Source of the DNA: Carpediemonas membranifera BICM
Taxonomy: Eukaryota > Protista > Fornicata
Length of the DNA stretch: 64,000 nucleotides
Assembly: GCA_019828565.1 (NCBI GenBank)
Contig: JAHDYR010000025.1
Coordinates: 806,001 to 870,000, forward strand
Reading direction: 5' to 3'
Shown piece by piece: positions 1-64,000 of this stretch. The notes under the pieces are model-generated. The model saw only the letters and a list, made by a program, of their open reading frames with translations. It did no database searches and was not told where the DNA came from. A program made the translations under genes and the position numbers. Position 1 is the first letter of the stretch. Each line of letters opens with the position of its first letter.

Positions 1-2
1 TC

Positions 3-1073
3 ACCCCCCTCGGCCTGGTCACTCTCAAGGCCCTCCAGCTCATGGAACGGTGGCACCATTACTCACACTCGGAGAGCCTCACCCCCGCCATGGTCAAGGC
101 GCTGCACGCCATGCCCGGCCTGCCCATGGTCCCTCGCATGGTTGCCCGGGCGATCGAGGACATCGAGCTGCTCAGCATTGAGCATTTCGCCCATGCCGTG
201 GCCGATGCCGTCGACGACGACGCACTCGTCGCTGCTGTTGCTGCCATCCGCCCGACTACCGCGGACCGGGCCGAGGAGCCGCCCATAGAGGAGCACCGCC
301 AGTCCGTGCCCCCCAGCGCCGCGGACACCATCGCTGCCGTGCACATCCCCACCGCCCCAGGCAACGTGGTGAGGCACATCCTCACAGAGCTCCTGCGCCG
401 CCACGTGGCCCTCCAGCCCCTCAGCGACAAGCTGGACAAGCGCCTCCACATGATGCTCTCCCTCGAGCAGCACTGGGGCGCCCTCGACAAGCTGATGGAC
501 TTGGTCGACGTACCTGAGTCGGTTATCGCTGAGAGACTGCTCGCTGGCATCTACGCGGCCGTCGGTCTCGTCGAAGAGCACAGGGTTCTCCACGAACGTG
601 CGCTCGTGTGGCTCGACGCAGGCTGGCACCTCGTCAAGGACCGCAATATCGAGAAGATCCAGGCCGCTTTCGCCGAGCAGGCGCACGATGACCGCAAGGT
701 TGAGTGTATCCTGATGTCGATCATGGGCGATGTCATGTCTGATCTTATCCAAGGCGACCGTGTGGTCGATGACCAAAAGATCGAATCACTCCTCGTCCCC
801 ATCCTGAACGAGGGCGAGATCAACGGCACGAGCTTCCTCAGCCAGCTCCGGGTCGACCTTGCTAAGCCAGGCCGTAAGCACCTCGCCACGGTCCTGCTGC
901 CCCTCATCCCAGATCTGTGTCTGCCCGCGCAGATTAACTACCCCGTCCCCGGCGCCCTCGAGCTGGCCAACCCCGACCGCGTGCGGAGCGAGGCGCTCAG
1001 CCTGGCTCGGGCGGTGATGGTGGAGGAGGACTCGATCGCTGACTACGAGACTCAGTTTACATACTCGCTATAA
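3..1073 (+). CDS. 3' part of a hypothetical helical protein (5' end outside window)
   Basis: The ORF 42..1073 frame stays open back to position 3 (TPLGLVTLKALQLM...). Codon usage is GC3-rich like neighbouring genes and it ends TAA followed by ATG. No recognisable motif. Confidence 0.7.
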   Translation, partial: TPLGLVTLKALQLMERWHHYSHSESLTPAMVKALHAMPGLPMVPRMVARAIEDIELLSIEHFAHAVADAVDDDALVAAVAAIRPTTADRAEEPPIEEHRQSVPPSAADTIAAVHIPTAPGNVVRHILTELLRRHVALQPLSDKLDKRLHMMLSLEQHWGALDKLMDLVDVPESVIAERLLAGIYAAVGLVEEHRVLHERALVWLDAGWHLVKDRNIEKIQAAFAEQAHDDRKVECILMSIMGDVMSDLIQGDRVVDDQKIESLLVPILNEGEINGTSFLSQLRVDLAKPGRKHLATVLLPLIPDLCLPAQINYPVPGALELANPDRVRSEALSLARAVMVEEDSIADYETQFTYSL

Positions 1074-1431
1074 ATGATATATAACAGTTGGATGCACATG
1101 GAGGCGGGCTAGCGTATATCGGGACTGGACGGCACAATGGTCTCTTGGGGACGGGATGCCGCGGCACTTCTTCTTAATATCGCGGGGGATTTGATGGAGC
1201 AGACGGTCACACATCAAAACACGATACTAGACTGCAAACCGGCAGATGGTCGACCGAGTTGCAGATGGATGGATGACATTCGATATCACTATGACAAGGC
1301 ATGAGATTGAATTGTGAGAAATTTGGGGAGGCTGGCACGAGGTGTCGGCAGATTGGCTCGTTAACCCGCTCCAAGATGACAAACGTAATCTCAAGTGACC
1401 CCAACCGATCAAAACTAGAAATGATTGGTTC

Positions 1432-4400
1432 ATGAATTCCAACATCATCGTTCCGGCTCTCCCTCCATCTATGACAGTAGAGGACAACTTGGTTGAAGAG
1501 ATGGATAGTTTGCGTCAGGAATATCTTCGGCGTTACAAGAAGCAGAGCGACAACTTCCAGGGAATGAAGACTGAGCGTGATAGCTTCGAGCAGGAGAAGG
1601 TTAGCCTGGAGCAGCAGATCTTGCAGTTGAACCGTGATCATAAGCGCGAGCTTTCCGAACTGCAGCGCCTTGTTGACCGCACCAACCGCCAATCAGCTGT
1701 GAATGACCAAACTCTCCGTTCCAAGGACGCCGAGCTCAAGAAACTCCAGGCCACCCTCCACAACCTCGAAGCAGACACTCACGAGCGCGAGGTAGCCCAA
1801 GAGAAGCTCCTAGCCACCGCCCAGGCCAAGGTCCGCTCAATGGAAGACCAGCTCGCCGCCCGGGCGAACGACCTAAGAAACAGGGACACCCGCATCGCGG
1901 AGCTCGTCAAGGAGAATGGGACCATCAGAAAGCAGCAGGCGGCGGCTCTTGTGCGAACCCAGAAGCAGTACGAGGGGGAGTCCCGCGAGCAGGGTGCGCT
2001 GGTTGATCGGCTCCAAAGCGCACTGGACGACGCTAGAGTCGAGGTGAGTCGGGTGTCAGCCCAGCTGTCCGACGCCCTCGATGAGCGGTCCTCGCTCCAG
2101 GCCGAGCTGGCTGACGGCCAGACAAAGGCTGCTCTGGCGGACGCAGCCCACCGTGACCAGCTGTCACAGCTCAGGGCCGAGCTCGCAGACGAGCAGGGTC
2201 GCAGCAAGATCGCAACCGACCGTGCAACCCACGCTGACGAGGAGCTTCACCGTGTCCGCGAGGAGCTCGACTCGTTCCGTGAACGGAGTATCGCGGACAC
2301 CATGGCCCTAGAGGAGACGAACGAGGGGCTTCAGAAGGAGCTCCGGGCATCCCGCTCGCTGCTCGAGTCGACTACACGGCAGTTCGAGACTCAGGTGGCC
2401 CAGCTGAGGGCGACCATCGCCGAGCACGAGATGGAGATCGAGCGGCTCAGCGACGAGCACCGTACCAACGGCGCGCAGTACGAGGAGCGTCTCTTGGACG
2501 AGCAGCAGGCACACGCCGAGGCGTACGAGCAGCTTCAGCTTGAGTACGAGGACAAGACATCCCAGCTCAACGACACACTGCACCAGCTCGACGTCGCCCA
2601 GTCAACGCTCTCAGACCTCCGGGTCGACCTGGACTCGAGGGACAGGGAGGTCAGCCGCATGCAGACGGAGATCGAGGAGATGGCCTCGGAGCACGCGCTC
2701 AGGGAAGACCAGGCGGCCTCAGAGCGCGATGAGCTAACTAACAGGGTCGCTGCTCTCGAGCTGGACCTCGCGTCGTATCAGGACCGCGTCCAGGCCGCCG
2801 AGGATGCGAGAGGAAGTGCCAGTGATAACATGGCGCAGCTCCACACCGAGCTGGAGTCGACCCAGCGTCAGGTTCAGACGCTGAAGACGAAGATCCAGGC
2901 CCTGAAGGACACCCACGCCATCCAGACGGAGGATCTCGAGGAGGAGCACCGCATGGAGCTCGGGACGGCCCAACGGAAGGCCGACCAGCTCTCCAACGAG
3001 GCGGCCGACCTCAAGGCTCGTAATGAGGACCTTTCCACGCAGGTGGAGCTCCTCACCTCCCAGAGGGACGAGCTGCAGGACACCCTGACGGACGCTGAGC
3101 TCAACAACGCCTCTCTTTCTACAGAGAGAGATAATTTGGCCGACGAGCTCAAGAGAGACAAGGCTCAGTGGCGCAGGACGCTCGAGACCACCGCTACGGA
3201 GCACGCAGTGGAGCTGGAGGAGGCCCACAGCGAGACCAGCCGGGTTCGACTCGAGAAGGACCAGGCCGAGGACGACAGGGCCAGGGCCGAGGCCAGGGCG
3301 GCTGAGCTCGAGGAGGAGCTGGCCCAGGCGATCGCCCAGGCAGAGGAAGCCGAGCACACAGCCGATGAGATGCTCGCACGGGCCCAGGCAGAGCTGAGTG
3401 ACGCGAGCAGCAGGATTGCCCAGCTCACTGAGGCGCTCGAGATGGCCGAGAGACAGGCTGAGACGGCTGAGGCCCAGAGGAAGGCCGACCAGGCCCGCAT
3501 GGAGGCCAGGGCCGCGGAGGAGAGGGCTGGGTTCAACAAGCAGGCGGACGGCCGCGCGGCCAAGGTCGAGACGCTGACCAAGCAGCTCTCAGCCGCCAAG
3601 CGCGACGCCAGAGATGCCGAGACCCGCGCCGCCTCTCTTGCCGATGAGTTGAAGTCAGCCAGAGAGCAGCTGTCCCGCCTCGAGGCCGAGCACAAGGAGC
3701 AGTGTCGCAGGACCGAGGCCGACTCGAAGGCACTCCACCGCGAGCTGGACGAGTCCTGGGAGCTGTTCAAGGAGGAGCAGGCGGGTCGAGCTGCAGACAA
3801 GGCGAGCCTGACCGCAGAGATGGACGCTCTAAGACGTCGGGCAGAGGTTGCTGAGGAGAGCCACGCTATGGTGCAGGCCCAGCTTGAGGACGATGCAGCC
3901 CAGCACGCCCACCAGCTGCAGCTCGAGCAGGACGAGAGAAATGCGCTCCATGGCGACATCGAGGGCCTTGAAGCAGAGCTGAAGGCGACCAAGGAAGATG
4001 CCCAGGCGGAGAAGGACAATCTGATGTCCGAGTCGGCGAGACTCAGCCAGAGGATCGCCGAGCTCGAGGGCGAGGTCGACTCTCTGTCGAAGGAGGCCGA
4101 GTCTCTCAGCAAGGCCCTGGCGGATGCCCAGGACAGCGCGAGGGAGACGCAGGCAAGGCTTGAGGATGAGCTGGAAGACGCCCGCCGGACCGAGAAGAGG
4201 GTCAACACCGAGCTCGCTGAGAGGGACGTCACGATCGCCGAGCTGCACGCCTTCACCGCGGACCACGAGCAGCTTCTGGCCGACCATGAGGAGCTCCAGA
4301 CGAGGTACGATGACCTGCTGAGAGAGCACATGGACCAGACCAGAGAGCTCGACGACACGAGGGCTGAGCAGGACGAGGACCGCAGAGAAGGCTCGGCCAG

Positions 4401-5049
4401 GGTCTCTGAGCTCCAGGGGGAGATTGACGCACTCAAGCGGCAGCTGGGCGATGTCAAGGCGGCCAACCAGACACTCACCCAGACTTACGAGGCAGACTCC
4501 CGCGAGCTCGACTGTAAGCTACAGGAGGAGCGGTCTGGCCGGCGCCAAGACTCCCTCCGCTTCCAGCAGGAGCTCCGCGTGCTCCAGTCCTCTGTGGCCA
4601 CGGAGAAGAGGGCGCTGGAGGCGCAGTATTCGACCACCATGGGCCAGAACGACGCCCGGCTCCAGTCCAAGCTCAGGGCCGCCGAGGCTGAGCTCGAGTC
4701 AACCCGCCGCATGCAGACTGCCCAGCAGCAGCGGGTGGCCGGGGTCGAGGGCAGGCTAACCACGCTGCGGCAATACACTGCCAGGCTTCGGCACATTCTC
4801 GAGAGGCAGGGGCTCGCACACCTCGTCCCACCCGAGCCAGCCGCCTCAACTCTTGGTCAGTCTGCCCCGCGGTCGCCCTCTAGTCGGGATTCCCTCTCTC
4901 GTTCCCAGGATCTGAGCAAGAGCTTGGGTCACACACGGACCATGTCTGATTCTAGGATGTCCAATCAGGCCCGGACGGCGGCTGTCTCTCGCATGACTTC
5001 GCGGGACCTCCACGGGTCGCCTCTGAGTCGCTCCCCGAGCCGCATGTGA
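1432..5049 (+). CDS. Long coiled-coil protein (1205 aa; cytoskeletal/centrosomal-like, no motor domain) with Ser/Arg-rich tail
   Basis: Uninterrupted E/A/L/Q/R-rich heptad sequence over about 1100 aa, with a C-terminal SPSSRDSLSRS...SPLSRSPSRM tail. Confidence 0.85.
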   Translation: MNSNIIVPALPPSMTVEDNLVEEMDSLRQEYLRRYKKQSDNFQGMKTERDSFEQEKVSLEQQILQLNRDHKRELSELQRLVDRTNRQSAVNDQTLRSKDAELKKLQATLHNLEADTHEREVAQEKLLATAQAKVRSMEDQLAARANDLRNRDTRIAELVKENGTIRKQQAAALVRTQKQYEGESREQGALVDRLQSALDDARVEVSRVSAQLSDALDERSSLQAELADGQTKAALADAAHRDQLSQLRAELADEQGRSKIATDRATHADEELHRVREELDSFRERSIADTMALEETNEGLQKELRASRSLLESTTRQFETQVAQLRATIAEHEMEIERLSDEHRTNGAQYEERLLDEQQAHAEAYEQLQLEYEDKTSQLNDTLHQLDVAQSTLSDLRVDLDSRDREVSRMQTEIEEMASEHALREDQAASERDELTNRVAALELDLASYQDRVQAAEDARGSASDNMAQLHTELESTQRQVQTLKTKIQALKDTHAIQTEDLEEEHRMELGTAQRKADQLSNEAADLKARNEDLSTQVELLTSQRDELQDTLTDAELNNASLSTERDNLADELKRDKAQWRRTLETTATEHAVELEEAHSETSRVRLEKDQAEDDRARAEARAAELEEELAQAIAQAEEAEHTADEMLARAQAELSDASSRIAQLTEALEMAERQAETAEAQRKADQARMEARAAEERAGFNKQADGRAAKVETLTKQLSAAKRDARDAETRAASLADELKSAREQLSRLEAEHKEQCRRTEADSKALHRELDESWELFKEEQAGRAADKASLTAEMDALRRRAEVAEESHAMVQAQLEDDAAQHAHQLQLEQDERNALHGDIEGLEAELKATKEDAQAEKDNLMSESARLSQRIAELEGEVDSLSKEAESLSKALADAQDSARETQARLEDELEDARRTEKRVNTELAERDVTIAELHAFTADHEQLLADHEELQTRYDDLLREHMDQTRELDDTRAEQDEDRREGSARVSELQGEIDALKRQLGDVKAANQTLTQTYEADSRELDCKLQEERSGRRQDSLRFQQELRVLQSSVATEKRALEAQYSTTMGQNDARLQSKLRAAEAELESTRRMQTAQQQRVAGVEGRLTTLRQYTARLRHILERQGLAHLVPPEPAASTLGQSAPRSPSSRDSLSRSQDLSKSLGHTRTMSDSRMSNQARTAAVSRMTSRDLHGSPLSRSPSRM

Positions 5050-5173
5050 GGTAAATGTACTTTATGGGTCAATGTGCTTTGTTGGTATCTCCCAAACGAG
5101 AGATCTCCCATTCTGGAGTTTTGTACTTTTTGTCGCAAAAATTTCTGCAGAATACGATTTCATCTGAGCAATC

Positions 5174-6271
5174 ATGGACGTCATTGAATGGATTCAAGGT
5201 GCCATTAAGGACGCCATCCGTCGCGTCTATCTGTTCTTTGCTGTGCTCATCTCGGTCCCCGTGCTCTATTGCTGCGTCGCCACGATTTGCGCCATACTCG
5301 CTGCCGTTTTCCTTGCCACATCCTTCGCAGATCCCAGATCGAGCAACATCCGCGACTTTAATGCCAAGGTGACGAAGTGGAACAGCGAAACTGCCGATGC
5401 GTTCGGCGCCCTCACCTTCACAGTCACCGAGGAGGGAAACTCCTACGCATACACCGCCATGACCCACGTCACCGCAGGATACCCCTCGGGTGTCGATGCG
5501 TTGAGTGGAAGCGACAAGAGCGACGTTGCCGAGATTCCCAAGATTTCCTGGTTCTCTGATGGCGGCAAGGCCTTCAGCACCAACACTGGTCGTAACATTC
5601 CGATGACTCGCACTTTCCAGGGTACCACACACACATACTACGACTCCATCCAGATCCGCAAGGGCACCACGGACCTCCTCGCAAACACTGACAGTGGTCG
5701 GTACAAGTTCACCACTGCTCACAACGGCGTCTACTACGACAAGGGCTCTGTCGCCATGAAGGACTGCCACGAGTCCGCTAAGGACGACCAGTTGGACTGC
5801 TCCGATGTCTGCAAGGACGACTACGACGGGCTTTTCAACGACGACGATGACGCCTGCTACCGTGCCTCACATCTCAAGGTGAGCCAGTTCACTGTCCTCC
5901 TCAACAGCCAGAACGCCCTCTCCGGGTCAGACCTGTCCTCCTCTCTGTTCCAGGAGTCTCTATCACTCACCCCCATCTACGAGGAAGTCAACAACGACGC
6001 GGACACGCGCTTCAACATCGTAGACTCGATGGGGGACACCAACGTGGCTATCATGCGTGAGGACGACCCGATCATCGTCTACCACCTGATGGGGGGCTTT
6101 GGTCTGAGCGCCTTTGTGCTGCTCCTCATCGCTATTTGCTGCTGTTGCTTGAGCGTCAGCTCGTGCTGCTGCATCGGATGCGCCCCTCTGTATGCCCTTA
6201 GCTGCTGCCTCACGACGTCTGGGGGCTGGTCGGCCGCCTCGACATACACTAAGATGCAGAATAGAGAGTAG
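5174..6271 (+). CDS. Membrane protein: N-terminal hydrophobic segment(s), large Cys-containing loop, C-terminal TM with Cys cluster
   Basis: 365-aa ORF. Hydrophobic VYLFFAVLISVPVLYCCVATICAILAAVFLA, loop Cys residues (DCHES..DCSDVCK..ACY), and a second TM followed by AICCCCLSVSSCCCIGC. Confidence 0.75.
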   Translation: MDVIEWIQGAIKDAIRRVYLFFAVLISVPVLYCCVATICAILAAVFLATSFADPRSSNIRDFNAKVTKWNSETADAFGALTFTVTEEGNSYAYTAMTHVTAGYPSGVDALSGSDKSDVAEIPKISWFSDGGKAFSTNTGRNIPMTRTFQGTTHTYYDSIQIRKGTTDLLANTDSGRYKFTTAHNGVYYDKGSVAMKDCHESAKDDQLDCSDVCKDDYDGLFNDDDDACYRASHLKVSQFTVLLNSQNALSGSDLSSSLFQESLSLTPIYEEVNNDADTRFNIVDSMGDTNVAIMREDDPIIVYHLMGGFGLSAFVLLLIAICCCCLSVSSCCCIGCAPLYALSCCLTTSGGWSAASTYTKMQNRE

Positions 6272-6687
6272 GCTTGTAATTGAATTGAATTATAAATCCG
6301 CAATCAATTGATTTGTGGTCTGGTCGCTCACGGTGGCCACTTCTGCTCTCATACACTCATGCACAGTAAATCAAATTTTCATCTGAGGGTTCGTTGTTTT
6401 GTGGACTCTGGGGGCCAGTCAAGTCATCCCTTCCAAAGCCACCAACGTTCTCCGAATGTTTGGTGTTTTGCTGCCTCAGGCTGGCAGGTGCGTATTTTTC
6501 CGAGCCTGTGATACGATTGCGACGATTGCGACCGAACATTTGGGTGAACAATCTCATCGGAAGCTGCTAAATTGTAGATGCCTACGAGTCCATGTCATCT
6601 CATAGTTTACCCTCGGCGCCGGCACCCAACTGCCAGTTTCGCGACCATGACTGCTAGAGTCAAAATGTATCATGTTGCAGGCCGAAC

Positions 6688-8514
6688 ATGGTTGGTCACG
6701 AGGAGACAATGCGGTTGTTGGACGCCCATATTGATAGCATTGAGCATGATATAGAGCAGTTGAATGGAATTACGCTCTCTGATGAGGATATCAATCGTCG
6801 CGTTGCGAGAATTGACGCTTCTCGTGCTCGTCTCGCCGCAATGCGCTCATCAATGTCTATGAGCTGCAGAAACATCCAGCGCGACGCTTTTATCACTGCT
6901 AACTCCCGCATGCCAATCGAATGTGCCAATATTCCCGGCGACATTCCCACACTCATGCGAAGCGCCTTCACCCACGAGTTCGGCGAGGTCATCCCGGACG
7001 ATGACGGCGAAGCCGAGCCAGCCACGGCCGATGAAGTCGCCAGCGCGATCGCTGCCCTCGGCCTACACCATCGCAGCGCCATCGACCTTGTCAACAGGGT
7101 TACGGCGATACTCACGCGCGGGCCCCAGCTGAGCATGAACATCCCTCTGGCGCCCGGCGAGGACCTCCCGCCGCGCATCTTCACCCTCCTGCAGGGTACA
7201 ATATGGGCCCTACTCGTCGAGGCGGGGGCCAACCCAGATATACAAGACCGCTTGCTGACACGATCCCAAGCAATGTACCCAGACGCAACCGATTTGCATA
7301 ACAAGATCCGCAAGGCTCTCACCCCCGAGGCCAGGTGCCTCTGGTTCCTCTGCCGCAAGTTCTTCTTCACGCTGAACGTCGCCGAGAAGGACGGCGAGTG
7401 CTTCGACATCATCAGCTTCTATGGATCGTACCACCATCGCGCATACATGGGCCGCCTCTTCATGCTCCACACCTTCTACCACACGGCATACACCCGGGCC
7501 AGGATGCCCCGCGTGCTTGAGTTATTCAACGATCGGCTGGCCCATGGGGCGGTGACGCCCAAGGGTCTGTGGGGCTGGGGTGAGAACTCCTTCAGTCAGC
7601 TGGGGTTCGAGTCGTCTGGGTTTATAACTCCAACCCGGCTCGACTTCCGGGCGTGTTCAGCGGTTGCCAAGGCCGACTCCAGACTGAAACCCTGGCACAA
7701 GGACAGGATGATCACAGGCATCTCCATGGCGAACGGACACAACTTCATTCTTACCACGGTGGGCGCAGTGATGGCTGGTGACCAGGCGGGCTGGTATGTT
7801 GGCCCAGTGCAAGGCAGCCTCCGCTTCCACCCCGTAGCCGTGCCCGCTGGCTTTGTTCCAGATCACGTCATGAATGAGCACTCGACTGTTGTTCTTTCCA
7901 TGGGGCATCGGCAGATGATCAGCGGTGATAACGACTACGGCCGGCTGGGTCTCGGGCATGAAGAGGGGATGACCGGCTTCGTGGACCTGCCCTTCAAGGT
8001 CGACCAGATCGTCGCTTCAGGCACAGAGTATAACATATTTGTCAGCGGCCGGCAGCTCGTGTTTGCCGGGTACGTACTGAGCCATATTGCCCAGCTCGAC
8101 CTTCTCCCCGAGTTCAGCAGAGGTGACAAGTGCCTAGTCGCCGCAACGCTCCAGTTCCCAGAGCATGTGTCAGGCCTCTTCGTCTGTGATGACTGGATGG
8201 CGTGGGTCGGGGTCGACCGGACCTACGTCTGCCAGGCTTTGACTGGGAGCTTCGAGCGGTCGTTCATGGTGCCATTCGAGGTCACGGCAGCCTCACTCGG
8301 CCGAAGAGATTTCTACTTCAGAGGATCGTCTGGGCAATGGTTTAGGGCTTCAAGTACAGGCGGTGGGGTTGCGACCATGAGTGAGTGGCAGACGTGCTCG
8401 CGTTATGAGGAGATCACTCCCGTCGACGTCGACCCATGGGCTGAGCAGAGTCGAACTAGCAGCCCCGTTTCCCTGAGTGAGCTGGGCGAGGTCAACCTCC
8501 ACGCGTGCAGGTGA
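6688..8514 (+). CDS. RCC1-like repeat family protein, copy 1 (intact, type-A N-terminus, divergent C-terminus)
   Basis: 608-aa ORF with RCC1/BLIP-II-like motifs LWGWGENSFSQLGF and ISGDNDYGRLGLGH. Family core CLWFLCRKFFFTLNVAEKDGE and family end motif ITPVDVDPW are present. Confidence 0.85.
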   Translation: MVGHEETMRLLDAHIDSIEHDIEQLNGITLSDEDINRRVARIDASRARLAAMRSSMSMSCRNIQRDAFITANSRMPIECANIPGDIPTLMRSAFTHEFGEVIPDDDGEAEPATADEVASAIAALGLHHRSAIDLVNRVTAILTRGPQLSMNIPLAPGEDLPPRIFTLLQGTIWALLVEAGANPDIQDRLLTRSQAMYPDATDLHNKIRKALTPEARCLWFLCRKFFFTLNVAEKDGECFDIISFYGSYHHRAYMGRLFMLHTFYHTAYTRARMPRVLELFNDRLAHGAVTPKGLWGWGENSFSQLGFESSGFITPTRLDFRACSAVAKADSRLKPWHKDRMITGISMANGHNFILTTVGAVMAGDQAGWYVGPVQGSLRFHPVAVPAGFVPDHVMNEHSTVVLSMGHRQMISGDNDYGRLGLGHEEGMTGFVDLPFKVDQIVASGTEYNIFVSGRQLVFAGYVLSHIAQLDLLPEFSRGDKCLVAATLQFPEHVSGLFVCDDWMAWVGVDRTYVCQALTGSFERSFMVPFEVTAASLGRRDFYFRGSSGQWFRASSTGGGVATMSEWQTCSRYEEITPVDVDPWAEQSRTSSPVSLSELGEVNLHACR

Positions 8515-8816
8515 TTTATTTTTCTGGCGGGCATAAATGAATGGACTTGACATGTACAAGAATTGTGGGATATTGAAAGCTTTGGCAGTGTTGATCCAGC
8601 AAGCCACGCAGTCTGATTCTCCTGAAGAAGTCTGAAGAAGAGGCGTTCCAGCTGGAGTTTGGACGGAGAGTCGCCGTGGATCCGAGAGGTATGGTGGTTA
8701 TGGTAAATGGGATTTGATTGGTTAAACCAAACGCCAGTCAACACTGGGAAACAAGCTGGTACCTCGACTGTTAACCGGTTGAACACGATGGGTAGGTCCA
8801 CAGTGACCATGCATAA

Positions 8817-10487
8817 TTAATTTTGTTTAGCGATCATAGGTCTACGGGCTGACGTTAAGGGGACGATCTCATACATTCCATGAAAAATCAGCGTCTCGCA
8901 CTCTGCCATCGTTGCTACCCCATCTGACACTCTGACCACTTCGAACCACTGGCCGGTGGTGTCACGGAAATTGTGGGCCCAATCCAATAGAGCTGAAGGC
9001 TTCATCTTCTTGAGTTGTGATACCAAATTCCGTCGCCTCAAAGGGCACGCTGTACAGGCCATTATCGTCGCACAGGTTAGTCTCGCCCCCAGTGACCCAG
9101 ATGAGAGTATCAAAAAACAACTCAAAAACTCCCAGAAGTCCCTTGACCCTCTCTCGGAACCGGAACGGCGTCAGCGTGAGGCACACACCATCCTCGCTGT
9201 ATCCAGGCAGCAGGCCCGACTGGGCGATATGAGGGAGAACTAGGCCAGCGAACAGCAGCTCGCGGCCGCTGAGGAAGACGTTGAAGTAATCATTTGACAT
9301 GATCCGGTCGACCCTGAATGGCAAGTCGACGAATCCAGACATATCATTCTCGTGACCAAGTCCCAGCTGGCCATACCAATTGACACCGCTGATCACCTGA
9401 CGATCGCCCATGGAGAGGATGACAGTGTTCCATGCATGCATAATGTGATCTGGGACAAAGCCATACGGCACGGCGACTGGGTGGAAGAGGTGGCTGTTCT
9501 CCCGCTCGACTGGGCCAACATACCATGTTGAATCATCACCAGTCATGACAGTGCCGACCGGAGTGAAGATGAACGTTCGAGCTCTTATCAGCGACACACC
9601 GGTCACCACCCTGTGCTTCTCCCAGGCGGGCAGGCTGGCCTCGCGCTCGGCGACCTTGGGGCAGGCGGGGAAGGTGAGGCGGGTCGGGTCGACGAACCCA
9701 GATGACTTGAACCCCAGCTGACCATTGTAGCAAGCGCCCCAGCCCCACAGACCCTTGGGGGTCCTGGCGATGTGGGTGTACCTGTCGCTGTAGACCTCGA
9801 GGGCCCTGGGCATCCTGGCCCTGGTGAGGGCGGTGTGCTTGGTAGTGACGAGCATGAAGAGTCGGCCCATGTACATGTGGTGGTGGTAGTATCCACTACA
9901 GCTGCACTGATATCTCTCAGCGTCCTTCTCGGCGACGTTCAGCGTGAAGAAGAACTTGCGGCAGAGGAACCAGAGGCATTTGGCCTCGGGGGTGAGAGCC
10001 TTGCGGATCTTGTCATGCATATCGGTCTCATCTGGCTCCTTCTCTCGAGCCTCGTTCAGCACCCTGTCCTCGAGGTCGGGGTTGGCTCCGCCACCCACCA
10101 GACACGCCCACACCGCGCCCTGGTTCAGCGTGTGCATGGCGACCGGGAGCTCCTCGCCATCCGCGAGCTCGACGTTCATGGACAGCGGGGGGCCGCTGGT
10201 GAGGATCGAGCAGGCGCGGTCGAGGAGGGCTTGCGCGGTTGGCTTGAGAGGGGGATCTTGCAGAGCGTGGCGAGGAGGGATTCGAGAGACGGGGCGCTCG
10301 TTGGTGTAGCAGTGCTATCTGTTTTGTGCATCGAGGGCATCTGTTCGCCGAAGTGTCTGGAGTAGGCGCACTGGAGCAACGAGGGGATGTCCCCAGAGAT
10401 GGAGGCCGTTGCGGTGAGCGTGGCGCGGAATGCGGAGATAAGGGCATCTCTGATGGCCGATGGCGAGGAACTAGCACTGCTCATCAT
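8817..10487 (-). pseudogene. RCC1-like family copy 2 (type-B N-terminus; frameshifts near 10250 and near 9000)
   Basis: Family sequence is split over ORFs 10176..10625 (MSSASSSP...GDIPSLLQCAY), 8962..10179 (core and RCC1 motifs) and 8817..9125 (FRDTTGQWFEV tail). Confidence 0.8.
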
Positions 10488-10847
10488 TTCTAACGCTCGG
10501 TTCGGTGGTTCCCAAGTTCTGACTGACGACTTGCCGACCGCCAACCCCAGCTGCAGGCCTGACGCGACGCTGTGAGTCACAATCACAGCAGCAATGACAG
10601 CAAGACCTGTCTCCCAAGCTGCCAATTGCTCTCCTTAGCTGCCCATCGTCTGATGTCACACCACCAGACAGGCCCAACAAGACCCGAGCAGGCTTTACTA
10701 GGTGGTTCCCCGTGTCCATGGGTCGCCTTCATCCGGGATAATCTCATGCGGCGTCTACCTGCCACCCCCAGGCCTGCCCGGCCCGCATCATGCCACCGCC
10801 GACAGTCTGATCTCTAGTCCATGCCGACTCGACGTCCAAGCACATGA

Positions 10848-11312
10848 TCATATCTTTATGTACACGATCATGACCTCCCCGGTGCTGTCCTCGACCGTCT
10901 GCACCTCGTACTGCCCTGACATCCGCACGACGTGGACCACGCCCCCGTCGACGACGGCTGAGCCAATCTTCATGGCCGCAACGACATTGTCGATCGCAAT
11001 CTGCTCGTGGAGCGTCGCATCCCACACGCCGAGGCAGCCGAGGTCCTCTATGAGGGCGATGGCGCCGACGGATTTGAAGACGGGAGGGGTTTTGTCGTTC
11101 CAGTCGTCTTCGTGACGAAGCTCCAAACCAATAGGTACCGAGGCGTCCTTTTCATCTTCATTGTCCTCGAATACGATGCTGGCGCGGTACATTCCCTTCT
11201 TGACGCCGCGAATTGAGAGAGTGGTGCTGGAAGAGCCCTCATTCACTGGATCAAAGGTCATTAGATGGCCAGATGTTACCTCAATTGTTCCCACTTGTCT
11301 TGTTTCCATCAC
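10848..11312 (-). CDS. Small beta-rich protein, DUF4241-like (bacterial-type)
   Basis: 154 aa. N-terminal VGTIEVTSGHLMTFDP...VKKGMYRA resembles the G-x-(I/L)-x-V-x-SG-x-(L/I)-x-x-x-DP / GxY pattern of DUF4241 proteins, judged by eye. Confidence 0.55.
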   Translation of the reverse strand: MMETRQVGTIEVTSGHLMTFDPVNEGSSSTTLSIRGVKKGMYRASIVFEDNEDEKDASVPIGLELRHEDDWNDKTPPVFKSVGAIALIEDLGCLGVWDATLHEQIAIDNVVAAMKIGSAVVDGGVVHVVRMSGQYEVQTVEDSTGEVMIVYIKI

Positions 11313-11548
11313 CCGTTGTTGTTCTGCTGAGTTGTCGTGTACAACATGTCAGTTGTCTTCAGAGTCAAGAACGGTCAAACATCGTCATGCAGCCTCAAAA
11401 TATGTGACGTATGCATCGGAGCATCTCAGTCCCGCCCAGTCACGAGAGACCTCTTCCGTCTCAAGGGATGGGTCGACTCTGACGTCAGGGGTTGAACCAC
11501 AAGGCCATAGAATCGCATGGTCTGTATTATTGCCAATATAATCAGTCT

Positions 11549-13306
11549 TTAATCCTGGGTCCATGGGTCAAGGTCGACTGGGATGATCTCTGCCGACCAT
11601 CTGGGTGCCTCGCACTCGACCAACTCGGCCACCCCATCTGACACCGTCTTCGCGTAAAACCACTGGCCGGAGGTGTCACGGAACGAGAGGACGTCGCTGT
11701 CACTAACCCACTGTCCGCCAGCTGCTGTCGTCTCAAAGGGCACACAGAACTGCTTGTCGTTATCGCACAGGTGAGTGCGGCCCTCGGTGACCCAGGCGAG
11801 TGTCAGCTGGTCACAACAGAACTCTTCACAAAGGAACCCCTTGACTCTCTCTCGGAACCGGAGCGGGGTGGCTGTGAGGCACTTGTCGCCCTCGCTGTAC
11901 CCATGCAGCATGCCCGACTGGGCGATATGAGGTGTAACTCGGCCAGCGAAGAGCAGCTGGCGGCCGCTGAGGAAGACGTCGAAATCGAATTCAAAGGCTA
12001 TGATCCGGTCGACCCTGAATGGCAAGTCGACGAATCCAGACATATCATTCTCGTGACCAAGTCCCAGCTGGCCATACCAATTGACACCGCTGATCGCCCA
12101 TTGAGAGGATGACAGTGTTCCATGCATGCATAATGTGATCTGGGACAAAGCCATACGGCACGGCGACTGGGTGGAAGAGGTGGCTGTTCTCCCGCTCGAC
12201 TGGGCCGACATACAAGTTTGAACTCGCACCTGCCACGACGGTGCCGAACGGGGTGAGAATGAACGTCTCATCTTCCTTCAGCGACACATACGTCACCATC
12301 CTGTACTTATCCCAGGCTGGCAGGCTGGCCTCGCGCTCGGCGACCTTCGGGGCAGTTGGTGAAGGGTCGGGTCGACGAACTCATATGACTTGAACCCCAG
12401 CTGACCATAATAGTTCTCCCCCCAGCCCCACAGACCCTTGGGTGTCCTGGCGATGAGGGTGGTCCAGTTGCTGTAGATCTCGAGGGCCCTGGGCATCCTG
12501 GCCCTGGTGAGGGCGGTGTGCTTGGTAGTGACGAGCATGAAGAGTCGGCCCATGTACATGTGGTGGTGGTAGTATCCACTACAGCTGCACTGATATCTCT
12601 CACCGTCCTTCTCGGCGACGTTCAGCGTGAAGAAGAACTTGCGGCAGAGGAACCAGAGGCACTTGGCCTCGGGGGTGAGAGCCTTGCGGATCTTGTTATG
12701 CAAATCGGTTGCGTCTGGGTACATTGCTTGGGATCGTGTCAGCAAGCGGTCTTGTATATCTGGGTTGGCCCCCGCCTCGACGAGTAGGGCCCATATTGTA
12801 CCCTGCAGGAGGGTGAAGATGCGCGGCGGGAGGTCCTCGCCGGGCGCCAGAGGGATGTTCATGCTCAGCTGGGGCCCGCGCGTGAGTATCGCCGTAACCC
12901 TGTTGACAAGGTCGATGGCGCTGCGATGGTGTAGGTCGAGGGCAGCGAGCGCGCTGGCGACTTCATCGGCCGTGGCTGGCTCGGCTTCGCCGTCATCGTC
13001 CGGGATGACCTCGCCGAACTCGTGGGTGAAGGCGCTTCGCATGAGTGTGGGAATGTCGCCGGGAATATTGGCACATTCGATTGGCATGCGGGAGTTAGCA
13101 GTGATAAAAGCGTCGCGCTGGATGCTTCTGCAGCTCATAGACATTGATGAGCGCATTGCGGCGAGACGAGCGCGAGAAGCGTCCATTCTCGCGATTCGGG
13201 CGTCGATCTCCTCATCGAGAAGCATCGTGCCATTCAAACGAGCAATATCGGCATCAATATCGGAGATGTGGACGTCCAGCCGCTGAAGAGCATCCTGAGC
13301 ATCCAT
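11549..13306 (-). pseudogene. RCC1-like family copy 3 (type-A N-terminus; deletions/frameshifts near 12360 and 12095)
   Basis: ORFs 12293..13306, 12045..12299 and 11549..12271 each carry consecutive family segments. An 11-nt deletion between GATC repeats is seen relative to copies 2 and 4. It ends IPVDLDPWTQD*. Confidence 0.85.
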
Positions 13307-13594
13307 CGTATTCGAGAACGACTCGCTTGCAGTCGCCCCCGACTTGGACCATTGGGACGCAGGCCCGTCCAGGCGAGCTCCGAGGCCATAACGTCACAGA
13401 GAAACCCAAGTAACTATATACACTGTCTGTGGTTTGGGGCAAAGCCGCTTCTTCCCAATCATGTTAGCCGGCCCCTCCGAACAGAGATGCGCTCAAAGGA
13501 CTGCGATACGGGACGAATCGGCTCAGTCTGACACTGGTTGACCGAGCGTGAGGGCTCATCAATTGATTTGCCACTGTAGCATGGTCATGCAACG

Positions 13595-14814
13595 ATGATC
13601 AGAAGAGTGGGCCAGTCCATTCAGAACGGCATTCTGTCAGTCGCATTCACCGACATTCAGCTCCGAATGACCTTAGTTACCGTGATTGCCGTTCTTGGGG
13701 CCGCATACGCACTATGGCCCCTTGTACACCTCTCGCAGACACCACATGACACACTTCATGCATCCTGCTTTCGCCGAATTCTCACCGCATCTCAGTGGGC
13801 TTCAGTAATCGTCGCTGTCGTATGTGTCGTTGCTCTATGGACGCTACGCCAAGCACTCGGCCACGCCGCGCCGCGCAGCAGAACAATACTCATAGTCCGC
13901 GGCGATTCCCGCCCGAAGCTCGTCAACAGCGGGTCGGCCGTCTCCCCGCTGAGCCGCTACCTGCCCGAGCTCCTCTGCCGAAAGATCGAAAACCGCCAGG
14001 CGTTGTCCCTGGAGCTTGTGACGTGCGTGTGCCTCATGGTCGACATGGTCAACTTCACAGGCATCACGGACACGATCTCGCGCGACCAGCACCGCGTGAT
14101 GATGAATATCGTGAGTTGATTTGTCAGTTTTGACACAGTTCGTTCGTGTTCGCCCTCCACGCCGCGCTCACCCAGTTTGACCTCATATGTACCGAGATCA
14201 GGCGCTACGGTGGCGTCGTTGACTCATTCCTGGGCGACGGCGTCCTCGCCTACTGGCCTGTCGACTGCGCCTCGGCCGTCGCCGCGCGGGCCGGATACTG
14301 CGCCCTCGGCATTCAGCAGGCCATACAGGGCTTCAACTGGGTGAGCAGTAACCTCCCAAGCATCCGTGCTCGTATCGGGCTGGACATGGGCGCCGTTTCA
14401 GTCGGCACCGTGGGCACGTCGACCTCTGGCACATTTACAATCTTTGGTCGGGCCGCACACACAGCCTGCTGTCTCGAGGCGCTCAACAAGGAGATCGGTA
14501 CAGCAATCCTTCTAACAACAGGCATGGCCGTGCTGCTGCCCGACGCTCTTACCCACAGACCAGTCGGGAGCGCTCGACGGCGAGGCGATTCCCCAATATT
14601 AATCTCCGAGCTGTTGTTGCCTGGTGTGACCTGTGACGCCAGGGACCTGGCCCTGGGCACCGCAGAGGTGGCCGAGCTCGCAGAGGCCGAGTGCTACCAC
14701 GACGCCGTGGTGCGGGCAAGTACTCTGCTGCTCGAGATGCCCGGCGACGTCGTCCTCGGCCACTGGCGGGCTGCCGTGGCACAGCAGCAGATGCCATGCT
14801 GGGATTTGTGTTGA
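13595..14814 (+). CDS. Membrane-anchored class III adenylate/guanylate cyclase-like protein, join(13595..14110,14176..14814)
   Basis: Two TM segments, then VCLMVDMVNFT (first metal Asp). After intron removal it reads MMNI|FDLICTEIRRYGGVVDSFLGDGVLAYW (second Asp), followed by RIGLDMG and FTIFG. The 5' start is uncertain. Confidence 0.8.
14111..14175 (+). other. Spliceosomal intron (65 nt) GTGAGT...GCTCACCCAG
   Basis: Removal joins the two cyclase ORFs in frame, removes an in-frame TGA and restores cyclase-domain spacing. Confidence 0.8.
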
Positions 14815-15020
14815 GCTAGGCTGTCAGTTGAGTTGTTGTTCATTCATATCAAGAGAGAGGCGGGTACGGGTCATACACTTTCTTTCGAGGATATGACTAA
14901 GCATGACACGACGCAGTCGTAGCTGGGTTCTGGATGAGCACGCGAGCGGTTCTTCGAGGCGGCGGTGCACTTTTGACGTAGCGATCGTGTCATTGTCACC
15001 TCGAAGTCATAGAACCGCGA

Positions 15021-16523
15021 ATGAGAATCAACCGCTCATTCCTATACGTTCTTGCGACAGAAGTAATCGATTCCGAGCCTTCAATAGCGGATACAAAGGA
15101 CAGCCAGCATGCAGACGTAGTTTCGAAGATTACGGCCCTTGTGGCGCAGTTACGGTTCGTTGAGGCGCAACAAGCGGCTGTAGAACACGATAGCATGATA
15201 GCTCTCAACTCACAGCTCCTATACAATGCAGCACGCCTTCAGATGCTACTCAAGGTTGCCAATGGAGACAATGCCGGCGCCCTACAAGACATACGCACAG
15301 TCATCCGACCCATCGTCGTCCAGAACCCCGAGAACGCGGAGGACTACAAGGATTTACTTCGTCTCACAGTCTTCCCCCGCTTAGAGGACGCCGACTCCCC
15401 CGTTAAGGCCGCGCTGAACGACACCGGCCGTGAGATGTTCCTCAACACTCTCCGCAACGCTATATCAGCAGACACAGGCGAGGACGATGACCTGCCGCAG
15501 TTATACATTATCATCATCTTCCTCTCTCTCATGCTGCTCAACGCCGCGCCCAGTCTCGACGGGAATTCACTCGAATCCCTGCTCGGCCAACATTTGAACA
15601 CGCTGATCAGGGTACTGCCACCAGAGGCCCTCAGTGTGCGCATACGGAACCGTTTTGCGGACGAGGAAGTGCTGCAAGATGACACCGAGCCGCAGGACAC
15701 GCGGGTCTTCTCCGAACTTCTCAACTGTACCACTGACGCCGCCAATTATGTACTGCAGCGATTCGACGTCGTTGAGGACGCTGTAATGGCGGCCATGTCC
15801 TGCATAAAGGTCGATTGCGTCCGGCTTGCACCCATGATCCACGACTTTGTCGATGACTACGCCGCCACCTCGGGCGTCGTCGTAAGGGCTGGGGAAGACC
15901 CTGCAGGATGGGATTTCGCCGCGATCAAGCTGCTGCCCCTGGGCGAGCTGGCGTTCACTCAGGTCAGCGTGCTAGAGGCGCTAACGATGGCGTCCAAGGG
16001 CGATATTCCGGCAGCAGTGAGGCTTGCCAGGACCATCAACTTCCGGAACGAGGATATCCGGCACCAGCTTGTCACTACTCTCGTCATGGGGCCGGATAGT
16101 GACGTCAAGTCCGCCGCAGACGCCTTTTTCTTCAGAAACCACGAGCTCATGAACGTAGACGCCGTGTCGCAGGCGATCATGAACTGCCAGACCCAGCGCA
16201 GCCACGAGTTCGGCAACACCGAGCTCGAGGAGGCCCTACTCATGCTGTACGACATATGTGCCGGCCCCATACGGACGAACGACGTCCTCAGTGGCATAGC
16301 TGACGACATTGGCCTGCATAACCTGATCGTGGGTGACTTCACCGACTTTGACTCTGCCCTGGGATCCGAGGACATGGAGGAGGGCTCAGAGGCGGAGTCG
16401 CCTGTCGAGGAGTACATCGGGATGCTCCAGAGCGTGCTGTCTGTGTCAAGGGAGCAGGCGCTGGAGCTGCTGAGGGAGTATGGGGACGTGGAGCTTGCTA
16501 TCGACGGGTTCTTCGGCGATTGA
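15021..16523 (+). CDS. CTLH/CRA-like domain protein with C-terminal UBA-like domain
   Basis: LQMLLKVANGDNAGALQDIRT...DLLRLTVFP...DSPVKAALNDTGREMFLNTLRNAI resembles CTLH/CRA of GID-complex subunits. A second similar unit is LEALTMASKGDIPAAVRLART. The C-terminus IGMLQSVLSVSREQALELLREYGDVELAIDGFF is UBA-like. Confidence 0.6.
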   Translation: MRINRSFLYVLATEVIDSEPSIADTKDSQHADVVSKITALVAQLRFVEAQQAAVEHDSMIALNSQLLYNAARLQMLLKVANGDNAGALQDIRTVIRPIVVQNPENAEDYKDLLRLTVFPRLEDADSPVKAALNDTGREMFLNTLRNAISADTGEDDDLPQLYIIIIFLSLMLLNAAPSLDGNSLESLLGQHLNTLIRVLPPEALSVRIRNRFADEEVLQDDTEPQDTRVFSELLNCTTDAANYVLQRFDVVEDAVMAAMSCIKVDCVRLAPMIHDFVDDYAATSGVVVRAGEDPAGWDFAAIKLLPLGELAFTQVSVLEALTMASKGDIPAAVRLARTINFRNEDIRHQLVTTLVMGPDSDVKSAADAFFFRNHELMNVDAVSQAIMNCQTQRSHEFGNTELEEALLMLYDICAGPIRTNDVLSGIADDIGLHNLIVGDFTDFDSALGSEDMEEGSEAESPVEEYIGMLQSVLSVSREQALELLREYGDVELAIDGFFGD

Positions 16524-16673
16524 GTGAGTGACGCAGTCAAAACATTATTTTCGCAAATGGGTTATAAATAGGCTGTCTAAGTGATTGGATGGTGTCCTGG
16601 GTCCCGAGGGGGACCGGGGCAACCGTATACTATTCTTGACATAAACTGCGGGATGAGAAATTGAAAGGAGAGC

Positions 16674-19600
16674 ATGCCGCCGTTAGCGACCACGTTGCCC
16701 GTTGTCGTTGAGTGGCTTCTCAGCAACTCTCTTAATATCATCCATTCCGGCGATGTACGACAGTCTATACGCTCTCTATTCCTAAAAGACGAGGTGAGCA
16801 AGCAAATTCAGGGCTTTGCGAAGTCTACTGAGCCCTCTCATGTCATCATATGCTTTCGTCCGTCCAAAGAGCACGGCGGCGACCGCGCATCATGCCCGAG
16901 GCCCGGCCTGATCGACGTGTACTCCTCCTCGCTCAAGACAACGAAGGCGATCTTCTTCATCAAGCGCGCCCCGCAGCAGTATCTCGACGAGGAAGAAAAC
17001 ATTCAACGTGAGGAGCTCTTCTCGCTCGACCTCTTCTCGTTTGGCGAGATTCATGGCTCCGTCCTTGACGCCTACGAAACTGTGCTACGGGACGTATTCC
17101 TCCCCCTCCTGACAGCCAGGGCGACCGAAGAGTGGGGCAGCACTAGGATATCTCAGCGGAAAGACTTCCTGAAGCTCCTGTCGACCTTCTCGGACTTCCT
17201 CGTTGATTTGCGTCAGTCGACAGCCCACGGCGCCGTTCTCTCGGCCCCTGACACTGTAGTGCACATGCTCGAAGACGCCCAGCGCACCCAGCAGTCCATT
17301 TCCGACGCCGAGGTGATGCGCCACACCGAGAATCTCTGCCGCCGCTGGTGCGACGAGGTCGAGGCCGTGCTCAGAGCCCAGTCGCCTTCGGACTACGGCT
17401 GTGCCAACACCTCCTCTCCACATGCTGAGCTGACGTACTGGCGTGTCCGCGTGGCCCATCTCACGGCCCTCGCACAGCAGCTGCGGAAGCGGGAGTACAG
17501 GGTCGCGGGAAACCTCATTGCGAGAGTCAAACCCCGGTCGGCCAAACGGTGGAAGAACTTGGAGAACAACATCCCCAGCGCGCTCGTGGCGGCCAAGGAG
17601 AACTGCAAGAGCGTCACCTCGCTCGAGCACCACCTGCTTCGACTCAGTGACGCCGACATGTCGCTAGAGGAGCTCCAGGCCAAGTTCTCCCCCTTCTTCA
17701 ACAGCCTGCGCACTCTCATCACGACCACCCGCCTGCTTCCCGTGGCTAGGATAGCAGCTCTCGTCGTCACGGTCGCTGAGCACATTTCCAACCGCGCCGT
17801 CGGCTTCATTGAGGAAACTCTCCGTGCATCCGACGAAGAGCGCGTGACACTCGCGATCCTAGCAAAAGTACGCCCGACGGCAGAGTACAATCTGATCCTC
17901 GACGACCTGTCCCGCGCCTCCTCGACCCTCGAGATGTTCACCCGGCAGTACAGACTTATGCAGGACCAGCTCGTCGCTCACAAGTCCCGCAGCTCGATGG
18001 AGCTCAACAACATCGACGCCGTGATCCAGCTGAGTCGCAGGTTGGAGGCCATTGTCGACGTGATTCTTACCGTGAGACAATACGTCGAGCTCGCCCCCAC
18101 GGGCAAGTGGCAGCTCCAGCTGGCTGTGGAGACTGTGGGGATGAGCGACGAGCTTCTAGCGTGTCATATGAGTAAGTTTGACATGGTTATCGAGTCCTTC
18201 AAGGACTCACTGGATGACCTAAGAAGCTCACTCGTAGACGACCTCGACAGGAGGTTCAGGGCCCTCGTGTCTACTGACTCGCTCAGCACGGACTACATGG
18301 CCAGCTTGAGACTGCTCACCGAACTCGACCGCACCGTGCATACCGAGGAGATCGTCAAGGACGTGCACGGCAAGCTTGTCAGCCTTGCAACCAAGTTCGG
18401 CACCGTCATTGAGTTTACACTCCAGTGCTTCGAGCAGGATAAGAGGAACCCGCCCGTGGTGACAGACGCACCGCCTCTTGCTGGACGAGTGGTGTGGGTC
18501 CGGAAGCTCATTGATCGCATTGAGAGCCTGATGACAATATTCGGCCGGAACGAGACACTTGTCGCTTCTCCGGAGTGCCGGAGAATTATTACGCGATATA
18601 ACGTGGCGATGCGGTCCCTTACTGAATATGAAACCATCCTCCACCAAGCCTGGTTCGACGCCGCGTCCAAGATCACGAGAGACGCCCTCGAGACCCCACT
18701 GCTCACCATCTCCGAGCCAGAAGACGCCGATGACGCCTCAACTCTCCGCAGACCGCGCGTGTCCGTGCTTTCCGTAGCCGTACCAATCTCGGTAATGGTC
18801 CAGATTGCCGAATCCAACACGATGAAGCGCCTAGGCCTGGAAGTACCCCCCACTCTTGACTCGATCGCCCAGTGCGAGACACGGCTCCTTATTCTGCGTC
18901 AAACGATGGACGAGACCGTCCGGGCGTACGAGGAGTCGATGCAGGGCGTCACACCGGTTCTATTCCCTTTCGTAGAGGCGGTGATGAGGCCAGTGGTGGA
19001 CGCCCTGATGCCTGGAGTCACTGGGCTCGTCCGCTGGGCGTCATCAAACACAGATGCCTTCTTCACACGAGTGGACGCCAAGCTCGAGGCCGCGGCACAC
19101 AGTATCGCCGTAGTGAGGGATATCATCGCCGAGGAGGTCCGTCCGGTTCTCCTTGAGGCGGGCAGCACGCCTCTGGACCTCTCAGTGTCCCAGGACGTGT
19201 CCAAAGCAAAGATCAGGCTCGACCAGATCCTTGATAAGCTTGAGACCACACTGATGGCCGCTGATGCCGACCCGGACACCATAGCGGACCTAGTAGAAGT
19301 CATTGAGTACAAGTTCGCCAGTCAGATAAGAGACGCCATGCTCGCTGCAGTCGAGTCATTCACCCGCAGTTTAAGGTCTGTCAATGTGCCCGAGCCTCCA
19401 GTGGCTGATGAAGACGCGGTGGAGACGGACGCGACCTTCCACAAGCATACCACGGCCATCAGTGGCTTCACGGCAGCCCTGACGAAGTTCAAGCCCGCTG
19501 GTCCTGTCGCGTGCAACGTTGGGGTCATGCTATCCCTCGACAGCGTCCACCAGCGGCCTACTCTCGAGGACGCGGCCTCTGTGTTCGTCTCCCGACTCGT

Positions 19601-22600
19601 GTCCCGTATCGTTGAGCTCTGTCCCCATCTTTCAATGCCCATGGTTGACCTTCTTGCCGAGGAGGAGAAGCCCGAGACTTCATGGACCACAATGCCTCGA
19701 GAGACAGACGAAAACAGCGACACGGCATCCAGCATCTACTTCTCAGACGAGCTCGAGGACACACCCCCGGTTATCCTGCGGGATCCTGAGCTATACGACG
19801 CCCTGGCGAGGCTATGGAGCGGACTGGTGGACTACAGCCCCGATGTATGCCGTGTGATTGACGGAACACGCATGTTCAACGTGCTCAAGCTCCCACCCAC
19901 CTCCGAGATCGAGAACGTCGCCTTCGTCGAGAGAAAGATCTCCCAGATCGTCGCCCTGGACACCCTAGCCAGCGAAGTCCCTGTGATCGTCCAGATCGGC
20001 CCCGTAGCTGTCGACCTCGGTCCCGTTATGTCAGCTTTCAAGGCTGAGCGGAAGACCATGCTCGATATACTCTCTCGCCAGACCCGAGACAGTCTTCTCG
20101 GCCAATTGTCGGACCTCAATATGCAGGCGGCACACACCCTTGACGCCCTCGCAGTGGAGCCTGATAACCTCGAGACGCTGCAGACAGTTACAACCGTAGT
20201 GAACCAGGCAATGGGCCTGGCTACCGACTTCAAGGCCTTCTCGGAGGTCGCTTCGTCTACGCTCAGCTTCCTCCAGGCGGTGGGTGTCCCTCTATCACCG
20301 ACAGAGCTCGGACTCGAGCAGACTTGCGCAGACATGAGCAGCAAGATCGCCGTCGCATACGAACAGTGCCGCACCTCCATCGCCAAGTCCCGCACCGCCT
20401 TCCAGCTCCAGCTCGGCGAACGAGTCCGGTCCACCGTTGTCGACTGGATCCAACTCAAGAACGACATTGACTCGACCGGCCCTGGACCGACCTTCGCCCG
20501 GGAGTTGACCAAGGCCGCTGGGCAGGGCGGCGAGGGTCTGTTTGCCGAGGCCCACCCCGAGACATGGGCGGCGCTGTGTGCTGCAGACGCCAGGTGCTGT
20601 TCGTTCATTGTTGGACTCGAGGCGCGCCTGCCCATTGCGGAGACGCTCAACTCTAGTGAGGACGGATTTGGGCTGGCAGTGACAGATTTTACGGACATGG
20701 ATGAGGTACTTGCCGAGTTGAAGGCTGCTAAGGCATGCATCGATCTCTTCTTTGAAACATTCAAGACGCTCAACGCCATTTACAAGAAGCCGTGGAACAC
20801 AGCGGACATGAGCCCCTGCTCCACGCTCAAGGCGAAGGCCGCCAAGCTCCCTGTCCGTCTCCTCCGTGCGTCGCCAATCTTCCAATCACTACACGCCATT
20901 CTCACCAGACACACGGACGTCATCGCCCCCCATATCGCCATGATGGTCGACGCTGGTGTCACGGGGACACACTGGATCGCCCTGGGTAACACAATCGGCG
21001 TTCTCCTACCCACCGTCGACACCACCACCGTAGCCGATGTGTGCAGGATCGAGGCCCTGCCAGGTGCAGAGGAGGCCATACTTGCCACGGTACAGGCGGC
21101 TGAGACGGAGATGACGCTGAGAACGGGCGTCAGGTCCGTGGCTGAGCGATGGGACGCGGAGACACTCACAGTGTCCCAGAGAGACGTCGGGGGGAGGGCG
21201 CTCCTGGCCGTGGATGACGAGTCGCTCGCCAGGATGCTCGCGATGATGGCGACGGATATCACAGATCTCGCAAATATTGCCGTATCCGACTCATCTGTGC
21301 TCGACCGTGCGCTTGTCACGGACTTGACCCACGCACACACGCTTCTTTCCATGATCCAGTCACCCCACAGTAGATTCATCCAGCAAATCTCACTATATCA
21401 CAGAATCTCAAACGATCTTGAATATCTCCGCCCAATATCCAAGATCGACTCCGAGATCCTCGAGCATCCCGCCCTGCCATGGTCCGCATTCCCTTCAACC
21501 GCAGCCAAGGACGTCCTGGCTGCGTACGGCTCGATCGTCGACCTGATTGTGAGTATCTCGCAGCTCCACCACCGTTCAGCGCCCACGGGCCTGCTCTTCG
21601 CCCTCACTGAGCGTTGGCAGCAGCTTTCAGCCCAGTTTGCGGAGGAGAACCTTGCTCACTTCATCTCCCGGGCCACCTTCGCCGTGCCCCAGCTCGCCGG
21701 CCTGTCTTACGACGCCGTCGTCGAGCTCCTGATTCAGCCGTGCACTTTATGGCCAGCATCCACCGTCGCCCGCATAATCCCCCATGCAACCGGCCTGACT
21801 GTCAGAGACGGGGCCATCGTGGCCGTGCAGACTGACACAATCCCCCTGCCCCTACCCAGCCCCATAGTCGTGCCTGACAACACAACCGCCATGGTCTGGC
21901 TGCCGCTGTTGTTTGACGGCGTCAGGTCAGCCCTGCAGATCCATAGGGTGTGCGCTGTTGCGGCCTTTAGCCAGCTTTCGGTGCCTGCTGAGGCTCTGCG
22001 CTATTGTCTTTCACTCAAGCTCGCCCCTGCCGCAGTACTCCTCGGCTTGCTGACCGTATACGATAACGCCATTCCCAAGCTCGTCCAAGAACGCGCCGAC
22101 AGGCCACTCCCCACCCCCACAGCGATTGCCCAGAGCTCTGCTGTCGGCTCGCCCCGCTCCTCAGCCAGCACACTCGGCCTCGGCCTTGCTTCCATGCAGA
22201 AGAAGAGTCGCCGGCCCTCTGTGGCGGGCGAGCGGGCATCGACCAGAGGTAGCGTCCGTGGCAGCATTGTAGCCCCGCCCCCGGTCTTCGAGAAGTCGCC
22301 CGCATTCGCCCAGCTGCTCACAGTGGCTGAGGACTGCTTGCCGTACCGCCAGCTCGTAGGGATAATCAGGTCGAACAACAGGGAAGTCGATAGAGTTATG
22401 TTCAGTCTCATTAACGGCAAGCTCACCGAGCAGGAGGCCATTGCATTGGGTGCTCAGTGCATCATCAGCGCGAGTGCGGAGGTTCTTGTCAACGGCGAGT
22501 CTTTTACGACGGTCGGTGGGGTACAGGAAGATATTATCGAGTCTGTTGAATCTGCAGTAGATGCAATCAAAGCCAAGCCCGTCCCGCTGAGATCTGAAGC

Positions 22601-25600
22601 GCTCCAGTTTGGCCAGCTCCCGACGTTGGTCAGGGAGCTCTGCGCCCTCGCGTCTCCCGAGTCACCCACCGTCTCCGAGATCAGGGCCAGAAGACGGGCT
22701 TACACATGGCTAATCAAGCCAGTAGTACGCATCCGGCTGTGCGAGTTCGTGCCGGGCTTTTCCATTGGCTCCAAGCTTCGTGCGATGGCCCCTGACACCC
22801 TCGACGCCGCCCTACACCTGGCGAACTCCCACCTGTGTCAGATGCCGCCCCTGACCTCTGTGATCTTCACCCATCAGGTTCCCGAGGCGGCCTTGACTCT
22901 TCTTGGAGTCGACCCGCTGGTTGACCCAACCCCAGAGACGATGCTCGCCGCCCTCACAGCAGGTCACCCGCTAGTGGCTGTATACTCGCCAGGCACCTGC
23001 CCCAGTGATGTGATGTGCCACGCCTACCACGCTATGGAAGTCCCGCGGGCTATAGACCACACAACCGAGTCAACCCTCGAGGCGGCCTCCTCGACAAGGG
23101 CTATAGCCTTGCCCACGGTGCTGCTGCCGGACGACCGGGCCGACATGGGCGTGACGCCGTACTATACACCGGAGTCGCCTTATATTGCCCGGGCCATGAT
23201 CATTGGACCATGCACAAAACTGCACGGTTTATTACTGCAGAAGGCGACTGTACTTGACCTAACAGCGCCAGAGAGGGCCATCCAGGTGGTCTCCCGCATG
23301 TTCGGTGCCGACCAGCTGGACGAGACGTCCAAGCCTGACGCAGCCCTCGCCAAGGTCCTCGCGCACGCCGATCTCTTCCTTCTGGCGCTGAACAAGAGCC
23401 AGGAATACGTGCTGTCGATCGATGTCATACGCATGGTTGTCTACGCCACGTCCGATGTCGCAGGTGCGCTCGGTCTCGACGCCACGATTCTCATAGACCT
23501 ATGCATGGACGCCGTCAGCCAGTGCACCTCCCAGCCTGAGATGAAGGCCGTACTGGCGTATACCTTGGCGACTCTCATCAGCGGCAGGCACGCGGACGCT
23601 GTTCTCGCGATGGAGTGCATCGAGACAGCCGTTGGGGTGCAGGTTCCGGACTATGCCGCGGCTACTGCGGAGGTTGTGGAGGGCGCTAAGACCCCTGGAG
23701 GCGGTGTGATTCATCCAGCAGTCGTGGAAATTATGCGGAAGGCGGCCGCGGATAACGCAGCGGACGCCACGCTCAGGCAATGGTTGCTCGTCGCGTGCAA
23801 GGCAAAGCAAGTGACTCTGGTAGCCTCAAGAGACGCCACAAGTTGCATCCAGAAGCACCTGGACGCAATAGGCATCACCAAGACTCCCGTGGCCGTTGGA
23901 ATGAACTCACCAGCACCCCCAGACGCTGCCGTCGTCATCCGTATCGCTGCGGTCATACCCAAGCTGCCCCCCGCCTTCCCCGGCTGCATCCTCTCTGACT
24001 CTGCTCCCGACTCTGCCACACTTCCTCTCGACTCGGCACATCCCGCGGCCAGACACGCCAAGGGCGTCGAGCTCGCCATCAGCCGGTCTATGGACGCCAA
24101 GGCTGCGGCCAACTGCCTGCTCCACTGGGCTACGGCTCACGGTATGGTTACACCGGCGGATCTCACAGCATTTATTACCACACATGATCTCGAGGTCGGC
24201 CTCAGTGCGGCAGGGGCCCCGTTCCTCCCGATACACGCTGACCCCACCCTGCAGAGGGCGCCCTTCATGCTCGGGGCCGCAGACGTTGACGAGGTCGGTC
24301 TTGTGCCCGTTACTAAACCCGTCCTGGGAATGCCCCCGCCGATCGTGCCCGCCCTCGCCGTGCCCGTGCTGCGGGCACTCCACGCATACCTGCTCGAGGG
24401 CAGGGACGACGTCTCACTTCTAGTCGCGGACGGGGTCTCTCCAGCATTCATCCGACTCGTACTGAGTCTCACTGGAGTCATATCTGACTCTGGAACCGCA
24501 GTTTATGCTGCTAATACTGTCAGCAGGATCAAGATTGTGACTTGTGACTCGACTGACTCCGTTGAACGGATCAAAATGGCCCTTGAGTCCGTGCCTTCCA
24601 ATGAAGGTCCAGAGGCGCCTCATCTTTTTGTCGTGATATTCATGGGATCTGATTCGAATCTCGCGCAGACATGTCACGATCTTTCCGTATCTCTAGATTC
24701 AGTCAAGTATGGCCGCCGTGACCGTCTTCTTGTCATCTCCTCAGTCACGCAGGGTTCCAGGTTCGTCCCCTTCACCCTCCCCGGCGATGTCGAGGACGGG
24801 GCCCCCTACACCGTCGATGGCCGCCTCGAGCGGACGACCCCCACCGTGGCCCTCTTCGCCGCTATGGTTGCCACCCGCCCCGACTTCGAGAAGGTGTTGG
24901 CCCAAGCCCAGCCCGTTGCTCACGGCAAGCACGCCCCACCCCCGCCGACTGAGTTCTCATATGAGGACGCGCTTTTGTTCTCAGGCAGTCTGTTTGACAA
25001 GATTACCGGCAATTCGACCCTGCCCGCAGTCAGCCAGCTATCGCCCAGAGCACCGGCCCGCATGCGGCGGGATGAGTCAGATAAGCTGCTGGCTCGGACA
25101 CAGAGTCAAGTCTCGGTCGATGCCCAGCTCCGGCACTTTGTCACGTACGCATACACCTTTGGTCTGGCTGAACCCGACACACCATACCCAGTGATATGCG
25201 CCAACGCAGCCGCGGCGACCGTGCCCTCTTCGCAGCTGGACCACATTCTCGCTGTCTTGGACGCCGACCCCGTCCCCGTCACCCCACGCGGCGGCAACCT
25301 TTGGCCGTCAATCTCATTCGACCGGCTCATGTCCAAGATGCGCGCCCGCATTGCCCTCTGGGAGCCATTTACAGTCACCGGACCACCCCGCTCGGGTCGA
25401 CACACGCTGCTCAGTCAGGTAGCTGTGGAATTCGACCTCGACATCGTCGCCCCCACTTCCATTGGCCACTTTGCCGAAACGGTGAGGGAAGCCGTCCTAT
25501 CTGACACCCGAGTCCTCGTCGTGGTCGATACCCCCAGCCCCAACCCCACCCTCCTCACAGGCTTTGGACTATGCGGTATTCTCTCGGCTAACGACTTCGC

Positions 25601-28600
25601 CCTCGTGTCGGAGCACGTCAGCGCCCAAACCACCCATGATGTGGAGGCCGCCCTGCTCAGAGCGGCTCTGGTTGTTACTGTGGGCGTGGCGCCGGGTCTC
25701 GAGTCCAGAACCCTTGCCGTACGGCCGCCCACTACCGAGGAGTTCATCGCTGGTGCCGTCCTCAAGCACAGAATTGACTCCACCGACTCCAGAACCCTGG
25801 TGAGGGTGGCTGATCGCGTGCTCTATCTGAATAAGACCCCGCTCGACGCGGAGATTGTATCAGATCTATGTCATACGTTCCTCAGGCTCCAGGGCGAGCT
25901 GGAGGCCATCGACTTGCACAACAGGGCCGTGGCTGAGCAGACCCTTGCCTCGTTCCAAGCTGCCGAGCTCGCCGCTGAGGGCAAGCTCGACGAGCTCAAC
26001 ACTGCTCGTATACGGACCGACCGGCTTGTCGCGGACCTCCATGCGACTATCGAGCGACTGACGGTGGCCTCTGCAAACGTCGAGGAGCTGAAGGTCTCTC
26101 TCGCAGAAGCCCGGCTGACCGCCCAGCGGCAGGAGACTACACTGCTGATTGCCCAGACGGCGCTGAAGGACCGCTTGGACGCGAGGGCAGGCCCCATGCT
26201 CGCGGCCCGGGAAGCGATCAACTCACTTGACCCAGACGCCCTCGTCGCCATCCGCGGCATGAGGAATCCGCCCAGTCTTGTCAGGAGGGTGGTTGACTGT
26301 CTCATGATACTACTCAGACGGCCACTGAAGCCCGTTGGCACGGTCGACGTCACACTCCGGTGTATCGAAGACGGTATCGACTTTGGTCGCCGAGTTCGCG
26401 AAGGCGACGTTGTAACCGTGATCGAGTCTGCCACCGACGTCTCGCAGCTGACCGATGCCGACTTCGTCCACAGCTTAACCCGCATCAACCCGGACGAGAT
26501 GACGGACGAGGACCACGAGCTGCTCCAACCGTACCTAGAGGCCCGGGACTTCACCTGGACCCATGCCTCACGTTCCTTCCTCTCTCTCGCGTCCGTAGTC
26601 GAGTTCCTGCACGCAATGGCCAAGTATCACGCTGAGACAGTGGAGGCAGCACCTCTGACTGCGGAGTTGGCCCAGTTGACGCGGGAGCACGATGCCGCAG
26701 AGGCTGAGCTCAGTGGGTGTGAGGCTAAGCTTTCTGAGGCCGAGTCCCAGGCAACGGCGCTCCGTGGAGAGCTCAGCAGAGTCGCGGCCGAGAAGGTGGC
26801 CTCGGAAGAAGAGCGAGCCCGACTGACCAAGCTCACCACCTCCGCGGGCCGACTGACCACAGACCTGGCCTCGATCCGTGCCTCATGGGAGCAGACGCTC
26901 AAGGCTGTCCGCGCCACGAGTGACATCAGAGGCACCAGGACGGCTCTTGCTGCTGTCACTGTCAACCTGCCGTCCCAGCTCGTCGCAGTCACGGCGGGCG
27001 AGATCGGGCTGATCCTCGAGGGTCTCTGCGTTCCTCACACAGCCCCGCCATACGCGACAGATGCGGTCAAGGGCAGTTTCGTCGCTAAGTCCGTGCGGGA
27101 ACAACTTGGTCCGTTCTCTGCATTCATCGAGCCTCTGCTCTCGATGCGTCTGCCAATCGCTGACCTCGAGGGGACGAACGGCAGAGACGTAGCCCACTTG
27201 ACCCTCATGAAGCTCGACACGCTGGGAATACCGCCCACAGCCGACGCCCTCATCCCAGCGATGGCCGTGCTTCATGGTACGAAGACCCCCCTGTTGGTTG
27301 ACCCCTGCGCCACTGTCGCCGGGCCGATGATGGGGCTGTTCGGAGCAACCCTGGTGGACGAGGCCGCCTTCCTCGCTGGAGCCGTGCCTGATGGTCCAGT
27401 CGTCGTCCAGATCACAGACGCGGTTCCCGAGGTGGCGTTGGAGGATAGGCAGGTCATTTACCTCGCGGCTGAAGACCCTGTGCCTGTCAACCACGTCCAG
27501 ACCATCCAAGTCGACTACTTCAGGAGCTCACTGCCCACAATTATCACGGATCGGATGCTGTATATCAAATCTCCGGAGATTCATCGTAGATGTCATAAGA
27601 TTCGATGCGATCTCCTTGCTGAACACGCGGCGTCCTCCAGGCTCGACGTTGAGACAATCAAGGTGGTCTGCGAGAACACCAACGGAGCCTTCTCCACCTC
27701 CCAGGCCGCGGTTGACAGTCTCGCCCAGCTCCGCCAGGCCACCTTTGATGTCGAGGGCCGCCTGACCGAACTCAACGCCCAGCTCGCCACGGCGAGCCGC
27801 GAGTCAGCGCATATCGCGTCCATCTCTGCAATGTGCGCGTCGCTAGTCAGCGCCTCGCACGACATAGGCGCGACAGTCTCCCTCGACGACCTCGTTCTTA
27901 TCATGCGTGCGGCCGGATCACCCGTGGTGAATCTGATCCACCTCGTATTCTACCAGCTGGCCCCTGAAGAGCGCTTCGTGTGGTGCGTCATGGCCGGCCT
28001 GTCCCACGCCAAGACGACAGGCGGGATCGGTGAAGACGAGGCCGTCGTCATCGTCGAGGCCATAAGAATCCTTCGCGCCGCTGAGCCGACCAAGCCCTCC
28101 GGCCTCAGCTCCCCACCCTTCCTCTCAGAGCCCGTGCTTCATATTCTCAAGCAGCTCCGCCCCTTCGCCGAGCTCGTTGCCGCAAGCACCGACCAGACCC
28201 TCGGCAAGCTGTGGACGACCTGGTTGTCGAGCCCCACGCCCGAGACGACGCCAATTCCTCCCCCGGGCACCGCCCTGTCGCCCTGGATGCGGATGCTCCT
28301 GATCATCCTCACCCGGCCCGACCGGGCACTACACGCGACACTGGCCATCATCGCGAACCACGGCCCATGCCCGGTCGACCCGATGCTTCTGATGGCAAGC
28401 GGCCAGCCGACCAGCACTGAGAGGATCCCCAACTGCACGGGCTTCGGCAACTGCCTGCAAATCCTCGACCCGCGCTACTCTGCTCTGTTCGTGGTCCCTA
28501 ACGAGCCGCTCGACCCGGAACAGACGTTTGCCCACGCCATAAGCCTCCTCTCCATCTCACACACGGCCCCGCTGCTCCTGTGCCCCTCTGACGTCTACCA

Positions 28601-30311
28601 CGGCCTTCGTATCGGCGTGGACGCTGTGCTCGAGCAGGCCATGGGCGTCGGCCGGTGCATCGTGCTCATCATGACGAGTAAGTGCGTCGACCTCGCCCAG
28701 CGGGGCCTACTGCCGTGGCTGAGCGTGTTGACACCGGATTACGACACGAAGCGCGCCACCACCACGAAGCTTGCAGTCATTGCTGACGAGAGCCTCCTCG
28801 AGCCCGTCACGGCCATCATACGGCGTCGGGTCGAGGTGTATCGGGATCACTGGCCTCGCTGTCCCGCCACGGCGCTGTGCTCGGTTGCTGCAACAACCAA
28901 CCCGACCTCATTCGTGTTCGACGAGACCAACCTCTTTGTGCACGCTCTGTACACGAGAGCGCTGTTCAGCGCGGCGCTGACGCTCACAACCCGTACCTGC
29001 GCATGCTTCACAATCCCGTTCTCGCCGTCTAACCTTGCCCCGCTCGCACGCTGGATGGCGAGCTTCGTCAAGCTCGTTGACGTCCAAAAGCTCGAGGCCG
29101 ACGGCTCTGTCGAGTCTGAAACCTACCGCTACATCATCGCGGACGCCATCAACCGCCTCACCGACGCAGCGGCGTATGGGCCGGCAGTGCAGACGACGCT
29201 CATGCTCATCCTCAACGGCCTCGCCCTTCCCGAGGCGATCGGCGACTCCGTGCGGGAGACGACCATCGGAGCGATTACTCTCCCGCGGACTCTCTCCAGG
29301 TCCTCGTTCGTTTCTGCCGGGTCGAGGGTACCGGTTGACGGCGACCTTGCGTTCCCCGCTAAGCACCCCCTGAACCATGGGTCGCTGATGCTTAGACTCA
29401 CCATCGACGCCCTCGAGGCCGGCCTCGGTCGTCTGTTCGGCATGACGCTCCAGCGCCCCGCCCCTCCAGCTGTCGCCAAGCCCCCGCCCACAGACTCGTT
29501 CCGTGGTCGACTGCTCGACTCCATCAAGGTGCCAGACACTGGCGTCGTGTCTACGGTCGACCCGTTCTCTCTCCCAATGGGGATGCAGAACAGCCAGCTC
29601 GCCGCACAGGCCCAACTCATGCAGCTCCCAGACCCCCATTGGGATGCGGTGTGCGCGCGCCCGATAGCTGGTGTTGAGTTCGTCGCGCAGGCACACGCGA
29701 GGTACGTCCGCGATCTCTTTGCACACGCTGAATCTGACGCAATCCCGCTCGCCCTGCTTGCTGCTGTTCCCAACGGCATGTCCGTCGCACGACTCCTCGC
29801 CGCGCACAGCATTGGCATGCCGTCCCACCGCATAGCAAACGTGCTGGGCATGCCGCAAGCAACGCCGCTCCGGTCTTCCACACCCGTCGCCCTCGTGCCC
29901 ACAGTCGCGTGGGACGTGTTCGGTGCCCCTGCCTCGAGCACCGATGTCGCCCGCGCCTATCTGCTGTGGGGTGGGTCCGAGGCGTCTCCGGCTTCTCTGA
30001 GCGATGCCGAGTGGCACGCGCTCGACGAGAAGATGGGTGGAAGTGCTGCTGACCAGGCGCCCACTGACAAGGCTCGCCGCAGCCGTGTCGAGCGGCTTGC
30101 ATGGCGTGTTGTCCAGCTTGGCCCGACCTACACCGTCCAGCTCGTCGACGAGTCGAGCCTGCACCGTGGCGTCGGCCTGGGCGATTTCCCGGACACGGTG
30201 CCCTCGTCGCGGGTCATTGCATACAATGCTGCCAAGGCTGTCCCGCTGGCCTCCGAGTCCACTCTCGGGATCGTCGATGACGAGGACTCTGCCAGTTTGA
30301 CGGCCTTTTAA
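16674..30311 (+). CDS. Highly divergent axonemal dynein heavy chain (outer-arm gamma / DNAH5-8-like), 4545 aa
   Basis: DHC_N1 motifs ELTYWRVR, KRNPPVVTDAPPLAGRVVWVRKLIDRI and RYNVAMRSLTEYETILHQAW. Linker remnant ENLAHFISRATFAVPQL. Stalk/MTBD AREAINSLDPDALVAIRGMRNPPSLVRRVVDCLMILL...ELLQPYL. AAA5-like TPLLVDP. Length is typical of a DHC. Confidence 0.85.
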   Translation: MPPLATTLPVVVEWLLSNSLNIIHSGDVRQSIRSLFLKDEVSKQIQGFAKSTEPSHVIICFRPSKEHGGDRASCPRPGLIDVYSSSLKTTKAIFFIKRAPQQYLDEEENIQREELFSLDLFSFGEIHGSVLDAYETVLRDVFLPLLTARATEEWGSTRISQRKDFLKLLSTFSDFLVDLRQSTAHGAVLSAPDTVVHMLEDAQRTQQSISDAEVMRHTENLCRRWCDEVEAVLRAQSPSDYGCANTSSPHAELTYWRVRVAHLTALAQQLRKREYRVAGNLIARVKPRSAKRWKNLENNIPSALVAAKENCKSVTSLEHHLLRLSDADMSLEELQAKFSPFFNSLRTLITTTRLLPVARIAALVVTVAEHISNRAVGFIEETLRASDEERVTLAILAKVRPTAEYNLILDDLSRASSTLEMFTRQYRLMQDQLVAHKSRSSMELNNIDAVIQLSRRLEAIVDVILTVRQYVELAPTGKWQLQLAVETVGMSDELLACHMSKFDMVIESFKDSLDDLRSSLVDDLDRRFRALVSTDSLSTDYMASLRLLTELDRTVHTEEIVKDVHGKLVSLATKFGTVIEFTLQCFEQDKRNPPVVTDAPPLAGRVVWVRKLIDRIESLMTIFGRNETLVASPECRRIITRYNVAMRSLTEYETILHQAWFDAASKITRDALETPLLTISEPEDADDASTLRRPRVSVLSVAVPISVMVQIAESNTMKRLGLEVPPTLDSIAQCETRLLILRQTMDETVRAYEESMQGVTPVLFPFVEAVMRPVVDALMPGVTGLVRWASSNTDAFFTRVDAKLEAAAHSIAVVRDIIAEEVRPVLLEAGSTPLDLSVSQDVSKAKIRLDQILDKLETTLMAADADPDTIADLVEVIEYKFASQIRDAMLAAVESFTRSLRSVNVPEPPVADEDAVETDATFHKHTTAISGFTAALTKFKPAGPVACNVGVMLSLDSVHQRPTLEDAASVFVSRLVSRIVELCPHLSMPMVDLLAEEEKPETSWTTMPRETDENSDTASSIYFSDELEDTPPVILRDPELYDALARLWSGLVDYSPDVCRVIDGTRMFNVLKLPPTSEIENVAFVERKISQIVALDTLASEVPVIVQIGPVAVDLGPVMSAFKAERKTMLDILSRQTRDSLLGQLSDLNMQAAHTLDALAVEPDNLETLQTVTTVVNQAMGLATDFKAFSEVASSTLSFLQAVGVPLSPTELGLEQTCADMSSKIAVAYEQCRTSIAKSRTAFQLQLGERVRSTVVDWIQLKNDIDSTGPGPTFARELTKAAGQGGEGLFAEAHPETWAALCAADARCCSFIVGLEARLPIAETLNSSEDGFGLAVTDFTDMDEVLAELKAAKACIDLFFETFKTLNAIYKKPWNTADMSPCSTLKAKAAKLPVRLLRASPIFQSLHAILTRHTDVIAPHIAMMVDAGVTGTHWIALGNTIGVLLPTVDTTTVADVCRIEALPGAEEAILATVQAAETEMTLRTGVRSVAERWDAETLTVSQRDVGGRALLAVDDESLARMLAMMATDITDLANIAVSDSSVLDRALVTDLTHAHTLLSMIQSPHSRFIQQISLYHRISNDLEYLRPISKIDSEILEHPALPWSAFPSTAAKDVLAAYGSIVDLIVSISQLHHRSAPTGLLFALTERWQQLSAQFAEENLAHFISRATFAVPQLAGLSYDAVVELLIQPCTLWPASTVARIIPHATGLTVRDGAIVAVQTDTIPLPLPSPIVVPDNTTAMVWLPLLFDGVRSALQIHRVCAVAAFSQLSVPAEALRYCLSLKLAPAAVLLGLLTVYDNAIPKLVQERADRPLPTPTAIAQSSAVGSPRSSASTLGLGLASMQKKSRRPSVAGERASTRGSVRGSIVAPPPVFEKSPAFAQLLTVAEDCLPYRQLVGIIRSNNREVDRVMFSLINGKLTEQEAIALGAQCIISASAEVLVNGESFTTVGGVQEDIIESVESAVDAIKAKPVPLRSEALQFGQLPTLVRELCALASPESPTVSEIRARRRAYTWLIKPVVRIRLCEFVPGFSIGSKLRAMAPDTLDAALHLANSHLCQMPPLTSVIFTHQVPEAALTLLGVDPLVDPTPETMLAALTAGHPLVAVYSPGTCPSDVMCHAYHAMEVPRAIDHTTESTLEAASSTRAIALPTVLLPDDRADMGVTPYYTPESPYIARAMIIGPCTKLHGLLLQKATVLDLTAPERAIQVVSRMFGADQLDETSKPDAALAKVLAHADLFLLALNKSQEYVLSIDVIRMVVYATSDVAGALGLDATILIDLCMDAVSQCTSQPEMKAVLAYTLATLISGRHADAVLAMECIETAVGVQVPDYAAATAEVVEGAKTPGGGVIHPAVVEIMRKAAADNAADATLRQWLLVACKAKQVTLVASRDATSCIQKHLDAIGITKTPVAVGMNSPAPPDAAVVIRIAAVIPKLPPAFPGCILSDSAPDSATLPLDSAHPAARHAKGVELAISRSMDAKAAANCLLHWATAHGMVTPADLTAFITTHDLEVGLSAAGAPFLPIHADPTLQRAPFMLGAADVDEVGLVPVTKPVLGMPPPIVPALAVPVLRALHAYLLEGRDDVSLLVADGVSPAFIRLVLSLTGVISDSGTAVYAANTVSRIKIVTCDSTDSVERIKMALESVPSNEGPEAPHLFVVIFMGSDSNLAQTCHDLSVSLDSVKYGRRDRLLVISSVTQGSRFVPFTLPGDVEDGAPYTVDGRLERTTPTVALFAAMVATRPDFEKVLAQAQPVAHGKHAPPPPTEFSYEDALLFSGSLFDKITGNSTLPAVSQLSPRAPARMRRDESDKLLARTQSQVSVDAQLRHFVTYAYTFGLAEPDTPYPVICANAAAATVPSSQLDHILAVLDADPVPVTPRGGNLWPSISFDRLMSKMRARIALWEPFTVTGPPRSGRHTLLSQVAVEFDLDIVAPTSIGHFAETVREAVLSDTRVLVVVDTPSPNPTLLTGFGLCGILSANDFALVSEHVSAQTTHDVEAALLRAALVVTVGVAPGLESRTLAVRPPTTEEFIAGAVLKHRIDSTDSRTLVRVADRVLYLNKTPLDAEIVSDLCHTFLRLQGELEAIDLHNRAVAEQTLASFQAAELAAEGKLDELNTARIRTDRLVADLHATIERLTVASANVEELKVSLAEARLTAQRQETTLLIAQTALKDRLDARAGPMLAAREAINSLDPDALVAIRGMRNPPSLVRRVVDCLMILLRRPLKPVGTVDVTLRCIEDGIDFGRRVREGDVVTVIESATDVSQLTDADFVHSLTRINPDEMTDEDHELLQPYLEARDFTWTHASRSFLSLASVVEFLHAMAKYHAETVEAAPLTAELAQLTREHDAAEAELSGCEAKLSEAESQATALRGELSRVAAEKVASEEERARLTKLTTSAGRLTTDLASIRASWEQTLKAVRATSDIRGTRTALAAVTVNLPSQLVAVTAGEIGLILEGLCVPHTAPPYATDAVKGSFVAKSVREQLGPFSAFIEPLLSMRLPIADLEGTNGRDVAHLTLMKLDTLGIPPTADALIPAMAVLHGTKTPLLVDPCATVAGPMMGLFGATLVDEAAFLAGAVPDGPVVVQITDAVPEVALEDRQVIYLAAEDPVPVNHVQTIQVDYFRSSLPTIITDRMLYIKSPEIHRRCHKIRCDLLAEHAASSRLDVETIKVVCENTNGAFSTSQAAVDSLAQLRQATFDVEGRLTELNAQLATASRESAHIASISAMCASLVSASHDIGATVSLDDLVLIMRAAGSPVVNLIHLVFYQLAPEERFVWCVMAGLSHAKTTGGIGEDEAVVIVEAIRILRAAEPTKPSGLSSPPFLSEPVLHILKQLRPFAELVAASTDQTLGKLWTTWLSSPTPETTPIPPPGTALSPWMRMLLIILTRPDRALHATLAIIANHGPCPVDPMLLMASGQPTSTERIPNCTGFGNCLQILDPRYSALFVVPNEPLDPEQTFAHAISLLSISHTAPLLLCPSDVYHGLRIGVDAVLEQAMGVGRCIVLIMTSKCVDLAQRGLLPWLSVLTPDYDTKRATTTKLAVIADESLLEPVTAIIRRRVEVYRDHWPRCPATALCSVAATTNPTSFVFDETNLFVHALYTRALFSAALTLTTRTCACFTIPFSPSNLAPLARWMASFVKLVDVQKLEADGSVESETYRYIIADAINRLTDAAAYGPAVQTTLMLILNGLALPEAIGDSVRETTIGAITLPRTLSRSSFVSAGSRVPVDGDLAFPAKHPLNHGSLMLRLTIDALEAGLGRLFGMTLQRPAPPAVAKPPPTDSFRGRLLDSIKVPDTGVVSTVDPFSLPMGMQNSQLAAQAQLMQLPDPHWDAVCARPIAGVEFVAQAHARYVRDLFAHAESDAIPLALLAAVPNGMSVARLLAAHSIGMPSHRIANVLGMPQATPLRSSTPVALVPTVAWDVFGAPASSTDVARAYLLWGGSEASPASLSDAEWHALDEKMGGSAADQAPTDKARRSRVERLAWRVVQLGPTYTVQLVDESSLHRGVGLGDFPDTVPSSRVIAYNAAKAVPLASESTLGIVDDEDSASLTAF

Positions 30312-30399
30312 CTGTGAAATACTGTCATAAATACTCTTATTCCATGGGGAGTTTGTTTTTAGTGTCGGTAATTGGTGACCACGAGTACGACACGTCTGT

Positions 30400-30670
30400 C
30401 TGAAGGCTCTCATTCAGATGTGCATCTCGGCCGGCTTCCACGGGGTCACGACGGGGACGATCTCCAAGTTCGTTCTGGGCGCCATGCTTTCGACCACCAT
30501 AGGAAACCCCCGTCACCTCGAACCACTGGCCAGTGGGGTCGCGGAGTAACTCGACAATTTTGGTACCAGCTCTGTCAAATCTTATGGTAAATTCCGGCGT
30601 CTCAAACTGCACATAAAACTGATGGATATCGTATAGATGAGTGCAGCCCTCAGTGCCCCAAATAAGCTTG
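30400..30670 (-). pseudogene. Decayed 3' remnant of the RCC1-like family
   Basis: LIWGTEGCTHLYD...LRDPTGQWFEV matches family tails. The 3' flank TCTGAATGAG(AG)CCTTCA matches that of copy 6 at about 42342. Confidence 0.7.
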
Positions 30671-30874
30671 CTAAACATGTTGGATCACGCCAAGTCGAGG
30701 CAGAGATTTCACGATGTGTCCTGGGCATTAAGGCAGACCGGGTGACAGCAGATGAGTCACCTCGAGTTCAAAGGGAAGCCACATTCAAAGAGACAGAGGG
30801 CCTTGAACGAAGAGGTTGACTGGGCTGACGATGCTAATTGGTCGGTCGACTTTAGTTAGCACAAGATTTAGTTG

Positions 30875-32641
30875 TTAAAGCTCGGCCCACGGGTCAAGGT
30901 CGACTGGGATGATCTCTGCCGACCATCTGGGTGCCTCGCACTCGACCAACTCGGCCACCCCATCTGACACCGTCTTCGCGTAAAACCACTGGCCGGTGGA
31001 GTTGCGGAATGAGAGGGTGTATCTGCCTCTTATCCTAACCTGTCTGCTGTCAAAAGCCGTCGCCTCAAAGGGCACGCTGTACTGTTTGTCACGGCTGTAC
31101 ATGTGAGTGCGGCCCTCAGTGACCCAGATAAGCTCATAGCCACAAAAGAATCCCTTGACTCTCTCTCGGAAGCGGAGCGGGGTGGCTGTGAGGCACTTGT
31201 CGCCCTCACTGTACCCAGACAGCAGGCCCGACTGGGCGATAGGACGGGGAACTTCGCCAGCGAAGAGCAGCTGGCGGTCGCTGAGGAAGACGTTGAAGTA
31301 ATCATTTGACATGATCCGGTCGACCCTGAATGGCAAGTCGACGAATCCAGACATATCATTCTCGTGACCAAGTCCCAGCTGGCCATACCAATTGACACCG
31401 CTGATCACCTGACGATCGCCCATGGAGAGGATGACAGTGTTCCATGCATGCATGATGTGATCTGGGACAAAGCCAGTAGGCACAGAGACTGGGTGGAAGA
31501 GGTGGCTGTTCTCCCGCTCGACTGGGCCGACATACCATGTTGAATCCGCACCCGCAACTATGCCGACCGGGGTGAGTATGAACGTCTGCCAGCCATCCAT
31601 CGACACATCGGTCACCATCCCATGCTTCTCCCAAGCGGGCAGGCTGGCCTCGAGCTCGGCGACCTTCGGGCAGGCGGGGAAGGTGAGGCGGGTCGGGTCG
31701 ACGAACCCAGACGACTGGAACCCCAGCTGGCCAAGTTCGCTATACCCCCAGCCCCACATGCCCTTGGGCGTCCTGGCGATGTGGGCGAGGTGACCATCAA
31801 ACTCGTGGCTGTAGACCTCGAGGGCCCTGGGCATCCTGGCCCTGGTGAGGGCGGTGTGCTTGGTAGTGTCGAACATGAAGAGTCGGCCCATGTACATGTG
31901 GTGGTGGTATCCACTCCAGCTGCACTGATATCTCTCACCGTCCTTCTCGGCGACGTTCAGCGTGAAGAAGAACTTGCGGCAGAGGAACCAGAGGCACTTG
32001 GCCTCGGGGGTGAGAGCCTTGCGGATCTTGTTATGCAAATCGGTTGCGTCTGGGTACATTGCTTGGGATCGTGTCAGCAAGCGGTCTTGTATATCTGGGT
32101 TGGCCCCCGCCTCGACGAGTAGGGCCCATATTGTACCCTGCAGGAGGGTGAAGATGCGCGGCGGGAGGTCCTCGCCGGGCGCCAGAGGGATGTTCATGCT
32201 CAGCTGGGGCCCGCGCGTGAGTATCGCCGTAACCCTGTTGACAAGGTCGATGGCGCTGCGATGGTGTAGGCCGAGGGCAGCGATCGCGCTGGCGACTTCA
32301 TCGGCCGTGGCTGGCTCGGCTTCGCCGTCATCGTCCGGGATGTCCTCGCCGAACTCGTGGGTGAAGGCGCTTCGCATGAGTGTGGGAATGTCGCCGGGAA
32401 TATTGGCACATTCGATTGGCATGCGGGAGTTAGCAGTGATAAAAGCGTCGCGCTGGATGTTTCTGCAGCTCATAGACATTGATGAGCGCATTGCGGCGAG
32501 ACGAGCGCGAGAAGCGTCCATTCTCGCGATTCGGGCGTCGATCTCCTCATCGAGAAGCATCGTGCCATTCAAACGAGCAATATCGGCATCAATATCGGAG
32601 ATGTGGACGTCCAGCCGCTGAAGAGCATCCTGAGCATCCAT
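30875..32641 (-). CDS. RCC1-like family copy 4 (intact, type-A N-terminus, 588 aa from MDAQDAL)
   Basis: Single ORF whose ATG at 32641 matches the copy-3 start. Motifs MWGWGYSELGQLGF and ISGVNWYGQLGLGH. Ends IPVDLDPWAEL*. Confidence 0.88.
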   Translation of the reverse strand: MDAQDALQRLDVHISDIDADIARLNGTMLLDEEIDARIARMDASRARLAAMRSSMSMSCRNIQRDAFITANSRMPIECANIPGDIPTLMRSAFTHEFGEDIPDDDGEAEPATADEVASAIAALGLHHRSAIDLVNRVTAILTRGPQLSMNIPLAPGEDLPPRIFTLLQGTIWALLVEAGANPDIQDRLLTRSQAMYPDATDLHNKIRKALTPEAKCLWFLCRKFFFTLNVAEKDGERYQCSWSGYHHHMYMGRLFMFDTTKHTALTRARMPRALEVYSHEFDGHLAHIARTPKGMWGWGYSELGQLGFQSSGFVDPTRLTFPACPKVAELEASLPAWEKHGMVTDVSMDGWQTFILTPVGIVAGADSTWYVGPVERENSHLFHPVSVPTGFVPDHIMHAWNTVILSMGDRQVISGVNWYGQLGLGHENDMSGFVDLPFRVDRIMSNDYFNVFLSDRQLLFAGEVPRPIAQSGLLSGYSEGDKCLTATPLRFRERVKGFFCGYELIWVTEGRTHMYSRDKQYSVPFEATAFDSRQVRIRGRYTLSFRNSTGQWFYAKTVSDGVAELVECEAPRWSAEIIPVDLDPWAEL

Positions 32642-32718
32642 CGTATTCAAAACCGACTCGCTTGCAGTCGCCCGACTTGGACCATCGCGATGGCCGCCCA
32701 GTTTGCGCCCCAGCGTAT

Positions 32719-32725
32719 GTTTACT
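32719..32725 (-). terminator. Putative polyadenylation signal AGTAAAC 5 nt after the lplA stop
   Basis: Recurring 3'-end motif, here independent of the stop codon (TAG). Confidence 0.55.
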
Positions 32726-32730
32726 TGCCC

Positions 32731-33782
32731 CTACAACGCGGCCCCGAACCACGTTCCAAGCTCCTCAGCCCACCCGTGCTGCTCTGCAGGCACAGTCGCC
32801 CTGAGTCGACCCACGAAGCCCGCCACGCCGGCCAAGCTCAGCTCCGCCCCCAGCAGCGCCTGCTCGGCAGCCTCAACAAAGGAGGGCACGAGGCAGTCGC
32901 TGAACATCCGCGCGCCAGTAACGACTCCACCGGTTGACTCGAACTGCATTGAGACAAGACCCCAGTCGAACTTGTGGTCCATAACGCGGCTAAACTTGGG
33001 CGTGTTACCGAACCTCCATGACCACGCGCTGAGCCTCCGGTACTCCTGCTCGATCTCAGGCACCGTCTTCATCACGTCCTCGTCGATCCACTCAATACCA
33101 CATGAGCCCCCGTGAGTCTCGAAGAACTGGTCAGTGAGGGCCTCGCACAGGCCGTCGTGGGTGATGGACGGGTTTTCCAGGTTGAGGTTAGTAACCCTTG
33201 CCTGTACTGAGGCGACGCCCTTGCTCTGCAGCTTGAGCGGGTGGGGCGTGAGGTATTTGCCCATGGAGGCGAACTCGACGTCGCGCATCATGGTGCCGTG
33301 GTGGAAACCGCGGTCGGGGGTGAGCTTATATGCCGCGCCTGAGACCTTCTTACCGTCCACAAGGATGTCGTTTCTGCCGCTCGTCTCGGCCTTGATTCCA
33401 TAACCACGACGGAGCGACTTCGTCACAATTTCAGAGTTAAGCTCCTTGTTGAACGCGTTCTTGTCCGATACGAATGTGAAGTTCGTGTTGCCCATGTCCT
33501 GGTACACGGCCCCGCCTCCAGACTGACGGCGGGCGAGGAACACGTCGTCGGCCTTCATCGCATCCACGTCTACTTCGGCCCAGGGGTTCTGGTGGACACC
33601 AATGACTACCTGCGTGAGCGGCAAGGGATGAAGGGTCAAACGGTTGGCTTCACTTGCCAGAGGAAGAGGGTTTCTTTCGCCACAAGGGAGGAGCTGCGGA
33701 GAAGCCAGTTCTCGGTAGCAAGGTTGAAGAACGGGTTGTGCGACATGGACCGGAGAACATGAACGGCCTTGTTTCCCGGCAT
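32731..33782 (-). CDS. lplA: Lipoate-protein ligase A, complement(join(32731..33609,33642..33782))
   Basis: NPFFNLATE...LFLWQVKPT|VVIGVHQNPW, LARRQSGGGAVYQDMGN, SGRND, KKVSGAAY, HHGT, KGVASVQARVTNL and W.W.FG are collinear with E. coli LplA, including the C-terminal domain. Confidence 0.93.
33610..33641 (-). other. Spliceosomal intron (32 nt) GTTTGA...GCTCACGCAG in lplA
   Basis: Removal fuses WQVKPT to VVIG, matching LplA WRNADTVVIG spacing, and removes an in-frame TGA. Confidence 0.88.
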
Positions 33783-34092
33783 ATTTGGATTATTCGAAGC
33801 TGGTCCTTCTTTTTCCGCAGATTCGAATGACTCAATCACGGGATAAGTCGATATTCGACCCCAACCCACGTAATACCAGAATACTCAGCAGTAATTTAAA
33901 GCTGTTCTCACGTTCACGCATTGATCATGTCTTGCCTGATCAAAATTGTGCAGTGGTGATTCCCGACATTTTGGCAGCAACCGAGCTCATAATACGCTAC
34001 ATGTCGCGCCCGACCCTCAGCTTAGTCATGCTGCCGTTTTTGCAAGTTTTAGAGTTCGGGCAGTTTTAGCCCCGAGAGCTCAGCGACAGCAC

Positions 34093-37000
34093 ATGAGCAG
34101 CAGCATGGTCTCAGGTGCAAATGCGATCTCTCATTCTTCGCAGGAAACTCAAGATGTATCTATAGAGCCCATTAGGAGCGTTGTAGAGTCTCTTTTCTAC
34201 AACTTTGATGCCAATACCTACCTGAAGCAAAGTATTGATGAAGACCAGCACAAAGGTTTCGGAGGACGTATTATCATCATTGGTGGTTCACACGAGTACA
34301 GCGGTGCGCCGTTTTTCGTCGCTGCCGCCGCATTGAATTGCGGAATCGACCTTCCGTTCATTCTGACGCCATCCTCGGCCGCAGCTGCTGCAATCAAGAG
34401 CTACTCCCCCGAACTGATTGTCCACTGCATCAGTGACGGGCTCCCAGTCGAGAAGATCGTGTCCCTGTGCCCTTCCGTCATCTCGATCGGCTCTGGTCTC
34501 GGCCGCGGCAACACAGCCGAGCGCTGGTTCAACTCAATCCTGACTTCGAATGACCTTGCCGACACCCCCATCATCGTGGACGCGGACGGGCTTCATTTCC
34601 TCGCCCACCGGGCCCGAGGCCGCAAGAGAGGCCTCCTCGTCCTCACGCCGAACGGGAACGAGCTCAACGTGCTCGCTCAGGCCGTGGCGAGCAAGGTGGA
34701 TAAGAACAAGTGCGGCATGGACGGCCAGCTCACTGGTACAGCCGCCGCAGTGGCCATTGCCAAGTTCTTCAACGCCGCGGTCTTCGTCAAGGGCCGCAAT
34801 GACGTAATCGTCGTCGGAGACGTCGCAACCCCCGTCCACCAGTCCCAGGCAGCTCTCCGCCGCTGCGGAGGCCAGGGTGACGTGCTTACTGGCGTGGTCG
34901 CCGCATGTACCTCCCGACTCACGAAGGCCGGCCAGCAGAGCAGGACCGCACTCGCCACCCAGCTCACACGCGCTGCAATCATCACCCGCGCTGCCGCCCA
35001 GGACGCTGCGACCCACTACGGCCTCGCCATGTCTGCCCGGGACATGCTCGACGCCCTCCGCACCCTAGTCGCCGCACACACGACCCAGCCCCAAGGTCCG
35101 GCCACATCCGACGAGGAGGCAGTCATCGTCCAGGTTCGCGGCCCCGGCGGCACGGTTGTCTTGCTCCCTTCTGGCCGCAAGGCGACCTTTGGCCCAGCCC
35201 ACCTCACTGGCCCCATGCCCTCCGTAGGCTCAATCATGGACGCAACGGTGGACTCCCGCGGCGAGCTCGAGCTGCTCACCCCCCGCCACGTACGCCCCGA
35301 CTCGCCAGCTGACCTCAGGTCCGTCTCTGACAGGTTCGGGGCGCTGGAGTTGAGGCCGTTCTCCGACTCCCTCGAGCACGTCGACCTGCCCGACAGCCTG
35401 CCGACGTTTGACCCGCTCGATTCTGACGACGCCGATGATATATTCGGGCACCACGAATCGTTCACCACCGCCGGCCAGACCCAGCTCCAACTCGCAGTCG
35501 ATAAGACGGCCAGCCACGCCCCGATCCCCGCACCCATCGCTCACTGCCTCTCGACTGAGGGCAGACGTCTCGTGGGTCGGGTTGAGTTCCTCCTCGACGG
35601 GGTCGGCCTCATTTCTGTGCCAACCCTGGACCCAGCCAAGTCGCCCCTGGTCATGAGCTCGCAGGTGATCGACTACAAGCTCCGCGACGGCGTGGGTATG
35701 TTCGCCGTGTTCAGCACGAAGTGGGCCTCCACTCCTGCCGGCCAGCGTGACCTTGCCCGCGGTGACATTGTTGAATTCACCGCCGTCCCCCGCTACTCAG
35801 GCTCGAGAGCTCCGGCCCTGCAGGACCAGGCGGACTGGCTCGAACCCCCTGCCCTCGTCCGCATGAGATCTGAGACGGGCGGTGACTACGTCGCTGGCTC
35901 TGGCACGGCTCCCGTGGCCGACTCTATCGTCATCAGGGTGAACGGCAAGGTCGGGAAGTGGGAGCAGAAGGCCGTGTACAGGGCTGGGGCGAGTTACTCG
36001 GGCCTTGTGTACACGTGGTACGACCGGGAGGGGTATGGCTTCATCAAGACTGACATCGGCCTCGAGGTTTATTTCAGGAGAGAGAACCTCGAGAACCACA
36101 TGACAGCACCCATGCGCGGTGACTACGTGCGACTCACTGGCCACTGGCTCGACGACAAGCCGCAGGCCCGCGAGGTTTGCGTGGTTGGCCACCGCACCGG
36201 CCATACGATCCAAGGCGTGGTCTGCGCGATCGCTCACCCGTTCATCCTCATCAAGCCCCTCGCCGTGCACGTAGCCCACCAGAGATGCGACAGCGCTGGC
36301 GAAGACGTCGCCGCTGCCCTCGATGACGTGTACTTCGCCCGCGTCCGCTCGATTGGCGCCACGGGTGACCTTCGAGTCGGGGCGACAGTCACGTTCGTCT
36401 CTGACCCCGACATCACCACGCATCTCAGGGCCCGCCATGTCCGTCTCTCAGAGAGCACCAGAGACACGCCGTCCACGGCACTCATCACTGCAACCCTGGG
36501 CGGCATCCACTGGCCGCAGCCGAGTGTGACTCGACTCCACCGTAGAGTCGTAGCGTCAGTCGACTCGGTTGACTCAACCCACAAGACATGCACGCTCTCG
36601 TACTACGGCGGCCAGGCTGTTACTGTGACTGTTCTCAACTCTGGCCAGGTGCCCCACACGAGCGCTGCCTCTCTCTCGGCCTTCCGCCAGCCCCGTGAGG
36701 GTGACCTGGTTGATGCCCCCGAGAGCCTCTGGGCACTCGATGCCCCTGCATCACTTGATGATGCCCCTGCCTTCCTGCTGCCCGGTGACGAAGCAATGAG
36801 TCTCCTCGTGGTTGACACGGAGGAGGTCGACGGCCTCACACTGACCTACACCATCTCCCAACCGTTCAAGCGCCCTAGATCCGACGGCCAACTCCGCCTT
36901 GCCCCGCCGCTCTCGTGCTTCGTGCTGCCCCCGTCCGCGGGGACCGACCTTGCACCCGGCGACCAGATCCACCTCACCCTGCGCCACTCGGGCCCCGACT

Positions 37001-37329
37001 CCTGCTTCACCGTGGCCACGCCGCGCCTGTTCACTGGCGTGTTCATAGCAGCGAACGGCACTGGCCAGCTGATCCCCACCGCAAGCTCGGAGGACATGAG
37101 CTCGCCGTACCGTAGCGACGTCCCTGTCGGCCTGCCGCCCCGCAGGCAGCACAGGCTGAACTCTGCCGTCGAGTATGTCTCGTCCAAGACGTCGGCTGAG
37201 CGGTCGTCCGGTATCTGGGGCATGGGCGCGATGAGCAGCGTCAGCGTGGGTAACAGTCCGGCAGCCGATATTCGGCGGCTGCAGCACGCGATGTATGGGG
37301 GTATGGGTGACGTTAGAATGTTAGACTAA
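34093..37329 (+). CDS. NAXD: ATP/ADP-dependent NAD(P)H-hydrate dehydratase (YjeF-C/NAXD) fused to C-terminal cold-shock/OB-fold-like domains
   Basis: HKGFGGRIIIIGGSHEYSGAPFF, IKSYSPELIVH, GSGLGR, IVDADGL, LTPNGNE, VKGRND and RRCGGQGDVLTG. Downstream GLVYTWYDREGYGFIKTDIGLEVYF carries CSD RNP1/RNP2-like motifs, and GDIVEF/GATVTF OB-like strands recur. First ATG is at 34093. Confidence 0.85.
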   Translation: MSSSMVSGANAISHSSQETQDVSIEPIRSVVESLFYNFDANTYLKQSIDEDQHKGFGGRIIIIGGSHEYSGAPFFVAAAALNCGIDLPFILTPSSAAAAAIKSYSPELIVHCISDGLPVEKIVSLCPSVISIGSGLGRGNTAERWFNSILTSNDLADTPIIVDADGLHFLAHRARGRKRGLLVLTPNGNELNVLAQAVASKVDKNKCGMDGQLTGTAAAVAIAKFFNAAVFVKGRNDVIVVGDVATPVHQSQAALRRCGGQGDVLTGVVAACTSRLTKAGQQSRTALATQLTRAAIITRAAAQDAATHYGLAMSARDMLDALRTLVAAHTTQPQGPATSDEEAVIVQVRGPGGTVVLLPSGRKATFGPAHLTGPMPSVGSIMDATVDSRGELELLTPRHVRPDSPADLRSVSDRFGALELRPFSDSLEHVDLPDSLPTFDPLDSDDADDIFGHHESFTTAGQTQLQLAVDKTASHAPIPAPIAHCLSTEGRRLVGRVEFLLDGVGLISVPTLDPAKSPLVMSSQVIDYKLRDGVGMFAVFSTKWASTPAGQRDLARGDIVEFTAVPRYSGSRAPALQDQADWLEPPALVRMRSETGGDYVAGSGTAPVADSIVIRVNGKVGKWEQKAVYRAGASYSGLVYTWYDREGYGFIKTDIGLEVYFRRENLENHMTAPMRGDYVRLTGHWLDDKPQAREVCVVGHRTGHTIQGVVCAIAHPFILIKPLAVHVAHQRCDSAGEDVAAALDDVYFARVRSIGATGDLRVGATVTFVSDPDITTHLRARHVRLSESTRDTPSTALITATLGGIHWPQPSVTRLHRRVVASVDSVDSTHKTCTLSYYGGQAVTVTVLNSGQVPHTSAASLSAFRQPREGDLVDAPESLWALDAPASLDDAPAFLLPGDEAMSLLVVDTEEVDGLTLTYTISQPFKRPRSDGQLRLAPPLSCFVLPPSAGTDLAPGDQIHLTLRHSGPDSCFTVATPRLFTGVFIAANGTGQLIPTASSEDMSSPYRSDVPVGLPPRRQHRLNSAVEYVSSKTSAERSSGIWGMGAMSSVSVGNSPAADIRRLQHAMYGGMGDVRMLD

Positions 37330-37433
37330 GTGCGGTTGGTATCATAAAGCCGAGTGAGAGGGAGCTGTGTCAAGGATATTTACCGACTTGCATCAAAGAG
37401 GGGTATGCCATGGGTGGCCATCATTTACTCCAT

Positions 37434-39104
37434 TTACTGCTCGGCCCACGGGTCGACGTCGACTGGGGTGATTTCCCAGAAAAGTGGTTCAAAAAATGCC
37501 TTACGCTTGACCATCTTAGCCACCCCACCTGACACTTTCTTCACGTCAAACCACTTGCCGCTGGAGTGACGGTATGAACGGGCGCTTATGATTTCTAAAC
37601 AGTCGGCCTCAAAGGGTACACAGTACTGCTTGTCGCTATCGCACAGGTGGGTCTGGCCCTCAGTGACCCAGACAAGAGTCGACTCTTGGCAATAGAATCC
37701 CTTGACCCTCTCTGGGAAGCGGAGCGGGGTGCCTGTGAGACACACGTCATCTTCTCTGTACCCAGGCAGCAGGCCCGACTGGGCGATATGAGGGAGAACT
37801 TGGCCGGCGAACAGCAGCTGGCGGCCGCTGAGGAAGACATTGAAGTAACAGCCTGGCATGATCCGGTCGACCCTGAATGTCGGCTCCTCGAAGCCAGTCA
37901 TCTCGTTCTCGTGCCCGAGTCCCAGCCGGCCACAGAAGTTCCATCCGCTGATCATTCGTCGATCGCCCATGGAGAGTATTACATTATTACCATTATAATC
38001 TGCTATATGATCTGGGATAAAGTCAGACGGCATAACAACTGGGTGAAAGCCATCTCGGTTTTCCTCCTCGACTGGGCCTACAAACGGCATCAGAAGATCC
38101 CAGAACCACCCATAGCCAGCCATGACAGTGCCGACTGGTGTGCGTATGAACGTCCGTTTGCCTTTTGTCATCCCTTTGTCCACAATCAACGCATCAGTCA
38201 CCATCCTGTGCTTCTCCCAAGGGGGCAGGCTGGCCTCGAGCTCGGCGACCTTGGGGCAGTTGGGGAAGGTGAGGCGGGTCGGGTCGACGAACCCAGATGA
38301 CTTGAACCCCAGCTGGCTATATTCGTTGTAGCCCCAGCCCCACAGACCCTTGGGCGTCCTGGCGATGTGGGTGTACCTGTCGCTGTAGACCTCGAGGGCC
38401 CGGGGCATCCTGGCCCTGGTGAGGGCGGTGTGCTTGGTAGTGTCGAGCATGAAGAGTCGGCCCATGTACATGTGGTGGTGGTAGTATCCACTACAGCTGC
38501 ACTGATATCTCTCACCGTCCTTCTCGGCGACGTTCAGCGTGAAGAAGAACTTGCGGCAGAGGAACCAGAGGCACTTGGCCTCGGGGGCGAGAGCCTTGCG
38601 GATCTTGTTATGCAAATCGGTTGCGTCTGGCCACTTCTCTCGAGCCTCGTCCAGCACCCTGTCCTCGAGGTCGGGGTTGGCCCCGCCACCCACCAGACAC
38701 GCCCACACCGCGCCCTGGTTCAGCGTGTGCATGGCGACCGGGAGCTCCTCGCCGTCCGCGAGCTCGACGTTCATGGACAGCGGGGGGCCGCTGGTGAGGA
38801 TCGAGCGGGCGCGGTCGAGGAGGGCTTGCGCGGATGGTTCGAGAAGGTGGATCTCTGAGAGCGCGGCGAGGAGGGATTCGAGATCCTGGCCATCTTGCGG
38901 CGCGTCTGTGGTTGTATGACTGCGGATAAACCTCCTGAATGCGTTCAGCATCCGAGATAAGAGCGGCATTTGCTCGTCGAAGTGACGCTGGTACGCGCAG
39001 GCAATGAGCGAGGGGATGTCGCCTGCAATGCTGCTCGTGGCCGTTATTGAGAGCCGATGGGCCGCGATCAGCGCCTTTCGCGTCTTCTTGTCTCCATTGC
39101 TCAT
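37434..39104 (-). CDS. RCC1-like family copy 5 (intact, type-C N-terminus, 556 aa from MSNGDKK)
   Basis: Single ORF with LWGWGYNEYSQLGF and ISGWNFCGRLGLGH. Ends ITPVDVDPWAEQ*. Confidence 0.88.
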   Translation of the reverse strand: MSNGDKKTRKALIAAHRLSITATSSIAGDIPSLIACAYQRHFDEQMPLLSRMLNAFRRFIRSHTTTDAPQDGQDLESLLAALSEIHLLEPSAQALLDRARSILTSGPPLSMNVELADGEELPVAMHTLNQGAVWACLVGGGANPDLEDRVLDEAREKWPDATDLHNKIRKALAPEAKCLWFLCRKFFFTLNVAEKDGERYQCSCSGYYHHHMYMGRLFMLDTTKHTALTRARMPRALEVYSDRYTHIARTPKGLWGWGYNEYSQLGFKSSGFVDPTRLTFPNCPKVAELEASLPPWEKHRMVTDALIVDKGMTKGKRTFIRTPVGTVMAGYGWFWDLLMPFVGPVEEENRDGFHPVVMPSDFIPDHIADYNGNNVILSMGDRRMISGWNFCGRLGLGHENEMTGFEEPTFRVDRIMPGCYFNVFLSGRQLLFAGQVLPHIAQSGLLPGYREDDVCLTGTPLRFPERVKGFYCQESTLVWVTEGQTHLCDSDKQYCVPFEADCLEIISARSYRHSSGKWFDVKKVSGGVAKMVKRKAFFEPLFWEITPVDVDPWAEQ

Positions 39105-40014
39105 GTCGTTCGTTGCCAAGCAACTCCAGCGAGTCGGACACGCGCCCCGCAGTGCCCATGCCCCAGGCCTCATGGCCAGCAGGGAAGCTGTGCCCCGGCC
39201 CGAGACAGTAGCCTTGGCACAGTCACCCGGCAAGGCAGCACCGTGGCCGAAAGGAGACGAATCCGTCGGGGCGATGGTTGTTCTTATCTTTGCCTGGGCC
39301 GACAGGCTCACTCAACATGTAGGTCAGGCTGTGACTGGTTGGGATTGCTGCGAATGCCCCAAACTGGCCACTGGTGGATTGAATGCCTTGCAAGTCTCGG
39401 CAGGACACTACGTGGACATGCGGGAGCAACCCTGGTCAAGCACCGTCAGCCACCTCTGACGTGAGTCGACGCGCCGACCTTCGTCACACAGCCGGAGTCC
39501 ACGGCTGGGCTATACTTGGTGCTAGTGACCGAGAGATTCGGGCTCCGCGGCCGAAATGTCAACGAAACCATCTCAACATCCAAATCACAAGATTAAATCC
39601 AGAATATTTAAGGCGAAGAAACCACACAAATGGGCTTGAACCAAAGCACTATCGTTGTTGCTGATTACGAGAACTTTGAGGAAGTTCCTCAGGAGGCTAC
39701 TATAGATCGTCGCGGCCGGCACGGTCGTGGCAGCCACAGTTGCGGCCACCACTAAAACACTGGCTGTATAAAGCAACTTGGAACGAGAAGAATGCTGTTT
39801 GGAAGATGTATTACTCAATATACACCTGTCAATGTTGGATTTGTGCCTGTTGGCTTTGTGAGTATTGAGAGGTCAGCAGATTCGTGCTCGACAACATAGC
39901 ATAGCGTATTTTCAAAGGACAGGCTCAAACAGGCTGCCGAGTGCCTGCATATCAGTACGAGAACGCATGTGGAGACCCACCACAATGCTTGTGGTGTGGA
40001 ATATCGGAGATCGC

Positions 40015-40488
40015 ATGAAGCAAATGAGTGGTGAAAAGCTGAATGTCCTCTTCCTCTGCACGGGCAATTCATGCCGCAGCCAAATGGCAGAAGGACTAGC
40101 AAATCGCATCAATGGAAGCACTATTAGCGCTTTCTCTGCAGGGATCGAGACTCATGGGCTGAATCCCAACGCTGTGGCCGTGATGGCCGAGCTTGGCATC
40201 GATATCTCCACCAATCGCTCCAAGAACATCGCCGAGTTCATGTCGTCTTCATCCAGCTTCCCGCCAATCGATGTCGTCGTCACCGTCTGCGGCCATGCCC
40301 ATGAAACCTGCCCCCGCTTCCCTGCAGACTGCCGTGTAGTCCACGCCGGCTTCAAAGATCCACCGCGCATGGCTCGGGAAGTGGCAGCCCGTGGTGGCGG
40401 TGAGGAGGAGCAGCTGGCATGTTATCGGGCAGTGAGAGATGAGATCAGGACCTTTGTGGAAGGCATGCCCCAGGTCCTGGTGGTTTGA
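40015..40488 (+). CDS. arsC: Thioredoxin-coupled arsenate reductase (LMW-PTPase fold)
   Basis: P-loop VLFLCTGNSCRSQMAEG, SAGIETHGLNPNAV, resolving pair VVTVCGHAHETCP (C-x6-C), DP motif and YRAVRDEI. Intronless. Start is 40015 or 40024. Confidence 0.9.
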   Translation: MKQMSGEKLNVLFLCTGNSCRSQMAEGLANRINGSTISAFSAGIETHGLNPNAVAVMAELGIDISTNRSKNIAEFMSSSSSFPPIDVVVTVCGHAHETCPRFPADCRVVHAGFKDPPRMAREVAARGGGEEEQLACYRAVRDEIRTFVEGMPQVLVV

Positions 40489-40664
40489 TATGCTTCTTCG
40501 TGTTTTCACTGCAGTTCAGCACCTTGCCAGCGCTCTTTTCGTGTCGTAAAAGGTACTTATTGACTTAAATGAGGTCTCATACATGGGGCCAAGGGGCAAG
40601 AGCGCGACCGAGGCTAGGATCCAAGACGTCTGTGCGTTAGCCGCTGCTCACATCTCCCTGCCGA

Positions 40665-42346
40665 CTTGTCTCTGGCCGGGGCGCAGCTCCCCTTCTGGTC
40701 GCTAGGCCTGGGGCATGGGGCACTGCGGGGTGTCCGACTGCAGCCAATGGAGACAAGAAGACGCGAGAGGCGCTGAGCACTGCCCGTAGACTCTCAATTA
40801 CTGCTACGAGCAGCATCGCAGGCGACATCCCCTCGCTCATTGCCTGCGCGTACCAGCGTCACTTCGACGAGCAAATGCCGCTCTTATCTCGGATGCTGAA
40901 CGCATTCAGGAGGTTTATCCACAATCATACAACCACAGACGCGCCGCAAGATGGCCAGGATCTCGAATCCCTCCTCGACCGCGCCCGCTCGATCCTCACC
41001 AGCGGCCCCCCGCTGTCCATGAACGTCGAGCTCGCGGACGGCGAGGAGCTCCCGGTCGCCATGCACACGCTGAACCAGGGCGCGGTGTGGGCGTGTCTTA
41101 TGGGTGGCGGAGCCAACCCCGACCTCGAGGACAGGGTGCTGGACGAGGCTCGAGAGAAGTGGCCAGACGCAACCGATTTGCATAACAAGATCCGCAAGGC
41201 TCTCGCCCCCGAGGCCAAGTGCCTCTGGTTCCTCTGCCGCAAGTTCTTCTTCACGCTGAACGTCGCCGAGAAGGACGGTGAGAGATATCAGTGCAGCTGT
41301 AGTGGATACTACCACCACCACATGTACATGGGCCGACTCTTCATGTTCGACACTACCAAGCACACCGCCCTCACCAGGGCCAGGACGCCCAGGGCCCTCG
41401 AGGTCTACAGCGACTGGTTCACCCACATCGCCAGGACCCCCAAGGGTCTGTGGGGCTGGGGCGCTTGCTACAATGGTCAGCTGGGGTTCAAGTCATCTGG
41501 GTTCGTCGACCCGACCCGCCTCACCTTCCCCAACTGCCCCAAGGTCGCCGAGCTCGAGGCCAGCCTGCCCCCTTGGGAGAAGCACAGGGTGGTGACCGGT
41601 GTGTCGCTGATAAGAGCTCGAACGTTCATCTTCACTCCGGTCGGCACTGTCATGACTGGTGATGATTCAACATGGTATGTTGGCCCAGTCGAGCGGGAGA
41701 ACAGCCACCTCTTCCACCCAGTCGCCGTGCCGTATGGCTTTGTCCCAGATCACATCATGCATGCATGGAACACTGTTATCCTCTCCATGGGCGATCGACG
41801 AATGATCAGCGGATGGAACTTCTGTGGCCGGCTGGGACACGGGCACGAGAACGAGATGACTGGCTTCGAGGAGCTGCCCTTCAGGGTCGACCGGATACCA
41901 AGCATTGGGAATTACTGCAGCATCTTCCTCAGCGGCCGCCAGCTGCTGTTCGCCGGCCAAGTTCTCCCTCATATCGCCCAGTCGGGCCTGCTGCCTGGAT
42001 ACAGCGAGGATGGTGTGTGCCTCACGCTGACGCCGTTCCGGTTCCGAGAGAGGGTCAAGGGACTTCTGGGAGTTGTTTTACGATACTCTCATCTGGGTCA
42101 CTGAGGGCGAGACTAACCTGTGCGTCGATGATGGCCTGTACAGCGTGCCCTTTGAGGGCGACGGCATTTGGCAAAAGAGAAGCAAATGGCAGCTGGGTCC
42201 TCTCATTCTGCGACCCCACCGGCCAGTGGTTCGAGGTGGTCAGAGTGTCAGATGGGGTTTCTGAGCTGGTCGAGTGTGTGGCGCCCAAATGGACCTGGGA
42301 TATCATCCCTGTCGACCCGTGGACTCCGGACGAAACGGGTGTCTGA
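40665..42346 (+). pseudogene. RCC1-like family copy 6 (type-C; original ATG region deleted, in-frame 51-nt deletion, 3' frameshifts)
   Basis: The 5' flank is homologous to copy 5 but lacks the ...GACATGAG start region. ORF 40875..42104 is followed by tails in 42073..42264 and the 3' part of 41672..42346. Confidence 0.8.
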
Positions 42347-42691
42347 ATGAGCCTTCAAAAGCTGGAGCGGGGGCGACTGAAGCGTGGTTGGCATAAATGA
42401 ACTCATCAAATCCCAGTCACCGGCACTCGTCGAGAGCCCTAAAAATAGTTACCCTTGCTTGGCCATGCATGCCTTCATTTATGTACACGATCATTTATAC
42501 AACATCATACGGCAGGCCGGGACCAACCGTTTCTCCGGGTGGTGTCACCCAGGGAATGCTTCATGATCAAGCAGCACCTCTGAAAATCCACCGCCATACA
42601 GCCGCTGACCACTGTAAAGCCTTAGCAGCCAGGAGTGATACCCACCTCGCATTCCCATAACTATAAATGGACAGTTTATGCTACATCGCCT

Positions 42692-44092
42692 CTATTTGAC
42701 CCCCAGTGATGCGTAGGCCGGCGTCGCCTTAAGCAGCCTTCTCTTGATCCTCTTCTCCAGCACCCTGTACCGTGTCACCTCAGTCTGCATGCTGGCGAGC
42801 ACTTTAAGGCGCGTCTTCGAGGACCGAAGCGGATCCTTCTCCAAAAGCCCGGCAAACTCATCAATACACGTCAGCCCGTCCTCAATGCTCGACACATGCG
42901 CCATCATATCCACTGTAACATGCCCCAGCTCCAGGAACGCCTGCTCGTATGCCACGAGGCTCGCCTTAATTCCGCCCTCGATCGCCTGGACGTGGCGGTG
43001 GATCTTGGCCGCGTCCTCGATGTAAAAGAGGCAGATCTCCGTGCTGTTCACCATTTGGTCCGTCTCGCGGCAAAGCTCGGCGATCATGCGAGCTTCGTTC
43101 GAGGAAAAGTCGACATCAACGGATAAGACAGTGTGCAAGCGGGTCTTCACAGCCGAGTCGAGCGCGGACAAGGCGGTGATGAGAGAGTCGTGGTCTGTGA
43201 GATTATCAAGATCTATTCCAGATTCACTCAAGATTGACTCAATCTCGGTAAATTTTCCGGGAATCCAAGAGTGGTTGTCAGAGCCCGAGTCGCACACGAG
43301 TCGGTACACGCGGTTCCGCTGGGTCCAGTATAGCGAGTCGCTGGTCGATGCCAGCTCTATATCAATCAGCTCCTTTCGAATCCTCGAGATCTCCTCCATA
43401 TCGTCTGTTTCATGGATTGTCTCCACGAAGCTGAGGTACTTCCTTGCGCATTCAATGACTCTATTCCACTCGATCACCTTGACAGTGTCCTTGACGACGA
43501 GCTCGGTTTCCTCCGTCTCGGCGTCCAAGAGCGCCATGATTGTCTGCCAGGCGGACTCAATTCCCACCCCTGTTGCTGATGAGACCACACAGAAGTCTGC
43601 GAACTGTCTGGCCCTACAGAACCCCTGGACTTGGGTGACGTTCTCCGACATTTGAAAGGAGCAAAAGTCAGAGGCAGTCGGGTCGGCCTCGGCGTGGGTG
43701 ATGACGAGAAGCCGCGGGGCGTCGCACTTGAGGGCGTTCACGCGCCGCATGGTTTCGTTCAGGCTGGCGCCGAGGTCTACGCGGCCATCGGAAACGGCAA
43801 TGACAAGCGCGGCATCCGCACAGTGTTGGCTGTATTGGTAGAGGCTAAGATGGTGATCGCGAAGAACATGGAAGAATATGTCTCCAGCCTTCTTGATCGT
43901 CTCTCGATGGTCTAGTTCATTGAAGTGCTTCTCGTTCCAGGCATCATCCGCACAACCGCTCATTGTACAGAGCGCATCTGCGAGATCTATCTTTCCAGCT
44001 TCAATGGAGCCTACGATTACTACTTTCTTCGGTCTGGTGCAAGCATTTGGACTTGCCATGCGATGATTGCTGCGCAGTTTAAGGAAATGCAT
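42692..44092 (-). CDS. Degenerate Ras/Rab-like small-GTPase domain plus C-terminal helical/coiled-coil region
   Basis: KKVVIVGSIEAGKID (G1-like), ADAALVI, LLVITHAE (G4 position) and VVSSATGVGIESAW (G5-like), followed by about 270 aa helical tail. Alternative start at 44059. Confidence 0.65.
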   Translation of the reverse strand: MHFLKLRSNHRMASPNACTRPKKVVIVGSIEAGKIDLADALCTMSGCADDAWNEKHFNELDHRETIKKAGDIFFHVLRDHHLSLYQYSQHCADAALVIAVSDGRVDLGASLNETMRRVNALKCDAPRLLVITHAEADPTASDFCSFQMSENVTQVQGFCRARQFADFCVVSSATGVGIESAWQTIMALLDAETEETELVVKDTVKVIEWNRVIECARKYLSFVETIHETDDMEEISRIRKELIDIELASTSDSLYWTQRNRVYRLVCDSGSDNHSWIPGKFTEIESILSESGIDLDNLTDHDSLITALSALDSAVKTRLHTVLSVDVDFSSNEARMIAELCRETDQMVNSTEICLFYIEDAAKIHRHVQAIEGGIKASLVAYEQAFLELGHVTVDMMAHVSSIEDGLTCIDEFAGLLEKDPLRSSKTRLKVLASMQTEVTRYRVLEKRIKRRLLKATPAYASLGVK

Positions 44093-44221
44093 GAAGAATG
44101 GAGAATGCTAGTAAAGACGATCGTTAGTCTGCGCCAGACACTGCTGTTCCCCTTTTGTGATACTTGATGGTTTTGCCAGATTTGGCTCTCAGCAGCTGAA
44201 CCTGTCGTTTAGCGGAGGTTC

Positions 44222-45673
44222 ATGGCGGACGACAACGTATTCTATCAGCACATACGAGCTGGGAAGAACAAATCCAATTTCTTTGATGTGGCTGCCGCAA
44301 ACAGACTCACAATCTTTATTCCGACGAACCAGTCGCTTTCAGACATGTACGGCCTACCTGCGAAGAAGCTGGACAAGAGTATGATCAGGGATCACATCTT
44401 CAAGCCCTCACCCGTTGTTAAGAACCACCTTATTTCCCTTAGCGGCAAGGAGATTGCCCTGGACCTCGACGCAGGCCTCGTTCACCGTCTCAAGGGCTGG
44501 TTCCGAAGCGAAGACATCACCATCAAGAGCGAGGTGACCAACTATAACGGCAATTTCGATGCGTACATGGTCTACACCATCTCGGAGCCTCTCAGTGTCC
44601 CCAAGAGCTTCCAGAAGAAGCGAAAGGAGGTCGCCCCCGCCCTGCTCGACATTGCCCAGACGCCCGAGGAATACACCGCGCTGCTGAAGGACACGGTTGG
44701 GTCACCTGCCCTCGCGGCCCTTGAGAAGGACCTCGCGATGTTCCGTCGTGGCTACCTGATCGACTCAAGCCACCTGGACGACGCAAAGGAGACGCTAGCC
44801 GATATTGTAGACAGGGCAGTGCAGCGCATCGTGCAAACCTGCCCCGCCTTTGTGTCGTGCCAGGTTGACGCCAAGAGGCTCGCCACGCTCCGTCAGGCCG
44901 TTGTGCACATCACACTTGCCAAGGTGCGGCCGGACATCATCACCAAGCTGGGCGTGGCGTTCGTTACTGAGAAGGGGGCGTATGCCGCTGCCTGCCGGTC
45001 GTTCAGGGTGTCTCATCCCACAAGGCCCGAGCAGGCAAAGGAGATGGGTCTGCCGGAAACCATATGCCGGCAACTCGGAATGCCGGAATTTGAACTTATC
45101 GGGAAAACCCTGACTGCTTCAATTGCCGAGGCCGACACCCCCGGCCAGATCGCCCAGGCGACTATGCACGCCACGGACCGGGCCCTCGCCCTGATTGAAA
45201 CGGACGAGCCCGTTACTGCTGACAGCATGATCCCGCTCACCGCAGTCCTGCTGCTCCAGGGCGACCTAGACACCACAGCCGCACTGAGTCTTGTCAATAT
45301 ACTGTATGCCAGGCACTTTAACATCGGGGGCGACGGGACGACTCAGTATAGAGTCACGACTCTGGAAGCGGCAGCCAAGCACATCATGGGCCGCGAGCTG
45401 GCGGAGGGAGAGTCTCTAGGTTACTTTGGAAGCCCACCACTCGCGGGTAGAGGCAGCTTGGACGCAGCCGGAGTGAACAGCGCTGGGACAAGCAACAACA
45501 CCAGCCCGACCACGGCGCCGGTGGCTAGGGTCCATGAGGTGCTCCGACTAGCGGAGTCGGACTCTGAGGAGGAGGAAACGGCCCCTAAGCCTGTGAGCCA
45601 TGTACCGAGGCGACCTGGGAGGGGAAGGGGCCTCCCCCCGGCGATCATCAAGATGAATAGAGAACGATATTAA
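44222..45673 (+). CDS. VPS9-domain Rab GEF, ANKRD27/Varp-like N-terminus, no ankyrin repeats seen
   Basis: DNVFYQHI, IFIPTNQSL and HIFKPSP resemble the Varp N-terminus. VPS9 motifs VTADSMIPL and QYRVTTLEAA are present. Confidence 0.75.
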   Translation: MADDNVFYQHIRAGKNKSNFFDVAAANRLTIFIPTNQSLSDMYGLPAKKLDKSMIRDHIFKPSPVVKNHLISLSGKEIALDLDAGLVHRLKGWFRSEDITIKSEVTNYNGNFDAYMVYTISEPLSVPKSFQKKRKEVAPALLDIAQTPEEYTALLKDTVGSPALAALEKDLAMFRRGYLIDSSHLDDAKETLADIVDRAVQRIVQTCPAFVSCQVDAKRLATLRQAVVHITLAKVRPDIITKLGVAFVTEKGAYAAACRSFRVSHPTRPEQAKEMGLPETICRQLGMPEFELIGKTLTASIAEADTPGQIAQATMHATDRALALIETDEPVTADSMIPLTAVLLLQGDLDTTAALSLVNILYARHFNIGGDGTTQYRVTTLEAAAKHIMGRELAEGESLGYFGSPPLAGRGSLDAAGVNSAGTSNNTSPTTAPVARVHEVLRLAESDSEEEETAPKPVSHVPRRPGRGRGLPPAIIKMNRERY

Positions 45674-45754
45674 TAGGTAGTACATAAAACGCATGCCGGA
45701 GTTTTAATATAAATTATGACAGGCGTTTTTTTGGCTAAAATGCATAATACCGAC

Positions 45755-46870
45755 TCATCCCGACGTCACACCGTCCTCCGCCCCCTTTTCATCCGTCCCC
45801 TCGCCGTACAGGGCCGCACATGCGGTTACACCGTCCAGCACGAGGCCCCACACCTTGCCCTCCAGCCGGGCCGTGGCAGCATGGAGAGTATGCAGCGCAG
45901 CGAGCACGGCGGCGTGGGTGAAGCCGTGCTTGGCGGCGTGCATCACTAGCTTGTTGTATATGACGTCGAAGATCCACTGGAGTGCGTCCGGAGAGCATAT
46001 CTCCTCTGCGACGGCCATCAGTCCCCGGGCGATCACCCTGGCCATGGTGTGTCGTTCGTCCTCAGCGTCGCCCAGTATACCACAGAGCTGGTGGCCCAAC
46101 GAGTCCTCTGAGTACTTTCGCAGGATATGCTGAACCTCCAGTGTGAAAGAAGTTGAAAGATGCAGACTTGTAGGCGAGCACCACTGGATAAGAGTCTCGG
46201 TCGCACTGTCGAGCGGGCAGAAGGGCATGTCCGTCCGCACGGTGGAGCTCATCATCTCAGGCTGCGGCACCGTGCTCGTCTCGATCCTGTGGTGCATGCT
46301 TACGAGGAGACGGAGGAACATGCGGGCGTGGGGTGTGGGGAGGAGGTACTGCTGGCATATTCGGGTCACTATGGGCATCGGGTCCTCTTGTCTGGTTAGC
46401 TGGTGCATGGAGCGGAGGTTACTGAGCTGACGGACTGTGGACTTCAAGTGAGTGTGGCATTTGTCTGCGACATCGGGGGCAGTGTCCTTGCGGAGGAGGC
46501 AGGAGGTCTTGCGGCCGTACATCTCCCACCAGATGACTTCGTCGATGTTGAAGTAGGTCTCTAAGTAGATGGGAAGGGACGATTGCTTGAAGGGGAATGT
46601 TGTTTGGACGAAAAGTGATGAGGGGGTCGAGAGATACTCCGCGAAATGGTCAAATAGGGTGTATTGGATGCGAATATGTTTCATTAGTTGCGGTAGGAGA
46701 TCATGTAGGTCCGTGGCTTCGTCGTGGTTGTACTTGTCACGCGTAAGCAGGTGTTGGGCTGCGTCAGCAACGTCAAAGCCCCGAATCCACATCATCCAAA
46801 CCTTATCGTCTATCTCTGGCTCATCAGAGACGATCAGACATGTCTCTTCCTGGATCTCTTGGCGAGGCAT
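45755..46870 (-). CDS. FIBP: Acidic FGF intracellular binding protein homologue
   Basis: EIDDKVWMMWIRGFDVADA and YFNIDEVIWWEMYGRK...LKSTVRQLSNLR parallel the FIBP motifs IDEDVYRLWLDGYSV and LKSCRRQFDNFKR. 371 aa. Confidence 0.75.
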   Translation of the reverse strand: MPRQEIQEETCLIVSDEPEIDDKVWMMWIRGFDVADAAQHLLTRDKYNHDEATDLHDLLPQLMKHIRIQYTLFDHFAEYLSTPSSLFVQTTFPFKQSSLPIYLETYFNIDEVIWWEMYGRKTSCLLRKDTAPDVADKCHTHLKSTVRQLSNLRSMHQLTRQEDPMPIVTRICQQYLLPTPHARMFLRLLVSMHHRIETSTVPQPEMMSSTVRTDMPFCPLDSATETLIQWCSPTSLHLSTSFTLEVQHILRKYSEDSLGHQLCGILGDAEDERHTMARVIARGLMAVAEEICSPDALQWIFDVIYNKLVMHAAKHGFTHAAVLAALHTLHAATARLEGKVWGLVLDGVTACAALYGEGTDEKGAEDGVTSG

Positions 46871-47043
46871 GGCGACTGACGCCTGAATTAATCAGAGCGG
46901 TTTGGAAGAAATGATCGTGATTTTCGACCTCAGTTGGGTATCAATGCACAAAATGCTGCTTTTTGGCGTCCTAAAATTGTCTGGGGACGATCCCGCAGAA
47001 TAAGCCAAACGACGCGCATTTCGACAATTACTGCAGATAGGCA

Positions 47044-47589
47044 ATGAGCGAGTCGGAAATCAAGCGTTTGGAAGAATCTGCTGAGAAACTTGTGGAATTG
47101 GAGAAGAAGCTCAGCGCAGAAGCTGCCAAGAAGAAGACAATGCTGGAAAAGATCAATGCTGCAGAGAAAGAACGCGCTACACTCCAGCGTGAGTCCGAAC
47201 ACATCACAAAGTCGTTGGATTCATTGCATGGCGAAATTAAGAACTGCGAGAACCAAAGCATGCGCCTGGAAGACGTCCTGAACGATACCGTCAAGCGTAT
47301 AGAGCACGAAGAGCGGATCATCGGTGACCTCGAGCGTGAGTTCAATGGTAACCGTGAGGAGACGCGCTTCATCAACGCCGAGATCGCCAAGGAGAAGGAG
47401 GCAGTCGCTCAGCTCCGCACTGTCGCCGATGAGGGCGGTACCGAGTGCGCGGCAATGGCCTTGGCGCGAGAGGAACTACTTGCGGAACTCCAGAGGGCGG
47501 ATAAGGTCATTGAGAAGCTGAAGGCGGAGGGTGCTGGGATGAAGTTGCAGGTCGACACCATCAGTGCTGCTACGAGGATGAACAAGTGA
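47044..47589 (+). CDS. Small coiled-coil hypothetical protein (181 aa)
   Basis: Continuous E/K-rich heptad ORF, divergently oriented from FIBP. Confidence 0.7.
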   Translation: MSESEIKRLEESAEKLVELEKKLSAEAAKKKTMLEKINAAEKERATLQRESEHITKSLDSLHGEIKNCENQSMRLEDVLNDTVKRIEHEERIIGDLEREFNGNREETRFINAEIAKEKEAVAQLRTVADEGGTECAAMALAREELLAELQRADKVIEKLKAEGAGMKLQVDTISAATRMNK

Positions 47590-47731
47590 GATGGGGTGTA
47601 CTATAGGTATGTATTAACGTAAATGGGGAGAGCCGCGTGGTTTGAGGTTGATTGTGTCACATTTGATTCGGTCGTCGTTGGTCAGCTTGCGAGAAGCATC
47701 CGCGTCTGTCGAATAAGCGAGAAACACAACA

Positions 47732-49039
47732 ATGGCTCATCTTGAATGCTCTGTATGTGGTAAGAAGTTCGAACTCTCCTACCTCACTGAAGGTCACTAC
47801 GTCTGCGACGTTGACGAGGCCAATCTGAACTTCATCCATGATTACGAGGCCATCGCCAAGGATGTGCGCGAAAACGGCCTCAACCGCGAACAAAAGAACA
47901 ACATGTTCCGCTATTCCGCCTTCCTTCCCGTCGATTCTTCCAAGCTCGCCGAGCGCGCCCCCGCCGTCCCCGTGGGCGGCACCCCCCTCGTCAGCGCCCC
48001 CCGCCTCGCTAAGGAGCTCGGCATCCCCTCCTGCAACCTTTGGCTGAAGGACGACAGCAAGAACCCCACAGGCTCGCTCAAGGACCGCGCCTCTTCTCTC
48101 CTCGTCGTCAGGATGCAGGAGGACGGCGCCCCCGTCATCACCACGGCGTCTACCGGTAACGCCGGGGCCGCCCTTGCCGGCATGTGCGCCTCGACCCCCG
48201 TCCGCCAGAAGGCGTACATCTTTGTGCCTAAAACTGCCCCTGCCGCTAAGATTGCCCAGTTGCAGATCTTCGGCGCCGAGGTAATCCTTGTTGACGGCAC
48301 CTACGACGACGCATTCGCGCTGTGCCTTGAGGCGTCCAGCAAGCACGGCTGGTATTGCCGCAACACCGGCTACAACGCCTACACCGCCGAGGGCAAGAAG
48401 ACCGTCTCTCTGGAGATGTGCGAGCAGCTTGCCCACGGCGGGCAGTTCGGCTGCGTCCACCATGCGCAGTTCGTGGCGCCCGACTACGTTGCCGTTAGTG
48501 TGGGCGACGGTAACATCATCACAGGCGTATACAAGGGCCTCCGCGACCTGTACAAGGCTGGCCTCATTGAGAAGATGCCCAAGCTCGTTGGAGTCAACTC
48601 CGACAAGTCCAACTGGTGCGCCACGGCCTGGAAGAAGAACCTCACCCCAGCCGAGATGCTCACCATGGAGCCCGTCGAGGCCAACACCCGCGCCGACTCC
48701 ATCTCCGCAGGGATCGCCAGGGACGGCATCAACGCCGTGCAGGCCATCCGGGACACCCAGGGCTGCTTCGTCGAGGTCGACGACGACTCGATCCTGGCCC
48801 ACATCAAGACCGTCTCCCAGGCGACCGGCGTCTTCCCTGAGCCCGCCGCCGCCTGTGCCGCTGCTGGGATCACCAAGCTGGCGTCCAAGGGCTACTTTGA
48901 GGGTGGGTCGACCGTGGTGGCTGTGATGACGGGGACGGGCATCAAGGACATCCCCGCCGCAGTGTCAGTGTGTGGCGAGCCGTTCGTGCTCAAGCGGAGG
49001 GAGGACGGGCAGTTCCACCTCGAGGACTTCATGCAGTAA
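47732..49039 (+). CDS. thrC: Threonine synthase-like PLP enzyme (fold type II, prokaryotic type)
   Basis: N-terminal CSVCG..YVC, GGTPL, LWLKDDSKNPTGSLKDR (PLP Lys), TASTGNAG, GTYDDA, EGKKT, VGDGN, GVFPEPAAA and TGTGIKD. Confidence 0.88.
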   Translation: MAHLECSVCGKKFELSYLTEGHYVCDVDEANLNFIHDYEAIAKDVRENGLNREQKNNMFRYSAFLPVDSSKLAERAPAVPVGGTPLVSAPRLAKELGIPSCNLWLKDDSKNPTGSLKDRASSLLVVRMQEDGAPVITTASTGNAGAALAGMCASTPVRQKAYIFVPKTAPAAKIAQLQIFGAEVILVDGTYDDAFALCLEASSKHGWYCRNTGYNAYTAEGKKTVSLEMCEQLAHGGQFGCVHHAQFVAPDYVAVSVGDGNIITGVYKGLRDLYKAGLIEKMPKLVGVNSDKSNWCATAWKKNLTPAEMLTMEPVEANTRADSISAGIARDGINAVQAIRDTQGCFVEVDDDSILAHIKTVSQATGVFPEPAAACAAAGITKLASKGYFEGGSTVVAVMTGTGIKDIPAAVSVCGEPFVLKRREDGQFHLEDFMQ

Positions 49040-49041
49040 AC
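49035..49041 (+). terminator. Putative polyadenylation signal AGTAAAC overlapping the thrC stop
   Basis: Recurring 3'-end motif. Confidence 0.55.
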
Positions 49042-49254
49042 ACGTTTACTAGGGGAGCGCGTGGGTGGTGGTAGAAATGGAAGAAGAAGAAACTTCGACT
49101 TCTTCAGAACTAGGCTGGTCGACCAAAAGCTCCCACGATGGGACTACTTGCCTGCTAATGCCCAGCCTCCAGCATTATCGAGAGTGATCACACTTGTGTC
49201 AAGATCTCAAAATCCTCTAGATCTTGACTCGAATGAAGTTCTCATTCCCAACCA

Positions 49255-49861
49255 ATGAAGGTATTCTGTCTTCTGGCCATTATCGCCGTGGTTTTCGCCC
49301 AGCAAGAGTTCATTTTCGGTGTTACGAAGCTTGAGCTCATCGATCCTGCGGCTAACAGCGTCTCTGGCACTGATATCTGGCATTTCATCCTCGGTGTCGT
49401 CGAAGGCTTCGGCTCTGAGCTTCTTCCCAACATGAAGGACTGCCTTGAGTCCAGCATCGATACCATGTTCGTTTATGAGGCCTGTTTGCTGTTGTTTGAG
49501 GTATCTCAACACCCAACATGGCGATGGCCCCTTGATACACTCACACAGGAACGATTTCATCCGTGCTTACAACGACCTCGTCGCCAACAACCCCCGGCAG
49601 TTCGCTCTCGACTGCGCCGAGGGCCTCCAGGCGATTTACGACGCCATCGACGCCTGCGGCTCGACCGAGGATGCCATTGAGGAGACCGCCGAGCTTCTCT
49701 CTTCCGGCGGGCTGTCGATCGTCTACCACGCCGGCGTATCCCTCGTCCTGCACGGCGTCGACATCTACCACTGGGTCAAGGACTGCTACGAGAACTTCGA
49801 GGAGAAGAACTGGCTCGACGCCGGCCGCGACATCGGTGACATCATCGGCGTTCTTGTGTAA
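49255..49861 (+). CDS. Secreted small helical Cys-containing protein A, join(49255..49466,49549..49861)
   Basis: Signal peptide MKVFCLLAIIAVVFA. The spliced product DCLESSIDTM|NDFIRAYNDL aligns without gaps to the paralogue QCLSDSYEALNYFIDGYNEL. Confidence 0.85.
49467..49548 (+). other. Spliceosomal intron (82 nt) GTTCGT...ACTCACACAG
   Basis: Phase-2 removal gives AT|G AAC GAT and restores collinearity with the intronless paralogue at 50361. Confidence 0.85.
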
Positions 49862-50352
49862 ATGACTGTCGTCCTTGGCTGGCAGATCCTCAGTCCCTTG
49901 TCGCAGTGAATCTCACTCAACCCGACGGAGTCAAAGGGCATGTTCTCATATCAAATCCACTTATGCGATAAACTGGGCCTAACTCAATGGGGTCTGAGCG
50001 TTCTCCACTGGTTGGATGGGTAGCATTGCATCCAGGTTGTCAGGCCACCACGGGCGATGAAGGTCGGGAAGTCGCTTCACTATGCCGGAGGAATAGGGCT
50101 AAGCCACGATTCTTCAACACTGCCCTGTCATGCTACTTGTCACATGCTCGTCGGTTTACTGGGGCGAAGTCAGAGGCACGATCTCTCTTGTGTCATCCCT
50201 CTCTCAACTAGCAGCCACCATATCATTGTCTTCCGCATGGTGACAGACTCATCTCGACTCAGCCTGATCCGACTGAGATCTCCTTCGTACATTCTGATTC
50301 CACTCTGATCCGATTTGGTGCAGTGAATCTGGAAAATCTCACTTGCGCTTAA

Positions 50353-51335
50353 CAAACGAAATGAAGCTTGCTGCGTTCTTCCTGCTGGCATTCGTTGCTA
50401 CCGTGTACGCCACCGGTGTTAGAACCGTCAACGACGAAGAATTCGTCTTCGGCGTCACCGAGCTCGCCCACCTCGGCACCGAGGAGAAGATGACGGGCGA
50501 GGAGGCCTACCAGTTCATCCTTGGTATCGTTGAGGGCATTGGTGGCGATCTTGGCCACGATGCCGAGCAGTGCCTCTCTGATTCGTACGAAGCGCTCAAC
50601 TACTTCATCGATGGCTACAACGAGCTCGTTCAGAACGACGCGCCCCTCAAGTTCGCCAGAGACTGCGGCCGTGGCCTCGAGGAGATCTACTCCGCCGTCA
50701 AGGCATGCGGCTCCGCCGAGGGCGACATCAAGAACGCCGCTGAGCTCCTGCTCTCCGGTGGCCTCTCCGTCGTCTGGCACGCTGGAATCAGCCTCGTGAT
50801 CCACGGCGTTGAGATCTACCACTGGGTCAAGGACTGTTACGAGAGCTTCGAGGGCGGCTCCTACAACCAGGCTGGCCGTGACATCGGTGACATCATCTCG
50901 ACCCTTCTCTAAACATCGTGTTGCGAGTATCTTGACGGTATGCCTGGTAGAGGGCTTGTATCGCATTGGCTGAGCTGCGTGCTTCGCTGCCATAGACCGA
51001 AGTCACTGGGCCCGAACCCAGCAACTGGAGGTCGATTACGGGGAGAAAACAACGTGATCGCACCTTTCTAGTGATGTACTGTCCCCTCCCAGCATCTTCC
51101 CAAAATTGGTATTGTGTGGTGGCGTCACGATGACCGTGCACTTTAGCAGATGTGCACTTTAAGTACTGTCACGGTGTCCATGGCTTTGCGAATGTCGCAC
51201 ACTTCCAGCTCTGGACCGATTTTGACCATGCGTATTGTGAGGCCCCCATCTGGAAAAGTTTGATGAAAACAACGTGATTGTGCTTGGAAGGAGGTGCCAA
51301 GGTAGTATACGTTCAGTTTGGATTCAATGGGGATG
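50353..51335. repeat. Left arm of 983-bp inverted repeat (partner 52048..53030)
   Basis: Reverse-complement identity by inspection, with boundary coordinates summing to 103383. Identical ORF translations appear on opposite strands. Confidence 0.92.
50361..50912 (+). CDS. Secreted small helical Cys-containing protein B (paralogue of A)
   Basis: Signal peptide MKLAAFFLLAFVATVYA. Shares EFxFGVT, FILGxVEG, SGGLSxVxHAGxSLVxHGVxIYHWVKDCYE and AGRDIGDII with A. Confidence 0.88.
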   Translation: MKLAAFFLLAFVATVYATGVRTVNDEEFVFGVTELAHLGTEEKMTGEEAYQFILGIVEGIGGDLGHDAEQCLSDSYEALNYFIDGYNELVQNDAPLKFARDCGRGLEEIYSAVKACGSAEGDIKNAAELLLSGGLSVVWHAGISLVIHGVEIYHWVKDCYESFEGGSYNQAGRDIGDIISTLL

Positions 51336-52047
51336 TTTTATGAGATATTTGGGCGTTTAAGTGTGGAATGAGAGAACGACGATCCGAAAACGAAGATCAT
51401 GTACTTAAATGAGTGAAAAACGAGATATCGTTGAAGCGCCACAACATAGTGTCGTCATTATTGAGAACGCAGTTTATCAGACCTTCGGGTGAAGAGAGTC
51501 GGGCAAACCTGTGGGCACAGGGCCTTGGGACTCTACATGTCAGTATACTAGGAATACAGGGTGGCTGCTGGTTTATACAGGTTCGTTGGCCTCAACGCAG
51601 TCTTGATGAGCGGCATACGACTCAACCGTGCAGAAGACTCAACAGCACTAGGGCCGGAAGAAACATGGTCGAGGCACCTACTAGTAGCTTTCTAGCAGCG
51701 CTACACCGTGTTACCCATGACCACAGGCAGCTGATAGCGTCCATCTCCAAGTACCTCCAAGCATGAGTTTCGACGGTGCAAAAAAGACTGTAGCTACGCT
51801 CCATGCGATCGTAGAATCGACATGCAGATGCCCTTTGGTTCTGTGCATGCGCGTAGCCATAAATCCTGAACCCGGCCAACGAGACTAGCAGTGCAGGCTA
51901 ATGTACGAGCTGCTGGAGAAGCAATGAGCAATGTTTGCCATGGAAAACCGTCACGAATACCGTTCTAACGTCATAACCAGTCAATTGCGTAAGTTTGAGC
52001 GCCAGAGCACTCATTAATTTGTCTATCGATCGAGAACAGCTGGGAGG

Positions 52048-53030
52048 CATCCCCATTGAATCCAAACTGAACGTATACTACCTTGGCACCTCCTTCCAAG
52101 CACAATCACGTTGTTTTCATCAAACTTTTCCAGATGGGGGCCTCACAATACGCATGGTCAAAATCGGTCCAGAGCTGGAAGTGTGCGACATTCGCAAAGC
52201 CATGGACACCGTGACAGTACTTAAAGTGCACATCTGCTAAAGTGCACGGTCATCGTGACGCCACCACACAATACCAATTTTGGGAAGATGCTGGGAGGGG
52301 ACAGTACATCACTAGAAAGGTGCGATCACGTTGTTTTCTCCCCGTAATCGACCTCCAGTTGCTGGGTTCGGGCCCAGTGACTTCGGTCTATGGCAGCGAA
52401 GCACGCAGCTCAGCCAATGCGATACAAGCCCTCTACCAGGCATACCGTCAAGATACTCGCAACACGATGTTTAGAGAAGGGTCGAGATGATGTCACCGAT
52501 GTCACGGCCAGCCTGGTTGTAGGAGCCGCCCTCGAAGCTCTCGTAACAGTCCTTGACCCAGTGGTAGATCTCAACGCCGTGGATCACGAGGCTGATTCCA
52601 GCGTGCCAGACGACGGAGAGGCCACCGGAGAGCAGGAGCTCAGCGGCGTTCTTGATGTCGCCCTCGGCGGAGCCGCATGCCTTGACGGCGGAGTAGATCT
52701 CCTCGAGGCCACGGCCGCAGTCTCTGGCGAACTTGAGGGGCGCGTCGTTCTGAACGAGCTCGTTGTAGCCATCGATGAAGTAGTTGAGCGCTTCGTACGA
52801 ATCAGAGAGGCACTGCTCGGCATCGTGGCCAAGATCGCCACCAATGCCCTCAACGATACCAAGGATGAACTGGTAGGCCTCCTCGCCCGTCATCTTCTCC
52901 TCGGTGCCGAGGTGGGCGAGCTCGGTGACGCCGAAGACGAATTCTTCGTCGTTGACGGTTCTAACACCGGTGGCGTACACGGTAGCAACGAATGCCAGCA
53001 GGAAGAACGCAGCAAGCTTCATTTCGTTTG
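52048..53030. repeat. Right arm of 983-bp inverted repeat (partner 50353..51335)
   Basis: Same evidence as the left arm. The unique spacer 51336..52047 is 712 bp. Confidence 0.92.
52471..53022 (-). CDS. Secreted protein B, identical inverted copy
   Basis: Translation is identical to 50361..50912 from MKLAAFF onward. Confidence 0.88.
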   Translation of the reverse strand: MKLAAFFLLAFVATVYATGVRTVNDEEFVFGVTELAHLGTEEKMTGEEAYQFILGIVEGIGGDLGHDAEQCLSDSYEALNYFIDGYNELVQNDAPLKFARDCGRGLEEIYSAVKACGSAEGDIKNAAELLLSGGLSVVWHAGISLVIHGVEIYHWVKDCYESFEGGSYNQAGRDIGDIISTLL

Positions 53031-53103
53031 GTTGTAATGGTTGGTGATTGTGAGATTTTCGAGATTTTTTGTCTGTGTCCTCTACGAGACCAAGGAGAGG
53101 CCG

Positions 53104-53391
53104 GCCAGCCAAGGACGACAGTCATTTACACAAGAACGCCGATGATGTCACCGATGTCGCGGCCGGCGTCGAGCCAGTTCTTCTCCTCGAAGTTCTCGTA
53201 GCAGTCCTTGACCCAGTGGTAGATGTCGACGCCGTGCAGGACGAGGGATACGCCGGCGTGGTAGACGATCGACAGCCCGCCGGAAGAGAGAAGCTCGGCG
53301 GTCTCCTCAATGGCATCCTCGGTCGAGCCGCAGGCGTCGATGGCGTCGTAAATCGCCTGGAGGCCCTCGGCGCAGTCGAGAGCGAACTGCC
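53104..53391 (-). pseudogene. 5'-truncated inverted copy of secreted protein A (matches 49596..49883)
   Basis: 288-bp reverse-complement match (QFALDCAEG...GDIIGVLV* plus 3' flank). It lacks the signal peptide, exon 1 and intron. Confidence 0.85.
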
Positions 53392-53989
53392 AGGTCCTGC
53401 AACATATCAGGCGACTCCTCATCGAACAATATTTGGCGCGTATGCCTTTGCTGATGGAAGGCGCAGTTTCAAATCTTTCAATATATCCGAAACAATGAAG
53501 ATACGGTATTAACACTAATAGTACCTACCGTGTATTCGACATTCTGTCTTTATCTGGCCGTTTCTAGCAGTTATCTGTGTCTGCGGCCACGGCGACGTCT
53601 GTGAGTTCTGAGGTGGGAAGAGACATCAACCGCTTCATTTTCAGTGTTTTCGTCTTCAATATCAGCAGCTCGAATGACGATAGTAGACTCACTTCCGCCC
53701 ATTCTACTTCGTTGCTTGGAGATCTGGAAAAAAATCTCGAAATATGATCGCAGTTTGGATCTTTCTGATTGGCAGTAGTTGCTGTTCAACGCGATTCGTT
53801 GTCAACTGCAATGATGGCCCCGGGCGTTTACCACACCCGTCAGGTCATACCCCAACTCTATCGCGTCCGTTGACATCACCCTCCACCCACGCAACCATGC
53901 TGAGGCACGCTGACCGGGACCAACCATTAATTATTAAGACAAGGCGGTCGGTGACCCCGTTCGCGACTCCACTGAGTGAGGAGCAAACG

Positions 53990-54364
53990 GCTGTGGTTCG
54001 CACTGGGGTTTTGCTGGAGTTACTAGGAGGCGTGTGCCCCACACCGGCGCCGCTCCTTTTCCTAGAGAGGGTCAAGGGGTTTTACCTCGATGGGTCGGTT
54101 CTGATCTGGGTGGCTGAGGGCCGCACCAACTACCGCAGCACTGCCGACGCTGGAGAAGTCCCGGTCGAGGCAACAGCTGCGTCCTTGACGTTCCCCACTC
54201 CTGCCTTCCGCGACGCGTCAGGCCAGTGGTGGTTGCTGGGTCTGCTCGCGCGGGCCATCCTCGCGGCCATGGGCGCGACTAGCCTCGGCAAGAGCGCGCT
54301 GAGACGGGTCGACGAGCCGACGGCGGATGTTGTGGAGCTGACGCCAGCGGACGCGTGGGGCTGA
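53990..54364 (+). pseudogene. Divergent C-terminal fragment of the RCC1-like family (within ORF 53744..54364)
   Basis: GVCPTPAPLLFLERVKGFYLDGSVLIWVAEGRTN...PVEATA...FRDASGQW...ELTPADAW aligns with family tails. The upstream part of the ORF is unrelated. Confidence 0.65.
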
Positions 54365-54535
54365 ATCGTGTGGTCGAGTGACGCGCTGCCCTTTGGTCGG
54401 AGCCAGTTCTCGCACCAATAAACCAACCAGACTGCGTCGACCCATCATGCCTGACACTCTGCGGCGACACGTTTAGCGTCGGGGAGTCGGCAAGTCGTCT
54501 GAATTTGGCCATCACCGAACTGAGCGTTGAAAGCG

Positions 54536-56189
54536 ATGAGCAGCGCTAGTTCCTCGCCATCGGCCATCAGAGATGCGCTGAGCTCCGTATTCCGCGAGTC
54601 GCTCACCGCAACGGCCTCCGTCTCCGGGGACATCCCCTCGTTGCTCCAGTGCGCCTACTCCAGACACTTCGGCGAACAAATGCCCTCGATGCACAAAACA
54701 GATAGCACTGCTACACCAACGAGCGCCCCGTCTCTCGAATCCCTCCTCGCCACGCTCTGCAAGATCCCCCTCTCAAGCCAACCGCGCAAGCCCTCCTCGA
54801 CCGCGCCTGCTCGATCCTCACCAGCGGCCCCCCGCTGTCCATGAACGTCGAGCTCGCGGACGGCGAGGAGCTCCCGGTCGCCATGCACACGCTGAACCAG
54901 GGCGCGGTGTGGGCGTGTCTTATGGGTGGCGGGGCCAACCCAGACCTCGAGGACAGGGTGCTGGACGAGGCTCGAGAGAAGTGGCCAGATGAGACCGAGA
55001 TGTACGACAAGCTCCGCAAGGCTCTCACGCCCGAGGCCAAGTGCCTCTGGTTCCTCTGCCGCAAGTTCTTCTTCACGCTGAACGTCGCCGAGAAGGACGG
55101 CGAGAGCTATCAGTGCAGTGACGAGGATGAGTGTGGTAACTGTTACGGATGTTACCACCACCGCATGTACATGGGCCGACTCTTCATGCTCGACACTACC
55201 AAGCACACCGCCCTCACCAGGGCCAGGATGCCCAGGGCCCTCGAGGTCTACAGCAACTGGATCACCCATATCGCCAGGACGCCCAAGGGTCTGTGGGGCT
55301 GGGGGGAGAACTATTATGGTCAGCTGGGGTTCAAGTCATTGGGTTCGTCGACCCGACCCGCCTCACCTTCCCCAACTGCCCCAAGGTCGCCGAGCGCGAG
55401 GCCAGCCTGCCCGCCTGGGATAAGTACAGGATGGTGACGGATGTGTCGATGGATGGATGGCAGGCGCTCATTCTCACCCCGGTCGGCACTGTCATGGCTG
55501 GTGAGGGTCCAAGAAGGTATGTCGGCCCAGTCGAGGCGAACACCGAACGCTTCCACCCAGTCGCCGTGCCCGCTGGCTTTGTCCCAGATCACATCATGCA
55601 TTTATGGAACAGCGCTGTCATCCTCTCCATGGGCGATCGGCAAATGATCAGTGGAGATAATGAGTATGGCCGGCTGGGACACGGGCACGAGAACGAGATG
55701 ACTGGCTTCGAGGAGCTGCCCTTCAGGGTCGACCGGATACCAAGCATTGGGCTAGATAATACCTTCAATTACTTCCTCAGCGGCCACCAGCTGCTGTTCG
55801 CTGGTCTAGTTCGCCCTCATATCGCCCAGTCGGGCCTGCTGCCAGGGTACAGTGAGTACGCTCGCTGCCTCACAGCCACCCCATTCCGCTTCCCAAAGAA
55901 AGTCAGGGGGTTCTATTGCCAAGAGTCGACTCATGTCTGGGTCACTGATGGCCATACTCATTTCTGCAATTACGACAAGCAGTACGCTGTGCCCTTTGAG
56001 GTGACAGTATTTGGAAATCAGTGGGTTAGTGACAGCGACGTCCTCTCGTTCCGCAACTCCACCGGCCAGTGGTTTGAGGCGAAGACGGTGTCTGATGGGG
56101 TGGCTGAGATGGTCGAGTGCGAGACACCGTTTGCTTGGCAGATGCACAAGATCACCCCAGTCGACGTCGACCCGTGGGTCAAGCAGTAA
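54536..56189 (+). pseudogene. RCC1-like family copy 7 (type-B; frameshifts near 54770 and 55339)
   Basis: Split over ORFs 54527..54844, 54841..55437 and 55149..56189. Ends ITPVDVDPWVKQ*. Confidence 0.85.
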
Positions 56190-56303
56190 ACGATAATAGA
56201 ACCCATGCCGCGAGTGGGTTGACCCAGCGCCACTACTCAGCCCCGACGGCAGTGCCACCCCACCACAGTTGGACCGGTCACAACACACACTTGACATGCT
56301 ATG

Positions 56304-56310
56304 ATTTACT
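56304..56310 (-). terminator. Putative polyadenylation signal AGTAAAT overlapping the OYE stop
   Basis: The same AGTAAAY motif occurs at or just after several other stops and resembles the Giardia AGTRAAY signal. Confidence 0.55.
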
Positions 56311-57461
56311 CATTCCTTGAGGTCCTTGACACACCGGATTGACACCTTGTTCTGGAAGCTGTACGGCATGCACTTGAAGCAACTGTTGCACTTGATCTTG
56401 AGGCCCTCGTCGGCGAACATCTGGTTCACAACATCCGGCTGGGCGATGAAAGGGCGTGACATCGAGACGGCATCACAGAACCCGCCCTCAATCAATTGGT
56501 TGGCACCTGCGACGGAACGGATGCCGCCGACAGAAATGACGCGCATCTTGTCGCCCACAGCCTGCTTCACGGCCTTGGCGTACTCCTTGAAGTAGCCCTG
56601 GTTCTCGACCTTGTAATGGTTACCCTTGCGGATGGGCATCGCCTTCGGGCCGGCAATCTGGGAGCCGCCGCTGACCTCAACAGTGTCGACCACGTCGACG
56701 AGCTTCTTGATGATCTCCACGCTCTGGGCGATGGTGTGGCCCTTCGCTTCAATCTGAAGCTCGCCCTCATGGAGGCAGTCGTCGCCGTTGAGCTTCATCA
56801 GCACGGGGTAGTCGGGGCCAACGGCCGCACGGATCTTGCAGGCGATGTTGCAGAGGAACAGGGTGCGGTCCTCGCCGTACTTGTCTGTGCGGTTGTTAGT
56901 GAGATCGGACAAGGATTGGTTGACGAGGTAGCCGTGGGCGGCGTGGATCTGGACGCCGTCGTAGCCGGCGATCTCCTTGCAGCGGATAGCAGCCTGGACG
57001 AAGCCGTCCTCAATGGCCTCGATCTCCTCGATGGTCATGACGTTGTGGGGCATCTCCATGGGAGGGACAGTCTCGCTGAAGACCTGACGCACAAGGTTGG
57101 GGAAGGGAGGGGCGGCGGCACCGCTGTGGTTGATCTGAGCGACCACAGGGGTCTCCTCAGCATGGCAGGCGTCGACGAGGGCCTTGTGAGTTGCAACCAT
57201 CTCGTCGGTGGCAAGACCAGCCTGGTTGAAGCCGGTGACGCCGTTGCGCTCCTCATCGAAGAACATGCAAGTGGTAATGATCATACCAACACCGCCCTTG
57301 GCAAGATCGGCGTAATACTTCACCATCTCCTCGCTCACGTTTCCATTGGGCTCAGCAAGACCTTCCCAGGTTGCAGAGCGCACCCAACGGTTGAGAGCAA
57401 GTAGGTTCTGGTTATACTCAATACCGGTGAAGCAAGTAGTTGGCTGGGCCTTGTAGGACAT
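56310..57461 (-). CDS. NADH:flavin oxidoreductase / Old Yellow Enzyme family protein (prokaryotic type)
   Basis: NRWVRSATWE, YYADLAKGGVGMIIT, AQINHSG, GYDGVQIHAAHGYLVNQSLS..TNNRTDKYG, VGGIRS, SMSRPFIAQP and C-terminal CNSCFKC...C. ATG at 57461. Confidence 0.92.
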   Translation of the reverse strand: MSYKAQPTTCFTGIEYNQNLLALNRWVRSATWEGLAEPNGNVSEEMVKYYADLAKGGVGMIITTCMFFDEERNGVTGFNQAGLATDEMVATHKALVDACHAEETPVVAQINHSGAAAPPFPNLVRQVFSETVPPMEMPHNVMTIEEIEAIEDGFVQAAIRCKEIAGYDGVQIHAAHGYLVNQSLSDLTNNRTDKYGEDRTLFLCNIACKIRAAVGPDYPVLMKLNGDDCLHEGELQIEAKGHTIAQSVEIIKKLVDVVDTVEVSGGSQIAGPKAMPIRKGNHYKVENQGYFKEYAKAVKQAVGDKMRVISVGGIRSVAGANQLIEGGFCDAVSMSRPFIAQPDVVNQMFADEGLKIKCNSCFKCMPYSFQNKVSIRCVKDLKE

Positions 57462-57837
57462 TTGTTTCTTTCGAGATTCCAAGCGATGATTCCAGGTCCC
57501 GGAGTCGAAATGGGGTCAAGATTCGAATATCACAGACCGAATCTACCGATCAAGCCATGTAGCGGCCACAACGAACATGCATTTAGGTTTTGTTTAGTCT
57601 GCTTCTGTCCTCGCAGCAAGGGTGGGCCGACTTGCCCCGAGTCGTCACCACAGGGCCAGCATGCAGGAAGAGAGCCCATCCAGGTAACGTATGACTACCG
57701 GCGTATGACTGCCAGAGTCTTCCCTCGTGTCGCCAGCAGTATTTACAACCGAACTGGACACTGTCTTCCCTCGAATCCCTCGCGGCCCTCGAGCCAACTG
57801 TCTCGAGTGCCAGTGGGGCTCCGGGCAGTAGTTCCGC

Positions 57838-58878
57838 TCACCGCTGGACAACCCGCTTCTCCCCATTGGCGTCATAGACCTCCACTCGGCCGTCAAGGTG
57901 ACTCTCAACCTGACCTGTTGCAGAGAATAAATGAATGGCCGCACCGTCTGCAGCAGTGAACGTTAGCGTCCCCACGTCGGCATAGAGGTAGAGCTGCGCC
58001 CCATCAGGCCAGGTCCGCTTCAAATCACCGTTGAAGAACGTCACGAACTCTTCACCGGAGGGCAAGATGTACTTCACCGATCCGTTGCTAAACTGCACCG
58101 ACTTTGCCCCAGAGTCGTATCTGACTCCGATCCTGTCGTTAGTCTGCCGCACCTCGGCCTCTCTGTCCTTGCAGTACTCGGCGATGTCCCTGTCGACGGC
58201 GGCCCGCATAGCCTGCGGTGAGGGGTACGGCAGGGTCTGGAGGAGGCGGGCGTACTGTCTGGCGCCCTCTCTGAGTTCCTCGGTGTGTTGCTTGGCTCTA
58301 GTTTCCTTTGCTGCGGCGAGGGCGCTGGCTTCTTCGTCGAGGCGGGCGAGTTCTGCCTGCTGTAGCCTGAGTTTGACTTGAAGGGCCTCGGACTCGGACT
58401 CTACACTGGCTATATCATCTTTGATGGCTGCCAGGCTTTGCTCTGTGCGTCGGTCGGCCTCGGCTGCCTGTTGCTGGAGGGTGACTAATGCCGCCTCGGC
58501 CGCGATGATCTTGTCCTGCAGTCCTGATAGTTGCGCTTGAAGGGAGGCGATGTTCTCCTGTATATCCTTACCTTCAAGCGCGTCGGACTCGGCATCTGCG
58601 GCTGCTTTGGCTCGAGCAAACTCGTTGTCCAGGAGTTGACGACGGCGCTGAAGACGCTGTTCGGCTGCTTCGGTGTCAAACGACGGCTTTTTGTTCATAG
58701 GTGCTGGATTAGACCCGTTTTCTTCCGATTTAGGGGTATTTTGCTGCAAATTGGTTACAACAGGCGATTCCAGAACACCACGAATGTCACCAGCATGTAG
58801 TATCTCTCCAACCTCCTTCTCTTGCGACTCATAGTCCTCATCAAACGCGAACAGCTCGTCCAGGTCCGCGTCTGACAT
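57838..58878 (-). CDS. SAS4: Coiled-coil plus TCP10/G-box domain protein (centriolar SAS-4/CPAP-like)
   Basis: C-terminal VQFSNGSVKYILPSGEEFVTFFNGDLKRTWPDGAQLYLYAD...IHLFSATGQVESHLDG matches the CENPJ Tcp10_C repeats (VTFFNGDVK). Probable start MSDADL. Confidence 0.8.
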   Translation of the reverse strand: MSDADLDELFAFDEDYESQEKEVGEILHAGDIRGVLESPVVTNLQQNTPKSEENGSNPAPMNKKPSFDTEAAEQRLQRRRQLLDNEFARAKAAADAESDALEGKDIQENIASLQAQLSGLQDKIIAAEAALVTLQQQAAEADRRTEQSLAAIKDDIASVESESEALQVKLRLQQAELARLDEEASALAAAKETRAKQHTEELREGARQYARLLQTLPYPSPQAMRAAVDRDIAEYCKDREAEVRQTNDRIGVRYDSGAKSVQFSNGSVKYILPSGEEFVTFFNGDLKRTWPDGAQLYLYADVGTLTFTAADGAAIHLFSATGQVESHLDGRVEVYDANGEKRVVQR

Positions 58879-59263
58879 GCTCCTGCGGCCACTGCCTTCT
58901 CGACTCGACAACGAGTCGAAGATTCGAAAGGCAGGAGCCACGCAATAGTAGTAGTAGAGGTGCAACACATGGTGCAACTCTTCCCATCAATGCCTGCCGG
59001 GGTCAGGATCCCTCTGTCAGTGGCTGCTCGTAAATGCCAATCGGCATCTTCAACAACCCGTGGCTGTACTCTCACACAGCCACCAGACGAGGCCGGGGCA
59101 GCCTGGTAGGTCAACGATATTATACAGAAGCGGTCAAGTTGGGGTTGCCCCTAAGACTAAGCCACCGCAGACCTTTTCAAGGAAAAGAGGGGTGGCGCCA
59201 GGTCCATCTTCTGTCTCAAGGATCGGGCCAACTCCTGTGGATGAGCATGCAATAAAACAGTGT

Positions 59264-59347
59264 TTAATCCTGGGTCCACGGGTCGACATCGACGGGGGTG
59301 ATCTCGTACACTTTCCAAGCAGCCGGCGTCTCACGCTTGACCACCTC
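59264..59347 (-). pseudogene. Short 3'-terminal remnant of another RCC1-like family copy
   Basis: Reverse strand reads EVVKRETPAAWKVYEITPVDVDPWTQD*. The downstream flank (CTTCTGTCTCAAGG, 59208..59221) resembles that of copy 3 (about 11455). Confidence 0.75.
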
Positions 59348-59406
59348 ATTGGGTCAACCCACTCGCGGCAGGGTCTAATGGAATTATCTAATGGAACTAG
59401 TATCAT

Positions 59407-61054
59407 TTACTGCTCGGCCCACGGGTCAAGGTCGACTGGGATGATCTCTGTCCGCCTTATGGACACCTCGCACTCGACCAACTCGGCCACCCCATCTGAC
59501 ACCGTCTTCGCGTAAAACCACTGGCCGGTGGAGTTGCGGAACGAGAGGACGTCGCTGTCACTAACCCACTGATTTCCAAATACTGTCACCTCAAAGGGCC
59601 CAGCGTACTGCTTGTCGTAATTGCAGAAATGAGTATGGCCATCAGTGACCCAGACATGAGTCGACTCTTGGCAATAGAACCCCCTGACTTTCTTTGGGAA
59701 GCGGAATGGGGTGGCTGTGAGGCAGCGAGCGTACTCACTGTACCCTGGCAGCAGGCCCGACTGGGCGATATGAGGGAGAACTTGGCCGGTGAACAGCAGC
59801 TGGCGGCCGCTGAGGAAGTAATTGAAGGTATTATCTAGCCCAATGCTTGGTATCCGGTCGACCCTGAAGGGCAGCTCCTCGAAGCCAGTCATCTCGTTCT
59901 CGTGCCCGAGTCCCAGCCGGCCATACTCATTATCTCCACTGATCATTTGCCGATCGCCCATGGAGAGGATGACAGCGCTGTTCCATAAATGCATGATGTG
60001 ATCTGGGACAAAGCCAGCGGGCACGGCGACTGGGTGGAAGCGTTCGGTGTTCGCCTCGACTGGGCCGACATACCTTCTTGGACCCTCACCAGCCATGACA
60101 GTGCCGACCGGGGTGAGAATGAGCGCCTGCCATCCATCCATCGACACATCCGTCACCATCCTGTACTTATCCCAGGCGGGCAGGCTGGCCTCGCGCTCGG
60201 CGACCTTGGGGCAGTTGGGGAAGGTGAGGCGGGTCGGGTCGACGAACCCAATGACTTGAACCCCAGCTGACCATAATAGTTCTCCCCCCAGCCCCACAGA
60301 CCCTTGGGCGTCCTGGCGATATGGGTGTACCTGTCGCTGTAGACCTCGAGGGCCCGGGGCATCCTGGCCCTGGTGAGGGCGGTGTGCTTGTCAGTGTCGA
60401 GCATGAAGAGTCGGCCCATGTACATGCGGTGGTGGTAACATCCGTAACAGTTACCACACTCATCCTCGTCACTGCACTGATAGCTCTCGCCGTCCTTCTC
60501 GGCGACGTTCAGCGTGAAGAAGAACTTGCGGCAGAGGAACCAGAGGCACTTGGCCTCGGGGGTGAGAGCCTTGCGGATCTTGTTATGCAAATCGGTTGCG
60601 TCTGGCCACTTCTCTCGAGCCTCGTCCAGCACCCTGTCCTCGAGGTCTGGGTTGGCCCCGCCACCCAGCAGACACGCCCACACCGCGCCCTGGTTCAGCG
60701 TGTGCATGGCGACCGGGAGCTCCTCGCCGTCCGCGAGCTCGACGTTCATGGACAGCGGGGGGCCGCTGGTGAGGATCGAGCAGGCGCGGTCGAGGAGGGC
60801 TTGCGCGGTTGGCTTGAGAGGGGGATCTTGCAGAGCGTGGCGAGGAGGGATTCGAGAGAAGGGGCGCTCGTTGGTGTAGAAGTGCTATCTGTTTTGTGCA
60901 TCGAGGGCATTTGTTCGCCGAAGTGTCTGGAGTAGGCGCACTGGAGCAACGAGGGGATGTCCCCAGAGATGGAGGCCGTTGCGGTGAGCGTGGCGCGATG
61001 TGCGGAGATAAGCGCATCTCTGATGGCCGATGGCGAGGAACTAGCGCTGCTCAT
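59407..61054 (-). pseudogene. RCC1-like family copy 8 (type-B; same two frameshifts as copy 7)
   Basis: Split over ORFs 60746..61063, 60153..60749 and 59407..60297. It is an inverted near-copy of 54536..56189. Confidence 0.85.
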
Positions 61055-61357
61055 CGCTTTCAACGCTCAGTTCGGTGATGGCCAAATTCTGACTGACGAC
61101 TTGCTGACCACCGCTGCGGATCAGACGCGACGCTGTGAGTCACGAGCTCAGTCTAGAGCCAGCAGCATTTGTCTCCCAACCTGCTGATGGCCTCTGAACT
61201 CTGCCCCGCAGTCATCCCAAGAAGACCTCCAAGCTGTCCAAGAACCTTGCGATCTTTAGAAGTCAGATTCCTGCAATGTAGTGTGCTTCAAGAAATATGT
61301 ACAGAGAAAGAAAGGCCACCACTCCCCAATGGTCCAATCGCTCGTAACGTCGTAAAA

Positions 61358-64000
61358 ATGAGCAAATTATGGCACAACAATTGGAGACCAAACCGGGACA
61401 ACCAAGAGGAAATGCCCAATGCAGGATCGCTTTCCCGGCTTGTATTGAACAAGCAGGCTGGAATTGCGCTCAAGAAAGCCATAGTTGTCGATCTTCGCGG
61501 GAAATCATGTACTGACCTTCGTTTCATCGATGATTGCGTGCGAATGGAGACGTTGATCGCTGATAACTGTGGGCTAACAGATATATCGCGCATGGACGGC
61601 TGCCACGCGCTCTTCAACTTCTCTGCGGCCCACAACGGCCTCACAGTGCTTGATACCCTCTCATCCTTCGCCTCTTTCGGCGTCCTGAATCTCTCCCACA
61701 ACTTTATCGAGTTCGACCACCTCCTAGCCATCCACAGCTGTCAGGTCGTCTCTCTATGGCTCGAAGGAACGCCACTGGCCTCCGACCCTCACTACCGCAT
61801 ACTCGTGACCCTCGCCTGCCCCCTCGCTTGGGCTCTAGACGGTATCCCCTTCACCGCAGAGGAGAGGGCCGCAGCACAGGCGATCAGAGACGGCACGGGC
61901 GTCATACCCGCTCCACCACTGCCACCCCTCCTCTTGTCGCGAGAGGTGAAGAAGTCGAGGATGGCTGCGATGACAGAGGACGCGACACCGACGGTCAGGA
62001 CGGTCTTTGACCAGATGTTCCCAGCCTCTACGGCGGCCAGACCCACCTCGAGCGTGATGACGGCGAGATACCGTTATCTGATCCAATCTCACAGGATATG
62101 GGCTGACCAGTGGGTTGCATACACGCGACTCATGAACCGTCAGCCATCCCTCCCATTCAAATGGCCGCTGACCGCCACCAACACCACCAAGGCTGGTCTG
62201 GCCACCCTCATCGTCTGGGCGGCCACAACACCCCTGCCCCAGCGGAACGATAGCCCACCCACCTCACTGGTCACCCCCTCAGAGTTCCATCCCCACCTGG
62301 GTCTGCTCTGCTCCGCCCTGGGGGTCGATCCGTCCCTTGCCGCGGCCCCCACGCCTGTTCTCCTTGCTGTAGCCCACTCCTTCCTCACCGCGCTCAAGAG
62401 CCACGTTGTTCCAGATGCTACAGGGTTGTGTCAGATCGCAGACCCATCCAGTGACGCACAACTCGCGAAGTTTATCAACAAGGGCGCGTATGACTCAATC
62501 ATGGCCTTCCTGACCCGAGGGGAGGATTTGGATCCAATCGTGTCAGATATAGCCTTCCTGTACCTCACCAGCATCGAAATGGAGGTCACGCGGACCAAGG
62601 ACCGCACTGCAGTCCCGCTGCGGGCGTTCAGGGCTCAGGTTGCGTCGGGATTCAGCAAGGAGCAGCAGCCGAACCCCGACCACGTCAGTGTGCTTAGTTC
62701 GACGGTCAGGGGTGTGCGAGAGGCCGTGATTCTCTCAGGATATTGGGATATGTTCTGTCGCGGTGACATTCCGGACCACCCTGAGGCAGCCATCCTGCCC
62801 GCGGCCCACATTGGGCGTGAGGTCAGGAGCGCTGTGATGAAGCGTTTGTCAGACATAGCCAGTACAGAATCTGATATCGGATCGGCTGAAGATTTAGCGA
62901 ATCTGAAAAATCGGATACGAATGCTTCGTGAGCCCGCGTATCGGCTCAAGCTTGAGAAGGAAGAGGCCCGTGTCGAGAAGGAGCGTTCGTTTGCTGCCTC
63001 TATGCAACAGGCGCTAGACCAGGGCGGCGTCACCGATGTTGAGCAGACCCAGACCGCCAGAGAGGCGAGTGAGGACGCCAGGGCAGGGGTTGCACGAGAG
63101 ACAGTCGTGGCAGGCGTAACCGTCACCGAGGGCGAGACGCATGCGCCAGTTTCTTCGACGTCTGGCCCTGCTGAGGGGTCGACCCGAAAAGTCAAAGTCA
63201 GAGTCAAGTCAGCGGAGGTTGTCACGGCCCCTGCGGTCGGGCATCACGTGGTCCTAGCATCCGGGGCCATGGGTCGGGTGGTCGATACCATAGATACTGT
63301 AGCTTATGTTACAGACATTGATGGCGAGATCCACGTCGTCCCTCTACCGGAGCTGGTCGAAGAAATCTCGACAACGAGCCTGAAGCCGTTCGTCGTTTGG
63401 CGACACCGCCCCAGCAACACTCCCATGAGCACCTATCGCCCAAAGCCGAAGCCCCAGGGTCAAGCCAGGCAGAAGCCCCCACAGGTCGAAGCTTTCAGCC
63501 GTGAAGACTCCCAGCGCACGGAGTTCGGCCTCGTAAGCACCACCGTGGCCAATGTCTCGCGTCATGTGCCCAGTGCCCGGGCATGGACGCCGATCAAAGT
63601 GCAGAGGGTGATTACGCTGGATGAAACCCTGCTTAACCCGCCTGATGAGGCCGAGCAGCTCGAGAAGGAGACGGCCAGACTGCTCACGACAATGAGCGTG
63701 GGCAGCTTGACGGGAAAGAAGGCGTTTATTACTGAGTCGTCACCCCTCACAAGCCAGATCATTGACGCCGAGAACAAGGCGCTCCACACGACCATATCAG
63801 ACGCCCAGCATGAGCGACGCAAGATCCTCGATGACATTGGTGCAGTTTTACCCGAGTACAACCCTCTCAGGACGACCGAGATGGTGCAGCAAGCCCGGGC
63901 CGACGCCGCCAAGGGGCCAACCGTCCGCCCTCCGACCAAGTGGTTCAAAAACACGACCCTGCCTCGCAATAAGAACACTCTAGGCGCACCCATGCTCACG
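61358..64000 (+). CDS. Leucine-rich-repeat protein (SDS22-like LRRs plus LRRcap), 3' end outside window
   Basis: Not in the ORF track, presumably because no stop falls within the window. Manual translation gives VVDLRGKSCTDL, LIADNCGLTDI, FSAAHNGLTVL, VLNLSHNFIE, SLWLEGTPLASDPHYRILVTLACPLAWALDGIPFTAEER (LRRcap). Start is uncertain (61358 or 61412). Confidence 0.8.
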   Translation, partial: MSKLWHNNWRPNRDNQEEMPNAGSLSRLVLNKQAGIALKKAIVVDLRGKSCTDLRFIDDCVRMETLIADNCGLTDISRMDGCHALFNFSAAHNGLTVLDTLSSFASFGVLNLSHNFIEFDHLLAIHSCQVVSLWLEGTPLASDPHYRILVTLACPLAWALDGIPFTAEERAAAQAIRDGTGVIPAPPLPPLLLSREVKKSRMAAMTEDATPTVRTVFDQMFPASTAARPTSSVMTARYRYLIQSHRIWADQWVAYTRLMNRQPSLPFKWPLTATNTTKAGLATLIVWAATTPLPQRNDSPPTSLVTPSEFHPHLGLLCSALGVDPSLAAAPTPVLLAVAHSFLTALKSHVVPDATGLCQIADPSSDAQLAKFINKGAYDSIMAFLTRGEDLDPIVSDIAFLYLTSIEMEVTRTKDRTAVPLRAFRAQVASGFSKEQQPNPDHVSVLSSTVRGVREAVILSGYWDMFCRGDIPDHPEAAILPAAHIGREVRSAVMKRLSDIASTESDIGSAEDLANLKNRIRMLREPAYRLKLEKEEARVEKERSFAASMQQALDQGGVTDVEQTQTAREASEDARAGVARETVVAGVTVTEGETHAPVSSTSGPAEGSTRKVKVRVKSAEVVTAPAVGHHVVLASGAMGRVVDTIDTVAYVTDIDGEIHVVPLPELVEEISTTSLKPFVVWRHRPSNTPMSTYRPKPKPQGQARQKPPQVEAFSREDSQRTEFGLVSTTVANVSRHVPSARAWTPIKVQRVITLDETLLNPPDEAEQLEKETARLLTTMSVGSLTGKKAFITESSPLTSQIIDAENKALHTTISDAQHERRKILDDIGAVLPEYNPLRTTEMVQQARADAAKGPTVRPPTKWFKNTTLPRNKNTLGAPMLT

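Follow-up and report, generated by a model that had tools for sequence, protein, structure and literature searches.

Copies of a propeller gene family in Carpediemonas membranifera

The window analysed here is a 64,000-nt stretch of DNA (contig C13, positions 806001-870000) in the 24.2-Mb, 69-contig assembly of Carpediemonas membranifera, a haploid free-living metamonad whose genome was assembled from nanopore reads and polished with Illumina reads (PMC8516963). It contains eight near-full copies of one gene family together with three tail or 3' remnants (Table 1), all at the places that a preliminary description of this DNA had given. The division into intact copies (1, 4 and 5) and disrupted ones (2, 3, 6, 7 and 8) was likewise recovered, the latter five being frameshifted. 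Some disrupted copies, of the copy 2 type, retain a frame of 405-449 aa that starts at an internal ATG. Single family copies are separated by ordinary genes, encoding a dynein heavy chain, a lipoate ligase, an LMWPc/ArsC-type protein, a flavin oxidoreductase and a TCP10-domain protein. Unrelated sequences in the same region also have duplicates, 99-100% identical and 0.13-1.3 kb long. Contig C13 terminates in retroelement-like sequence, and with a contig end of this kind a subtelomeric location of the family cannot be claimed.

Table 1. Family copies and remnants in the window (positions counted from its first nucleotide)
Feature	Position	Strand	State	Remarks
Copy 1	6688..8514	+	intact, 608 aa	propeller old and divergent, about 62% to other copies; type-A head 98-100% identical with copies 3/4 across about 600 nt; one RNA-like contig of 1,112 nt matches the tail without a difference
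Copy 2	8827..10487	-	broken; 405 aa frame from internal ATG	1-nt deletion near 10255, also present in copies 7 and 8 and in two copies beyond the window; 19 nt inserted near 9012-8999
Copy 3	11549..13306	-	broken but transcribed	mosaic propeller with a type-A head; net loss of 7 nt at about 12365-12350; microhomology deletion of 11 nt near 12096
Tail remnant	30437..30670	-
Copy 4	30875..32641	-	intact, 588 aa	AlphaFold model pLDDT 91.9
Copy 5	37434..39104	-	intact
Copy 6	40743..42346	+	broken	in-frame deletion at microhomology near 40938, 8 nt deleted near 42075, 1 nt inserted near 42156; of all copies in the genome, the one at C13:870.8 kb is closest (96% over 582 nt)
3' remnant of another copy	53744..54364	+		immediately upstream of copy 7; an upstream stretch of 580 nt is common to copy 7 and the copy at C13:870.5 kb (99.5%)
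Copy 7	54536..56189	+	broken	1-nt deletions near 54765 and 55339
Tail remnant	59261..59348	-		behind copy 8
Copy 8	59407..61054	-	broken	inverted; 96% to copy 7; carries both copy-7 1-nt deletions (near 60825 and 60251)

At the DNA level the family was surveyed across a contiguous 258 kb (C13:766-1,024 kb), of which family copies occupy 18%. Copies above 850 nt in length number 29 in this region: about 11 are intact, 14 have frameshifts and 4 are truncated. In the genome as a whole, 150 of 348 candidates scored against a profile of the conserved helical module, which gives a family of 150 members or more, distributed over about 33 contigs. The proteins form 108 clusters at 50% identity (E below 1e-30). 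Most dispersed members retain open frames of at least 500 aa; the membership, the spread, the predominance of long frames and the number of clusters together imply long retention. Young copies are concentrated in a few regions, among housekeeping genes and in either orientation, and further clusters lie on contigs C67 and C3. The overall pattern is that of birth-and-death evolution, with old intact members dispersed, young clusters bearing pseudogenes, and sequence tracts shared according to distance.

The named matches of the window homologs all trace to C. membranifera, as does every named match among the full-architecture matches checked, and no homologs of the N-domain were found outside this species, C. 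frisia being possibly absent from the databases. A literature search for Carpediemonas RCC1 proteins found no paper describing the family, and RCC1 goes unmentioned in the C. membranifera genome paper and its supplements (PMC8516963). The family is apparently undescribed.

Protein architecture and variation of the loops

The AlphaFold model of copy 4, built from a 118-member input (pLDDT 91.9), has a helical region at residues 1-234 and an RCC1-like propeller at about 236-582. PF00415 scores above cut-off in copies 1 and 4, and the top fold matches of the model are all RCC1-like domains (Foldseek E 5e-12; VIA Z up to 16, rmsd 6.5), in agreement with the propeller assignment made beforehand. 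The resemblance is one of fold only, with an identity to true RCC1 of 12-15%. The N-domain yielded no convincing match in Pfam, PDB, fold and Atlas searches, which covered F-box, BTB and others, its best VIA match being to generic ferritin-like bundles (Z 6.5). Neither NACHT, NB-ARC nor known effector domains were detected by Pfam or fold search. A crude hydropathy scan, which is not a signal-peptide predictor, saw no hydrophobic stretch at the N terminus of 108 of 118 members. This supports the earlier observation that signal peptides are missing and the view that this is not a surface-antigen family, a surface product being unsupported.

Loop classes were placed from predicted strands on an alignment that had already been seen, and hence not fully blind; with this placement, pN is 0.41 in the A-B turns and 0.35 at the starts of the C-D loops versus 0.055 in the B-C turns, and family-wide entropy is 2.9-3.0 bits in the variable loops versus 1.7 in the B-C turns. 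Asn, Tyr, Cys, Trp and Ser are over-represented in the variable loops. Each loop has 7-11 alleles among 12 copies and, across the family, 105-113 distinct forms in about 117 members. Because nearly every member has its own loops, this diversity stems for the most part from old divergence, and it is chiefly the young clusters that show shuffling. The A-B and C-D connections of a propeller share one face, and the same face binds partners in RCC1, UVR8 and BLIP-II. From the DSSP blade order of the model and general propeller geometry, the hypervariable loops are predicted to cluster on that one face.

The framework and the N-domain are under purifying selection (pN/pS 0.21-0.53; 0.21 in the B-C turns). 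The loops lie above them (pN/pS 0.78-0.91, pS 0.39-0.53), but none exceeds 1, and recent changes in the loops are too few to settle selection. Third-position GC in the loops is about 0.45, compared with 0.71-0.86 in housekeeping genes, and codon bias is lost. This pattern fits old alleles under balancing selection, fast turnover or relaxed constraint. The last of these, taken further, would make the variation a largely non-adaptive by-product, with a region prone to templated duplication and conversion amplifying and scrambling a dispensable gene whose loops vary only as they are unconstrained. A loop pN/pS near 1, the high pS, the lost codon bias, the many broken copies and the other perfect duplicates nearby point in this direction. 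We nevertheless regard it as unlikely: the B-C turns, which are equally exposed, are strongly conserved, the framework and N-domain are under purifying selection, and family size, dispersal, long frames and cluster number imply long retention.

A slightly less likely proposal concerns the N-domain and what the propellers would deliver their targets to. The family could be an expanded set of SCF substrate adaptors, its helical module (copy 4 residues about 160-230) being a cryptic F-box with an insertion; such adaptors would route diverse targets to ubiquitination, a reading compatible with the conversion mechanism described below, as it concerns the effector step only. Visual inspection shows a Leu-Pro helix, an insertion of variable length and a Cys-Lys/Arg-aromatic motif at the place where an F-box would be expected. 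The genome has two Skp1 and five cullin matches beside no F-box match above cut-off, and two RCC1 matches outside the family bear F-box matches. However, the Pfam F-box is absent in 98 and in 53 members, and it is missing among the fold matches. The hhalign probability is 0.2%, and an insertion-free profile gave p = 0.35 and 0.81, all profile tests being weak because they had two F-box sequences as comparators; a search for further F-box comparator sequences found none.

Segmental exchange between paralogs

The shared peptide blocks quoted in the preliminary description as signs of a patchwork, 13 of 13, are present exactly in the copies named, several of them also in copies beyond the window. 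The PHI statistic gives an overwhelming recombination signal (z = -45 for the eight window copies, -69 for 22 copies), with site incompatibility climbing from 0.11 to 0.53 with distance, whereas no-recombination simulations (n=8; one tree, clustered rates) gave PHI z between +0.2 and -2.3. When the gene was divided into five consecutive blocks, each rejected the trees of the other four (AU p < 0.02, 2,000 replicates), and the claim that the copies form no simple tree is borne out by these three analyses. Globally significant identical fragments were found in 163 of 210 pairs (median 108 columns, range 31-468) by a permutation test that is inflated by clustered variation, and because of this inflation we rely on PHI and simulation. 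Segmental tracts common to paralogs are thus confirmed by PHI, identical fragments, simulations and AU tests, and gene conversion is probably the mechanism that made the mosaics.

The tracts with which nearby copies overwrite one another measure roughly 30-470 nt. The further apart two copies lie, the less tract they share (rho -0.59, Mantel p 0.0002), whatever their orientation (p 0.85), and the best DNA matches genome-wide are local copies. Since the blades within one gene are not near-identical, exchange joins equivalent positions of different genes. The length of identical tract per pair is equal for intact-intact (360 nt), intact-broken (377 nt) and broken-broken (350 nt) comparisons. Frameshifts move between loci: identical 1-nt lesions recur in five, four and two copies, and two copies have the same 11-nt deletion. 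The 417 switch intervals are spread over the gene, with a density of about 19-38 per 100 columns along most of it, including the N-domain, which has no cassettes. No preferred donor, recipient or breakpoint was seen among the copies compared. Flanks are swapped as well, with homology ending anywhere from 0 to about 580 nt past the gene. Retroposition or transposon-borne spread was considered and rejected, the copies having neither poly-A tails nor fixed ends. Taken together, this behaviour suggests general non-allelic conversion plus templated duplication, rather than a system that moves sequence from donors to an expression site.

Expression was assessed from Illumina contigs of two public runs, probably one data set deposited twice and derived from bulk material. 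Their nature appears to be RNA, judging by the absence of intergenic coverage and the 10 Mb of contigs, and they were compared with window positions 7450-13449. Two contigs specific to copy 3, at 12184-12372 (189 nt) and 11684-11876 (193 nt), match it with 0 differences each. The former is unique in the assembly, the next-nearest copy being 90% identical, and the latter has at least 52 differences from every other copy in the DNA compared; both cross blocks of differing ancestry. The copy-3 frameshift lies inside the first contig, 8 letters from its end and so short of formal bridging. Depth is 3-9 on the contigs of broken copy 3 versus 10.5 on intact copy 1. Since copy-specific RNA-like contigs match exactly, the copy-3 mosaic is independently supported and this broken copy is transcribed. 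Illumina support extends to parts of copies 1 and 3, pieces of copy 2 fitting other copies equally. In one further contig the type-A head (12925-12950) has 3 changes within 25 nt that copies 1, 3 and 4 lack. As to the frameshifts being possible nanopore homopolymer errors, no inserted or missing letters are listed in the RNA-like contigs, the shared 1-nt site near 10255 not being demonstrably bridged.

These results split the interpretation first given to the mosaics, namely segmental gene conversion from silent copies. Segmental exchange between paralogs stands; the silent pseudogene reservoir is not supported, RNA-like contigs being found for both copy 1 and broken copy 3. It is improbable that the family practises programmed combinatorial variation, in which silent cassettes feed expressed loci as in VSG, vlsE or pilE and new variants appear within a clonal lineage. 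The framework-plus-cassette layout with its 7-11 alleles per loop, the breakage of about half of the local copies and the variant type-A contig are features that such a system would share. Against it, copy 3 is transcribed (one broken copy tested, with bulk RNA-like contigs, which would also fit expression of one copy per cell), tracts are shared without intact/broken asymmetry, frameshifts have spread across loci, breakpoints are evenly distributed and not linked to cassettes, and there is no array or expression-site layout. No dedicated switching system was evident among the copies examined. Equally doubtful is an actively diversifying intracellular repertoire, in which loop-focused mutagenesis and conversion would be fast enough to yield new binders in clonal cultures, possibly as a by-product of origin-independent, recombination-based replication. 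Its basis is the scrambling of loop synonymous sites to intergenic base composition.

That the mosaics are assembly or polishing chimeras is very improbable: the assembly was indeed built from nanopore R9.4 reads with correction by Illumina reads, which could map to several copies, some lesions are 1-nt deletions within C runs and one RNA-like contig departs from the assembly at three sites, but the independent 189-nt and 193-nt contigs reproduce the mosaic stretches of copy 3 with no differences and no indels listed, several lesions are microhomology deletions of 8-51 nt, and read mis-mapping would not make tract sharing track genomic distance.

Candidate function and comparison with known families

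We consider it fairly probable that this is a Carpediemonas-specific multigene family shaped by birth-and-death and undirected local gene conversion, and that its products are intracellular binding proteins. New copies would arise by templated duplication at the DNA level. Nearby copies overwrite each other with short tracts, with no preferred donor or recipient, and this overwriting homogenises the framework, reassorts long-diverged loop alleles and spreads frameshifts. Exchange would proceed from paralog to paralog by ordinary homologous recombination, which is plausibly frequent in a haploid organism relying on Dmc1-type recombination. C. membranifera lacks NHEJ and Rad51, and Dmc1-dependent recombination has been proposed for its replication (PMC8516963); their loss and Dmc1-based replication would favour ectopic exchange.

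As to function, we lean, by a narrower measure, towards recognition, with cytosolic or nuclear binders whose variable loops would form one ligand surface, its diversity being maintained by the recognition of foreign or fast-changing targets. The conserved N-domain would connect the members to a common partner. Our searches found no ligand or effector domain for the propeller family, and no dN/dS above 1; a role in defence or genetic conflict stands as a candidate. Innate recognition is poorly described in free-living protists, and a family of 150-300 members, in which a conserved scaffold would present a single hypervariable face, offers a concrete candidate for such a repertoire. Its basis is RCC1 instead of LRR or WD40, joined to an N-domain without known match. 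The paralogs are also natural reporters of ectopic recombination in a eukaryote without ORC and Cdc6, where the Dmc1-dependent replication model could be probed through the length of tracts, their decay with distance and their rate across clones.

The closest parallel in behaviour is with the fungal NWD/HNWD genes (het-d and het-e of Podospora anserina), a family of 10 members with demonstrated positive selection, in which active and pseudogene loci swap propeller sequences and residues at the surface become diverse (PMC1805685). Both are intracellular propeller families with exchange between active genes and pseudogenes, a homogenised framework and variation at the interaction surface. By contrast, the Carpediemonas propeller is of RCC1 type and not WD40, has no NACHT or HET domain, and its blades are not near-identical within a gene; the family has at least 150 members as opposed to 10, and its loops reach a pN/pS of 0.78-0.91 where positive selection is established in NWD genes. 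By this analogy, it appears to work like the NWD genes without being one of them.

Plant NLR clusters are local and consist of chimeric paralogs that arise by frequent exchange, with pseudogenes and variable exposed residues. The Carpediemonas clusters resemble them in all these respects, but have no NB-ARC, TIR or LRR, and their copies are interspersed with housekeeping genes instead of being arrayed. Trypanosome VSG, Borrelia vlsE and Neisseria pilE encode surface antigens, and in these systems silent donors pass sequence in one direction into an expression site. The family shares with these systems short-tract mosaics of variable blocks within conserved frameworks; unlike them, it lacks a signal peptide, transcribes a broken copy and exhibits no directionality, and thus fails the tests that define VSG-type variation. 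Finally, proteins with RCC1-like domains (RCC2, RPGR, WBSCR16, UVR8 and the HERC RLDs) have the propeller fold in common with the family, from which they differ at 12-17% identity and an rmsd of 5-6.5, the Carpediemonas proteins having degenerate repeats, an unmatched N-domain and hypervariable loops. Large expansion of RCC1 genes has a precedent in Symbiodinium, with 189 genes (PMC4083563).

Identity tract and RNA-like variant of the type-A head

The sharpest single tract of the window lies between two intact copies of the RCC1-like propeller gene, copies 1 and 4 (table), which are 98–100% identical across ∼600 columns before identity falls abruptly to 44–76%. The type-A head, the N-terminal portion common to copies 1, 3 and 4, is spanned by an RNA-like contig (from public Illumina runs, RNA nature inferred) of 448 nt at depth 27, for which the frameshifted copy 3 is nearest. 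At the head-variant site, this contig carries three changes within 25 nt that are absent from copies 1, 3 and 4; they may reflect variation in the culture, an error introduced by polishing, the collapse of a copy or the merging of a paralog bubble.

Neighbouring genes and ubiquitin-ligase components

The 154-aa gene lying between copy 2 and copy 3 showed no RNA-like coverage. Several propeller-gene copies outside the window are followed by sequence related to it.

Features of the window and their Pfam matches
Feature	Position in window	Pfam search
Copy 1/copy 4 tract	6760-7400	
154-aa gene	10848-11312	no match
Head-variant site	12925-12950	
Dynein heavy chain, 4,545 aa	16674-30311	N-terminal and stalk models only; AAA models unmatched
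Nested short genes	49255-53515	no match

Bearing on the rival view of the family as SCF adaptors with a cryptic F-box, a genome-wide domain search gave two Skp1 and five cullin matches in C. membranifera, and no F-box match over the cut-off with a first-pass filter that may overlook short domains.

Duplicated DNA and the contig end

The nested short genes form an inverted arrangement, have signal-peptide-like N-termini and include an inverted duplicate (983 bp, 100% identical) and a second such duplicate (291 bp, 99.7%). At the end of contig JAHDYR010000025.1 (1,023-1,024.5 kb), no telomere repeats were found; instead, inspection by eye indicated retroelement-like sequence, comprising a frame that resembles an endonuclease and a fragment resembling reverse transcriptase. 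The 766-1,024 kb region, which includes the window, contains several dispersed duplicates of unrelated sequence (0.13-1.3 kb, 99–100% identity), and a 370-bp repeat occurs on the contig at ∼785, 901, 995 and 1,010 kb.
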